The notes under the pieces: generated by a model
Databases searched by the model: none
What the model saw: only the letters and a program-made list of their open reading frames with translations
Told to the model about the DNA's origin: nothing
Assembly (NCBI RefSeq): GCF_028641065.1
Contig: NC_073404.1
Location: forward strand, 31,434,001 to 31,498,000
DNA length: 64,000 nucleotides
Direction of reading: 5' to 3'
Origin: Leucoraja erinacea
Taxonomy: Eukaryota
Shown: in pieces, positions 1 to 64,000 of the stretch
Numbering within the stretch: the first letter of the stretch is position 1
How the letters are laid out: the number at the start of each line of letters is the position of its first letter
Translations under genes and position numbers: made by a program

Positions 1-1855
1 TAGCCCCATGCTGCTGGGGATAACTAGCCCCATAGCCCCATGCTGCTGGGGATAACTAGCCCCATAGCCCCATGCTGCTGGGGATAACTAGCCCCATAGC
101 CCCATGCTGCTGGGGATAACTGGCCCCATAGCCCCATGCTGCTGGGGATAACTCGCCCCATAGCCCCATGTTGCTGGGGATAACTCGCCCCATAGCCCCA
201 TGCTGCTGGGGATAACTAGCCCCATAGCCCCATGTTGCTGGGGATAACTAGCCCCATAGCCCCCATGTTGCTGGGGATAACTGCCCCATAGCCCCATGCT
301 GCTGGGGATAACTAGCCCCATAGCCCCATGTGCTGGGATAACCCCCCATGCTGCTGGGGGATAACTGGCCCCATAGCCCCATGCTGCTGGGGATAACTAG
401 CCCCATAGCCCCATAGCCCCATGGTGCAGGGGATAACTGGCCCCATAGCCCCATGCTGCTGGGGATAACTAGCCCCATAGCCCCATGCTGCTGGGGATAA
501 CTAGCCCCATAGCCCCATGCTGCTGGGGATAACTGGCCCCATAGCCCCATGCTGCTGGGGATAACTGGCCCCATAGCCCCATGCTGCTGGGGATAACTGG
601 CCCCATAGCCCCATGCTGCTGGGGATAACTAGCCCCATAGCCCCATGCTGCTGGGGATAACTGGCCCCATAGCCCCATGTTGCTGGGGATAACTGGCCCC
701 ATAGCCCCATGTTGCTGGGGATAACTAGCCCCATAGCCCCATGCTGCTGCTGTAGGATAACTAGCCCCATAGCCCCATGCTGCTGGGGATAACTGGCCCC
801 ATAGCCCCATGCTGCTGGGGATAACTAGCCCCATAGCCCCATGCTGCTGGGGATAACTGGCCCCATAGCCCCATGCTGCTGGGGATAACTAGCCCCATAG
901 CCCCATGCTGCTGGGGATAACTAGCCCCATAGCCCCATGCTGCTGGGGATAACTAGCCCCATAGCCCCATGTTGCTGGGGATAACTAGCCCCATAGCCCC
1001 ATGCTGCTGCTGGGGATAACTAGCCCCATAGCCCCATGCTGCTGGGGATAACTAGCCCCATAGCCCCATGCTGCTGGGGATAACTAGCCCCATAGCCCCA
1101 TGCTGCTGGGGATAACTAGCCCCATAGCCCCATGCTGCTGGGGATAACTAGCCCCATAGCCCCATGCTGCTGGGGATAACTAGCCCCATAGCCCCATGCT
1201 GCTGGGGATAACTAGCCCCATAGCCCCATGCTGCTGGGGATAACTAGCCCCATAGCCCCATGCTGCTGGGGATAACTAGCCCCATAGCCCCATGCTGCTG
1301 GGGATAACTGGCCCCATAGCCCCTGCTGGGGATAACTGGCCCCATAGCCCCATGCTGCTGGGGATAACTGGCCCCATAGCCCCATGCTGCTGGGGATAAC
1401 TAGCCCCATAGCCCCATGCTGCTGGGGATAACTAGCCCCATAGCCCCATGCTGCTGGGGATAACTGGCCCCATAGCCCCATGCTGCTGGGGATAACTGGC
1501 CCCATAGCCCCATGCTGCTGGGGATAACTAGCCCCATAGCCCCATGCTGCTGGGGATAACTAGCCCCATAGCCCCATGCTGCTGGGGATAACTAGCCCCA
1601 TAGCCCCATGCTGCTGGGGATAACTGGCCCCATAGCCCCATGCTGCTGGGGATAACTGGCCCCATAGCCCCATGCTGCTGGGGATAACTGGCCCCATAGC
1701 CCCATGCTGCTGGGGATAACTGGCCCCATAGCCCCATGCTGCTGGGGATAACTGGCCCCATAGCCCCATGCTGCTGGGGATAACTGGCCCCATAGCCCCA
1801 TGCTGCTGGGGATAACTGGCCCCATAGATGCTGCTGGGGATAACTGGCCCCATAG
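1..1855. repeat. 32-bp minisatellite (unit TAGCCCCATGCTGCTGGGGATAACT[A/G]GCCCCA), roughly 55-58 units, runs off the window start
   Basis: Direct tandem periodicity of 32 nt with few variants (A/G after ATAACT, GCTGCTG/GTTGCTG, rare indels). It accounts for all repetitive ORFs at 88-1964. Confidence 0.98.
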
Positions 1856-1879
1856 AAATGATCTTTCCAAATAAATTAT

Positions 1880-2010
1880 CAGTCTGAAGAAGGATCCCGA
1901 TTTGAAATGTCATCTGTCCGATCCTTCTGTAGATGCTGCCTGACCCGCTGAGTTCCTCCAACACTTTGTGTTTCCCTCAAGATTCCAGCGTCTTTGTTCC
2001 TTTGCCTCTA
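1880..2010 (+). mobile_element. Penelope-terminus-derived short repeat (diverged hammerhead-like head)
   Basis: AGTCTGAAGAAGGATCCCGATTTGAAATGTC...GATGCTGCCTGACCCGCTGAGTTCCTCCA matches the repeat that follows the GIY-YIG ORF at 33157 and 49020. Confidence 0.75.
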
Positions 2011-2094
2011 GAAAATATTTTAATCTGAATATGCCGGCATTTTTAAGGAAGATAATTGTTTAAAAATATCAATGTTGCCGTTAGACAATATGTT

Positions 2095-2700
2095 GGCGAT
2101 GTCTCTTTTCGAGTATTGCGTTCAGTTCTGGGCACAATATTGAAGGAAAGATGTTGACAAGCTTGAACGGGCGCAGACAAGATTTACGAGGATGTTGCCA
2201 GGACTCAAGGCCATTGAGGCAGGTACATGGATCGGACAGGTTTAGAGGGATATGGGCCAAAAACAGGCAGGCAGGTGGGACTGGTGTACATGGGGCATCA
2301 CTCTCCCAACCAAGTCATAGCATGAGTTTCATTGTCCTGCTGAGTTCCATTGTCTGTATAACTCGTTATCACTCACCCTACAGCCTTTGTACCTTCCATA
2401 TCTCTCCATTCCCTTTCCCCTCACGCTCAGTCTGAATGGTCTCAACCAGAAATGTCACGGATTCATTTTCTCCAGAGATGCTGCCTAAAAGGGCGGTGAA
2501 TCTGTGGAATCATTGTCACAGACGGCTGTGCAGGCCAAGTCAGTGGATATTTTTAAGGCAGAGATAGATAGTGTGGGTGTCAGGGGTTATGGGGAGAAGG
2601 CAGGAGAATGGGGTTAGGAGGGAGAGATAGATCAGCCATGATTGAATGGCGGAGTACACTTGATGGGCCGAATGGCCTAATTCTGCTCCTGGACCTTATG
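2095..2700 (+). mobile_element. CR1-type LINE 3' fragments interleaved with short repeats
   Basis: GAGTATTGCGTTCAGTTCTGGGC and ...GGGCCGAATGGCCTAATTCTGCTCCT match the 3' part of the long CR1 at 44897-47932. Confidence 0.7.
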
Positions 2701-3429
2701 ACCGGTTGAGTTACTCCAGCTTTCTGTGTCTATTTTAGATGAGACAGTGTGGGCAAGTTGGGCCGAAGGGCCTGTTTCCTGACTCCATGGCAGATTATGA
2801 CTGTCTCAAGTACTCTAGTCTCATTATACCTGAGCCAACTAAACACACGAGAGCATCTTTATCTAATGGGGAATGGGATTCTACAAATGTTAAAGAAACA
2901 AACAGGTGGCAAAACTGATGTATAAAAGGTGCGGACTATTGGCGACATATTTGCATGTGAAAGAATCCCTGTAATCTGTTTACTGCCCACTCACACCCAG
3001 CACTTCAACATGGAATTCACAGGCAGTTAAATAATCAGCGCCATCATTCAGTGGAGAAAGGTATGTGGCGTGCAGCGCTGCTGAATTGACGCAGAGTTCA
3101 CTGGCGTTGTGTGGAAGGACAACGCTGGGACACGAGAACAACATGACTAAGATGCATACCTGCAAGCGGGGAATCTAATGCCAACACTTACCTGAAGCTA
3201 AGTACTAATGCACTTTACATTTATATTGTGCCTTTAACATCGCAGGATATATCGTAGCTCTTCACAGAAGTGTGAACTAATAAAACAAATATTTACAAGG
3301 AGGTGTTAATGCCTTTGGCTAAAAGCTTTGGTTAAAAATACTGAGTTGAATGATTTGGCTTCAAAGAGCCCATGTTTGAAGACATCTTGTTCTGAGAATA
3401 CTGGGCTGCGGGCAAGACTGTTTCTGGAA

Positions 3430-3980
3430 TGTGGAGGAAGGAACTGTAGATGCTGGTTTACACCGACAATAGACACAATATGCTGGAGTAACTCAGTGGG
3501 TCAGGCAGCATCTGTGGAGAACATGGATAGGTGACGTTTCACAGAGTGCTGGAGTAACTCAGCGGGTCAGGCAGCATCTGTGGGGAACATGGATTTACGT
3601 TTCGGGTCGACACCCATCTTTAGATTGAGAGTCGGGGGAAGGGAAACGAGAGATATAGACGGTGATGTGGAGAGATTTGGAACAAATGAATGAAAGATAT
3701 GAAAAACAGTAACAATGATAAGGGAAACGGGCCACTGTTAGCTGTGGTCGAGGTGAGAACTAGTTACAGACAATGAGACACAATAAGACGACTTTGAAGC
3801 TGGTAGGAGATGGATGGAGAGAGAGTGAATGCCGGGGTAATTTGAAGTTAGAGGTATCAATGTTCATGCCACTGGGGTGCAAGCTGCCCAAGCGAAATAT
3901 GAGGTGCTGTTCCTCCAATTTGCGTTTAGCCTCACTCTGACAATTCGGGAGACCATGGACAGAAAGGTCAGTGTGGGAAT
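3430..3980 (-). mobile_element. Penelope-like element 3' end (GIY-YIG C-terminus plus terminal repeat with one duplicated 66-bp unit)
   Basis: The reverse complement of 3840-3975 matches the ...KLEEQHLIFRLGSLHPSGMNID segment seen at 14860-14945 and 33680-33760. Confidence 0.8.
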
Positions 3981-4222
3981 TAGTTTAGTTTAGAGATACA
4001 GCATGGAAACATGCCCGTTGACACGACCAGCGACCCCCGCACACTAACACTATCCTACACACACTAAGGGCAATCTACATTTACACCAAAGCCAATTAAC
4101 CCACAAATCTGCACGTCTTTGGAGTGTGGGAGGAAACCGAAGATCTTGGAGAAAACCCACGCATGTCACGGGGAGAACGTGCAAACTCCGTACAGACAGC
4201 ACCCGTAGCCGGGATGGAACCC
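3980..4222 (-). mobile_element. tRNA-derived V-SINE (HE1-like), 5'-truncated
   Basis: Reverse complement of the SINE body at 10445-10930 with a (TAAAC)n tail. Confidence 0.8.
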
Positions 4223-4679
4223 GTGCAGGTGGAGAGATACGTGTGGAGATCCCGCGGTTAATAACTCTCGGTAACAAGCTAGCTACTGTCATTATACATA
4301 AGGGTTACCAACCAATTACATTGGCAACTGTGAGTGCTTTATTTTAATTTATTCTTGTAATATCATTGCTGAGGTGACCCGTTGTCTTGTCAAAAACATT
4401 TCATTGAACCGTTCACCCTGTGTTAACCTACACATGACAAATACAACGGAACTGGACTGAGTGGGAGAAACAGTTCATGTGTTGTATGGCAAGTCAGTGA
4501 GGCCTCCCGCCCGGGGCAACTGCCTGCTAATGTGACATGTCCATGGATAGTGGAGCACACATGGGGCTTTTTATAGTTTAAGTTTGTTAGTTTGTTCAGT
4601 TTATTGTCATGTGTATCGTGAACTGCTTTTGTTGCCTGCTATCCAGTCCATGGAAATACAACACAATCAGGTATTCCAA

Positions 4680-4830
4680 GGAAAACCTCTAAGAGCAGAG
4701 GCATTGTTGTGTATTCTTCACGCTTGCGTCAGTCCCGTGCGGACCGCGACAGATCTTCAGAGAGACGCTCGCCAGGAGCAGGAAGTCGTTGACTCTCTCC
4801 ACCATCGTCCCGTCATTATTCATCTCTCGT
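4680..4830 (-). mobile_element. Degenerate Rex1/Babar-type LINE RT-thumb fragment
   Basis: The minus strand reads approximately VERVNDF.LL..S.(E)DLS...TDASVKNTQQ, resembling the VERV..FKFLGV.ISEDLSW..HT..VKKAQQRL thumb motif. Confidence 0.5.
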
Positions 4831-5210
4831 CTCCCTTATCCCTAACCAGTTTGATGAAGAGTCTCGACCTGAAACGTCACCCATTCCTTCTCTCCAGAGA
4901 TGCTGCCTGTCCTGTCCAGCTGAGTTACTCCAGCTTTTTGTGTCTATTTTCAGTTTAAACCAGCGTCTGCTGTTCATTCCTACACATGACGGCAGCTTTG
5001 TCGATCATCTGCCTTCCAGATGATGCACAAATCAAGGGATATGGGGAGAAAGCAGGATTGGGGGGGGATACTGATTTTAGATGATCAGCCATGATCATAT
5101 TGAATGGTGGTGCTGGCTCCAAGGACTGAGTGGCTTACTCCTGCACCTATCTTCAATGTTTATATGTTTCTCAACCACCCACACACACGGGCACGCACAC
5201 ACACGGGCAG

Positions 5211-5610
5211 NNNNNNNNNNNNNNNNNNNNNNNNNNNNNNNNNNNNNNNNNNNNNNNNNNNNNNNNNNNNNNNNNNNNNNNNNNNNNNNNNNNNNNNNNN
5301 NNNNNNNNNNNNNNNNNNNNNNNNNNNNNNNNNNNNNNNNNNACACACACACGGACANNNNNNNNNNNNNNNNNNNNNNNNNNNNNNNNNNNNNNNNNNN
5401 NNNNNNNNNNNNNNNNNNNNNNNNNNNNNNNNNNNNNNNNNNNNNNNNNNNNNNNNNNNNNNNNNNNNNNNNNNNNNNNNNNNNNNNNNNNNNNNNNNNN
5501 NNNNNNNNNNNNNNNNNNNNNNNNNNNNNNNNNNNNNNNNNNNNNNNNNNNNNNNNNNNNNNNNNNNNNNNNNNNNNNNNNNNNNNNNNNNNNNNNNNNN
5601 NNNNNNNNNN
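5211..5610. other. Assembly gaps/masked runs (5211-5342, 5358-5610) next to CA-rich simple repeat
   Basis: N runs flanked by ACACAC sequence. Confidence 0.97.
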
Positions 5611-7463
5611 CCCTGGTTCACAAGGCACAATTAGTGATCTATTTGTTGCCCGTTCACCGTGAGTTAATTGCCACCTTGTCCCACTTGCCCTACAATTGGC
5701 ACTGACGGAACAGCGAATGAGTGAACTCGGTGTGGCAGTGAGCACCAGGGAGATGAGACGCCCAGACATCCTGTCAACGTCATTCAGCATAGTTTACTTA
5801 GAGTCACTGAGTTGTACATCACAGACACTGGCCCTTTGGCCCACCCTGTCTATGCCCACCAAGTTGGCTTACAGGGCTGGACACAGAATGCTGGAGTAAC
5901 TCAATGGGTCAAGCAGTATCTCTGGAGAAAATAAATAGTTGATATTTCGGTTCAAGACCCTTCTTCAGGCTGGGCTATAGACTGGGCCCATATACTGGAC
6001 TAGCCCCTGCAATTGGTCCAGATCCCTCTAACCTTCCTGTCCATATACCTGCCCAAATTAAAGTCATAATTGTATGGGCTTCTGCAGCTTGCTCTGGCAG
6101 CTGGTTCCAGATACAGACTACCCTCCGAGTGAAGATGTTGCCCCTGTGGTCCCACTTAAATCTCCCCGCTCCTCCCATTATCCAATGCAATGTCCCAGAG
6201 GAGATCAGCAAGTATCCAGCAGTGAATGCCGGGTATATTAATGTCCCTCCTGTCTGTATCATTTATCATCACAGAGTGAGAGAGGGTTGAGTTTGTAGAT
6301 ACAAAAAGCTGGAGTTACTCAGCGGGACAGGCAGCCACTCTGTAGAGAAGGAGTGGGTGACGTTTCAGGTCCATCTTCAGAACCCGTCTGCAGAAGGGTC
6401 TCGACCCAAAACGTCACCCATTCCTTCTCTCCAGAGGCTGCCTGTCCCGCTGAGTAACTCCAGCTTTTTGCGTCTATCTTCAGTTTATACCGGCATCTGC
6501 AGTTCCTTCTTACACAGAGGGCTCAGTGTAGTTTATTTTCGAGATACAGCGCGGAAACAAGCTCATCGGCTCACCGTGTCCGCACCAACCAGCGATACTC
6601 ACACATTAACTATCCTACACACACACACTAGATACTATTTACATTTACACCAAGACTATTAACCTACAAATCCGTACGTCTTTGGAGTGTGGGAGGAAAC
6701 CGGAGCTCCCGGAGAGAATGACACCGGCAGTCGCCAAGTGGGACAGCCCTTTAGAGTTTCACATCCGCGCTTCTTCTCTGCAAGGATTGGGAACTTTAAG
6801 AAAGGTTTTACGTTGCACAGAGAGGGAAATGTGGGGATCGAGAAGAATGGAAAATTTAGTTTAGTTTAGTTAAGAGATACTGCGTGTAAACAGGCCCTTC
6901 GACCCATCGGATCCAGGCTGACCAACGATCCCCTCACATTAACACTATCCTACACACTCTCTAGGGACTATGTTTATATTGATACCAAACTAATGTACCT
7001 ACAACGTTGTGGGATAGTACTCGTGTACGGGGCGATCGCTGGTCAACACCGACCTCAATGGGCCGAAGGGCCTGTTTCCACACCGTATCTCTAAAGCCGA
7101 AAGATTACATTCCTCGCTGTAGAAAGGGATATGGAGAGGATGTCTGTCTGCTTGTCGGGTGTGTAGAGAAACATTGTGGAAAAGCGCGGGGGCGGGGAGA
7201 GAGCAAGAATTACTCACAGAAATGGAGCTATAACGGACTGAAATAGCACCAGGCTGTATGTTTTCATTCCAAAGTTCTGTTTTCCTTTGGGGTTTGGACG
7301 TTATTTGTGAACGGGCGCTTTGATTGCAGCTTGAGTAACTTCCTGAACAGGGCGTGTACAGCGGGCTCAGCAAACAGTGACAAACCAGCAGCTCTCTCTC
7401 TCTGCCCACTGTTAGATTCACGGTCAGGCTGTACCATCCATTTGTTTACATCAATACCAAAAT

Positions 7464-7925
7464 CATAGAGTGATACAGTGTGGAAACAGGCCCTTCAGCC
7501 CAACCTGCTCATACTAGCAAACATGCCCACACCGGCCAACATGCCCCATCTACACTAGTCATAGAGTGATACAGTGTGGAAACAGGCCCTTCAGCCCAAC
7601 CTGCTCGTGGCCAACTAGCCAACATGCCCACACCGGCCAACATGCCCCATCTACACTAGTCATAGAGTGATACAGTGTGGAAACAGGCCCTTCAGCCCAA
7701 CCTGCTCGTACTAGCCAACATGCCCCATCTACACTAGTCATAGAGTGATACAGTGTGGAAACAGGCCCTTCAGTCCAACCTTCCCATACTAGCCAACATG
7801 CCCACACCGGCCAACATGCCCCATCTACACTAGTCGTAGAGTGATACAATGTGGAAACAGGCCCTTCAGCCCATACTAGCCAACTTGCCCACACCGGCCA
7901 ACATGCCCCATCTACACTAGTCCCA
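7464..7925 (-). repeat. Five tandem copies (78-101 bp) of a CR1 3' tail
   Basis: Units start at C[A/G]TAGAGTGATACA at 7464, 7560, 7661, 7739 and 7835. The array is contiguous with a minus-strand CR1 3' region at 7921-8140. Confidence 0.85.
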
Positions 7926-8179
7926 CCTGCTCGCGTTTGGCCCCTTTCGCTCTAAACCTGCCCAATGCATTGTATCTGTTCAAGTGTTTCTTAAACGCTG
8001 CCTCAATTCCCTCCTCTGGCAGCTCGTTCCATACACCCACCACCCTTTGTGTGAAAAAGTTGCTCATGAGGCTCCACTTAAATCTTTTCCCCTCTTACCT
8101 TAAGCCCGTGTTCTCTAGCTTTAGAATCCTCTACCCTGAGAAAATTACTGAGCGTTCACTCTGTGATCTTGTACACGCA

Positions 8180-8722
8180 GGCGTGTGTCGGCACTGGGCC
8201 TGGACTTGTTGGAGTTTAGAAGAATGAGGGACCACATTGAAACATACAGAATAATGAAAGGCCTGTATAGATTGGATATGGCGAGGATGTTTCCACTGGT
8301 GGGAGAGTCTAGGACCAGAGGTAGCCAACTCAAAATTAAAGGAGTAGATAAGGGTTTCTACCGTCTGAAGAAGGGTTTTGGCCCGAAACGTCGCCTATTT
8401 CCTTCGCTCCATAGATTCTGCTGCACCCGCTCAGTTTCTCCAGCATTTTTGTGTACCTTCAAAATTAAAGGACGTTCTTTTAGAACGGAGGCAAGGTGGA
8501 ACTTCTTTAGTCAGAGGGAGTTAATCTTTGGAACTCATTGCCACAGAAGGCTGTGGAGGCCAAGTCAGCCGAGGCCAGGCAGAGATAGATAGATTCTTGA
8601 TCAGTACGGGTGTCAAGGGTTTTGGGGTGAAAGCAGGAAAATGGGGTTAGTCAGCCCTGATTGAAGGGCGGGATGGACTCAATGGGCTGAATGTCCGAAT
8701 TCTACTCCTTTAACTTGTGAAC
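8180..8722 (+). mobile_element. CR1 3' fragment carrying a nested hammerhead-like short repeat (8344-8458)
   Basis: The ORF reads ALGLDLLEFRRMRDHIETYRIMKGLYRLDMARMFPLVGESRTRG (CR1 ORF2 C-terminus). The insert is flanked by a TCAAAATTAAAGGA duplication. Confidence 0.85.
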
Positions 8723-9727
8723 TCAAAATATTAGCGGCTCTGATCTAAGATTTGACAAGAGGCCTCCACATTTATACCACATGCAAACTGAAGGAACAGC
8801 ACCACATATCCCGCTTGGGTAGCTTACAACCCAACTGCATCCCCTCTCCCTCCATCCCTTCCCAACCCTAGTCGTTCTACTAGTTATCACCTTCTCCACA
8901 ACCAACAACGGACCATTGTGAGCTCCACTTTTCCTTGATCATCGTTCCTGGCTTCGATTTGTCCTTTTCATACCATTCATTCATTTGTTCTTTGTACCTC
9001 GAAGGGCCGAATGGCCTACTCCTGCACCTATTTTCCATGTTTCTATGTGTAGGAAGGAACTGCAGATGTTGGTTTAAAGCCAAGGTAGACACTAAATGCT
9101 GGAGTAACTCAGCGGGACAGGCAGCATCTCTGTTTCTATGTTAAACCAGCACTTCTTAAACTGGTGAATGGTTCATCCTGGGGCCAATGAAATTATTTGT
9201 GGGTGAATGAAGGGTGAATTACTTAATTTATTCATATATTTATCCGAGAAAAAACCTGCAGTAATCAAAGCCGGAAAGTGTAGGATGGGGCTGAAGCCCA
9301 GTGGTTACACATTGCAATGGGTTTTATCATTCTAATAGAATGATTTTCCAACTCCAGAGGTAATTAAACTAATTTGTTTTTCACTCCTAGTTCATTCCAT
9401 TTTTAGGATGTTCAAAAAAGTTGAATAATAAACTTTTAGTTCATTTATGTTTTTTTTGCTCAAGTGACAAAATAAAATGATATATAAAATTCTACACAAG
9501 GGAGAATTAGACGGAAATGACCAAAAACAGAAGAACATTTGTCGAGGGTGACCGACACTGAAATAGTTGCCCAGCGTTGAACCAAACGTTCTGCAATGCT
9601 ACCACCTGCTGGCGTAACGATGAATCGCACCACAGATGTCAGGAGGCTAAAGTCAAGAGTATTGTGTTGTTACACGTCCGACAGAACAATGAACTTGTTA
9701 CTCGCAGCAGCACAAGACAATGGATAA

Positions 9728-9954
9728 AGGGCCTGTCCCACTTGACCATCTTGTCCGGTTATTGCCGGCGTCATTGACTGACGGACCAGGGTCGCCGAAA
9801 GATTTTGTATATCTCAAAATCCAGAGGTGACAAAAAAACGTTGCGACATTTGAGGAGACAGCGTGCGCCAATACGACGTCACGCCGCGCCGCCTGATACG
9901 TCAGTCAATGACGTCGTCAGTCGACGAAAATAATCGCCAAGTGGGACAGGCCCT
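9728..9954. mobile_element. PIF/Harbinger-type MITE (227 bp)
   Basis: TIRs AGGGCCTGTCCCACTT / AAGTGGGACAGGCCCT with a TAA duplication at 9725-9727 and 9955-9957. A TWA TSD is diagnostic of PIF/Harbinger. There is an extra internal inverted repeat CGTCATTGACTGACG / CGTCAGTCAATGACG. Confidence 0.85.
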
Positions 9955-10444
9955 TAAGGAACGGGGAACTGATTGTGGATGATCAGCCATGATCACATTG
10001 AATGGCGATTCTGGCTCGACGGGCCGAATGGCCTACTCCTGCACCTATTGTCTATAAGATGTAGGCACGAGGAACGACAGATGATGATTTACAAAAGACA
10101 CAAATTGCTGGAACTCAGCGGGTCAGGCAGCATCTGCAGAGAGAATGGACAGGTGACGTTTCGGGTCGGGACCCTTCTTCAGGTTGATGGAGTCGGGGGG
10201 GAGAAAGCTGGGAAAGAGGTGGGGCAAAAACTGGCCAGTGATAGGTGGATACAGGTGAGGGGTTGATTGGCAGGTGAGTGGAGTAGGTGACAAAGGCTCG
10301 AGGTGAAAAGGAGGTCAGATAAGGAGGTCAGATAAGGAGAGAAGTGTAATGTGAAGCTGGAGGAGGGAGGGATGGGGACGGGTAAACCGGGGGGGGGGGA
10401 GATAGGACACATGGGACTTGGTGATGGGAGATGAGTGTACAGAG

Positions 10445-10930
10445 GAGCGGCACGGTGGCGCAGCAGTAGAGTTGCTGCCTCACAGCGCCAGAGACCCGGG
10501 TTCAATCCTGACTACGGGTGCTGTCTGTACGGAGTTTGCACGTTCTCCCCATGATCTGCATGGGTTTTCTCCGGGTGCTCCGGTTTCCTCCCACACTCCA
10601 AAGACGTACAGGTACGTAGGCTAATGGGCTTTGGTAAAATTTGCAATTTGTCCCTAGTGTGTAGGATAGTGTTAAGGGCCTGTCCCACTTTCACAACCTA
10701 ATTCACCACCTTTTTTACTCGTGGACATTTTTCATCAGGCTAGAAAAACGCCCCGACCTACGATGGCACGAGTACCAACGACCCCGTGACGACCTGCCTA
10801 CGACCCCATGACGACCATGCTGCGAATACGAGTCGAGGGCAAACTCGGCAGAGGTGGTGAATTAGGTCGTGATAGTTGGACAGGCCCTTTAGTGTGCGGG
10901 GTGATCGCTGGTCGGCGCGGACTCGGTGGA
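10445..10930 (+). mobile_element. tRNA-derived V-SINE (HE1-like), interrupted by a MITE
   Basis: A-box-like TGGCGCAGCAGTAG, B-box GGTTCAATCC (~10499-10508) and V-domain-like TCCGGTTTCCTCCCACACTCCAAAGAC. Confidence 0.88.
10675..10888. mobile_element. PIF/Harbinger-type MITE (214 bp) nested in the V-SINE
   Basis: ~36-bp imperfect TIRs starting AGGGCCTGTCCCACTT with a TTA duplication (10672-10674, 10889-10891). Removing it restores the SINE sequence GTGTTAGTGTGCGG. Confidence 0.9.
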
Positions 10931-12357
10931 AGAAGGAACTGCAGACGCTGGTTTAAACCGATGATAAGACACAAAATGCTGGAGTAACTCAGCGGGACAG
11001 GCAGCATCTCTAGGGGGAAGGAAAGGCTGTTTTGCGCTACATTTCTACAGTGTAAAGATTAGTGTTTATGTTGGTGATTCCGTGGGGAACAGGCCCCTTT
11101 CTACACACAGCCTCTATTTGCCTCGTTCTGCTGCACACATCAACGTGGCGAATTTTTCAAACTGATGAAACGCTAACTTGTCGAAACCGGCCTGCATCCA
11201 GATCAGAGTGTCGGGGCAAGGTCGTGAACTCTGGAGAGGCCTGGGTAAACGCACAGCTCTGACGCATCCCCTTATCAGCGGGCAGATGAGAGGTGTGGAT
11301 AAGAGGGAGCTGCCCTTTCCAGCGGCCTGTCTGTGATCGGCATTCACCAGTGGCTCGTTTGTGAACTCTGACCTTTATCTCTTCAGCCTACAAATGTTTT
11401 TTTAGTTTTCAGAGATACGGTGTGGAAATAGGCCCTTCGGCCCATCGAGTCCATGCCGATCAGCGATCCCCCCCATACACTAGCACTATCCTATTCATTT
11501 AGTTTATTGTCACGTGTACCGAGGTACAGTGAAAAGCTTTTGTTGTGCGCTAACCAGTCAGTGGAAAGACAATACATGATTACAATCGAGCCATCCACAG
11601 TGTACAGATACATGATAAGGGAATAACATTTAGTGCAAAGTAAAGTCAACAAAGTCAGATCAAAGATAGTCTGAGGGTCACCAATGAGGTAGATAGTAGC
11701 TCAGGATCTCTTTGGTGACCCTTGCACTATTCTTGATCGGACTTTGTGGCTTTACCTTGCACTAAATATTATTCCCTTATCACTATTCCACTATATCAAT
11801 ATTAAGAGGGGTGTATATTGGTGGAAAAGAATGTAAGGGTTCTAGGTTTAAGGGGAAATATGCAATAGGAATCTCAGAGGCAGCTTTTTTCACACAGAAT
11901 CCTAAGATCAAGCAATGGGAACAGAATCGGGCCATTCGGCCCATCAAGTCTACTCCGCCATTTAGTCATGGCTGATCTATCTCTCCATCCTAACCCCATT
12001 CTCCTGTCTTCTCCCCATAATCCCTGACACCCGTACTAATCAATAATGTATCTATCTCCACCTTAAATATATCCACTGACTTGGAATGCACTGCCGTCTG
12101 TGGCAATTAATTCCCATTCCAGAATGATGTGTATATGGAACGAGCTGCCAGAGGAAGTAGTTGAGGCAGTTACTATAACAAAATGTAAAGTTATTTGGTC
12201 AGCTGCATGGAGAAGGAAGATTTGGAGGCAAAACGTGGGACTAGCTTAGATGGGGCACCTTGGTGGGCTTGCATGAGTTGGGCTGAAGGGCCTGTTTCCG
12301 TGCTGTGAGTATCTGCTTTAGCTGGGTGCGATTTCCTCTGCTTCTGCCCTAAATTAT

Positions 12358-12635
12358 GGGATGGCACAGTGTCGCAGCGGGTAGAGCTGCTGCCTCACAG
12401 CGCCAGAGACCCGGATTTGAACCCGACTCTGGGTGCTGTTTGTGTGGGGTTTGCACGTTCTCCCTGTGACCTCGTGGGTTTCCTCTGGGTGCTCCGGTTT
12501 TCTCCCGCACTCCTGTGTAGGGAGTGGATATGAAAGTGGGCTAACATAGAACTGGTGTGAAGGGGTGATCGATGGTCAGTATGGACTCGGTGGGCTGAAG
12601 GGCCTGTTTCCATGCTGTATCTCTAAAGTAAACTG
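12358..12635 (+). mobile_element. V-SINE copy
   Basis: Same tRNA-like head and GGGCTGAAGGGCCTGTTTCCATGCTGTATCTCTAAA tail. Confidence 0.8.
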
Positions 12636-13069
12636 AAGGGTCTCGACCTGAAACATCACCAATTCCTTCTCTCCAGAGATGCTGCCTGTCCTACTGAGTT
12701 ACTCCAGCATTTTGTGTCTATGTTCGGTTTAAATCAGCATCTGCAGTTCCTTCTTAAACTAAATTGGATATTCCTTGCATTCAGAAGCGAAATAAAGATC
12801 TAATAAGGTTTTCCTTTCATAGTAATCTAATTAAATAAGTAACTTTCAGCACAGAAGATGATAGGTTGTGCATTTGAACGGAACTCAAATCAATGGTTTT
12901 CCAATTTACAATATTTTACAGCAGACAATGAGAGTTTCACAAACAGCTGACAGATTCCCTGGAAACAAAATAATCTGTTCAGTTCAGCAGTCAATCAAAG
13001 CTTAAAAAAGGCTAATGCTGCAATAATAATTCAGAAACGCTCAGTACGAATAATTAACTCGAGTTCGGA

Positions 13070-13560
13070 CCATGACGTACGTATCCAGACATGACACACT
13101 GGTCAACCTGAGGAGCACCTTCAGCAACAGACTGGTTCCACCAAGATGCAGCACAGAAGATCTTTCTTCCCTGTGGCTATACAAACTGTACAACTCCTCC
13201 CCCTTCATGTCATGGGGTAGACTGAGACTGACTCCAGGACAAGGGGTCACAGTTTAAGGATAAGGGGGCAATCTCTGGAATCTCTGGAACTCTCTGCCAC
13301 AGAGGGTAGTCGAGGCCAGTTCATTGGCTATATTTAAGAGGGAGTTAGATGTGGCCCTTGTGGCTAAGGGGATCAGAGGGTATGGAGAGAAGGCAGGTAC
13401 AGGATACTGAGTTGGATGATCAGCCATGATCATATTGAATGGTGAATGGTGCAGGCTCGAAGGGCCGAATGGCCTCTACTCCTGCACCTATTGTCTATGT
13501 TTCTATGACTCGCACCACCCCAGTCTTTGTACATCCCTCAATCCTTTCCACTCATTTTAA
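13070..13560 (+). mobile_element. Rex1/Babar-like LINE 3' end interrupted by a CR1 3' fragment (~13235-13505)
   Basis: TLVNLRSTFSNRLVPPRCSTE followed after a frameshift by SFFPVAI.LYNS resembles the Rex/Babar ORF C-terminus. The middle portion matches CR1 tails. Confidence 0.6.
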
Positions 13561-13574
13561 TTTCATGTCTCATG

Positions 13575-14395
13575 TCAAGTCACAGTTATTTATATAGCAC
13601 ATTTAAAAAAACAACTCTCGTTGGCCAAAGTGCTTTGCATTTGTTCTAAGAATAGTATAAACAAACAAACTACATACATATATACATATAACCCTCGTTC
13701 AGTGGACGTCAGGAAAGGCTTGGGAGTATAGATAAGATTTTAGTCTTGACTTAAAGGAGTCGATGGAGGGGGCAGTTCTGATGGGAGGGATGCTGTTCCA
13801 CAGTCTAGGAGCTGCAACCGCAAAGGCGCGGTCACCCCTGACCATATGCCTAGACCGCGGGATATTCAGCAGCCCCAAGTCGACCGATCTGAGGGGCCTG
13901 GAGGTGGATTGGTGGGTGAGAATACTTTTAATGTAGGAGGGGGCAAGCCCATTGAGGGCTTTGTAGACATAGAGGAGGGTCTTGAAATGTATACGGAACC
14001 GCACAGGGAGCCAGTGGAGAGAGGCCAGGATCGGGATGATGTGGTCCCTTTTTCGGGTGCCCGTCAGGAGTCTCGCTGCGGCGTTTTGGACCAGTTGCAG
14101 GCGGGACAGGGAAGATTAGCTGATGCCAGTGTAAAGACAGTTGCAGTAATCTAGGCGGGAGGAGATAAATGTGTGGATGATCTTTTCGAGGTCATCAAAC
14201 TGGAGGAATTGTTTTATTTTAGCTATCGTCCGTAGCTGGAAGAAGCTAGCTTTTACCACGGCATTGACTTGTTTGTCAAATTTCAGTGCTGAGTCAAATA
14301 TCACGCCAAGGTTTTTGACGTGAGGTTTGAGTAGTGGGGTAAGGCTTCCAAGGCTGCCTGCTATCATTTTGATGAGTCCGAGGGGCTGAGAAGGA
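13575..14395 (-). mobile_element. L2-clade LINE, 3' ~820 bp
   Basis: ORFs 14116-14367 and 13699-14004 read VKNLGVIFDSAL, SRLDYCN, RFRIHFKTLL.VYKALNGLAPSY and GDRAFAVAAPRLWNS, all typical of L2 ORF2. The 3' UTR has AAAGCACTTTG...GTGCTATATAAATAA. Confidence 0.88.
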
Positions 14396-14709
14396 TGTAT
14401 CTTGTGCTTTGACTTGGCACATCAATTTCCCTCCTGGGATAAGTAAAGTTCTATCGTATTGTGGTGATGCTGCCTGACCCGTTGAGTTACTCCAGCACTT
14501 TGTCTTTTTTTTTGCATTGGACCTTGTTGGAACAGTGCATATAGTGATTGTCAGAGTCATACAGCATGCAAACAGGCCCTTCAGCCCAACTTATCCATTC
14601 CAAACCTGTCTAAGCTAGATCCATTTGCCCACACCTGGCCCATATCTCTAAAACCTTCCCATCCATGTACCTGCTTGAACGACCTCCATGGAAGGTAGAC
14701 AAAATGCTA

Positions 14710-15175
14710 GAGAAATTTGGCTCGGTGATCGCTTCACCCAACACTTCTGCACAGTTCCCAATAACCAACCTGATCTCCCAGTGGCTCAGCACTTCAACTC
14801 CCCCTCCCATTCCGAATCCAACCTTTCTGTCCTGGGCCTCCTCCATGGCCAGAGTGAAGCCCACCGCAAATTGGAGGAGCAGCACCTCGTATTTCGCTTG
14901 GGTAGTTTACACCCCAGTGGTATGAACATTGACTTCTCCAATTTCAGGTAGTCCCTGCTTTCTCCCTCCTTCCCCTCCCCTTCCCTTCCCAGCTCCCCCT
15001 CAGCCCACTGTCTCCGCCTCTTCCTTTCTTCATCCCACCCGACCCCCACATCAGTCTGAAGGGTCTTGACCCGAAACGTCACCTATTCCTTCGCTCCATA
15101 AATGCTGCCTCACCCGCTGAGTTTCTCCAGCATTTTTGTCTACCTTTGATTTTTCCAGCATCTGCAGTTCTTTAT
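14710..15175 (+). mobile_element. Penelope-like element 3' fragment (GIY-YIG C-terminus plus terminal repeat)
   Basis: LGDRFTQHF...PDLPVAQHFNSPSHSESNLSVLGL...KLEEQHLVFRLGSLHPSGMNIDF*. Confidence 0.88.
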
Positions 15176-15489
15176 GCAAATGCCTCCTTTGCAGCTCATT
15201 CCATGCGCCCAACACAATCTGTGTGGAAAAGCTATCTCTCAGGTTGCTATTAAATCTTTTCACCATCACCTTAAATCTGTGTTCTGATTCCCCTACTCTG
15301 GGGAAAAAGACTGCATCGCGGCAGTGACACTGCTCCAAGGACAGCCCCATCAATGTCTTGTACAATTGTAACGTAACACTCCCAACATTGGTCTCAATTC
15401 CCAGTTAGGGTCAGGCAGCCACTGAGGGAACGGGCAGGTGACGTTTCCGGTTGGAACTTACTGCATATGACTCATTACTTGGTTCATAA

Positions 15490-16110
15490 ATTCATGTGAT
15501 AGGAGCAGAATTAGGCCATTCAGCCCATCATGTCTACTCCACCATTCAATCATGGCTGATCTATCTCTCCCTCCTAACCCCATTCTCCTGCCTTCTCCCC
15601 ATGACCTCTGACACCCGCACTAATCAAGAATCTATCTATCTCTGCCTTAAAAATATCCATTGACTTGGCCTCCACAGCCGTCTGTGGCAAAGAATTACAG
15701 ATTCATCATCCCCTCTGACCAAATAAATTCCTCATCTCCTTCCTGAAGGAATGTCCTTTTATTGTGAGGCTGCGACCTCTAGTCCGAGACACTCCCTCTA
15801 GTGGAAACATCCTCTCCACATCCACTCTACCCAGGCCAGTTTCATTCACTGTAGCCCAGAGTGTTTTATTGTCACGTGCCCCAGATAGAACTGTGACATT
15901 CTTACTCGCAGCAACATAACTCAATGATGGCCCCCCCCTAATCCTTCTAAACTCCAGCGAGTACAGGCCCAGTGCTGTCAAACGCTCATCGTATGTTAAC
16001 CCACACATTCCTGGGATAATTTGTGTAAACCTCCTCTGGACCCTCTCCAATGCCAACACACCCTTCCTCAGGTATGGGGCTCAAAATTGCTCACAATTTG
16101 GACCCAATAT
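15490..16110 (-). mobile_element. CR1 3' fragment
   Basis: ORF 15706-16059 reads LALERVQRRFTQIIPGM.GLTYDERLTALGLYSLEFRR. Confidence 0.85.
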
Positions 16111-16332
16111 CACTTTTGTCATGAATTAAAAGAAACTCGCCCCCAGTCAATGTTACATTCCTTTACAAATTATTCCCATTACTATTCTGTCAACTATTTG
16201 TCCAGATATTTTTATATAAATATTTTTCCATTAACAGCAATCTTGTGGTCAGTTCTTTGGTCACAAGGTTTGCATTCTCCATGCTGAGTATTATAAATTG
16301 TCCATGCTGAAAATCATATTCCAACCTACTGT

Positions 16333-16633
16333 TTAGTTTAGAGATACAGCGTGGAAGGAAACAGGCCCTTCGGCCCACCAGGTCCGTGCCTACCAGCAAT
16401 CACCCCGCACACTAACACTATCCTACACACTAGGGACAATTTTATCGAAGCCAATTAATCTACAAACCAGTACGTCTTTGGCGTGTGGGAGGAAACCGGA
16501 GCACCCGGAGAAAACCCACACAGGTCACAGGGAGAATGTACAAACTCCGTACAAACAGCACCCGTAGTCAGGATCGAACCTGGATCTCTGGCGCTGTGAG
16601 GCAGCAACTCTACCGCTGCGCCACTGTGACGCC
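16333..16633 (-). mobile_element. V-SINE, full length
   Basis: The reverse complement shows GTGGCGCAGCGGTAGAG (A box), GGTTCGATCC (B box), the V-domain and the tail. Confidence 0.88.
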
Positions 16634-18301
16634 CAAATAATGCTGAGAAATGATCTCAGAGCAATCTCGAGCATTAACTGTAATCCACACTTCTGAGAAC
16701 TAGTTTACCAAGGTTTGGTACAATTTCACAAGAATAATTCCAGAGATGAACGACTTTATATGCAAAAGGCTAAATTGTAAATTCTCAGCATTCTCAGCTG
16801 AGTAAGTTAATTTTATGCATATCATAAAGTGTTGGAATAACTCAACGGGTCAGGCAGCATCCCTGGAGGTCATATTTCAGGTCAGGACCCTTTTTCTGAG
16901 GAAGGATCTGATCCGAAACATCATCTGTCTATTTCTCTCCACCTCACTGTGACAGAGTATGTTAGGATATTATGTTACATTATGTATAAGACGTTGGCAA
17001 GGCAGCACTTGGAGTATTGCGTTCAGCTTTGGTTACCATGCCACAGGAAGGACGGTGCCAAGAGTACGGAGAAGATTTGAGGATGCTGTCAAGACTCGAG
17101 GGCACAAGCTACAGAAAGGTTGGGCGGGGTAGTACTTCATTCCCTGGAGAACAGGAGGAAGGTGATCTTATAGAGTACAGGAATCAAGAACTGGAGGACA
17201 TGGGTTGAAGACGAGGGGGGAAAGGTTTAATACGAACCAGAGGTGCAACTATTTCCACAGAGGGTGGTGGGTGTGTGCAAGGTAGTTGAGCCAGGCACTA
17301 TTACATGTAAACGACATTTGGACAAGTACATGGATAGGAAAAGTTTGGAGGGAAGATACACAAAATGCTGGAGTAACTCAGCGGGACAGGCAGCAACTCT
17401 GGAGAGAAGGAATGGGCGACGTTTTGGGTAGAGACCCTTCTTCAGACATGGGCCGTATGCATACAGGTTGGGTCTAGTGTGGTTGGGTCATCTTAGGCTG
17501 AAGGGCCTGTTTCCGTGCTGTATGATCCCATGACTGTTTTGCTGTAGATTCAAGCATCTGCAACTTCATTTTATGCATCTGCAATTATTACTAGCTGAGC
17601 TAGGGGGAAACCAATACCCATTAAATGTTGTGGAAGGAACTGCAGATGCTGGTTTAAACCGAAGATAGACACATAAAAACGGGAGGAACTCAGCAGGAGT
17701 ATCTATTGTGCCCAATCAAATACTTCCACTTTCAAGACTAAAAATATCCCTAATTTTGCCATTTCACAATTGTTACTATTGCAACCTTTAAGACACATTT
17801 ATACAGGTACATGGATAGGACAGGTTTAGAGGGATTCTGGTCCAAAAGCAGGCAGGTTGGACTAGTGTAGATGGGACATCTTGGCGGGCGTGGGAAAATT
17901 GGACCCGTTTCCACAGTGCACGACTCCATAGACACAAAACGCTGGAGTAACTCAGCGGGACCGGCAGCATCTCTGGAAAGAAGGAATGGGTGACGTTTCA
18001 GATCGAGACCCTTCTTCAGACCCCCATGTTAATTTACAAGAAACTTGTCACAAGGTACTGCCTAGCTGGTTGCATGTAGCATAACCTCACCATTGGCACC
18101 CTCATCATCACTTCAAATATGTCAAAACCACAGCTTTAAATGCTTTGCTCTGTATCAAGATCAGCCTGAATGCATACATTTTGCACAGGCATGCGTTAAG
18201 TAAACTATGCTTCTAATGAGCAACTTCCATTTCTGCACTACAGGTCCATGTTATTGATGCCCTCTCCACAGATGTCAACCAACCCATATACAGTATCTGT
18301 T

Positions 18302-18549
18302 TAAGAAGGAACTGCAGATGCTGGAAAATTGAAGGTACACAAAAATGCTGGGGAAACTCAGCGGGTGCCACAGCATCTATGGAGCAAAGGAAATAGGCGA
18401 CGTTTTGGGCTGAAACGTTGCCCATTTCCTTTGCTCCCTAGATGCTGCTGCATCCGCTGAGTTTCTCTGCTGCACCCACTGAGTTTCTCTGCTGCACCCG
18501 CTGAGTTTCTCTGCTGCACCCGCTGAGTTTCTCCAGCATTTTGTGTACC
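18302..18549. mobile_element. Head-to-head (palindromic) insertion of the Penelope-terminus repeat with internal 22-bp slippage repeats
   Basis: Inverted arms are centred at ~18408 and flanked by TACAGTATCTGTT at 18289-18301 and 18550-18562. Confidence 0.8.
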
Positions 18550-19139
18550 TACAGTATCTGTTGATTTTACACTTCATTTTCACAGCCCAATCATTTAAAT
18601 TCAAGTAAAACACTTCTTGCAAACTTTACATACGAAAAGGAAATCGCATGCAAGTTTTGAAGAAAATAAATTGTAGCCCCTGGAATCTTAAAAACACCAA
18701 ATGCTGGAGGAACTTAGTGGGTCAGGAAGCACTGTAGAGGGAAATGGACAGACAATGTTTCCTGCAACATCGGGCCTTCTGAAAATGTAGCGCCATTCCC
18801 TCCAGATGCTAGACACAAAATGTCTGAAGGAGATTCTCAACCAAAAACTTCACCTATTCTTTTTCTCGAGATGCTGCCTGACCCGCTGAGTTACTCCAGC
18901 TTTTTATGGTGGTACATTTGAGTCTGAAGGGTCTCGACCCAATATGTCGCCTATTCCTTTCCTCCATAAATGCTGCCTCACCCGCTGAGTTTCTCCAGCA
19001 TTGTCTACCTTCCAGCTTTTTGTGTCTAACTTCGGTGTAAAACTGCATCTGCAGTTCCCTCCTACCTTCCACAGATGCTGCTTGACTCACCTCTGGCACT
19101 CTGTTTTGTGGCCATGTTCAGCTCTCTCTGCCATCGGGA

Positions 19140-19420
19140 AGGTGTGTAGGCATCCGAAAAACTGTCCCCCAGGTCCAAGAACAGTGTCTTCCCAGCAACC
19201 ATCAGGTTACTGAACACTACAAACTCAAACTAAACTACGAATCACAAACTATCACGGGTGCACTAATCACTTTGGGGTTTATTTTCCCTACTAATATTAC
19301 TGTAGTTAAAATGTTGCTTATTATGTTATCGATGAATACTGTACTTACAGACCAATGTTGCTGCAAGTTAGAATTTCAGTGTTTTGTTTTCATAATCATA
19401 CATATGATTGAAACACTCTT
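19140..19420 (+). mobile_element. Rex1/Babar-like LINE 3' relic
   Basis: CCATCGGGAAGG...AGGTCCAAGAACAG..TTCCCAGCAACCATCAGGTTACTGAAC (PSGR...R.KNS.FPATIRLLN). Similar relics lie at ~29545-29790 and ~55337-55385. Confidence 0.55.
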
Positions 19421-19470
19421 TGACACTTGTTGTGGAATTAACTGTTAATCATTTCAAAAATGGATTGCCA

Positions 19471-19729
19471 AGTTTAGAGATACGGTTCGGTGACAGGCCC
19501 TTCTGCCAGAGGCCATGCCGACTAGTGATCCCCGTACACTAGTTCTATCCTACACCAAGGACAATTTAGAAGCCAATTGACCTACAAACCTGTACGTTTT
19601 GAATGTGGGAGAAAATCAGACGCAGGTCACAGGGAGAACGTACAAACTCCATACAGACAGCACCCATAGCCAGGATCGAACCCGGGTCTCTGGCGCTGTG
19701 AGGCAGCAACTCTACTGCTGTGCCACCCA
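19471..19729 (-). mobile_element. V-SINE copy
   Basis: B box GGTTCGATCC on the minus strand and a body matching other copies. Confidence 0.8.
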
Positions 19730-20340
19730 TAGTTTTTAGCTTCTTAATTAAACCAGTAGTGGCAATTCTTTTATCAACAAATTTGATAAACACAGAACCC
19801 TTGTGCAGGGTCTCATTCCTTCTATCACCCATCTATTCCCACTACAAACACTGCCTGACCTGCTAAGTCCCTCCAGCAGATAGACACAAACTGCAGGACA
19901 GGCAGCATCTCTGGAGAGAAAGAATGGGTGACGTTTCAGGTCGTGACCCTTCTTCAGCATCCAGTTTCCTTCATTACTCCTCATTTACATGAAAATGTTA
20001 ATTTTCTCAAACGTCTCATTTCTTTCATTAAATTATTTTAACTTTAACGTGGCAAAAAGTCAACGCGACTATTTTTTCCCTTCAATCTATCCATCAGGTT
20101 AATTCAGGTGTGCATCTAGTTATTCCCTTCCCCTCAATGCAATGCTGCAAGCTTGCATATTCAACATCACTCCTGCTTCATTGACATTTTAGTTATTGTA
20201 ACCCATCGAGCCACAGCTGAAACTTTAGAAATGCAGATGTTTGATTTAAACACAAAAGTATGTATGTCTAAAATCACACTCCTAGCCTCTGAGAATTGAT
20301 ACCAAGAATACCCACGATAAACAAGTGATGGTGATTAATA

Positions 20341-20398
20341 GAAAAAAGGAACAAAAAAAGTTTTATTGCAGAAAATAAAGCAGCAGAAGAGTTTTATT
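20341..20398 (-). terminator. NUFIP2: Candidate distal polyadenylation signals of NUFIP2
   Basis: AATAAA on the minus strand at 20393-20398 and 20362-20367, followed by U-rich CTTTTTTTGTTCCTTTTTTC (20341-20360). It lies near the edge of the repeat-free block. Confidence 0.6.
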
Positions 20399-23300
20399 TG
20401 AACATTTTTTTGTACCATGATTGTCAGTGAACTTAGTAGACAGTCATGACTTAAGTCTTGAAAGGAAACAAAATTGAAAAGCCTGCAGCGAAATTTAATT
20501 CACTTCCTGGAGCTCGAGAGCATGGCTAATGCTGCCAGGAATCGACTTTTACAGCTACAATCTATTACAAAGTGGATGGGTATACAGAAAGGAATTAAGG
20601 TTAAGAGTGACAAAAACTTTAGACAAAAGAAATTTCATATACAATAAAACTGGATCACAAAATATTTTTTCAGATATCATTTACTTTGGAGTTGCCATGT
20701 ATTAAGGCCACAGTCCCATGCCCAGGTCAAGTTTGTACAATCAGTTCATAACATACAGTTGCACAAGAACAGTTCATTATCCACATGCTCAATTCCAACA
20801 ATATTTAAGAAACTATGGTTTCATAAAAGTATCTTTCCTCTCAAGATTCACAATGCTGATTTCAAGTTGTGATTAAAATTAAAAAAAATACAATGCTAAT
20901 AACCAGATCTCCATTCTTCCTTCTGACAGGCGTTTAGGAGACAAGATCATATAATCTCTATTTTTCCTTGGTTGTTCGACCACTTGGACACAAGATGAAA
21001 AAGCATGACAGATTTACAACAGTGATAATATATATATATATATAGATATATATAGATATATCTATGTATATATGTATGTGTATATGCATTTTCAAATACA
21101 ACACCAGACAAACCTCCTCCTCTGGGAAGAAGGGACCGTGTGTATTATTTGCATGTCTAGTGCTTTCCATTTCAGTATTTATATCGGTGGCAAAATTAAA
21201 GCAATTTGTAGCCATAACATGTTTGCAAATAATTCAAACCATTTGAAGAAGCAGTGAGGCGTACAAGCTTATTTTGGGATGGGGTAGGAAAAATAAAAGG
21301 GGAGATTGGGCAAACCATAATTATCTAAAACATGGCAACTCCCAAGAATCAAGTCTTCTGTGGGTTCTGGTTACAAATTTACAGAGGAATTCATGCACAT
21401 TCATCCAGGATTAGTTTCTGTACTTCTCATACCAGCTAAATCATGGTAGTTTACAATTTGGATACGCTTTAAATTTACACTCAAACACACACACACACAC
21501 ACGTAGTAACTGGCATAAAGCATGGAAACACAAGTTCCTTTCGAATTGAGAAGTTTCTTTGAAGCATTTAAATTGTACTAATCCAAACTAAGGAAATAGT
21601 TCCTACTGAAATGCATCAAGTCACTTTGTAGGAATAGATTCTCAAGTTTTTATTTCTCCTCAGATGATGTCATTTAGTGTTGAATAGACCTATTGGAGAA
21701 CAGAAACATTTTCTGCCAAAGTGTTGTTTCGTGTGTTTCAGATTCTCAATACAAGAGAGACCACATTGTGATGGGGGATTATCGGAGGCATACAAGACAT
21801 TATAAAGGGCATTTTGCTGGGAATGATTTAACTGATAAGATAAAATTTAACTCCTGGAGCTCACGAAAGGTACTGTACATTAAGTCTGGCAATTAATATT
21901 AAAATGTATGTTTTTGATTACAAGCACTAACTAACCTGTAACAGGTCAGAAATCAAGAATCAGTCATGACGGTTATTGTACAATTCCCGATGTTATTTAA
22001 AAAAAAAGATATTCACAAGCACACTTTATTTATAGAAAACCTGTTCTGTTGAATTGTTTAGATCAAATAGGCACTGGATATTTTATAATCCTCTGTATGT
22101 TTAGGAGGTGCCCAAATGATTTATAAAAGAGTATTTTAGGTTTGGTGGCAGTGAGGGGAGGGGAGAACAGTTGGAGTAAATCAAAAACATACATTTTGGC
22201 CAAACCATCAGCCATACATCTCTGTACACCTATTTATATTAACACCCATTTACAAGATAACTTTCTATATAAATTCTCCTATGGCTTTTGAAACAAAATT
22301 CAAAAATTGACACTAATTGAAAATAGCAACAGTTTAATCAGGAATTATGCAGTTCTTTACAAATGTTAGAAATAAGAACTTTTAAAACGTGTGAGATATA
22401 GGTTATAGCTTTTAACAATCGTGAGACATACAAATAGGTGACAAATACATGAAAATGAAAGAATTGGGTCATTCTTTATTGAACCTGCTCTATCTGAACA
22501 GAGTCTGAACTTGTAATGCAAACCACAAACATCTTGATGCTTGAATATCTCAAAGGGTTAAGGGGGTTGGGAGAATTCTACATTACTAATGGGTAATTGG
22601 CCCATCAAGATATGTTCACCCGACCCTGACTATAGAACTTAAACTGCAAAGAACAACGCACACACACTCCAACATAAACATACTGAATGGGAAGAAATCT
22701 ACTAACTCAAAAACACGTGCATAGCTCAATACCATCAGCTCAAGCAAACATTACTGGAGCTTCAGCAAAACCTGAGTGTGCAAAATGCATTTCTAATGTA
22801 ATGCAAGCAGCCCAGGAAGTAAATCTCACACAATGATACACAGAGGGATCCTGTATAAGGCAGAATTAGCAGAGATGTTTTTTGAGCAGGAGGAAGAAAT
22901 TACAGTTTTCTACTCAGCAATAAGTTGCAGACAACTATTTTTTTTTAAAAGCAAGGTGCTTATTAACACATTCAGGATTCACAGACAATTTAAAAAAATG
23001 ATACTGTAGCCACACACGTTCTTACCAGAGTGAGGGCAATTCTATATCTTCATAAATCAATATCATGGAAAACGTTAACTGTTTGTATCATATGCTGCCC
23101 AACTTTTGGCTAGAAAAATTAGACCATGTCACCAATACAGCAGCAAGACAAAAGCTTGGTTGACAGGTGTATTTTGCAAAGCCTGCCATTATTCCTGTGG
23201 TATATCATTGGGTGGTAAAGAAACGAGCAACTAAAAACTGTTTGTTGAATATACCCACTGGATAATGAGAACATATAATTGCACAATAAATAGTTTGTTC

Positions 23301-26300
23301 CACTTAAGACCCTTCAGGCCATTCATCTAATCAGGTTAAAATATAACTACACCAACACTGCTGTAATAACACAGTCCTATGTATTTGACATTGATGCTGT
23401 TCTTTTTCAGCTTTAATGGCATTAATGAAATATTTTTCTTCACTCGTATTTAACTTACAGCCATTCTACATAGTTAAAGCAGAATTTTCCCAAATTTTCA
23501 TCTGCAAGAAAGAAGTGACTAAATTCCTTAAAGTGATTCAAAGTGTCCTGGTTGGATAGCAAATTCAAAAATAAAACGGGAAACAATGTACTCCATGCAT
23601 CTTTTCACCAACACACACACGGGCAAACCACAAGCTTAAGAACACTTGGGAATAAAATCTGCAAAAAGGTCAGTCTCCTGAAGTTGTTAAGCGAAAGATC
23701 TTCCAGCTATGTATTAGTTACTAGATGAATAATATAAACGTGTCATTACTAATACCAATTCCCTATTACAACTATGTAATAAACATGAGTTTACTTCTCA
23801 ATTTCTACTAAAGGCTACCAACTCTCCCACATCCCTCACATTTCAGATGCCTAAATGTTTGCAGATGGGAACTGTATTAATACTTACTAGGTCAGTCGTA
23901 ATACACAGGGAACCAACACCTCATTGCCCACCACAAGTGCCAAGTAGAATGTTAGCTGCAATTGCCATTTCACGTGGATATTTTTCAAAGATTGCAAAAA
24001 AAAAAAAAAAAAAAAAAAGTGTTTTACTCTCGCACATGATGTAAACAGGAATTTCCTGAACTCAAACTTGTTGACCGAGTCATGTCTTTTCATTTGGAAA
24101 TACGTAACCAGCAGAGAGCCATTGCCAAATACTGGTTATGGTTAAGAAATACTGTATCTGAACACAGCAACATGTTTCAGTCACCAACTCCACTCTGGTG
24201 GCATAAATACACCGAGCATATAATTCTGAAGCACTACTTATTCAAAGGTATTATGCTCCTCAGCACTCCAGCTTTATGTTCTATGCTAATGTATTTCACG
24301 ATACATTTCCATGCTGTCCCTACTATTAGGATGCCTGGTCAGAAACCCCATGTAGCAGCTTCAGTCTATTACATACAACCCAATCACCCTTTACTGTAAA
24401 CAGATACTTGAACAAAGGGAAAGAATAATCCTTGAATACTGGTTCAAGGATTGAACAGCCTAAAGCTTTTCCAAGCTGTGATTTGACAAAGTTTCTATAG
24501 ATCAAATGTTCAATCCCACATTTATACACTTTAATTTTTTTTTGATTTTTAAATTAACATAATTAGTAACAATAGCAAGCATTTAAAAATACATTAATTT
24601 TATGGTGACATACAGACAAGACTTGCATTAATGAACCAAAACTAACCATACAGGCCATCAAATTTGATGGTACAATTGAGAAAATACTATGGGGGGGGCG
24701 GGGGGGGAGTGACACAAACTAACAGTTCTTTAAACAAATGTGGGTGGAACATGGAGCACACATGCATGTCGGCAGCTTTAACTCCCTGAGGTTCCGGCAG
24801 CCTTTGCCTTGGGGAAAGGGGACACAATATGGGACCTGGAATGAAAAAGGCTAACCTGCAAGGCCTACAGCTGGACTGACATTGCATTACAAAAAAATAA
24901 TTCTTTTTAAAAATAAACACAGGTATCAAAGACTTCAAACATGATTAGTTTGTATCGTAGCAACAAGAATTTAAAAGAACCTATGCTATCTGACTTGCTT
25001 AGTGCCATTCTGCAATAATTAGACCTCTGATGATTATTACTCGATGAAATGAAATCAACACATGGCACAAAATAAATTAAGTTCTTATTCTCAATACTAA
25101 TAAACGTATGCACCAGATACTGTATAGATCTCACACACACATGCTCTCATACACACTCAGTCCCTCTTCCCAATTTTAAGTCTCTTCATAGAAAGGGCAC
25201 TGCAGTCTACACTGTATTTGGTTTATGCTACACAGTACTAACAATTGAGGCGGAAAATGTTACATCCACGACAGTAACACATCAGCATTCACTGTACTAA
25301 TTAGTCACAAATGATTTGAACTACGCTTAAAACTTACATGCCTATCCAAAAAAATATAAACAGATTAAAAAGTTAAGAAATTTTAAGTGCTTATTGAATA
25401 ATCAAAGAAGAGTGACAGATCACAAGATAGAACAAGGTGTAATTACGCATAACAAAGTCTGGGTGGGTTGACCCAGTAGTTGTATGGCCCTAGTGTACCA
25501 GATATGTACAGTACCAAACATGTACTGGGCTGCCCTACCATTCATTCTAGGGATTAGTAATCAAATTAAGTTGTTACAAATTTGTTGGGAGTAGCCAAAT
25601 TAGTTATTAATTGCTTTGAGTAAACGACCCATGGCAAGACTTTTCCCCATTTGACATCTGCCAGCGAACATCTCCAAATATGACCAAGAAAGATTCTGCT
25701 AACAATATGTAGTACAAAATAAGAAACTGTTGAAATTCTGAAACAAAACTGCCCATCTTGGATTGTTCATTAGTATACTTTGCTTATTACTGGGAATCAG
25801 TTAAAGCCCCCAAAATATCAGGCTTGTGTTTAAGGTAGCACAAACTCAACAAAAAACTAAATGCAAACCTTTCTATTCCATTGGGAGGGGGAAAAAGAAA
25901 ATGGAAAGGACAGTGGTTTTCTGCTTTTTCATTTCGGTGTGCAAAGGCATACGTAAGGTTTTCTAAAAAAATACAGTAAGTGGACAGATCCTGTGTCCAG
26001 ATGCCACAGGTTACAAATTTAATCCTGGCCACCATCATGCAAGCACACTTTTGTCCCAAAAAAGTATGCTAGCTTGAAAATGCTCTCCCCAGAAATGGGC
26101 TTTTACTCAAAATAAAATCAGCAGAAATATTTGGCATTGTAAGATTTTAGTTTATTAAACAAATTAGAGGGTTAACTCCTGTCTAGTCCTTGAAAGATAA
26201 CCAAACTGATAAAAGGGAAGCACAAGCATCTGGGGAGGAGCAGTGTTGAGCACATTACATTATCCACAACCACACTGCAGAAATTAGATAGAGGACATTT

Positions 26301-27700
26301 ATTTTGCAAGACAGAGCGTAAAGCCACAGGGACGATAAAAACAAATCTCTCCACTCTGGTGTCTAGTCTTACATGCTGCACAAGCTGTAGTGTTCAATAA
26401 CTACCGTTGCACATTCACAAGTCCATGCCTGCACACTCTTCACTCACTTCTAATATTGCCATAAAGCACTTTGCTGATTTGTAAAATCCAAGCACATTTT
26501 TCATATTAAAAATATATCTTTAATAGAGTTTAGAAGCAGCAATAAAGCTGTGGACTACACAGAATGCATTAGAATTCAATAACCAAATCATCAATTTTGA
26601 CAGAAACTGTCCCATAAGAGGGCTAAAGAATGTAGGAGAGTGATCCAATTTTAATTTGACTTTTTAAAATCTACTTTTTTTTTCTCTTTTTAAAAAAAAT
26701 GTATGTTTTTGTTGCACGATTCTGGTATATAGTGCATGAAAATGCAATTTAAAAAGCAAGATGATATTAAAAAGGGAAAGGAGGGCATAGTAAGCAAATA
26801 CATGTCATTTAGTAATAGTTAAGGCCAGATATGCAACGAGGAAATCTACTGAATGGGATATTTTAATGGCCTAGAAGGGCAGCAAATGTGAAGCCCCGGA
26901 GCAAAAGCAGTGCAGTTTATGTCACTAACACGTACGATGGCAAATTCGTAACAAAACTAAAAGGGAAAGCATTGTACAACATTAAATACCTAAGTTGAAT
27001 CACTCCACATTTCACATAATACACCCTCCGCATGTGGAGCATGGTCTTTCTGATCAGTGAACCATTAGACCTGCATCATTTAATATTGCAGTTGTCTGAT
27101 TTTGATATCTTCCCAGTGATGAGTTAAGACAATTTTTCCCCCAAGGCCTAACAGGCCATCTTAATCCCAGCAAAATCTGAGAATGTTGCAGCAAGGAAAA
27201 AGAAAAAACACACACCGTACTTCAAGGCATTATTCCAGCATAACTTTTTTTGGGGTTTTGTTTAAAAAGTTCTGCAAATCCTCGTATTTTCCCCCTGTGG
27301 AATCTGTGCACTCACAGCCAAATGCAGCCTTTGTGAAGTGGGACAGCCCCTTCAGTGGTTCGCCAGAGCCTGACATTACACCAGCAGGATCTTAAGAACC
27401 AGATTTAAGTAAAATGTCCACTATTCATTGCGTTCAGGTTTTGCTTTGTAATACGTTCAGTACCAGAGGTCATTAAATATCCAATTAAAGTCCATCTAAA
27501 TAACTGTTGGACACACTCTTTGCACTCACTCAAATTCAGTTTGTTTTTTTAAAAATATTTTTTTTTGTTTTTATTTATTTTGAATGTCTCTCCTGAACTG
27601 GCCCACTGCTGAAGAGATGATTTTGTTTTAAAAGGAGCATAACCGCTTCCAGACAGTGGCTTGCAGCAACAATGAAAATAGGCAGTTCACCAAGCTGACT
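20360..27700 (-). other. NUFIP2: Inferred long 3' UTR of NUFIP2 (~7.3 kb)
   Basis: AT-rich unique sequence with no recognisable SINE/LINE copies, running from the stop codon to paired AATAAA. Mammalian NUFIP2 also has a multi-kb 3' UTR. Confidence 0.65.
21027..21085. repeat. (TA)n/(TATAGA)/(TATG) microsatellite
   Basis: Seen directly in the sequence. Confidence 0.9.
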
Positions 27701-27753
27701 TCATTGACCAGGACGGTCCATAGATTCATCATAAGTAACTACTCTCGAAGGAT
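27701..27753 (-). CDS. NUFIP2: NUFIP2 coding exon 4 (last): (D)PSRVVTYDESMDRPGQ*
   Basis: Acceptor TTTTTATTTCAG and phase 1. It matches the human C-terminus DPKRIITYNEAMDSPDQ*. TGA is at 27703-27701. Confidence 0.93.
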
Positions 27754-28562
27754 CTGAAATAAAAACAGAAATGTTTATCATGTAGATACACGTACTTCAA
27801 TGTGCAATTATAAAATCAAATCATTCATTACAATTATACATCTTCATTGATGATTTAGTAAGAATTAATTCTAATGTTGAATGTTGGACTAGATCCAATT
27901 CACAAGGAACCACAATTCCACAGAATATTCCAATCCAAATACAGTATCAAACAAATCTTGTTGCAAACCAGGAGGGATATCTTTAGCCAGATGGTGGTGA
28001 ATCCGTGGAATTGCCACAGGTGGCTGTAGATGCCAAGTCATTGGGTATTGTTTACAGCAGAGATTGATAGTTCTTGATTAGCAGGAGTGTCAATGGTTAC
28101 AGGGAGAAAATGGGGTTAAGAGGGAAAAAAAGACTGGTCATAATCGACGCAGACTCGATGGGCTGAATGGCCTAATTCTGTTACTAAGTTTTATGGTCTA
28201 ATGAAAGAGGAAAAATCAGAGTAGATGGCAGTTTCAGCCAGTTTATGAAAGAGGAACCAAGCTTGGTTCTCCACTCTCCGTTGTGGTATCAATCTATCCA
28301 CGTTCACATCATATAAACAATTTATAACTTAAAACTAAGTAACTTGTAAAATGACAATGCTGGAATAATTCACAGGTCAGACAGCATCCATGGAGAACAT
28401 GGATAGGTAGATAGATTGATACCACGCCGCGACCCTTCTTCAGACCGTTGAGTTACTCTGACACTGTGTTCTTTAGGCCGACTAAGTAACATGCATTTCA
28501 TGCTGACACTATATTGCACCTTAATTGAAAATTGAATGCTCGAAATTTTTAATTGCAATTAC

Positions 28563-28595
28563 CTTGTTTATGCAGGTTCCATATAGAGTCCATTT
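28563..28595 (-). CDS. NUFIP2: NUFIP2 coding exon 3 (33 nt): (E)MDSIWNLHKQ
   Basis: TCTTTTGTTTTACAG acceptor and AAG|GTAATT donor. It matches human EMESIWNLQKQ. Confidence 0.93.
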
Positions 28596-31500
28596 CTGTA
28601 AAACAAAAGAGGTGCAATCAAAAACGAGCCATAATTTATCTTTTCAAATTTTCTGAAAGATGCACAGCAAAAGGCAATGTAATTGGCTGTGGGATTCATT
28701 TTACTCATTTCCAAATAGCAGTATAGTACAGCACCCGTCTGCACAACTTATTATAGAAAGACATACTTGAAAAGTGATGCACAGGCAAAAATTACAAATC
28801 GCTTTTACTAATCATGGAAATGTTTGACCCGTTACATATCTAAAACACAAAAAATATACAAGATAAGTAAAACTGAATGATTTTGTTGGAGCTTTTAATA
28901 TTGAAAGACATCAATTTGTTGTGCAATTAATATCAAGTAAAACATGTACAGGAGATAATTTGGCCATCATACCCAATCTGAATGCACAGGTGAAATTTTA
29001 CAGTACAATGCTCGAAGCAAAATGTAAACAAGTTAACTCTCTTCTGTCACACTGAGATAATATATAATTTCCAGAGAAAATTATGAATCTTCCATCAGAT
29101 TATTTTGCCAATTAGCTTCTGCTTACTAACATGGAGAACTTTGCCTCAACATTCATATGCCCACTTACAAAATCTTCTGTTCATTTATTCTGCTCTAAGT
29201 TAAGAATCCTCTCTTCTACTGAACACTCTTATGGCAAGTCCAGTTTCCTCTACACTCTCTCCAAGGCCTTAAATCGATGCAAAAAGCAATATTCCAGCTG
29301 ATGCCAAATTAAAAATGTATAAACTATTACCATAATTCCACAGAATCCCATGAAACTTTCCAATTTGTACACATTATGCAATGATGGGCATTGGATTTAA
29401 TGCATGCAAATTTCAATTAAGACAAATTCTTGCAATTTACTAGATTGGAAACAAGTTACACTGACCCGAAGCTCTATAATCCTCACGGTTTAGAAAAGGT
29501 TAAAAATAACAAATTCTCAAACATGAATTAGTCAACTTCACCAGGCACTCTCTTCAGAATTGAGATACGATGTCCAGGTTCAGGAACAGCTTCTTCCGTC
29601 AGGCTAATGAACACTGCAAACTCCAACTCATCTATAAATTTGCACCACGGACTTTGATTTGTTTTGCACTATAGTTGATTTTTAAATTATCTTTTCTGTT
29701 TACATTATCTACTGGATACCACATTTACAAACCCATTGTGCTGCTATAAGTAAGAATTTAAATATTCCCTTTTGTTATATATGACAAAAGACTCAAATGC
29801 TCCCACAATATGATGTGTAACTCACATCTAAAATTGGAGATGATATCTGCCTTCATCGTACACATTGAGGGATTCAATTAGTCTCAAACACAACCTTGAT
29901 CAAAACATTTAATGTTCTGCAACATTCAATACTATATCTGATGATTAGACATTCAGTTGTTTAAAGATTCTTGGAACGAAATTGGAACTCCAATGATTAA
30001 AACATGCCTTTGTTTTAAAAAGAGCCAGTCTCATTGAAATAAGTGAATTTATAGCCTCAATGCAAAAATCTACTGAAATACATCTCAGACTAGAGGACCA
30101 GCCATTAATGGCCACATGAGAATAAAACTTTGAGGCTGAGTATTTGATGCTCCTACCCCAGCAGCTGTGAATTCTCAGCCATCAATTAAATTCAAGTCCA
30201 ACACTGGTTGATGGCTTTGCTCCCGATGGGAATCTAGAGTTGTGGAAATGGAATAGGAAGACAGCGACATGGAAGTTCAGCCACAACATCAAGTGGCTGA
30301 GTATGCTCCAGGGGCCATGCACCCCAAATTTTAATCTAATTTCCATCCAATACATTTAGGTCAATAAGACAACTTCAAATAATACAATCCATTGTTGTGG
30401 CGTTGCATTAATGAGCCCACAGATCTGGAGCAAAGAAATGCATTGTTCCAATCCCAGTATACATGACAATTAAACACCTGACTCGAGATGTTTGATTTAC
30501 AAGTCAAGTGATATGATGCGAGTGTGGTTGAAGCAGACTCGAGACCAGCAATGAACTCATTGAACGGTGATTTAAGGGGCTGAGAATGTTTCTTAGGTTC
30601 AGTTAAAGGATATCTATACAAGAACAAAAAGAATACTCCCCAGACAACGAGTTAGAGTAAAATGAGGATAAGAAAATGGTGTATCCATGATGACAACTTA
30701 AAATGGAAAAAACACATTAGAGTTAAAGGATTCGAGGAGAGATTGGTTAGACAAGTGTTTTTGCATTGACTGAATGAGAAAGGAAATTAATATTAAAAAT
30801 CTGAAATTAAATGCTGGAAATACCAAACAAGCGGGACAGGCAGCATCTCTGGAGAGAAGAAATGGGTGATGTTTCAGACCCAACCCGTCACCCATTCCTT
30901 CTCAGTTTAGCTCAGTGAAAACAGATTCCAATAACCTGCACTTGTGTTAGTTGTTTATTTCTAAAGCTCCACTTTCCCAATGTTTGCTTTGAAGTAGTCC
31001 TGCCAAGGAGCAAAATGTTTTTTGGTCTTAAATGTAGAAATCTGTTTGAGTATGAAATACAAATATGATAACAGCTTTAACAATTTAATACTTTAAACTA
31101 TTTGCACAAACTTTCACAGCTAAACGATTTTATCCAATAATTGCAAGAAAACCAAGGTTTGATGATATCAAACAAGCTAATGAGTCTGAAGGGTCGCAAC
31201 CCAAAACGTCGCCTTTTCCTTCTATTGAGAGATGCTGACTGTCCCGCTGAGTTACACCAGCTTGTGTATATCTTCAGTCTGAACGACTGCATGGAGTGTT
31301 GTAATTGGCAAGTGTCAGAGGTTAAGAGAAAAAGAATATGATGCTTGCTGACACATCATGGATTATTAGTAAACACATGAATCAAATATTCATCGCCAAA
31401 ATCATTTGTACATGGCCAGAAATGAACAATGCCGATCTGCCGGGGCACTGAATGGGTAACCAACTCTGAACTAGTTAGCACTTCCAGGGAAAGGATCATT

Positions 31501-32806
31501 GAGTACATTTCCACAGATGCATTTCCTCATTAGAAAGATAAGCACCAAGATTGCCAAGTGATCCTTGACCAAAATAAAGTCCATCTTTTGGCATATGTGT
31601 GCATTTAAAGATAGGCAGACTACAAGGAATAATGTTATACAACTGAGCAAATTCAGATTCTCACTAACTAATCCACTAATATTCAGTTGCCTTTTGCCAT
31701 TGAAAATAGGATCAAAGCACCCACAACAATTATCCATAATCCTTGTCAGGGTTAGTCTTTAATGGGTCTACAATTGTTAACATTCACTCAAACCTGTATA
31801 AAAAAACCCTCTGAAATCTATGCACATTTGCTGTTCTTATTCCTTTGCCGGAACAATTTGAGGGGAACATTTTTAACCAGGAAGAGAGAAACAGTCTGAA
31901 GAAGGGTCTCAACACCCATTCCTTCTCTTCAGAGATGCTGCCTGTCCCGCTGTGTTACTCCAGGTTTTTGTGTCTATCCTCAGAGAGAAACAAATCCTCA
32001 TTTCATATACAAAACTTTGATTTCTAACACCACACAAATGGAGATGCAATTTCTTCCTCTGAACCCTAGCAAAGCCACTGGTACACTAAAGCACTGCCTC
32101 CTATTTGCCCTGAAGGAACTAAAAATACGAGAAATGTTTATTCCTTTGGCCTGGGCAGAAGCAAATGTCCAGCTTTAATTAAACCAAGGTGTATCTGGCA
32201 TTAATGTGAAATACTGTACATTAACATTCTAGACCTAAAACTAATTAGTAACTGAATAAAAATAAATCTCAATGCGTCGCCATGCAGAGATGATCCACAA
32301 ATTATGGGGGGGGGGGGGGGGGGGAAAAATTGCAATCTTCCAGAATGCAAGGCCATGTCAACTGCTCATACATCAAGAACCATTAGGAAAAAGAGTGTTA
32401 ATTACTTTTGTGTACATAAACTCTACGAAAGTCAGGGCTCTCACTTAACTTTTTTTCCCCTGTTGCCAGCTGGGCAACCTCGGCAGCTTTTTAGGTTGCC
32501 AAATGACAGTTTAGGTGGTCATTTAAGACGGCTTGCATGATGCGTGCGATAATGTGGTTGGACGAAGTGCGTAGTTACTAGTCGGAATTATGGTCAATAA
32601 AGCATTCGCATATTATTTCTGCTTCAAATAAAGTCACAAACTAAACATATTCACCAACCAAGACATGATATATACCACAATGACATGTAGCAAAATTACA
32701 ATACAGTATCTCAACTCTTTTTACACGTTGCAAAGAATGCAATTTCTATTATCTTTCCACTTCCAAACAAAAATCTGGTTGGATTATTCAGCATATGATC
32801 AACCTC

Positions 32807-33935
32807 GGTGAGACCAAGCGCAGGCTTGGCGATCGCTTCGCACAACACCTCCACTCAGTTCGCAATAACCAACCTGATCTCCCGGTGGCTCAGCACTTCA
32901 ACTTCCCCCTCCCATTCCGAATCCGACCTTTCTGTCCTGGGCCTCCTCCATGGCCAGAGTGAGGCCCACCGCATATTGGAGCAGCACCTCATATATTGTT
33001 TGGGTAGTTTACACCCCAGAGCTATGAACATAGGCTTCTCCAATTTCAGGTAGTCCTTGCTTTCTCCCTCCTTCCCCTCCCATTCCCAGCTCTCCCACAG
33101 CCTACTGTCTCCGCATCAACCTTTCTTTTTCCCGCCTACCCCCTCCCGACATCAGTCTGAAGAAGGGTCTCGCCCGAAACGTCGCCTATTCTTTCGCTCC
33201 ATAGATGCAGCCTCACCCGCTGATTTTCTCCAGCTTTGTCTACCAACGGGATCCCACCACTGGCCACATCTTCCCATCTCCTCCCCTGTCGGCTTTCTGC
33301 AGAGACTGCTCCCTCCATACCTCCTTGGTCAATTCGACCCTTCCCACCCCCTCTCCTGGCACTTTCCCATGCAACTGCAGGAAATGTTACACTTGTCGCT
33401 TTACCTCCCCCCCTGGACTCCATTCAAGGACCCAAGCAGTCTTTCCAGGTACGCCAGATGTTCACCTGCACCTCCTCCAACCTAATCTAATGCACCCGCT
33501 GCTCTAGGTGTCAGCTGCCCTACATCAGTGAGACCAAGCTTAGGCTTGGCGATCGCTTCGCCCACCACCTCCGCTCGGTTCGCAATAACCAACCTGATCT
33601 CCCGGTGGCTCAGTACTTCAACTCCCCCTCCCATTCCGAATCCAACCTTTCTGTCCTGGGCCTCCTCCATGGCCAGAGTGAGGCCCACCATAAATTGGAG
33701 GAGCAGCATCTCATATTTTGCTTGGGCAGTTTACACCCCAGCGGTATGAACATTGACCTCCAATTTCAGGTGGTCCCTGCTTTCTCCTCCGCTTCCCAGG
33801 TCTCCCTCAGCCCACCGTCTCTGCCTCTTCCTGCACCCTCACATCAGTCTGAAGTCTACCCAAAACGTCGCCCATTTCCTTCGCTCCATAGATGCTGCCT
33901 CACCCGATGAGTTTCTCCAGCATTTTTGTCTACCC
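32807..33935 (+). mobile_element. Penelope-like element, partial-tandem (pseudo-LTR) insertion, degraded
   Basis: Two successive copies of the GIY-YIG region. The second includes the Cys linker TFPCNCRKCYTC and FQVRQMFTCTSSNLI...RCSRCQLPYISETK.RLGDRF. Each copy ends in the terminal repeat. Confidence 0.9.
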
Positions 33936-35159
33936 ATTCACACGTTCTGTTATCCCACTTTCCTCACCCACTCCCTACACATTAGGGGCAATTTTACAGA
34001 GACAAGTTAACCTACAAAGCCAATGCGTCTTTGGAATGTGGGAGGAAACCCACATGCAAATTCAACAGTGCCAGAGAACAGGAGCGAACACAGCTCTGGC
34101 GTGTGAGGCAGCAAGTCCATCAGCTGGGCCACTATATTTTATTTTCCAACACACAAAAAATTATACATTGATAACTTTGGTTACTAAAAAAAAACTATCC
34201 ATTTTCAGCCTTAAATCTAAGTGACCCTATGTCCCCCTTTACAGCTACTGTATGTTTTAATTCAGTTCAAGACTATGGAGCAGTACATTGGCCATAGGTT
34301 TGCAAAATTAAACTAACCTTCACTCTTTTTTGCTCACCACCATGCATAGAAACAAAGTGGGAGCAACAAATACTAATTTGGGAAGTTTCTCTCAGTTATC
34401 TGGATTAATACAAGGCAATATTCAACAGTGATGCTCAACTCCCAGTTCTGTTCATAAAAGGCAACCAGCACCTCCAAAACAGGATGAGAGCAATACCACC
34501 ATACAAACAAAATCAATGATCAATTGTATTCTGGTATCAGATTTTCCCATAAGAATCATTGCAGTCACACACCCAAGCAGATCGACACAATAATAAACCC
34601 ACAGTCAATTCACGTGGAAACTTAGGACACGTATCAAACTAACTATTCCTGTGTTAACCAAAGCAAAATGCTAGTAGACTTGCTACTTCAGCTCCAGGTA
34701 ACACCCGGAGCTCTGTGGAGTCTGCACATTCTACCTTGGAATGTAACAAAGGGGGGGGGGGGGGGGGGGGGGTCCCTTTTCTTCCCATATCTGCATCAGA
34801 CCAATATTCTTCCTAATTTATCACATAACACTTCACTTCCATGTGCCCAATGGAGTGAAACTAATCTACAGCACCAATGGGAAAATATCTAATTTTCACT
34901 ATCTCCATGTTTGATTTCTGTACGCACTCCTTGATTTGCATTTCCAAGTCCCAAGTCAACATCGACCTGTTCAATGAGACATATGACAAAGCACCTTACA
35001 ACTAACATACAAGAAACGATCCTCAACTAACCACTGCGCAACAACTCCTGACTACAAATGTCCATGTGTGACCATGGAAAACTGAGCAATTCCCACATCC
35101 CACCTTTTGGTAAAGGCAGACACCCATGATGGAAAGCAAACTCAATGCTAGCAATTACT

Positions 35160-35870
35160 TCAAGAGGGCTTGTATACTAAAAAAGGGTTGTAATGTTGAG
35201 ATTGTATGAAGGGTCTCGACCCAGAACGTCACCCATTCTTTCTCTCCATAGTTGCTGCCAACAACTGAGTTACTCCAACATTTTGTCTACTTGAAATGTC
35301 GAGGCTAAGGTGCTGGTAAGGCCACATTTGGAATATTGTGAGCAATTTTGGGCATCATATCAGAGGAAGGATGTGCTGGCTCTGGAGAGGGCCCAGAGGT
35401 GGTTTACAACAACGATCCCAGGAATGAGTAGGTTAACCTATCGTAAGAGTTTGTCAGCACTGGGCCTGTACTCGCTGGAGTTTAAAAAAATGACAGGGGA
35501 CCACAGAAGGCAGCGAATCTGTGAAATTCATTGCCACAAGGGCTCTTAAAGCTATGGGGAGAAGGCAGGAACGGGGTACTGATTGGGGATGATCAGCCAT
35601 GATCACATTGGATAGCAGTGCTGGCTAAAAGGGCCAAATGGCCTACTTCAGGACCTATTGTCTATTGTCAAAGAGGGGCGTGGAGGCTAAGTCAGTGGCT
35701 ATTTCTACGGTGGAAATTGATAGGTTCTTGATTAGTAAGCATGTCAAAGGTTTTGGGGAGAAGGCAGGAGAATTTGGTTTAGAGGGAAATGTAGATCAAC
35801 CATGATTTAATGGTGGCGTGGACTTGATGGGGCCAAATGGCCTAATTCTGCTCCTACTACTTGTGAAATC
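35160..35870 (+). mobile_element. CR1 3' fragments
   Basis: ORF 35310 reads LVRPHLEYCEQFWASYQRKDVLALERAQR. Confidence 0.85.
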
Positions 35871-36417
35871 TTTGAGATGTTCAACATCAAAAGATCTAGC
35901 CTCCACACAAGAAATGTTCACGTGTATCAGTTTTACATGAACTGCCCTTGCATTGTAACTGCATCCCCTTGTTCAAGACTCCACCACCATATCTCAACAT
36001 CCTTCCTGGCTAGGATCCCCTTAGGATCTTATTTTGAGTCGGGTCACCTTTCATTTGTCTAAATTCAAGGAATACGGACCCAAACTTTTTAGCCTTTGAT
36101 GGGACAACTCTAGTAGCAGGAATGAGCCTGCTGAATCTCAAGGTTACCCCTGGGTCCTAGACTGTAGCAAGATAAATAGCCTCTGTAACAATCCTAATTA
36201 GTCTTCTGAAACTCCTCTCCCCTAATATTTTTCAGACTTCATTTGATATTAACTGATCCTGCAGACATTTTGTTACCCTTGCATCAACCACACAAATCCA
36301 TATTGTTTCCCTAACAGGCAAGCAAATTTTGCCTTCGACAGAGACTGAAGCTTGTAGTTGTATACAAAGATGTTATCTCCCCCAGTGCCCTGAACAAGTA
36401 CACAGCATTTCTTGTTC

Positions 36418-36544
36418 AAGAAGGAACTGCAGATGCTGGAAGATCAAAGGTACACAAAAATGCTGGAGAAACTCAGCGGGTGCAGCAGCATCTATGGAGC
36501 GAAGGAAATAGGCGACGTTTCGGGCCGAAACCCTTCTTCAGACT
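36418..36544 (-). mobile_element. Solo 127-bp hammerhead-like short element with 13-bp TSD
   Basis: GCATTTCTTGTTC at 36405-36417 and 36545-36557. The minus strand begins AGTCTGAAGAAGGGTTTCGGCCCGAAACGTC. Confidence 0.85.
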
Positions 36545-38897
36545 GCATTTCTTGTTCCTACACTTTTCCTAGCAATAGAGGCCAGATTGAAATTATTTTT
36601 TCCTGACGAAATTTCTATTTTCTTTCAAATGTTTGCTGTGCCTGTGAAACGGCACCCTGAACATCAACTCATTATACCCATACACCAACATCAGGTTCTC
36701 AGCATTTATTTTTCCTACCAAAGCAAACAACACATTATGTGACACCTGCAAATTTGTCTCAGGCACTTTGCATCCATTTCTCAGCTCGTTTTCCCACTTA
36801 GCATCAGTGAAACTTGCAACATTTTATTGTATGTAGGTAAAAACATTTGCACAAATGGGAAATATTGACATTTTCCAGCTCTGAACTCCCAGCTGACAAC
36901 AGATAGGAAAGGATGCCACCAGCAAGAAGGAAAAAGTAAACTAGCAGGACTTCAATATCACACACAAGTTTAATTATTGTATTTTAACCCATACACAGAA
37001 GAAAGGTGAACTGAAATAGACCGTCATTTGTCTCAGCAATTTACAGCTATTCAAACTTATATTCCTCACTAGTTCAGAGTTTAATTGGAATCTGTTCATG
37101 TGTCTGAAGAGGAGTCTCGACCCGAAGCGTCACCCAATCCTTCTCTCCAGAGATGCTGCCTGTCCTGCTGAGTTACTCCAGCTTTGGGTCTATCTTCGAT
37201 TTAAACCAGCATCTGCAGTTCCTTCTTACACAGATACAACCTATATCGCAGCTTTCCTGCACCACTCTGACAATTTGGTGCCATGAGGTTGTAAGAGGCC
37301 AACTTTATTTTTGTCAATAAGCATGACCAATAAAAACATGCAAATTGAATGTCATTAACATCCAGGGGCCATTTTGATTCCTGCTCCTTACAGACCATTG
37401 CCTCTTTCTACTCGGGGAAAGTCCAGGACAATAATCTTATGGGTAAAGGCAGCTAATGAACAGAAGCAAACCTTAACACTTGTGGCAGCCACTCTTTAAT
37501 ACATCACCATTATAGCAAATCAAAGCTATGCAAAAGCTAACAGTTTAAATTGGAATATATTAATAATCACAAATGTAAACTCCAGTTGCCTATCAAGTTG
37601 CTTTGATGGTTGTCATTAAAGAATGCCCTTACCTGCGTACTCTTGAATAACAGAATTATGATACAATAGACCGTTACTTTGACCCACCAAGTCCATGATC
37701 ACCTGTTCAAATTAGATCCATGTTACTCTACTTTCTTATCCACTCCCTACACATTGGGGCAATTTTACAGAGGCCAATTAACCTCCAAACATACATGTCT
37801 TTGGCATATGGGAATAAATCAGAGCACCTGAAGCAAATCCACATGGTCACAGAAGGAACATGCAAATGCTACCCAGCATCTGAGGTCAGGATCAAATCAG
37901 TCATTGGCACCATGAGGTTGCACCTATACCAGCTGTGCTCTTTATACTGCAGGATGAAGCCTCATTCTACAACTGGCAGCACCAAAAATCCTTGCTGACT
38001 GCACAATTCATTAAAGATTTTAAACTAAAATTAGGAACCCTAACTGGGATCTTGCAGTAGATACTCTGATCCAATATGTAAATATAAAAGCTCCTTTGTT
38101 TCAACCAAGCTCCAACTGAAACTTCCTGTCAGGAAATGAGATGCATTTCAGTGCGTAGGTGCCAAATGCACTGCCTGCCCTCAGCACAAGTGTCGTGGGG
38201 GGGGGGGGGGGAACTTGTTTCTTCTATGCCACCCCACAACTTACGCCTCAATCCCATAAACCCACAATAACCAATTTTGAATGAACAATTAGTCTCCGCA
38301 TTCCTTTTGAGTACAGAATTTCAAAGGCACAATGGGATGTGGTGCAAGGTATACAGATCAAAATGTATCCAGGTTTAATACCACCTAATTGTAATTTTAA
38401 CAATCTCAGCTAGAAGTGTCTAATGCTATTGTACGCAATATTTTCAGTGCACTCATTGCTCACCATACTTGAACATATGACAATAAATTCAACTCGACAA
38501 CATCATGGCTGCACGGTAAAGAGAAGAAATATTCAATCGAGGTTTCTAACAAATTGCCCTGCTAGAAACATGCAGCCATGCCAGGTACATAGTCAGATTC
38601 CATCAAGCCGCACACAAAGTGGAACGAACACGCATCTGGCATTTAAGAATAAAACAGGAACAACACAAGAACGATTTCTTGATAGGTTTCACACTGCCAA
38701 GGTAACATTTGATATGCTTACTGGGACAACATTCCCTCTAATAGCCATACTCCAAATGGCAGTGGCTTGAACCTATTACTTGCATAGATGTTTTGATTCC
38801 CAATATAAATGGACACCAAGGTGAACAAAGTCTTGAGATTAAGTGTATTATAGCATATAATTTCCATTTGTGTGAAAACACTATTTAAAAATATTAC

Positions 38898-40610
38898 CTT
38901 TAGTGTGATACATAACAGCAGATTTCAGGTCAAATGACCCAAAGCTGTCTTTTCTGTCAAAGCCTCTGTGGTACCTTGGGTGTTCTTTGGCTGATGGCAC
39001 CAAAGCATTGGTAGAAGAGGCCTGTTGTGGTGTTTCTTTCCCAAAGTCTTTTGGGGCAAAACCTATTGCACTTTGGCTTGTAGCAGCCATCTTTTGCAGT
39101 TCACTAATATGTGGTTCCACAGACCGAGTCATGCTCTCAGCAGAAACACTAGCAGCCACTGTGGCAGTCTTCATGACATTGCCGAGAACCTGAGGGCTAG
39201 TCCGTTTGTCTAGTTCATAAGCCTTTGGAAACACAGGAATTTCAGATCCTGAAGACAGCAGTTCAGCACCCTGTGAAACCAAAGTGGCTGCACATTCAGC
39301 TTGAAATGTCAAATCCAGAGGTGGGTTGTCCACAGATTTTACAGATGCTAGCTCAGGTCCTGCACTTGGCTCATTAATAAAAGATAACCCCCATTGGTTC
39401 TGGAAAATATCCCCCAGGTTTTGTTGAGTTGTCTGTGATGGCAGATCCACCTGTGTTGTGCCAGGAAGCACCGATTGCATATTTGAAGGGTAGACAAAGA
39501 GACCCTGCTTTCTTTGTTCCATGGCCTCTGGGTCTATGCCGTCAGGAGACACAGATGTTTCACTCCCAGATGAGGCAGGCACTACAGTATTGGCAGCAAT
39601 AACTGTCTGAACTCCTGAAACACCAATATGCCCATCAGTAACTACTGAAGCCAAACCATTGGAAAAACTAGTTGAGGTGACAGTTTTCACAGCAGACATA
39701 GGAACATGTGACAAACGACCTGAAGCTTGTGTCTGAGTGTCCACAGCCAGAGACTGATTAGAGGATGATTTGTTGAGGTTCTCTTTAACTTTACTTGCAT
39801 AACTAATCTTGGGAACAATTTTTGCACTACTGTTGTCCACTGGGAAGACTGGAGGTGGTTTAAAGAGAGTCCAGGAATCTTCCTTTGAAGTCACAGATGC
39901 TGCCTTAGATTTCGGTTTCTCTTCATACTTCTTACCACCACTAGGCTTTCCATCGGAATTTTTTCGCTGAGTTTCACTGGCTCCCACCTTTCCACGGGTT
40001 CCAGCAGCATTAACGGGTGCAGGCTCATACCTGCCACTAGGTTTTGCATTTTCGACACGACTTGCTTTCTGCTCGGGTAACTCGAGCTTGGTGTTGTCAA
40101 GATCTAGTTTTGGGGTTGGTGAATTCCCCTCGCGTTGCATGATTTTGTCTTGAAACAAATTCAAGTTCTCAACACCTTTGTCACTATTCCTCCGACCTTT
40201 GCGTTTCTTCGGGGTAGTGTAACCACTCTCAGATCCACTACCATCATTGTCAGCTGAATTCTTGACAGAAAATCCATTTGTAATATACCCAGAGCTGCCA
40301 GATATAACACCATTGAGAAGTGACAATGCCTCCTTTTTCTCAATCAATCTGCTATCCCTGGATTTATTCTCAAAGACTTTGTCATTTTTTTTGTCCATAC
40401 TGTTTTTTTGATTATAATTCTTTGTTTTATTAACCACTCTGTTGTGTACAATAGTTTTTGTTGTGTGCCTGGGGTTGAAATTAGTGTCTAGAAATTGCTT
40501 CCTGCCGTTAACCGTGCTGGAAGAAATCAAGTTTAACTCTTCAATTTCCTGGCTTGCTGTAGATTCAAATTCGTCCTCTGATCCAGCATCACCATTTAAT
40601 TCTTCAAAAC
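38898..40610 (-). CDS. NUFIP2: NUFIP2 (nuclear FMR1-interacting protein 2) coding exon 2, 1713 nt
   Basis: ORF 38881-40530 has NUFIP2 signature blocks: SGSESGYTTPKKRK, EDSWTLFKPPPVFPVDNSSAKIVPKISYASKVKENLNK, LGDIFQNQWGLSFINEPSAGPE, FPKAYELDKRTSPQVL and GSFDL..A.MYHTK. The frame stays open upstream to the acceptor TTTTTTCTTCTTAG (exon starts 40610). The donor is AAG|GTAATA at 38898/38897. Confidence 0.97.
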
Positions 40611-41203
40611 CTAAGAAGAAAAAACAAAAATTAGACTTAAATACTTTTCAAGCAAATATACTAAACATATATTGCAGCGATGACAAGATTATCTGCCATG
40701 TGTTATGCATTCAGAACTACTGGCAAAGTAGCTAACCTCTGACATTATAATTTCTGGCCTACACCCAAGAAAATCATTGCTCAACTTTCCCCAACATAAA
40801 AAAGACAGAGCTATTCTGATTTTAACTATTCCACTCATTAACAATGTGCATTTTTGATTTTATGCTTTGTTTCAGTTACATTATTTGTAAGTTTTTTTTA
40901 AATCAACAATAATGTTCATGCTGCCTCACCCGCTGAGTTCCTCCAACATTGTGTCTACCTTAAATTTTTCCATCATCTGCAGTTCTTTCTTAAACAATTT
41001 AATTGTTGGCACTATAAAGGCTATCTCGATTCCAGTAAATGGATTCTACATGTTTCTATCAAAACATGTTTCTAAACCAAATAATTCACTCGGTAAATAT
41101 AAGTAACACTATTTTCAAAGATTTAAATTACAGTAGCATTCCACTAAGTAACACCAAAAATCAAATTCTCCGTCAATATTTGAATACCAAGTTGTATAAA
41201 TTG

Positions 41204-41455
41204 AGCGGCACAGCGGTAGAGTTGCTGCCTTGCAGTTACAGAGGCCCGGGTTCGATCCTGACTACGGGTGCTGTCTGTACGGAGTTTTACGTTCTCCACG
41301 TGACTGCGTGGGTTTCCTCCAGAAGTTCCCACACTCCAAAGACGTACAGGCTTTTAGGTTAATTGGCTTGGTATAAGTGTAAATTGTCCCTAGTGTGTGT
41401 AGGACAGTGTTATTGTGCGGGGATCACTGGTTCTATGCTGTATCTCTAAACTAAA
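41204..41455 (+). mobile_element. V-SINE copy (NUFIP2 intron 1)
   Basis: GGGTTCGATCCTGACTACGGGTGCTGTCTGTACGGAGTTT body and CTAAACTAAA tail. Confidence 0.85.
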
Positions 41456-44400
41456 TGCTCTTTCATTATAAAACTTTGTGTGCAGAAGTAGGTGTTAAGA
41501 GTTTCACAGGGAGGTAATCCGGGAACAACAGCAGAGTGTGAAAAACATAAATTGGGCTAAATACTGAAAAGATTTAATGCATGGCAACACAGGGATCATG
41601 TACAATGAGAAGAACCAGAGAAAAAACATGAACTATGCCACAAGATGAATGCTTCCCAACAAAAGATCCCCAATCAAGTAATCAAAGTGACCCGACATCA
41701 GGTGCCATTTGTGAAGTCTGCAAATCCTCTCTGCAACTGACAATAGACAATACGAGTAGGCCATTTGAGCCAGCACCATTATTCAATGTGATTATGGCTG
41801 AGCATCCCCAATCAGTACCCCGTTTCTGCCTTCTGCATGGGTTCCCCTCCCACACTGAACGATTTGCCACTGTGAAATACCTGTGTAGGCGAGTGAAAGA
41901 ACCTGGGAATTGGTTGAGAATGTGGGGTGAATAAAAAGTACTGGCATAAGGTAGGATTAGTATAAATAGGTAGCTGATGGTAATGTGGACTTGGCATGCC
42001 ATAGGGTCCACTTCATGTGCTGTATCTCCCCAACACAATTTAGTGACAGGAAATCAATAACCATTCATGTTAGTTCTGTTCTGAAAAATTAAAACATTGA
42101 AGAGGCACAGAGCAGAATTATTAATAGTTTATTTGCACAAATGTTACCCAGCATATTGAACATTTCCAATACTTTTATTTCAGATTTCCTGCATCTGCAG
42201 TTTAAAATATATATATTTTTAAAGTTCCTCCTTCAGAAACAAAATCATGGTGCTCGTTACACAAGATCATTCCAATCTTCCTACTGTCAACTTCTTCCAA
42301 CATCTATCTTGCTCAAAGCTTGTTTTACGGCATGAACTTAAATTAGTTTTGAATAGATACAGCAGCTTAAAGCTACGCATTTCATAACTATGGAGATGTT
42401 CAGGACATTTTTTTTCAAGATTGGCCTCTTGTTGGAGTTATCGCGACCAGAATTTCAGAGGTACAACAACTCCTGGCTCAAGTCTAAGCAGCCAATTCAA
42501 AGTTAGAGGAAACCCAAGTTAGAACCATGATAGAGATTTGCAACATTGGCTCATCTTTTAAGTTCATTAAACCTTCACATTTGTATGGAAACTGCAACAT
42601 TTTATTTTAGCTGCAAATCAAGAACATTACAGACCAGGTTATTTTGGTTTTACCGTAGATTTTTAATTAACACCTAGACCCATTGACTCAATAAGATTAA
42701 GATTGCCAATCAGAAGATTTGGATTTAAACAGAGCTAATTTTCTGAGTTAATAATTTAGTACAGCAGTGATGTGCTGTATTAATTAGGCATAGATCTCCT
42801 TTGCGACATTATGCACAAAAGCTGTTTGGAAAGAAATAACTGGCTACGAAGCCAAAGGGCATTTGACAAAACTAATACATAAAACAACTGTTCTAATTGT
42901 TTGTATTAATATAAATTGTTTAGCTGTCAAAAACATTATTCATCCTTTAAGCACTCAAAATTGTACGTTATTGGACATCTTAAAGAAAGAAAATGTGATC
43001 AAGTACTGACAAGTCCAGCTTTTATTAGCAAGCTATAAAAATGTAAACTACAAATTTGCACAGGATGGTGCAGGGTATTACCATATCTGTTTACCTACTA
43101 GATGAATGTATGATGGTTTAAATATGCTTTAATTGCAAAATCTGAAAAGACTTGGACTAGCATTGTTGCTTACACTCATGGAAAGTTCCATTAAGGTTTT
43201 GCACTAGATGAAAGCAGAGACAAAAAAAGTTCTATCTATGGAGAGAAAAGTCTACAGATGCTGGAATCTGGAACAAAGATGGCTGGAGGAACTGAATGAA
43301 TCAGGCAACATCTGTTAAGGGAAATAGACATTCAACGTTTCGGGTCGAGACCACACGGAGTAGGCGGGGGAAGCAGCAGGGTGAGAGGATGAAGGTATTA
43401 GCGGAAATACCTCATGCACTCTCATCCTGCTTCTTCCCTACCTACAGTACCCCATCACCCACACACTCCTCCCATTGGGTTCCTCCCCCCTACTGTTCCA
43501 ATTTGCCCACACCATCTCATTTAGTTCCATCACTTTCTTTCTCCAGATTGCATCATCTGCAGACCCTGGTTATCACCACCTATCACATCCCAGCCTCTAG
43601 AGTACAATGAATGAAAACCCGGAATAGACTGACCAACATACAGGATTAACGGTGGCTCACTTTTTCAAGTCAGCAATTGCACCAGAACCTCTAGGCAAAA
43701 CTGGTTCTCCACAAATGAGTAACAAAGGCAGGAAATTAATATCAATACAGACAACATCTAACCTCTAAAGTTAAGTGGCAAGTTTAATGTAGTTTATGCT
43801 TGGCTTGACTCAACAGTTCAACCACTGCAAATTTGCCAGAAATCATGACTATCATGATATGTGTTTTATTCAACTATTTCTAAAATTTGCTTAGAATGAT
43901 TTTCGGTAAAAAAGCAAGTGTATCAGTTAAAGTTAGAATGGTTCTAAATAATTCTCAAAGCAACAACTAACCTTTAGCACTAAATTTAATCGCAATGATT
44001 AAAAATGCATCAAAAATAAATGCCTTGGTAGATTTGCTATTCAGACACAAAGCCACTTTCCCCAAGCTTAGATCTGTCTATCAAACTGTTCCAATGTACA
44101 TCATCTAGTATCAGGAAATTAGTTTGACACTCCTTCTTAAACATTATATGCAGTACTTCTGGTGTGAAGGAAGGAACTGCAGATGCTGATTTAACCTAAA
44201 GGTAGGCACAAAGTACTGGAGTAACTCAGGCAGCATCTCGGGAGAGAAGGAATGGGTAAAGTTTCAGGTCGAGACCCTTCTTCAGACTCCCAATGTTTTT
44301 TGCAGCTTAGTCTTTTAATTGCATGATGTACCTGCAAACCAACTCTGATTCTTCAGACCTTCTTATACTGCATATAACGCTGCTCTTATCGAAGGACATG

Positions 44401-44683
44401 GCTTGCAGATGCTGAACATGTCTAACGGATGAACGAGTATGATTCATACAGAAGGAGAACTCTACAGCAAAAACACTAGTGTAATTAAAAAAGTTTCATA
44501 GAATGCATCATTTTGACGGGACATAACCAAATGGATGCCAAGTGGTTGTTTCCTTGACTAAAGAGTCAAGAACTCACATCAAAGTCCCAAGATTTGATGT
44601 GGATGGAAAGAAGAGAGCATTTAGAACTGAGGCCAAAGGATTTCTTCATGGGTAAGGATAATTTCACAAAGTGTCTACCGCAG

Positions 44684-44896
44684 AACCAGCCAATTTCCAT
44701 CTACCAATACTCTCCTCTGGCCAGCAGAGCTGGTCCTTACCCTCAACAACTTGTCCGTCGGCTCATCCCACATCCTCCAAATCCAAGGCGTAGCTATAGG
44801 CACTCGCATGGGGCCCCAGCTATGCCTGCCTCTTTGTAGGGTACACCGAACAATCCTGATCCAGGCATACACTGGCCCTCCTCTACATTGACAATT
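44684..44896 (+). mobile_element. Penelope-like RT, 5' part (motif B' up to the catalytic motif)
   Basis: Reads ELVLTLNN...LQIQGVAIGTRMG/PSYACLFVGY...LYID with frameshifts and continues at 47933. Confidence 0.8.
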
Positions 44897-47800
44897 AGAC
44901 AATAGGTGCAGGAGTAGGCCATTCGGCCCTACGAGCCAGCACCGCCATTCAATGTGATCATGGCTGATCATCCCCAATCAGTACCCCGTTCCTGCCTTCT
45001 CCCCATATCTCCCGCCTCCGCTATCTTTAAGAGCCCTGTCTAGCTCTCTTGAAAGTATCCAGAGAACCGGCCTCCACCGAGGCAGAGAATTCCATACTCA
45101 CACAATTGTGAGAAAAAGTGTTTCCTCGTCTCCGTTCCAAATGGCTTACCCCTGATTCTTAAACTATGGCCCCTGGTTCTGGACTCCCCCAACATCGGGA
45201 ACATGTTTCCTGCCTCTAGCATGTCCAAACCCTTAACAATCTTATACGTTTCAATAAGATCACCTCTCATCCTTCTAAACTCCAGAGTGTACAAGCCCAG
45301 CCGCTCCATTCTCTCAGCATATGACAGTCCCGCTATCCCGGGAATTAACCTTGTAAACCTACGCTGTACTCCCTCAATAGCAAGAATATCCTTCCTCAAA
45401 TTAGGGGATCAAAACTGCACACAATACTCCAGGTGTGGTCTCACTAGGGCTCTGTACAACTGCAGAAGGACCACTTTGCTCCTATACTCGACTCCTCGTT
45501 ATAAAGGCCAACATGCCATTCGCTTTCTTCAGTGCCTGCTGTACCTGCATGCTTACTTTCATAGACTGATGAACAAGGACCCCCAGATCCCGTTGTACTT
45601 CCCCTTTTCCCAACTTGACGCCATTTAGATAGTAATCTGCCTTCCTGTTTTTGATACCATAGTGGATAACCTCACATTTATCCACATTAAACTTCATCTG
45701 CTGTGCATCTGCCCACTCCCCCAACCTATCTAAGTCACCCTGCATTCTCATGGCATCCTCCTCACAGTTCACACTGCCGCCCAGCTTTGTACCATCTGCA
45801 AATTTGCTAATGTTACTCTGAATCCCTTCATCCAAATCATTGCTGTATATTGTAAATAGCTGCATTCCCAGCACCGAGCCTTGCGGTACCCCACTAGTCA
45901 CTGCCTGCCATTCTGAAAGGGACCCGTTAATCCCCACTCTTTGTTTCCTGTCTACCAACCAATTTTCTATTCATGTCAGTACTCTACCCCCAATACCATG
46001 TGCCCTAATTTTGCCCACTAATCTCCTATGTGGGACCTTATCAAATGCTTTCTGAAAGTCCAGGTACACTACATCCACTGACTCTCCCTTGTCCATTTTC
46101 CTAGTTACATCCTCAAAAAATTCCAGAAGGTTAGTCAAGCATGACTTCCCCTTCGTAAATCCACGCTGACTCGGACCGATCCTGTTACTGCTATCCAAAT
46201 GTGCGGCTATTTTATAATTGACCAGCATCTTCCCCACCACTGATGTCAGGCTAACTGGGCTATAATTCCCTGCTTTCTCTCTCTCTCCTGCCTTTCTTAA
46301 AAAGTAGGCTAATATTAGCTATCCTCCAATCCACAGGAACTGATCCCGAGTCTATAGAATATTTGAAAATTATCACCAATGCTTTCACGATTTCTAGAGC
46401 CACTTCCTTAAGTACCCTGGGATGCAGACCATCAGGCCCTGGGGATTTATCAGCCTTCAGTCCCATCAGTCTAACCAACACCATTTCCTGCCTAGTGTGG
46501 ATTTCCTGCAGTTCCTCCATCACCCCAGATCCTCTGGCCACTATGTCAGGAAGATTGCTCGTGTCCTCCTTAGTGAAGACAGATCCAAAGTGCCTGTTCA
46601 ACTCATCAGCCATTTCCTTGCTCCCCCTAATAAATTCACCTTTTCTCGGTCTTCAAGGGTCCAACTTTGGTCTTAACTAATTTTTTCCTCGTCACATACC
46701 TAAAGAAGCTTTTACTATCCTCCATCATATTTTTGGCTAGCTTACCTTCGCACCTCATCTTTTCTCCCCATATTGTCTTTTTAGTTATCTTCTGTTGTTC
46801 TTTAAACATTACCCAATCCCCTTGCTTCCCGCTCATCTTTGCTATGTTGTACTTCTTCTCTTTTATTTTTATACTGTCCCTGACGTCCCTCATCAGCCAC
46901 GGTCACCCCTTACTCCCCTTAGAATCTTTCTTCCTCCTAGGAATGAACTGATCCTGCACCTTCTGTATTATTCCTAGAAATACCTGCCATTGTTGTTCCA
47001 CTGTCATCCCTGCTAGAGTATATTTCCATTCAACTTTGTCCAGCTCCTCCCTCATGGCCCCTTAGTCCCCTATATTCAACTGCAACACTGTCACCTCCTC
47101 CTCCCTCTCCAATTGTAGATTAAACCTGACCATATTATGTTCACTACCTCCTAATGGCTCATTAACCTCAAGTTCCTTTATCAAATCCGGTTCATTACAT
47201 AACACTAAATCCAGAATTGCCTTCTCCCTGGAAGGCTCCAATACAAGCTGCTCTAAGATTCCATCACAAAGGCACTATACAAAGTCCCTTTCTTGGGGTC
47301 CAGTACCAACCTGAGTCTTCCAGTGTACCTGCATGTTGAAATCTCCCATTACAACCACAGCATTACCTTTGCTACATGCCAATTTTAACTCCCGATTCAA
47401 CTTGCACCCTATGTCCAGGCTACTGTTTGGGGGCCTGTAGATAAGTCCAATAAGGGTCTTTTTACCCTTACAATTCCTTAGTTCTACCCATACTGACTCC
47501 ACATCTCCCATTTCAATGTCACCCCTTGCAAGGGACTGAATTTCATTCCGGACTAACAGAGCTACCCCACCCCCTCTGCCCACCTGTGTCTTTTCGATAG
47601 GAAGTATACCCTTGAATATTCAGTTCCCAGCCCTGACCCTCTTGCAGCCATGTCTCTGTAATTCCCACAACAGCATACTTGCCAATTTCTAACTGAGCCT
47701 CAAGCTCGCCCACTTTATTTCTTATACTTCGCGCATTCATATACAGCACTTTGACCTCCGTATTCACGTTCCCCCTCGCAATTGGTCCCGACCTTCCTCC

Positions 47801-47932
47801 TTTATCCCTTCGCGAACTTTCCTTCCCATTAATTCGAGAATCTTTTGTAATTTTTCCTGTAGTCATTTCCCCTTCAACTCCATCTTTACACACTCAATTT
47901 GTCAATCCCTCCCCCCACTATTTAGTTTATTT
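44897..47932 (-). mobile_element. CR1-clade LINE, near-complete ORF2 (APE endonuclease plus RT), frameshifted
   Basis: KVLYMNARSIRNK, VVGITETWL and VMGDFN (APE); KSPGPDGLHPRVLKE, VYLDFQKAFDKVPH, SGVPQGSVLG and SKFADGTKL (RT); 3' tail CTATTGTCTA. Confidence 0.95.
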
Positions 47933-49145
47933 AATTGGATTGGTGCTACCTCCTGCACCCATGCAGAACTCACTGACTTCATCAACTTCACCACTAATTT
48001 CCATCCTGCAAGCAAATTGACTTGGGCCATCTCCGACATCTCCCTACCATTTCTAGATCTCACTGTCTCCATTACAGGAAACAGACTATTGACCGACATC
48101 TACTACAAACCTACTGACTCCCATAGCTATCTTGACTACATTTCTTCCCACCCTGCTTCCTGTAAAGACTATCCCCTACTCCCAATTCCTCCGCCTACAC
48201 CGCATCTGCACCCAGGATGAGGTGTTCCATACCAGGGCATCGGAGATGTTCTCATTCTTTAGGGGTTCCCCTCTTCCATTATATAGGAGGATCTCACTAG
48301 GGTCTCCTCGATATCCCGCAGCTCCGCTATTGCTCCCCCTACCCCCCCATTCGTAATAAGGACAGAGTCCCCTTGTCCTTACCTGCCACCCCAACAGCCG
48401 TCGCATACAGCATATAATCCTCCAATATTTTTGCCACCTCCAACGGGATCCCACAACTGGCCACATCTTCCCATCTCCACCCCTTTCTGCTTTCCGCAGA
48501 GACCTTTCCCTCCGAAACTCCCTGGTCAACTTGTCTCTTCCCACGCAAACCACCCCCTTCCCAGGTACTTTCCCCTGCAACCTGTGCCTTTACCTCCCCC
48601 CCCCTCGACTCCATCCAAGGACCCAAACCCTCTTTCCAGATGAGGCAGACTTGCACCTCCTCCAACCTCATCTATTGTATCCGCTGCTCCAGATGTTAAC
48701 TTCTCTACATCTGCAAGACCAAGCGCAGGATCTGCGATAGTTTTGCTGAACACCTCCGCTCAGTCCACCTTAACCTACCTGATCTCCCGGTGGCTCAGCA
48801 CTTCAACTCCTCTCCCATTCCCAAGCTGACCTTTGGAATTGGAGGAACAGCACCTCACATTTCACTTGTGTAGCTTACACCCCAGTGGAATGAACATTGA
48901 CTTCTCTAACTTCAGATAGCCCTTGCTTTCTCTCTCCATCCCCTCCGCCTTCCTAGTTCTCCCACTTATTGTCTCAGACTACATTCGATCTTTGTCCTGC
49001 TCCCTCCCCTGACATCAGTCTGAAGGGTCTCGACCCGAAATGTCACCCATTCCTTCTCTCCAGAGATGCTGCCTGACCCACTGAGTTACTCCAGCATTTT
49101 GTGTCTACCTTAGATTTAAACTAGCATCTGCAGTTCTTTCCCACA
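47933..49145 (+). mobile_element. Penelope-like element, RT thumb plus GIY-YIG plus terminal repeat, degraded
   Basis: LPFLDLTVSITGNRLLTDIYYKPTDSHSYLDYISSHP and IPYSQFLRLHRIC (PLE RT C-terminus), then the GIY-YIG region and the terminal repeat at ~49015-49145. Confidence 0.92.
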
Positions 49146-49704
49146 CAAGAGACCACGAATGCTCAGTTGTTAAATATATTTAAAATGCTATCAGGTATTT
49201 TGTGAATCGCATGGATATGAAGTTTGGGCAGAAAATCCAGAACTGACATAAAGAACTTCCATGATCTCAAATGGCAGAACAGGCTTGAGGGGGAAGCGAC
49301 ATGCTCAAACTCAGAGTTCTTAAATGAAACTCAATTATATTCACCAATATCTGAAGAGGAGTTACCAGAAGCATTGGTTAAATGCTAAAGTACACACATA
49401 GTTGAATGTTTTAGTTTGGATTGAATTTTTGATTAAAGGAATCAAACAGGAATTTATTTTGTTGTTATAACATTTTCCACAGCATCCAATCCCTTAAAAA
49501 AAAAAGGCTACGAACCACCAAATGATATGAGCGCTTCAATACCAGTCTTGTTATTTTCTCCCAGTCACCATTCATAGATTAAAAAACTCAGGCATTCACT
49601 GCCAGCCCCAGTCTCAGCAATAAGCCAATCATCACATTTGATGGGTTTAAGCGTTTAGACTAGCTTTGATGGGCGCATTGCTTGGCATGGACAATTTGGG
49701 GTTA

Positions 49705-49812
49705 AGGGCCTGTCCCACTGTACGAGGTAATTCAAGAGTTCTCCCGAGTTTCCCCTGATTCGAACTCAGAGAATTACAGTAATAGCCGCTCGTAGGTACT
49801 CGGGGCTCTCGT
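49705..49812. mobile_element. Truncated Harbinger-type MITE (left TIR only)
   Basis: TTA|AGGGCCTGTCCCACT is the same terminus as at 9728 and 10675. No right TIR was seen. Confidence 0.65.
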
Positions 49813-51969
49813 TCAAGTTATAGATGCTAACTATTCTGTCCTCTGTTTAAGCAGAGGACAGAATACTAACATAGGACCGGAAAAACAAATCTCCAAAAGG
49901 AAGGACAACCAACTGTACAGAGATTTGTGCACATCGTGAAAGCTGACATTCTCACCAAGGGACGTTTACCTGAAATGTTGATTGTTTCTTTTCATAGATG
50001 CTCCCTGCATTGTTGAAAGCTTCTTATATTTTGTTTTTGAAAATCTGCTAGTCATATGACTTGTATTGCTTAATTTACCACATAATAAATGAATTTAGAT
50101 AGGATATATTGTCATGTTAAGGATCCATGGGGCAAAATTTATAGGAATTTGCAAACAAGACAAGCTCTTGAGCTATTAGCATAAATGAGTATAAAATGAC
50201 TACCATTTCTGGTTCCTTTTAAAAGGTGAAATAGCATAAAAATAGTTTAATGGAATTTTAGATCCCCAGGACTGCTGTTTGAGAGCACAGCTGCCCATGG
50301 TTGAAGAACCAAGTCAGAATTGGTCAGGTTTTACAGGAATGCCCACTTGTAGTTGTACAGAGACAAGACCAAGAAAAGATTTGAAAAAAAATGTTTAAAG
50401 GAAAAACCAAGGTCCTGTCCCGACAGTCAGTGCAAGCACAGGGTGATGGTCACACTGGAGCAAGTTACAACATAGTTTAGAAAGACCGTAAATCTATGGA
50501 TTAGAGTCTAGGAATTACATTTCAAGGAACACGGGAATGGATGGTTTCAGCTGAAAGACAGACTCAAACAGAATCAGGCGATGCTACGAAGGTAGAAATA
50601 CAATGTCTCAAAAATAATCCAAAGTTTAATGGTCAATGGTGACATGGAGGCTGTGAGGACTGGTTTTGCTTCAAGGAAAGGAATAGAATGAGTCGATAAA
50701 GACCAAAGCTTGCAGCAAGATACTGGCTCTGACCTTTCCAATATTTAGTTGTCTGGAGTAGCAGCAGGGATATTGGTTGAGGCAGACACAATAGTGATGT
50801 TAAAGACCCTTGGGTAGGGAATGGAAGGATACAGATTATGTATAGGCAGGTAAAGGTTGGAGTCTGGAAGAAGGGTCTCGACCCAAAACGTCACCCATTC
50901 CTCCTCTCCAGAGATGCTGCCTGACCCGCTGAGTTCCTCCAGCTTTTTTATCTTCAGATAAAAGTCGGTCTTGGCATCGTGTTCAGTGCAGACATCGTGG
51001 GCCAAAGAGTCTATTGCTGTTCTGTTCTATGGATTAATAAATCCAGACAGAAGTTGCAGTGATGCTGCAGCTAACCAGCAAAATGTAGATGCAAAACAGG
51101 AGGTGGATCAAGAACAGACCCCGGCGAGTTTGATGTATTCGTGAGGGATGAGTTTACGGAAAGCACAGGATTCACTAACAACGACTGCGAAGAATACAAT
51201 CACTTGTGTGCCCCCAATCAGTTGGAAAATGTGTGGAGGCACAGAAGATGGTGTTGACTATGTACAGTTAGGGGAAGACTACCTTCTCCACAAATAGTCA
51301 TCGTTAAAAGCTATTATGGTACAGCAAAGGCAGAAGTTTGAGAACTAAATATTTTTTTAAAAACTATTTAAGGGCTAAGACAAGTTCAACAATTTAACAT
51401 GTAGCAATAATGAAGTCGGGACAGTCGTTTGCTGGGACAGCTTTAGGATTTTTGTGATGACATCAGAACTGAAGAGGGAGGAAATTGGGTTGACTTCTGA
51501 CAAATTGACTTCTGTCCTCCCAAGTTTCCAGAACTTTATAGAAATGTGTACAAATTTCCTAGTTAAAATAAAAACATTAAAGTAAATGGCATTGGGTACA
51601 GTATCTTTGGAGAAAACAAGCTAAATCTGTATTAATGCACACCAATGATTTTTAATTATGCCAAGAATCTCCCAAAATTGTAGTGGCCCATGTCAGGCGA
51701 ACTGAATAAACCAGCAGTCAAATGTGTGCTTCATTTAGAAAAAAGTTTGCCAACTACAAACCCCAAACTAGAGGGAAAATTTCTGCCTGGAGCTCAAAAT
51801 AAAAATTAAAAATGATGGGTGTTTCACTGTAGTACCAAGCAGCAGCAGCTACACCATTGGAGCTGTACCTTTCAAGAAAGATGTTGAATAGAGAGAATTG
51901 GAACAAAGTAAATGTCATTCTATTACTTTTGAAGTGCCTCATCTAATATCAATCCATTAATGTCTCCAA

Positions 51970-52145
51970 AAACAGCCTGTCATTATTGCATGGCTACCAG
52001 ATGGAGCTTGTTATGCGCAATTTGGGTGCTGCATTTCCTAGATTCTGATTACATTCAATTAAGTACTTTGAAATATACTTAGCGCTTTGGGGGTCACCAG
52101 AGTTCACAGGAAGGTATTATATAAAAGTGCAAGTTTGGATTTTTC
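51970..52145 (+). mobile_element. Old DeuSINE-like relic (Deu domain plus tail)
   Basis: GTCATTATTGCATGGCT..GGAGCTTGTTATGCGCAATTTGGGTGCTGCATTTCCTA...AGCGCTTTGGG...TATATAAAAGTGCAAG resembles the AmnSINE1/SacSINE1 Deu core and 3' tail as recalled. Confidence 0.6.
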
Positions 52146-52579
52146 TTCCCCACAGGCTGTATGAAGTGGAATACTGGACCAATCTGTCTCACCAAGCAAC
52201 GTTAACTGCAATGCTACTGACGAACTTTAACACAGGCCTGCTCAAGGAATTAAGATTAATAGCCTGAAGCACAACAAAAGGTTATTGGATGAGCATGCTA
52301 TGTTAAATACCCACTTTTGAACTGCATTAAAGTTCCGATTAACTGATGTGCAGATATTTGTAACAGAAAGGCATTTTCTTTAATGATTTTCTATTGTTGG
52401 AAGCCAAGTGCTCCAATTAAATTTTGAAAGCGACCAAAATTGAACAACCATTTGATTAACAAAATGAAAGAGAAAAAAAAAGTAAAAATGGTCAGTAATA
52501 GGAAGTTTTTCTAAAAAGAAATTTGCTCAATGCATGCCGATTTGAGCTTCAGAAATCAAACAAGTCATGGCTATTTTGA

Positions 52580-54200
52580 GAGCTCGACGCATTTTGCCAG
52601 CCGCCTTCGTCTACGCTTAAGTAGGCCTTAGTATGACCTTTAAAACGGCGGGTTCAGCTCCATGAATGTTTCCTTCCAGCGCATTTTTAAGGTGAAAAAA
52701 TAAAGAGGGATGATTTTGGAGGGGAGGCTGGTCGCCGCCCTGGTACACGGGCAGGGGCCCACGTTGCAGAGCGAGGTGTGTGCCATACACTCCCCGCACC
52801 TGCCGACAAAAAAAAAAAAACCCTCACACACCGAAAACTTACTGAAAAAAAACCCAACCCGCCCGGGAGTGGGCGTTATGCAAGCTCCCTCCCGGTGGTT
52901 TGGAAGGAGGGTGGCGAGGGAATTAAAAATAAAAGAGAAAGTGAAGTGAAGCTGGCAAAAGGAGGGCCGTGGGTGTGGAGGGGGAAGGGGGGGGGGGGGG
53001 GGGGGGGGGGGGGGGAAGAGTAGCCACGTTGGTGGAGGGGAGAGAGGGGGAGAGGGGAGAGAGTTTAACACCGAATCCACCCCGGGGTCCAGCATGGAGG
53101 GAGAGGGAGAGGGCGAGGGGAAGGGAGGGGGAAGGGAGGAGAGAAGAGGGCGGACGGGGCCGGGGCCGGGCCCAGTGAGCGGGGCTCCCGCAACATGGCG
53201 GACAGGAAATAGCCCAGAGAACATTCCAGTCAGCCGGCATCATCGCGGCCTGGGCCCGGCCACCGAGGGACGGGAGACCGGGGACTGAGGGAGACACGCC
53301 GGGCCCAAGGTCACTCAGCCTTCCCTCCATCATTCCCTCACGGGCAGGGGCTTCACCTCTCACACGGGGGCGGGGGGGGGGGAGAAAAAAAAAACAGTAA
53401 AATAAAACCACTTCACACCGACAACAAGAAAGAGGGGAGGAGGACGGCCCAACCTGCTTTCTTCTTTTTCTTCGCTTTCTGGCCGTCTGAGACATCGCTG
53501 GCTTTGGTGGCTAGGTGTCCGCTGCCGCTGCTGCCGCCGCCGGGCTGCTGCCGCTGCTGCTGGGCGTCTCCATTGGCGAGCGGGGCGGGAGGCGCGGGCG
53601 GCGAGCGGCTGCACTTCTCGTCCATTGAAGGCGGCGGAGAGATGGCGGGGCCTGGGGGGGGGAGGGGGGAGGCACTGCGCACGCGCCGGGGAAGCGGGGG
53701 GGGGGGGGACCGGCACCACGCCTGCGCACTCACCGGCACGCCGGGCTGGCTGCCGGCACCGCACATGCGCTGTGCGTTGATGACCGGCGGCCTGCCGGCG
53801 TTGCACATGCGCGTCGCGTTCTCATGGCGCGGGCTGGCGGGCTGCCGGCGCGGCGCGTGCGCATCACGTGGATCCCCGCATGTCCGCCGGCATGGCCCAT
53901 GCGGACTGTGTCTGTTCGAGGCCAGGCAGTCGGGCTGCCGGCGCCGCCCATGCGCCGCGTGTCCAGTGACCAGGCCCCGAGCCCGGGCCGATCCCACGGG
54001 CGGCCCAGGCCCCCGTCCCCCGCGGCGCCGGGACTACCAGGACGATCAATGGCTGCGGCAGCCGAGGCCGAGCACAGAACTCCGTCTGCTTCTGTCAAGG
54101 TAGCGGGAGGCAGAGGGAGAGGATGAGGATGAGCTGGGCCAGGTCTGTGGGCAGGGGCATGGCCGGAATGTGAGGAGCTGGAGGCGGCCAGTGTCAGACA
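52580..54200. promoter_or_regulatory. CpG island / NUFIP2 promoter and first exon region
   Basis: Sharp rise in GC and CpG. NRF1-like GCGCA/CATGCGC motifs lie at ~53673, 53719, 53761, 53803, 53853 and 53948. There is an E-box CACGTG at ~53865 and YY1-like AGATGGCGG (53640-53648) and AACATGGCGG (53192-53201). Confidence 0.88.
53454..53625 (-). CDS. NUFIP2: NUFIP2 coding exon 1: MDEKCSRSPP...DGQKAKKKKKA(G)
   Basis: ATG at 53625 (MDEK vs human MEEK) and ends KKKKAG (human KKKTG). Donor CAG|GTTGGG; 172 nt gives phase 1, matching exon 2 (GFEELNG vs human GYGELNG). Confidence 0.85.
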
Positions 54201-54203
54201 AGG

Positions 54204-54532
54204 NNNNNNNNNNNNNNNNNNNNNNNNNNNNNNNNNNNNNNNNNNNNNNNNNNNNNNNNNNNNNNNNNNNNNNNNNNNNNNNNNNNNNNNNNNNNNNNNN
54301 NNNNNNNNNNNNNNNNNNNNNNNNNNNNNNNNNNNNNNNNNNNNNNNNNNNNNNNNNNNNNNNNNNNNNNNNNNNNNNNNNNNNNNNNNNNNNNNNNNNN
54401 NNNNNNNNNNNNNNNNNNNNNNNNNNNNNNNNNNNNNNNNNNNNNNNNNNNNNNNNNNNNNNNNNNNNNNNNNNNNNNNNNNNNNNNNNNNNNNNNNNNN
54501 NNNNNNNNNNNNNNNNNNNNNNNNNNNNNNNN
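54204..54532. other. Assembly gap/masked run
   Basis: N run. Confidence 0.97.
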
Positions 54533-54905
54533 GCTACAATAAACTAAATTGAAATGAAAGGGGGGGGGGGGCTGTGTGTCTGTGTGCCTGGGGTGGGGGG
54601 GGGGGGGACGAGGATCGGGGGGGCTGTGAAGTGTGGTGGTGGGTGGGTAGGCTGGGAGCCAGTGCTACAATAAACTAAATTGAAACTTGGGCCTGGGGTC
54701 TGTGATGGGGAGGGAGGACAGGAGCCTGTGAAGTGTGGTGGTGGGTGGGGGGCTGTGAGCCATGAGGTCTGTGAGGGGAGGGAGGGGGGGTGGAGATGGG
54801 GGGAGGGATGGGGGGGGTGTGTGATAGGAAGTGGGGGGGGGGGGGCTGTGAGCCTATGATGGGGTGGGGATGGATGGAGGACAGAGTTTGTGATGGGGTG
54901 TGGAG
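54533..54905 (+). repeat. G-rich low-complexity/duplicated segment
   Basis: GCTACAATAAACTAAATTGAAA at 54533 and 54664, CTGTGAAGTGTGGTGGTGGGTGGG twice, and long G runs. Confidence 0.7.
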
Positions 54906-55399
54906 GCACACACTGGCTAAGCTGTGAACATTTGGATTGGAACGTCCCAGTCGTGTCTGCTCAACCACAAGGGCCACGAGAACACAATGCCAGTCATTCC
55001 ACACGGCTCTGACCTGCGCCAGCAGTGGTTTCATTGCATCAGGCACGTTGCAGACTTCAGGACTTGATATTGGATCCTAATGTGTCAGGTAACACACGTT
55101 AATGTGTCTGAAGAAGGGTCACGACCCAAAACGTCACCTATTCCTTTTCTCCAGAGAAGCTGCCCGACCCACTGAGTTACTCCAGCTTTGTGTCTATCTT
55201 TACTGTGGACAGCTTGATTGTATTCATGTACAGTGTTCTCTTTGACTGGATAGCACGTAAACAAAGCTTTTCACCTTACACATGCCAAAATAATAAACTA
55301 AACTCGATTTTTTCATCTGTGATTGCTGTCCAAGCAGGCACCAAACTCAGGAACAGCTTCCCTACTGTTATCAGACTTCTGAACAGTGTTCGCGTCATA

Positions 55400-56040
55400 G
55401 GAGCAGAACTCCACTGTTTAATCATTGCTGATATCTTTATCCCTCAATCCCATTCTCCTGCTTTCTCCCCATAACCTTTGACAACCATACTAATCAAGAA
55501 ACTGTCACTCTCCACCCTAATAGCTGTCTGTGGCATTGAATTCCACATATTCACCACCCTCCGATTAAAGGAACGACCTTCAATTCTGAGACTATGACCG
55601 CTGGTCCTGGACTCTCCCACTAGTGGAAACATCTTCTCCACATCCACACCATCCAGGCCTTTCACTATTCGGCAAGTTTCAATGAGGTCCCCCCCTCATC
55701 CCTCCAAACTCCAGCGAGTACAGGCTCAGAGCAGTCAAAGACTCATCATATGTTAACCCAATCATCTCTGGGATCATTCTCACAAACCTCCTCTGGACCC
55801 TCTCCAATGCCAGCACATCCTTCCGCAGATATGGGACCCAAAACTGCTTACAATACTCCAAATGTAGTCTGACCTGTGCCTTACATCCTGTTTTTATATT
55901 ATAGTCCTCTTGAAATAAATGCTAACATTGCATTTGCCTTCCTTACTACTAATTCAACTTGCAAATTAACCTTTTGGGAATCCTGCATCAGCACTTCCAA
56001 ACCCCTTTGCAATTCCAGTTTCTGAACCCTCTCCCCATTT
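55400..56040 (-). mobile_element. CR1 3' fragment
   Basis: ORFs read EYCKQFWVPYLRKDVLALERVQRRF and KGLDGVDVEKMFPLVGESRTSGHSLRI. Confidence 0.88.
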
Positions 56041-57729
56041 AGGGCTTTTATCCCCTACCTCACCACAGATATTGGCCTCTGTGGAACTGTTACACGATAA
56101 TGCCAAGGACTATTTTGCACGCTGGTACCTTTCTCTTCACTCTAGCTTTTGTACTTGTTTTGCTCGATTGTGTAGTATTGCCAGATTTGATAGCATACAA
56201 ATAAAAGCTTTTCAGTGTACCTCAGGACTCTCAACAACAATAAACACTGTATACAGTATGTATTGTTATAAATTAATTTGATTGAAAACTGAAATGACAT
56301 GAATTTAAATGAAAAATATTTGGAAATGTGCTTATATTCGAGTGGTTTTTGAGCGACCTCCATTGACCTTGATTGTAATCATGTATAGTCTTCCCAGACT
56401 GGCTAGCACGCAAAAGCTTCTCACTGTATCTCAGTGCACGCGACAATAAATCAAACTAAAAACGAGGCATTATGAAGTGTTAGAAAGAAATACAATGGAA
56501 CAACAATATTCTAAACAAAGAACTTATCACCAACCTTCCAATCACCACGTGGTTAGAACGGCCTACAATATATAAACAATCCTCAGTGGACTAAGATGGG
56601 GCCATCTTTTATGTCTTTGGATAACAAATAGCATTGTAGTTGTTACTGCAGCAAGTCAAGAGATCAGACAGAGACTGATCTGTGAGATCAACATTCATAC
56701 CACCACATCAAGATACATATCATGAATCAAGATTTTAAAAGCAGAGTCTGACGGCCACGTCATAGACTGGAACATGTGAGAGACTAATAATAATGTTGAC
56801 AACTGGATAAAGTCTCCATTTTAACTGAAGACAGATCCACGTTATGTTTTATTGCAGGATAAGTTACAAAAATGCAATATGCAAAATACAGTAAAGGATT
56901 TTGATCTTGCTCAGTACCTTTCAATGTTCAGGACCCAAGAGAATGCAATTCAAAATTGTTTCAATATAAAGCACTTAGGAACATCTGGAGATTATGAAGG
57001 ACACTAAAAAAAGACAAGCTCTTTCAAACATTCATTTTAACACCCAAATAATAAAATAGGGAACATTACGTAAAGCCATTTGCCATTATCACAGAAGTAA
57101 TTTACAACCAGTGTTGTTCTTTCACCCAGTCAAACGATTGAATTCCAATATTACAAACAGAAGAAAATTCAGACATATTCCAATTGAAGAGCAAAATGAT
57201 TTACAGAAACGCACGAGATGCTAACTGCAGCTGTGGGAGAAATTCTATTACCGTAATTGTGGTACCTCTAATTGTTGTGATAGTCTGAATATTTTTGCAT
57301 AGCTCAATTGATCTTAACTGATAAAATTTAATTTTTTTTTTGCTTGATGAAAAATTACAAAGGGATCTACCACGGGATTCAAAAGATATTTAATAAAAAC
57401 TGCACCAGATATGTGACAGAATATGAAGCATATAAGAGCTGATTGACAGTTATGAAGTCTGAAGAAAGGTCCCGACCCAAAACTTTGTGTCTATCTTCAC
57501 AAAGCTAACTAAACCTAATTACACTGCCAAGCCTTAAAAAATAAAATGTACACTGTAGGTTACATTAGATGAGCGTTAACACCACAAATAGATTAGGAGA
57601 TGGGAAGCTATTTTAATGGGAGACCACTGACAACTAAAACTGCTTAGATTGAGAGCTGGTAAATAAAGTAACAAGCTGTATTCTTGACCCATTGATTAAA
57701 ACCCTCAGTAGAATAAGGATCACAAGTTT

Positions 57730-58110
57730 AATAACTCAGTGGGTCAGGCAGCTACTCTAGAGATGGTTAGGTGAGGTTTTGGGTCAGGGCCCTTCTTCAG
57801 ACCGATTGTAGTGGGGGTGAGAAAGCTGGAAGGGGGGGGGGGGGGGGGGGTTGTGGGTTAGTTACCCAAATGGGACAATTCCTCATTCATACTCTGAATA
57901 CAAGGAACTGCAGAAGCTAGTTTATAAAAAAAATAGACAAAGTGCTGGAGCAACTCAGTTGTGTTACTCCAGCACTTTGTGTCTTTCCCAGTTCATGCCA
58001 TTGGGTTGTTAACTACCCAAGTGGAATACGAGGTGCTGTTCCTCCAGTCTGCATGTAGCCTCACTCTGCCAATGGAAGAGGCCTATGACAGAAAGGTCAG
58101 TATGGGAAGA
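57730..58110 (-). mobile_element. Penelope-like 3' fragments
   Basis: The reverse complement of 57990-58110 matches the GIY-YIG C-terminus, with terminal-repeat pieces nearby. Confidence 0.65.
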
Positions 58111-59773
58111 AGTTAAAATTAAAAAGAAAAGTAGTGCTTATTACTAAAAGTCAGCACTCCTCGTAATCTGAAATATGTTAATAATCCTGATGGCCAGGGC
58201 ACTCTCACAAAAGCACAATATCACTAACCTGCCAATAGAAAGTGTTCAAAAGGTGGAGAGACAACTTTAAGAAAAAGTTAATTTGTTGAATTATGGGAAT
58301 AAAGCAAAATAAACTGAAATGGAAATTTTATTGGAACGTTAGTGAAAGCATTGAAGATGTTTAAACAGACGATACAAAGCAAGCTGGATAAATAGACTCA
58401 GATTCAAGAGGAAAAAAAAAGTTAAATCCAGTGGGGAGATAATAAAAAAGAGCCCATGGACTGTTCTAGACAAAAGAGTGAATAGTAATGATAAATGATA
58501 TAAATGGACTTGAAATTGAAATTAATACCCAACTAAAAAGTGAGTATCCAAGTATTCATGTTTATAAAGACATCCATATTTCAAAACAATTGTATTTTAG
58601 GTAAAATCACTATTATCTTTGGATTGGTCCAATACGACTAATAAGGCTCAGAACAGGAAAATCACTGTTTAAGTACATTTAAAAAATGGATGAGGGGAAG
58701 GCTTGTGGTAGCGGAGGCAATGAGGCAATACAAAATACAGAGACACAGCATCTGGAGGGAACATGCATATACAATATTTCAGGTCAGGAAATAGACACAA
58801 AATTCAAGAGTAATCCAAGACAGACAAAAAGCTGGAGTAACTCAGCGGGACAGGCAGCGTCTCTGGAGAGAAGCAACGGGTGACGTTTCGGGTAGAGACC
58901 CTTCTGAAGAAGAGCTTTCTGCAGTTCCTTCCTACATATGCTAGAGTAATCTAGCGGGTCAGGCAGAATCTCTGGAGAAAAGGAATATGTTGGAACCCTT
59001 CAGATCTATAACGTTGCCTATTCCTTTCCTCCAGAGATGCTGCCTGATCCACTTAGTTTCTCCAGCATTTTGTGGTCTATATTCAGTAGAAACCAGCATC
59101 CATCCGCCTTTCTTTCCTACACATTCACATTTACCTTCTTCAGAATGTATGGCCACCCAGACCAAACAATGTTCTTCTCAACCATAGTTTGGTTAACAGC
59201 TTTTAGGTCATAAGGGATAGGAGCAGAATTAGGCCATTCAATCATGGCCGATCTATCTCTCCCTCCTAACCCCATTCTCCTGCCTTCTCCCCATAACCTC
59301 CAACACCCGCACTAATCAAGAATTATCTATCTCTGCCTTAAATATATCCACTGAGAACGTTCCAATTTCAGAGAACAATGTCCTCATTTAACCCCCACCA
59401 GGAACTGACAATCCTGCGATTAATCTCAACGGAACTAAAAGAAAGTGAGTCACACTAAGCAATGATTAATTATTAATAGTACTAAAATCAGTAAAAGCTA
59501 GCTTTTACCCCAGAAACATATAATAAGCTAGGTAGGCTAAGGGTAGAATTTGTTAATGTAGTATGCTTTAGAGTTTTCTACTTTGAGCAAAGGGACGAGT
59601 ACATTTTGTAACTTTGTCAGTGTCTTTATGACGACTCTTGTGTGTATAAAACATAATTTCACTGCACCTAGCTAGGTACAAGTGACAATAAGGTATCATC
59701 AATTACATTTTCCAGTCAAGATATTTTGCTCTCTCAAGATAAATGCAACATAATAAAGCGGCAACCGGTGCCT

Positions 59774-59985
59774 GTGTAACTCACCTGCACACTGCAGCAC
59801 CAGGAGTCAGGGTGTAACTCACCTGTACACTGCAGCACCAGGAGTCAGTGTGTAACTCACCTGCACACACACCAGGAGTCAGTGTGTAACTCACCTGCAC
59901 ACTGTAGCACCAGGAGTCAGGGTGTAACTGACCTGCACATTGTAGCACTAGGAGTCAGGGTGCTTCACCAGGAGTCAGGGTGTAG
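59774..59985. repeat. 38-bp minisatellite, about 5 units
   Basis: Unit GTGTAACTCACCTGCACACTGCAGCACCAGGAGTCAG[G/T]. Confidence 0.92.
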
Positions 59986-60681
59986 CACAAGGCAGATATA
60001 TAAGATCTCTGATTGGGTGTTTCTCTCAAGCTCTCCACCCCCACAGTAATTGGTCCAATTAGTTGAAATGATCCCCAGCTCTGGTCTAATTAGTTGAAGC
60101 TGATGATCACCAAATGACCAAAGGATGATTTTATTTGGTTAACTATTCAAACCTGCATTAGAAGTTGAAGCACTCATGGTTGATGTTAACTCAAAAACAA
60201 CTGTGACTCATTGCTGATACATTTGAACAGATAGAGTTGTGTTTCCTTTTAAAGAGCAGTCAGCCCTGCTGTGGTATTATGGGCCTGTGTGTGTGTGTAA
60301 GAGAGGAATTCTAGGCCTTGCGGTTGTAAAAGCTAACTACAATAATTGTGTCTGATGAAGGGTAATGAAAAAGATGCATTCCAGGGAAGTCTGAAGAAGG
60401 GTCCTGAGCCGAAACGTCACCTATTTCTTTTCTCCAGTGATGCTGCCTGACCTGCTGAGTTGCTCCAGCATGTTTGTGTCTATCTTCGGTGTAAACCAGC
60501 ATCTGCAGTTCCTTCTTACACACTTCTTATACAATCATTGTGTATTTTCTTCACTCACAGAGGAAAAGATAACATCTTAAAGTCTCTTGAAATAAAATAT
60601 TAAAGGAAAAAAAGGGAAAGATCATAAAACAGCCAGTTGGTGAATAAATGCAAAGTATCCGGTCAATAAATGCAGGGTGTG

Positions 60682-60932
60682 NNNNNNNNNNNNNNNNNNN
60701 NNNNNNNNNNNNNNNNNNNNNNNNNNNNNNNNNNNNNNNNNNNNNNNNNNNNNNNNNNNNNNNNNNNNNNNNNNNNNNNNNNNNNNNNNNNNNNNNNNNN
60801 NNNNNNNNNNNNNNNNNNNNNNNNNNNNNNNNNNNNNNNNNNNNNNNNNNNNNNNNNNNNNNNNNNNNNNNNNNNNNNNNNNNNNNNNNNNNNNNNNNNN
60901 NNNNNNNNNNNNNNNNNNNNNNNNNNNNNNNN
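60682..60932. other. Assembly gap/masked run
   Basis: N run. Confidence 0.97.
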
Positions 60933-61155
60933 TGCTCTCTCATGCTCTCTGTGTGGAGTTTGCATGCTCTCCCTGTGACCGCGATTCCTTGCACATCCCA
61001 CAGACATGTGGGTTTGTAGGTTAATCTTCCCTCTGTACATCGCCCCCTAGTGGATAGCGAGTGGGACAACATTGAGCTCGTGTAAACGGGTGATTGATGG
61101 TCAGCATGGAATCGGTGGGTCGAAGGGCCTGTTTCCATGCTGTATCTCTAAACTA

Positions 61156-61462
61156 AGGTGGCACCGTGGCATAGCGGATGAGTTACTGCCTCACAGTGCC
61201 AGACCCAGGTTCGATCATGACTACAGGTGCTGTCTGTACGGAGTTTGTACATCCACCTCCATGACCACGTAGGTTTTCACCAAGATCTTCGGTTTCTTCC
61301 CACACTCCAAAGAAGTACAAGTTTGTATGTTAATTGGCTTGGTATAAATGTGAAACTGTCCTAGTGTGGGGATAATGTTAATGTGCGGGGATCGTTGGTC
61401 GGTGTGGACCTGCTGAATCAAAGGGCCTGTTTCCATGGCGTATCTCTAAACTAAACCAAACT
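61156..61462 (+). mobile_element. V-SINE copy (preceded by another partial copy at ~60945-61155)
   Basis: GGTTCGATC B box, body and CTAAACTAAAC tail. Confidence 0.82.
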
Positions 61463-62182
61463 ATTGTAAACACAGTGATGTAATAGGGGTTGCAGTATCA
61501 TCATCATGTGGATACTTGGCATCTGAAGAAAGATAGAAAATCCACAACTAATTGCATGAATAAATGCTGGAATCATCAAAACAAAATGCCTGACTGGGAA
61601 TACACTTGATGCCAATCAACCCATGACGTTCAATGTGTTGTCGGCATGTTGTGCTTGCTGGGAACTTTCAGTATAAATTGAGGCATTCAAGTCAGACCTT
61701 CAGCGAGGATGTTTACAGATGATGCATCTGAAGTGGGGGAACTTTCAATTAAAAGTTTCAATGAAACAAGCACAGGACTGCTGACGATACTGCAGTTGTC
61801 CATGCTTTATCAATTTTTCATGAATTAAAATGGAAAACAATAACAAGCATGCATTAATATTTATGTATATTTCTAAAGGCGCACAGCGCACATGATAATA
61901 ACACACTGGCAATATCAAAAGCTGAAAAGGCACGCCTGTTCACAAAGTAATTATTTGTTCAGTAAGAAGCAATTCTGAAAAGCGTAGACACAAGGAACTG
62001 CAGATGCTGGAATCTTGAGCTAAATAAAAGTGCTGGACTAACTCAGCGGGTCAGGCAGCATCTGTGGAGAGAAATGGATAGCTGAATATAGATCTGATTT
62101 ATTTTGTTGCAAGTGCTGGGACAACCCTCTCATTACAGGAAGCAGCTCAAGGAGTTTCTTCTGAACTGTGTCCAATGACAGC

Positions 62183-62981
62183 GAAGAAGGGTCTCGACTC
62201 GAAACGCCATCTATCCATGTTCTCCACAGATGCTGCCTGACCCGCTGAGTTACTCCAGCACTCTGTAAAACGTCACCTATCCATGTTCTCCACAGATGCT
62301 GCCTGACCCACTGAGTTACTCCAGCACTCTGTGAAACGTCACCTATCCATGTTCTCCACAGATGCTGCCTGACCCGCTGAGTTACTCCAGCACTCTGTAA
62401 AACGTCACCTATCCATGTTCTCCACAGATGCTGCCTGACCCACTGAGTTACTCCAGCACTCTGTGAAACGTCACCTATCCATGTTCTCCACAGATGCTGC
62501 CTGACCCACTGAGTTATTCCAGCACTCTGTGAAACGTCACCTATCCATGTTCTCCACAGATGCTGCCTGACCCGCTGAGTTATGGTGCAGCAGCATCTAT
62601 GGAGCTAAGGAAATAGGCAACTTTTCGGGCCGAAATCCTTCTGGAAATAGGCAACGTTTCGGGCCGAAACGTTGCCTATTTCCTTAGCTACATAGATGCT
62701 GCCTGACCCGCTGAGTTACTCCAGCACTCTGTGAAACATCACCTATCCATTGTACACTGACAATGACAATTAAAATTGAATCTGAATCTGAATCTGAATC
62801 TATCCATGTTCTCCACAGATACTGCCTGACCCGCTGAGTTACTCCAGCACTCTGTGAAACGTCACCTATCCATGTTCTCCACAGATGCTGCCTGACTAAC
62901 TGAGTTACTCCAGCACTCTGTAAAACGTCACCTATCCATGTTCTCCACAGATGCTGCCTGACCTGCTGAGTTACTCCAGCA
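62183..62981 (+). repeat. 66-bp tandem array derived from the Penelope terminal repeat (~10 units, two interruptions)
   Basis: Unit GTGAAACGTCACCTATCCATGTTCTCCACAGATGCTGCCTGACCCGCTGAGTTACTCCAGCACTCT starts at 62265, 62331, 62397, 62463 and 62529, among others. Confidence 0.92.
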
Positions 62982-63059
62982 ATTTGTGACTTATTTTTTA
63001 ACCTTTTCTTAAACAAGTCAACCAAACCCGTGCGTCTATACTTGTGCCACCAACAAAGT

Positions 63060-63930
63060 AGACTTGTGAATCTCTGGAATTCATTACCACAGATGGCTGT
63101 GGAGGCCAAGTCACTGGGAATTTATATAACTGGAGATAGATTGGTTCTTCATCGGTATGGGTGTCAAAGGTTACGGGGAATGGGGTTGAGAAGGGAAAAT
63201 AGATCAGCCATGATCGAATCTTGGAGCAGCTCGCTGGGCTGAAATGGCCTAATTCGGCTCCTATGTCTTATGATCGTATGATCTTAATCTATAGAGAATC
63301 CTACTAGAGAGAACGCAACTCTGGACCTCCTGTTGGGGAATGAGGTTGAATAAGTGGGCACTTTGGGACCAGTGACCACAATACTATTGGTTTTAAAACA
63401 GAAAGACATGACTGTTGATGTTCTAACATGGGCAAGGCCAATTTTGGAATCATTAAACAAGAATGTGCATAGGTCAACTGTGTGAAAGACATCATTAAAC
63501 TGGAAAGAGTGCAAAGAAGATTTATGAGGATGTTGATAAGACTCGAGAAATTGAATTATAGGGAGAGGTTGGGCAGGCTAGGAGTGCAGGAGGCTGAGGG
63601 GTGATCGTATAGAGGTGTATAAAATCATAAGGGACATAGATAGGGTCTTCTTGCCAAGGAAGGGGAATAAAGAAGCAGAGAGCATAGGTTCAATGTGAGA
63701 GGGGAAAGATTTAACAAGAACCTGAGGGGGAACTTCATTACACAGAGTGTGGTGGCTATGTGGAACAAGCTGCCAGATATGGTAGTTGAGGCAAGTACAA
63801 TAACAACATTTAGCAGACATTTGGACAGGTAAATGGATAAGAAAGGGATATAGGCAAAATCAGGCAAATAGATAGGCACTATGGTTATCATGGATGTGTT
63901 GGGCCAAAGGTCTGTTTCCCTGCTGTATTA
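63060..63930 (+). mobile_element. CR1-type LINE fragments
   Basis: AAAGACATCATTAAACTGGAAAGAGTGCAAAGAAGATTTATGAGGATG...GAGGCTGAGGGGTGATC..ATAGAGGTGTATAAAATC is the CR1 ORF2 C-terminus. Confidence 0.8.
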
Positions 63931-64000
63931 GGTCATGTCATAAGGAATAGGCCATTCGACCCATCAAGTCTACTCCGCCATTCAATCATGGCTGATCCAT

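Follow-up and report, generated by a model that had tools for sequence, protein, structure and literature searches.

Penelope-like elements (PLEs) are copied by their own reverse transcriptase (RT), but for the copying round and the formation of the pseudo-LTR, the sole in-vitro study leaves the steps after initiation unvalidated. Neptune-type PLEs combine an RT, a CX2-5CxxC linker, a GIY-YIG endonuclease with an internal CxxC and a hammerhead within the pseudo-LTR. Their copies are heavily truncated at the 5' end and include partial tandems as well as head-to-head inversions whose junctions are palindromic; a tail of 30-40 nt at one end is optional, and the duplications measure 8-13 nt (PMC8557442, PMC3846280). 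The linker motif marks Neptune/Nematis and is absent from Penelope/Poseidon (PMC8557442). PAc, a Poseidon element of the green anole, belongs to this other clade and has no linker finger. Its reverse transcription is initiated internally in vitro at two tail-defining sites, ~120 nt after the hammerhead core, on AT-rich targets and with uncleaved RNA as the main template (PMC11167929).

The minimal hammerheads of PLEs share an extra base after A9, a G-C pair at the base of helix II and a palindromic helix III, and mostly occur as single dispersed motifs "probably related to truncated PLEs" (PMC4209133, a paper that does not map insertion ends). Animal non-LTR retrozymes, which are non-coding, carry a type I hammerhead, are akin to PLE pseudo-LTRs and may occur as monomers, are defined by tandem arrays, every unit of which holds a complete ribozyme, and by circular RNAs of small size (PMC7229834; bioRxiv 10.64898/2026.07.22.740005).

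The window analysed here is a stretch of 64,000 nt from the skate Leucoraja erinacea, in which units of 100-130 nt are likely separately inserted short end-pieces of a Neptune-type PLE. The locus resembles the described Neptune-type elements but differs in that ribozyme-headed stubs are the commonest product and their 5' ends form a sharp peak, neither of which was found in the accessible text on Neptune-type PLEs (PMC8557442, PMC3846280), nor was such a pile-up in that on PAc (PMC11167929). Unlike retrozymes, the skate copies are dispersed, have fixed linear ends and are mixed with ORF-linked copies. The individual parts are already known, whereas a fixed 5' stop was not found described in the literature.

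Parent element and hammerhead

Judged by its sequence, the unit is the end of a PLE, hammerhead plus downstream part. The CX4CxxC linker before GIY-YIG, with cysteines invariant in the alignment (A2), points to the Neptune/Nematis type, "Neptune-type" standing here for an element that may belong to either clade. The Penelope RT/GIY-YIG source proposed in the preliminary description is therefore retained as a Penelope-like element with GIY-YIG, but not as Penelope/Poseidon proper. As in EN+ PLEs, the parent encodes an RT followed by a C-terminal GIY-YIG endonuclease, and the hammerhead in a pseudo-LTR after the ORF, the optional tail of 30-40 nt, partial tandems and inverted copies are all present. 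The peptide of the window matches ray and skate proteins at 54-74%. Protein P0004 gave a weak Pfam GIY-YIG match (E 8e-4, under the curated cut-off) and has relatives with RT and HTH domains; the window's own short protein fragments gave no Pfam match. An ATG lies near +50, where the ORF frame is not kept open and from which no fetched protein begins. No match was obtained for the skate unit motif in viral, genome and metagenome collections or for the motif of a related invertebrate family (F1, see below) in viral ones, and protein alignment revealed no relative in viral contigs.

The hammerhead motif of the 36405 insertion displays a 2-bp helix I, as in D. virilis, a CUGAAGA core, an extra A, a 4-bp helix II with a UUCG loop and a palindromic ACGU, in agreement with the minimal type I descriptor (CUGANGA/GAAA/UH core, extra base, helix II, palindromic helix III). 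Across copies, 89.8% of the helix cells are paired, against 3-48% in slid controls; covariation was as high in 247 of 500 shuffles, the copies being decaying relatives. The unit gave no Rfam match at gathering thresholds. In linked copies, the hammerhead stands ~80-240 nt downstream of the ORF stop, and 31 hammerhead motifs were counted in 90 related loci. A permuted ribozyme, cleaved additionally at a position immediately ahead of the core, was also considered and dropped, as the spacing varies among linked copies.

No full-length element lies within the window, where solos exceed ORF-linked copies by ~2:1 and stubs cover about 9% of the length, at about one copy per kilobase (Table 1). In summed contig depth, which is not a copy number and was left out of the argument, the unit exceeds the GIY-YIG part ~10x.

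Table 1. Features of the unit and of its parent element, in window positions.
Feature	Positions	Strand	Basis or remark
Left target-site duplication, 14 nt, within CR1	8330..8343	+	Exact repeat; single copy in other CR1
19 extra bases between duplication and unit	8344..8362	+	
Solo unit, start -2, short 3' end (~+95)	8363..8458	+	
Right target-site duplication	8459..8472	+	Exact repeat
Headless unit (~+46 to +127) with 11-nt repeats, at CR1 3' end	9038..9141	-	
ORF-linked copy: GIY-YIG end and pyrimidine tract, followed by long-ended unit	14614..15175	+	
Head-to-head inverted insertion, 13-nt duplication	18289..18562	.	Long-ended arm minus, short-ended arm plus
Solo unit (31894-31981), 11-nt duplication	31883..31992	+	Exact repeat
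Partial tandem, upstream copy: GIY-YIG end, tract, hammerhead, short 3' end	32723..33243	+	
Pyrimidine-rich tract 3' of ORF stop	33050..33151	+	
Initiator-like TCAGTC, transcription start predicted on the A at -3	33152..33157	+	Sequence
Partial tandem, downstream copy: RT-EN linker and GIY-YIG end, then tract and short-ended unit	33244..33934	+	
CX4CxxC linker motif, Neptune/Nematis marker	33370..33396	+	Definition of PMC8557442
Target-site duplication, left copy, 13 nt	36405..36417	+	Empty site
Solo unit, 127 nt, start -3, long 3' end	36418..36544	-	
Minimal type I hammerhead motif, predicted cut after 36514	36512..36543	-	Descriptor of PMC4209133
Target-site duplication, right copy	36545..36557	+	Empty site
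ORF-linked copy with 5' truncation, the longest in window; extends from late RT region to long 3' end, ORF broken	47936..49142	+	

Insertion and 3' ends of the solo units

Five solos had been described as bracketed by direct repeats. When letters are compared, the two repeats are identical in all five pairs, but the insertion at 18289-18562 turns out to be a head-to-head inverted pair, whose arms meet in the palindrome of helix II. Chance repeats of at least 11 nt were found at 11 of 3000 random placements in comparable windows. At 36405, an empty site was recovered from run X14, a relative ~5% diverged, in which one contig joins 35836-36405 directly to 36546-36900, the 127 + 13 nt being absent; the repeat is thus a true target-site duplication. 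In run X1, near-identical to the window, contigs enter the same unit from either side. Independent insertion with duplication was hence observed directly, and the search for empty sites suggested at the outset proved fruitful at this locus. Together with the place of the unit after the GIY-YIG end in ORF-linked copies, the empty site also supports the earlier proposal that the unit is mobilised by a Penelope-type machinery.

At the 8330 site, the matching stretch occurs once in another CR1 copy of the window (15768, minus strand). The 9038 repeat is weaker evidence because it stands at the 3' end of a CR1 and, like CR1 tail repeats, contains an 8-nt periodicity. The 31883 solo, in which the ribozyme core is partly deleted (the GAAAC-GTC part is gone), is also present in X14. 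Only a minority of copies carries a clean duplication: exact repeats of at least 11 nt flank 9 of the 67 profile matches in the window, namely four of the listed solos and five artefacts of a tandem array at 62.2-62.9 kb. The solo duplications are A-rich, and defined junctions show microhomology of 1-2 nt.

Two 3' ends are directly seen. Among 55 non-array matches, 25 end at profile positions 84-110 and 22 at 119 or beyond, with a single one between and seven shorter. The two groups, ~30 nt apart, correspond to the known "tail" of two internal reverse-transcription starts.

A preferred 5' end and its possible causes

Twenty-three of 50 curated copies start at -6 to +3 of CTGA (1.7 expected, p 2e-22), ~20x the background stop rate, whereas 10 reach the tract, 17 start inside and none starts at -7 to -30. 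The early remark that many copies begin 2-3 nt before CTGAAGA applies to 14 of these 23 edge copies. The ends were partly read by eye, in one window, and are blurred by the microhomology. A reverse-transcribed cap G was considered and discarded: of 10 solos that start with AGT, 4 have a G in front, no more than chance would give.

The preferred end point suspected from the skate sequence is also observed in F1, hence in two animal lineages. Among its 34 copies (loci L081-L138), 13 start at -14 to -3 (1.8 expected, p 3e-9; 11 of 22, p 1.5e-7, when inverted pairs are counted once), 11 far upstream and 10 inside; 3' ends fall at +91 to +104 (n=15) and at +144 to +152 (n=17). When read at the junctions, most of the -14 to -7 ends resolve to -8/-7. 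The bulk of the pile-up follows a conserved TATA box by ~30 nt, a TATA-like motif standing at -39/-37 in 9/9 of the long copies listed. In two copies, one of which (L130) has a 13-nt duplication, the 5' end lies exactly at the predicted ribozyme cut (+29), a position compatible with run-off from the end of an RNA (p ~0.01 if uniform); the target of L131 is homologous to that of L091, and L131 may not be independent.

We favour, with moderate confidence, the reading that the end-pieces are made by internal initiation and run-off of the 5' end of an uncleaved RNA. The protein of the element would nick A-rich DNA and start reverse transcription ~95 or ~125 nt past the hammerhead core; synthesis would then run off the front of an RNA predicted to begin just before the ribozyme. 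The pile-up would mark this RNA end, chiefly a transcription start, located at an A at -3 in the skate, where TCAGTC resembles the initiator consensus, and ~30 nt after the TATA box in F1, with some RNAs trimmed as far as the border of helix I. Once halted in this strong-stop-like manner, the cDNA may be joined to the target, giving a solo, or to a second cDNA, giving a head-to-head pair, whereas longer templates (read-through or tandem RNA) would yield tract- and ORF-bearing copies. Solos would mostly be dead ends, since they come without the upstream promoter sequence and whatever follows the start site. In LTR elements, minus-strand strong-stop DNA also results from priming near the RNA 5' end and run-off; the skate stubs would differ in being target-primed and integrated directly, with no tRNA primer, LTR or integrase.

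Internal initiation and an uncleaved template are carried over to the skate element by analogy with the anole data. That 5' ends do not match the predicted cut after GTC, a discrepancy noted from the start, would follow from a mostly uncleaved template, as shown for the anole element in vitro (PMC11167929). The geometry of the start is not universal: in D. virilis Penelope, the start precedes the ribozyme by ~120 nt (PMC2377424 with PMC4209133). Two RNA runs, sampled at ~6% and ~1%, contained no site at which many molecules start or end, and thus lend run-off no support, although the libraries rarely keep 5' ends and are dominated by read-through. None of the top loose read ends listed falls at the ORF-linked -3 position, and no RNA dataset was listed as a carrier of the unit among indexed runs.

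Against run-off, the modal skate end (-2, versus the predicted -3) and the four F1 ends at -3 match the edge of helix I, of 2 and 3 bp respectively, and not the predicted start. The ribozyme or a bound protein might then set the 5' end, 5'-to-3' decay trimming the RNA to helix I or reverse transcription being blocked there; the protein of the anole element helps its hammerhead fold (PMC11167929). This is nevertheless unlikely, as more F1 ends stand at -8/-7, tracking the TATA box and not the helix, helix I has just 2-3 bp and folding of the unit is no more stable than that of shuffled sequences (z -0.25 to +0.86).

Ordinary truncation on a long unspliced RNA, sharpened by a block at the pyrimidine tract or at a 3' splice site (CAG before TCTGA) or by microhomology trimming on A-rich targets, is less likely still. 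A tract with putative GT...AG bounds (33050-33155) adjoins the ribozyme, like the D. virilis intron (PMC4209133), and the A-rich duplications and junctional microhomology are consistent with trimming, but F1, in which the core is not preceded by AG, displays this pile-up as well. Moreover, the donor is missing in copies 49020 and 3623, no spliced copy of the tract occurs in the window and no splice joint stands among the 15 joints listed of ~2700. The preliminary description had held that plain truncation would leave solos interspersed with ORF-linked copies and a smooth distribution of 5' ends; interspersion was found, but the ends form a clear pile-up.

The preliminary description had also considered a separate non-autonomous retrozyme- or SINE-like family, in which solos serve as templates for the protein of the element. 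Solos being twice as numerous as ORF-linked copies in the window would suit it, as would one young, well-supported clade (8363, 36543, 18420; 100/95) with no ORF-linked member in the window. Such a family is however improbable and was not upheld, because solos are interspersed with ORF-linked copies on the tree: the solo/linked state changes 12 times (12.0 on average after shuffling), grouping of the solos as a clade is rejected (p-AU 5.8e-53), and the lineage apart from an autonomous partner expected of a SINE was not recovered. Lineages common to both kinds of copies are in this respect a direct observation. The upstream flanks of the solos, compared among window copies, are mutually unlike, and the copies, being dispersed, do not form the tandem arrays of complete ribozymes that characterise retrozymes; the 66-nt tandem array at 62.2-63.0 kb is devoid of CTGAAGA and helix II. 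Pol III A and B box patterns were scanned in five window copies, none of which has an exact B box, in line with the initial impression, while one-mismatch matches fall at differing places. Of the mapped RNA reads, 94% and 81% continue into unlike sequence, and unit-size linear or circular RNA was not seen in these two runs, whose libraries lose small RNAs.

That solos are recombination or deletion remnants of longer insertions, as proposed for rotifer solo pLTRs devoid of duplications (PMC3846280) and as the scarcity of clean duplications might suggest, is hardly credible, since duplications directly adjoin both ends of several solos, the exact empty site refutes such an origin at 36405 and deletion is not expected to stop repeatedly at -2/-3.

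Significance for Penelope-like elements

Run-off at the RNA front may extend beyond the skate. It is an evenly balanced proposition that, in animals from skates to marine invertebrates, reverse transcription of Neptune-type elements is primed close to the front of their mRNA, so that their commonest product would be an integrated strong-stop stub mapping the transcription start, a SINE-sized repeat without a SINE lineage, and that rare cut-site copies testify to cleavage in vivo. On this view, either read-through RNA or a template jump would be required to make full-length and tandem copies. Stubs of this kind may be mis-annotated as SINEs or inflate copy counts, and, if the reading is true, they would explain many of the single minimal hammerheads of animal genomes without retrozyme families. 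A 5' stop fixed where transcription is predicted to start would offer a genome-scale readout of template ends and a testable clue to how PLEs move.

Insertion of the unit and its parent element

The unit inserts separately from its parent element, with two groups of 3' ends and a 5' peak in two lineages. When one solo copy (a unit without ORF sequence) served as the source of a search profile, 67 matches to the unit of about 125 nt were identified in the window, representing 8.8% of its length. In six ORF-linked copies, including the one at 57800 that is broken by another insertion, the end of the GIY-YIG coding sequence and about 80-240 nt of pyrimidine tract come before the unit. The best matches of the GIY-YIG peptide are proteins of Leucoraja, Rhinoraja and Hypanus, which suggests a skate or ray as the source of the window. 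The linker before the nuclease carries a CX4CxxC motif, which Craig et al. (PMC8557442) place in Neptune and Nematis and report as missing from Penelope and Poseidon. The element is of a known class, and repeat databases very probably list this repeat already as Penelope. The annotated stingray protein P0004 runs past the start of the tract with unrelated residues, and the splice donor of the tract may be in use there. In the ORF part (32767-33852), most RNA reads map to the other strand than the reads of a neighbouring same-strand CR1, with a bias of about 2:1 in RNA run X22 and greater in X23, possibly reflecting selection against sense copies inside genes.

Features of the window and of the element
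Feature	Position	Strand	Remark
Long tandem repeat array	1-1875		Start of window
Two-unit version of 66-nt array	3438-3624		
Partial tandem of element	32723-33934		
GT...AG-bounded pyrimidine tract	33050-33155		Begins at ORF stop
CX4CxxC linker motif before nuclease	33370-33396		Invariant in protein alignment A2
Large NUFIP2 coding exon	38884-40647	minus	Ordinary host gene; Pfam PF15293, E 8e-209
66-nt tandem array	62183-62989		Unit-derived, without ribozyme core; split by inverted young-subfamily insertion

The preliminary description reported solo units bracketed by direct repeats at 8330, 9038, 18289, 31883 and 36405, and all five pairs are exact, a flanking match of at least 11 nt arising by chance in 11 of 3000 trials. 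Four sequencing runs were compared with 31500-36900 of the window. An empty site for the 36405 insertion is found in X14, which stems from a relative with about 5% divergence. One 1141-nt contig there joins 36405 straight to 36546 and lacks exactly the 127-nt unit together with a single 13-nt repeat. This insertion is carried by X1, nearly identical to the window, and both X1 and X14 have the 31883 copy; the insertions are therefore of more than one age. The 8330 insertion includes 19 extra bases, the 9038 repeat, within the tail of a CR1, could in part be a microsatellite, and 18289 is an inverted pair with one long-ended and one short-ended arm. Clean duplications are rare (4 of 55 non-array matches, plus the inverted pair). 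The earlier observation is confirmed, and its interpretation is partly supported.

The unit often lies at CR1 3' tails (joints 35856 to 36413-36421, each with 8-17 contigs in two runs; also 9038, 10060 and 12633), which suggests a target preference.

Predicted hammerhead head and ends of the unit

The head of the unit fits a predicted minimal hammerhead motif. The core, extra A and 4-bp helix II agree with the minimal hammerhead that Cervera and de la Pena describe (PMC4209133), as does the palindromic ACGU, here with a 2-bp helix I. Predicted pairing reaches 89.8% versus 3-48% in slid controls; covariation showed no excess over shuffles, and Rfam gave no match. Copies 15056, 18924, 31186 and 49020, solo and ORF-linked ones among them, have lost the same 3 nt from the AAG repeat within the core. 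Two separate young-subfamily inverted insertions (18401-18420 and 62644-62675) turn at one helix II palindrome.

With the C of CTGA numbered +1, 23 of 50 curated 5' ends in the window fall at -6..+3, where 1.7 are predicted from the background rate (about 20-fold, p 2e-22), while 10 extend into the tract by 30 nt or more, 17 fall within the unit and the stretch -7..-30 has none. This set, partly read by eye, includes inverted partners and excludes fragments and the tandem array. The strongly preferred 5' end point proposed earlier is thereby supported, as is the remark that many copies begin 2-3 nt before CTGAAGA, with 14 ends at -3 or -2. This 5' stop is quantifiable and apparently undescribed: searches of the open literature yielded no account of a stop at the ribozyme, nor of this repeat in skates, although figure S2 of PMC11167929, on genomic coverage, may already include a peak of this kind.

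The 3' ends of the 55 non-array matches fall at profile positions 84-110 (25) or at least 119 (22), with one between and seven earlier. These two groups are the known optional tail, attributed by Frangieh et al. (PMC11167929) to two internal reverse-transcription starts.

Through the protein alignment, 90 related loci were collected (80 of 531 metagenome matches and 10 from genome records), in which 31 minimal hammerheads were found, many of them separated from the nuclease by about 100-140 nt; no AG is conserved before their core. The putative invertebrate family F1 has a downstream unit homologous to the skate unit and consists of animal-type DNA inside bacterial genome bins. Across its loci L081-L138, many contigs of animal-type retrotransposon DNA stand in such bins, apparently through host contamination. 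The F1 set comprises 34 distinct copies, from two motif scans not selecting on the 5' end plus L081-L090; L131 is possibly not independent of L091. Its 5' ends lie at least 70 nt upstream (11), at -14..-3 (13) or inside (10, one probably a chance match), a pile-up with p 3e-9, or 1.5e-7 with inverted pairs counted once. Its 3' ends lie at +91..+104 (15), at +144..+152 (17, the reference stopping at +152) or elsewhere (2). Two F1 copies begin precisely where the ribozyme would cut, and one of them has a duplication of 13 nt. Three head-to-head pairs display duplications of 13-14 nt.

Origin of the 5' end and of solo copies

By analogy with the anole element, the unit may arise by internal priming on uncleaved RNA. 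In that element (PMC11167929), the main reverse-transcription start lies 111-118 nt into the ORF, the ribozyme core stands just before the start codon, the main substrate is uncleaved RNA and no RNA reads end at the cut. Therefore, the mismatch between the 5' ends and the GTC cut site, for which the preliminary description sought an explanation, is no puzzle.

The 5' peak would correspond to the RNA 5' end, mainly a transcription start, probably at TCAGTC in the skate, which we take to be initiator-like from the initiator consensus, and probably TATA-directed in F1. A TATA-like motif stands at -39/-37 in 9/9 long F1 copies inspected and the usual TATA-to-start spacing is 30-31 nt, so the predicted start is -9..-7; most F1 junctions resolve to -8/-7. 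Pseudo-LTR promoters are known (PMC2377424) and a TATA plus initiator-like motif in the pseudo-LTR has been noted (PMC3846280). Several results speak against this reading. The modal 5' end in the skate misses the predicted start by one base, on the inner side, and in D. virilis the start precedes the ribozyme by about 120 nt (PMC2377424 with PMC4209133).

Also on the contrary side, two RNA runs gave no spot with many molecule starts or ends, from libraries that cannot map capped or small RNAs. Of the RNA reads aligned in these two runs, 94% and 81% run on into other sequence, and unit reads are strand-balanced in X22, as passive read-through is expected to give.

Alternatively, the edge of the ribozyme may set the 5' end, through trimming of the RNA or a block there: in F1, four 5' ends are at -3, where helix I has its edge. 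A further rival to a transcription start is an influence of a splice site or of microhomology.

Another rival, a self-propagating family of solos, was one option proposed earlier, as a separate non-autonomous retrozyme/SINE-like family, and is not supported, the solos being scattered among ORF-linked copies. A tree was built from 93 columns of 36 copies and has rough support values. On it, 12 label changes are needed for the 20 solos, as many as shuffled labels need on average, and constraint of the solos to one group is rejected (p-AU 5.8e-53). Their upstream flanks are unrelated to each other, no exact Pol III B box was found in the five window copies scanned, in line with the earlier remark that no Pol III boxes are visible, and the only tandem array in the window is without the ribozyme core. 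A young three-member clade, however, has no ORF-linked member within the window. The unit is not a family of its own; if the 5' peak is the RNA 5' end, each solo copy would therefore be an integrated run-off product.

Follow-up and report, generated by a model that had tools for sequence, protein, structure and literature searches.

Hammerhead ribozymes of a minimal type (min-HHRs) have been reported from the Penelope-like elements (PLEs) of 40 metazoan species, in a survey whose search descriptor sets helix I at 3–7 bp and whose motifs from Culex, D. virilis, and Oikopleura include a helix I of 2 bp (Cervera and de la Pena 2014, PMC4209133). The Schistosoma motif described there was inactive as a monomer and had low activity as a dimer, and cartilaginous fish are absent from the 56 motifs of its Fig. 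S3. As described for PLEs, the pseudo-LTR (pLTR) has an optional 30–40-bp tail and occurs in partial tandems and inverted truncated copies, and a CX2-5CxxC linker characterizes the Neptune and Nematis groups and is absent from Penelope/Poseidon (Craig et al. 2021). In Poseidon_Ac (PAc) of the green anole, cleavage was demonstrated as a protein-assisted reaction and was not required for insertion in vitro (Frangieh et al. 2024, PMC11167929). In D. virilis Penelope, transcription is reported to start 46 bp before a 75-bp intron, and the AG preceding the hammerhead ends an intron (PMC2377424). Finally, a recent preprint reports non-LTR retrozymes in the one chondrichthyan that it covers (Li, Clavereau and Pollet 2026, 10.64898/2026.07.22.740005).

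Here we describe a repeat family in a 64,000-nucleotide stretch of the Leucoraja erinacea genome, referred to below as the window. We consider it highly probable that this family carries a min-HHR in the pLTR of a Neptune-type PLE, and that the source elements would cut their RNA weakly, as a dimer or with the help of protein.

A minimal hammerhead at the head of a repeat

A sequence-only reading of the window drew attention to a hammerhead-like core on the minus strand at 10155–10182, and its letters are as given there. The pattern CTGANGA-N13-GAAACGTH has six exact matches in the window (8365+, 10155-, 17992-, 19930-, 36514-, and 60391+), against a mean of 0.00 and a maximum of 0 in 100 dinucleotide shuffles. 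The proposed identity as a Penelope-type minimal type-I hammerhead agrees with the published min-HHR feature by feature. Stem III is the loopless palindrome ACGU in the family majority and in both best copies (8365+ and 36541-); the extra base after A9 is present, as in the published motif; the G10.1–C11.1 pair is GC in 17 of 27 copies and GU in six; and stem II, with 4 bp and 88.8% of cells paired in the same number of copies, lies inside the min-HHR helix II range of 3–7 bp. With 2 bp, paired in 81.5% of cells (27 copies), the stem I of the family falls short of the 3-bp descriptor minimum. Judged against a canonical type-I hammerhead, which has full helices I–III and loop–loop contacts, the motif is without a stem III loop and has a helix I of only 2 bp, and an Rfam scan of the window gave 0 hits at gathering thresholds. 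On its sequence features, the motif is a minimal hammerhead of the kind published in 2014, with helix I as the borderline element.

At 10155–10182 (-) itself, core and 4-bp stem II are intact and both stem I pairs are lost: the stem of about 2 bp ascribed to this copy is absent, with C.A at 2.1/1.1 and A.C at 2.2/1.2. The copy, whose repeat reaches about 10070, is predicted to be inactive, having lost a needed stem. The suggested extension of stem I by CAUC/GAUG fares no better: the consensus fold places GAUG in an 8-bp pairing to the 3' tail (14–16 of 16 sequences per pair), and the upstream CAUC is missing from most copies. Among the other copies that had been listed with the same core, the best formed is at 36514–36541 (-), with core, 4-bp stem II, ACGU, and a 2-bp stem I that includes one G.U; the motif at 8365–8392 (+), also fully formed, belongs to the same subfamily. 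The copy at 60391–60418 (+) keeps the core and has a G.G mismatch in stem II; the motif at 33157 is present with a stem II of 3 bp; and the copy at 55108–55135 (+) has a G12-to-A change attributable to CpG decay and is predicted dead. The core is also intact at 17992–18019 (-), where stem II has two G.U pairs and is predicted unstable, and at 19930–19957 (-), where stem I is lost.

Abundance and decay of the family

The repeat is, as had been stated, the most abundant of the window: it forms the deepest dispersed family, with up to 51 self-BLAST hits versus up to 12 in other dispersed families. The earlier estimate of 20 or more further diverged copies is likewise borne out by about 65–70 fragments. 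A profile HMM found 71 fragments at E<=1, with two on the reversed window, and the core region is included in 38 of them; a longer model that includes endonuclease parts found 65 fragments at E<=0.01, amounting to 7,999 bases. With 6382-, the mis-anchored half of an inverted pair, set aside, 37 copies are aligned over the core, and in 11 of these every core position is retained. The complete set of core, firm 4-bp stem II, ACGU, and 2-bp stem I is limited to 8365+ and 36541-, with 18019- and 33157+ marginal. G12 and C11.1, which make up a CpG, are each altered in 12 of the 37 copies, as expected if methylated DNA decays neutrally. The scattered genomic copies, the one at 10155–10182 included, are decaying and predicted to be inert. 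In contigs of run X3, summed depth was about 20 in unique bins, 0.8–1.2 million in endonuclease bins, and 5.5–8.4 million in short-repeat bins; these depths, which are not copy numbers, hint at a very abundant family dominated by short copies.

The majorities of the three larger subfamilies (15, 7, and 3 copies at a threshold of 0.14, with 8 of 38 poorly aligned copies left out) differ at 13 columns, none of which lies in the core or stem II, a constancy that is partly circular in that the clusters were built from flank columns. A finer threshold of 0.12 adds differences in loop II, a change of U-A to U.G, and one CpG change of G12 that is confined to a single 3-copy cluster. Core constancy across subfamilies was thus found, on few copies. 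An identical loss of 3 nt within the core GAAGAA was also observed in five copies (2432+, 15056+, 18924+, 31186+, and 49020+) when 27 of the 38 core copies were tallied, and it spans at least two subfamily backgrounds.

The Penelope-like element context

The sequence-only reading had the motif directly following a GIY-YIG ORF. The link itself stands, as six of six endonuclease remnants in the window have the motif downstream on the same strand; it is not a direct one, the motif lying 101–105 nt past the endonuclease stop in three copies, and it does not extend to the copy at 10155–10182, which has a pyrimidine tract upstream and no endonuclease hit. A Pfam scan of 11 proteins assigned 0 families to the six short PLE remnants, and the GIY-YIG call is a motif reading: the GIY-YIG variant and CCHH residues were read in the window frames and in the relatives P0001, P0002, P0004, and P0005. 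The best named relatives of the endonuclease remnant, from 8 hits among 64 candidates, are Leucoraja and Rhinoraja proteins with 70–73% identity. A CX4CxxC linker is present in the frame at 33205–33507 and again as a zinc-finger linker in relatives P0002, P0004, and P0005. On these residues the element is provisionally classed as a Neptune-type PLE, the linker being common to Neptune and Nematis. The 64-kb window holds no intact PLE ORF and no PLE reverse transcriptase (RT) core.

The endonuclease-bearing remnants vary in extent and preservation. A 5'-truncated PLE end at 32803–33248 (+) has a GIY-YIG remnant, the pyrimidine tract, and the motif at 33157–33183 with its 3-bp stem II; it is followed in partial tandem by a second end at 33249–33934 (+), with the CX4CxxC linker, a GIY-YIG remnant, and a motif at 33849 carrying a 7-nt deletion. 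The end at 14710–15178 (+) combines a GIY-YIG remnant (stop at 14951) and a full tail with a motif at 15056 that is without 3 core nt. The longest remnant, 47930–49146 (+; start approximate), carries linker, endonuclease, a motif at 49020 without the 3 core nt, and the tail, as well as a frameshifted stretch that reads as a putative RT C-terminus. Two minus-strand ends have damaged motifs: 3540–3983, of another subfamily and with a longer spacer (motif at 3623), and 57729–58111, which carries an inverted insert (motif at 57800).

The 3' side of the repeat also conforms to a pLTR. Of 62 fragments, with positions counted from C3, 30 end between +80 and +99 and 20 between +120 and +130, and these two clusters, about 35–40 nt apart, mark out a PLE tail; together with the partial tandems and inverted pairs found in the window, the family shows the traits described for PLE pLTRs. 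A stem of 8 bp (about +47 to +54 with +107 to +114) closes the 3' domain of the repeat and is kept in 14–16 of 16 sequences per pair, with no compensatory changes; it is a candidate RT-binding structure.

Conservation of the stems within and across families

Within the family the stems are paired in 86.3% of 161 cells (27 copies). Stem II covariation, to which the sequence-only reading had looked for support, does not rise above shuffles, 179 of 500 of which were as high. At non-CpG positions of the core, 20 of 360 cells deviate, as against 97 of 1043 cells in one flank (p=0.027) and 115 of 725 in the other (p=4e-7), in copies that were picked partly by core match.

A search with the P0005 protein found no relative in viral contigs (23 candidates) or prokaryote genome contigs (63 candidates), and for this reason the comparison across families was led by pattern. 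A core-only pattern, scanned against metagenome contigs, gave at least 122 loci with 126 matches in about 58 classes. Stem II has at least 4 bp in 91 of these 126 matches, and stem I at least 3 bp in 69 of the 91 (permutation mean 14.7, maximum 27 in 2000), the core being fixed by the search pattern and the stems left free, in rows that are non-independent as families recur; among viral core matches, stem II was found in 0 of 14. Nine metagenome loci have a related endonuclease end, which the pattern also left free, and in eight of the nine it lies upstream on the same strand, 60–133 nt from the motif. Stems thus appear to covary across other families in metagenomes, and this is stronger evidence than the within-family test. 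Eight contigs (L003, L043, L056, L091, L103, L044, L094, and L109) show PLE endonuclease ends, 33–47% identical to those of the window, followed by well-formed min-HHRs, and the stem II arms of the window family recur in five of them. Another family (L035 and L063) has the 2-bp GU/AC stem I of the window type. The window repeat model had 0 hits among 136 metagenome and viral loci, none of which belongs to the window family.

This comparison bears on whether the likeness to a hammerhead arose by chance inside an abundant repeat. One ancestor copied many times yields many matches, and the absence of within-family covariation and of Rfam hits at gathering thresholds fits with such an origin. Against it, the same core recurs at the same post-endonuclease site with different complementary stems in unrelated families, and the motif has been published across 40 metazoan species (PMC4209133). 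A chance origin is scarcely credible in our view, the metagenome comparison having already largely refuted it.

Predicted folding and activity

Several features speak against ready activity. The 2-bp stem I is shorter than that of most metagenome relatives, 69 of 91 of which have 3 bp or more. A hairpin that joins the core to its 3' flank has a predicted energy of -10.6 to -11.4 kcal/mol in three copies, versus -4.5 to +0.6 kcal/mol for stems I and II. When 17 bases of 3' flank are added, this hairpin of purine-rich core and pyrimidine-rich flank wins in four of five copies, and the probability of stem II is at most 0.02, or 0.21 in the copy at 10155–10182. The ACGU self-duplex is predicted at -1.7 kcal/mol, and an ACGU-linked dimer of the active type at -13.3 kcal/mol, above the dimer minimum of -18.8 to -23.0 kcal/mol, in models that leave out tertiary contacts, Mg2+, and protein. 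In nine copies the whole element folds no more stably than its shuffles do (z from -1.86 to +1.79). RNA ends do not accumulate at any place among 42,033 reads drawn from about 6% of a poly(A) run (X22) of a related organism; these reads stem from many loci at 82% likeness, in an assay insensitive to cut ends, and they represent both strands of the repeat about equally.

The earlier caution about cleavage activity was right. In this the family resembles published relatives, the min-HHR of Schistosoma and the PAc hammerhead. As we picture it, the RNA of a source element would be cut after GUC weakly, either as an ACGU/ACGU dimer or aided by the element's protein; catalysis, its dependence on a dimer or protein, and its use to trim tandem or read-through transcripts are ascribed by analogy with the published relatives.

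These predictions could also be read as those of a hammerhead descendant that no longer cleaves in this lineage and whose role at the head of the element RNA would now be that of a promoter, a splice signal, or a protein-binding site. The 2-bp stem I and the dominant inhibitory hairpin predicted here, copies derived mostly from uncut RNA (see below), and the 3-nt core loss in five copies of at least two subfamily backgrounds all favor loss of cleavage, as do the reports that PAc insertion in vitro is unimpaired by hammerhead mutants (PMC11167929) and that Naiad PLEs thrive without canonical hammerheads (Craig et al. 2021). Yet the majorities of the three larger subfamilies retain all catalytic positions, the 3-nt loss falls in a GAAGAA repeat where slippage would be expected, published min-HHRs with a 2-bp helix I exist (PMC4209133), and PAc is reported to cleave once protein is added (PMC11167929). 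We judge such a relic decidedly improbable beside source elements whose hammerhead cleaves weakly.

The 5' boundary of short copies

The fragments begin at preferred positions relative to C3. Of 62 starts, 23 fall at -8 to +3 and four near the cut site (+25 to +31); ten others are at +18 to +24, mostly in one array, and 11 lie further upstream. The upstream pyrimidine tract is present in nine and absent from 25 of the 34 copies scored (37 less three without an aligned C3). In the 25 tract-less copies, T stands at -1 in 21, G at -2 in 19, and A at -3 in 13, and -4 is at chance level (C in 7, compared with 9 of 9 linked copies). The complete short element at 36418–36544 (-) has its first base precisely at -3, and it is at this same A that tails are joined to heads in 15 X3 contigs and one X16 contig. 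Since the short copies start just before the core and not at the cut site, most of them were likely reverse-transcribed from RNA uncut at the hammerhead. This agrees with the in vitro finding for PAc that uncut RNA is the main insertion template (PMC11167929).

Synthesis of their cDNA would begin internally, near either +86 or +128 (counted from C3), and would run off the RNA end 2–4 nt before the core. The simplest cause of so sharp a start would be an RNA 5' end at this place. The TCAGT before the core resembles an initiator element, and we tentatively propose, as a possibility that we rate below even, that transcription starts from the A of TCAGT, that RT runs off there, and that the 5'-terminal ribozyme is held by the hairpin and switched by a dimer or protein, so that the cut removes the cap. 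In the solo copies 18924+, 31186+, 44285-, and 50864+, a G precedes AGT, as a copied cap would give; at four of six copies ending there, these are too few to weigh. Against a start at TCAGT, at least 15 upstream nt are shared in 40 of 52 metagenome copies versus 2 of 30 window copies, a comparison made weak by window copies that are older and indel-rich, and D. virilis Penelope is reported to start about 120 nt upstream of its ribozyme (PMC2377424). A further observation concerns 14949–15055 and 33051–33156, where a GT in the stop codon of the ORF is followed by 100 nt of pyrimidine tract and by a CAG just ahead of the core, an arrangement similar to an intron such as precedes the D. virilis hammerhead; no RNA joint between a GT at the ORF stop and an AG before the core was found among the 15 joints listed.

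Short copies, tandems, and inverted pairs

The short copies raise the question of whether the 125–135-nt unit is an independent, non-autonomous element, similar to a retrozyme or SINE, with its own transcript, amplification by the PLE protein, and adjacent units as dimer partners. This would account for the 25 of 34 scored copies without the pyrimidine tract, for the tail-to-head joints at the A 3 nt before C3 (15 X3 contigs and one of X16), and for the complete 127-nt copy at 36418–36544 (-), which has a clean 13-bp target-site duplication (36545–36557 and 36405–36417); retrozymes are, moreover, reported in the preprint's one chondrichthyan (10.64898/2026.07.22.740005). Set against this, short and endonuclease-linked copies have a common 3' sequence and tail, the window offers no two neighboring copies whose cores are both intact, and the sole long array, at 62183–62992 (+), is without CUGA and stem II. 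In this array of 66–67-nt units, all but the first begin at G12, so that the hammerhead cannot form in them. We regard an independent unit as unlikely; it departs from our favored explanation, a min-HHR in the pLTR of a Neptune-type PLE, only in the origin of the short copies.

Several rearrangements involve the hammerhead region itself. At 18298–18550, 62584–62733, 6295–6516, and 16824–16941 there are head-to-head inverted pairs whose hinge falls inside the hammerhead or a little ahead of it; the first has its hinge in the stem II region and a flanking direct repeat of about 12 bp. One subfamily has a 7-bp near-palindrome in the stem II region at the inversion hinge, and the head-to-head pairs suggest fold-back of cDNA at this hinge palindrome. 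A junction of the first 3' end cluster to G12 recurs at 62183–62992 and 3431–3623 and could reflect RT stalling at stem II, then restarting.

The surrounding sequence

The window contains a large exon of NUFIP2 at 38881–40647 (-; Pfam E 8e-209), and a likely last coding exon, found by a motif, from about 27754 (-). The stretch from 20000 to 28300 is free of repeat copies, as would suit a long 3' UTR of NUFIP2. One of the two best-formed copies, 36418–36544 (-), sits in sense orientation in an intron of NUFIP2, where it is evidently tolerated, as would be expected of inert lone copies; no strand bias of the repeat was found within the NUFIP2 span, with nine antisense versus five sense copies (p=0.42). 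Other repeats include a long tandem minisatellite of roughly 32-nt units at 1–1855, LINE remnants at 45040–47900 and 13699–14421 with RVT_1 hits at 45482–46318, and a second family (10454–10674, 12375–12620, 41207–41431, and 61166–61459) that looks like a tRNA-derived SINE.

Comparison with known systems

The literature searched, with most subscription papers and the repeat databases outside its scope, holds no description of this PLE family from a cartilaginous fish, and the supplements of the retrozyme preprint (10.64898/2026.07.22.740005) may list it for their one chondrichthyan. Non-LTR retrozymes resemble the window family in their short, pLTR-derived units and type-I hammerheads; as described in that preprint, they need at least two tandem units with complete motifs, and none occur in the window. 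The D. virilis Penelope hammerhead shares the 2-bp helix I and an AG just before it (PMC4209133; PMC2377424), and differs in its 2-nt loop 3 and 6-bp helix II (PMC4209133).

Like PAc, the window family has its hammerhead in a PLE pLTR, a tail bounded by two internal RT start sites, and no RNA-seq ends at the cut site (PMC11167929). PAc, by contrast, belongs to the Penelope/Poseidon clade and has its ORF start in stem II (PMC11167929), whereas in the window element the linker is of the Neptune/Nematis kind and the ORF start was not found. Cleavage, moreover, was demonstrated for PAc (PMC11167929), whereas for the window family it is a prediction.

The closest likeness is to the published min-HHR, which has the same CUGANGA with one extra base, the G10.1–C11.1 pair, GAAA-C-G-U-C without loop 3, a palindromic 15.2/16.2, and a pLTR site after the ORF, and whose copies are also mostly solitary and truncated, with inverted pairs (PMC4209133). 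The window family differs in a helix I of 2 bp, with G.U in one subfamily, in contrast to the 3-bp consensus, and in its helix II of 4 bp; the Culex motif has the same combination of a 2-bp helix I and no loop 3 (PMC4209133). The present family thus extends a known and widespread motif to a PLE family of cartilaginous fish with a helix I below the published descriptor, which would not surprise a specialist. Of more use is the sharp 5' start of the short copies, just ahead of the core and not at the cut site, which predicts where the RNA begins; a ribozyme at this very terminus, if confirmed, would offer a direct test of what the hammerheads of PLEs do.
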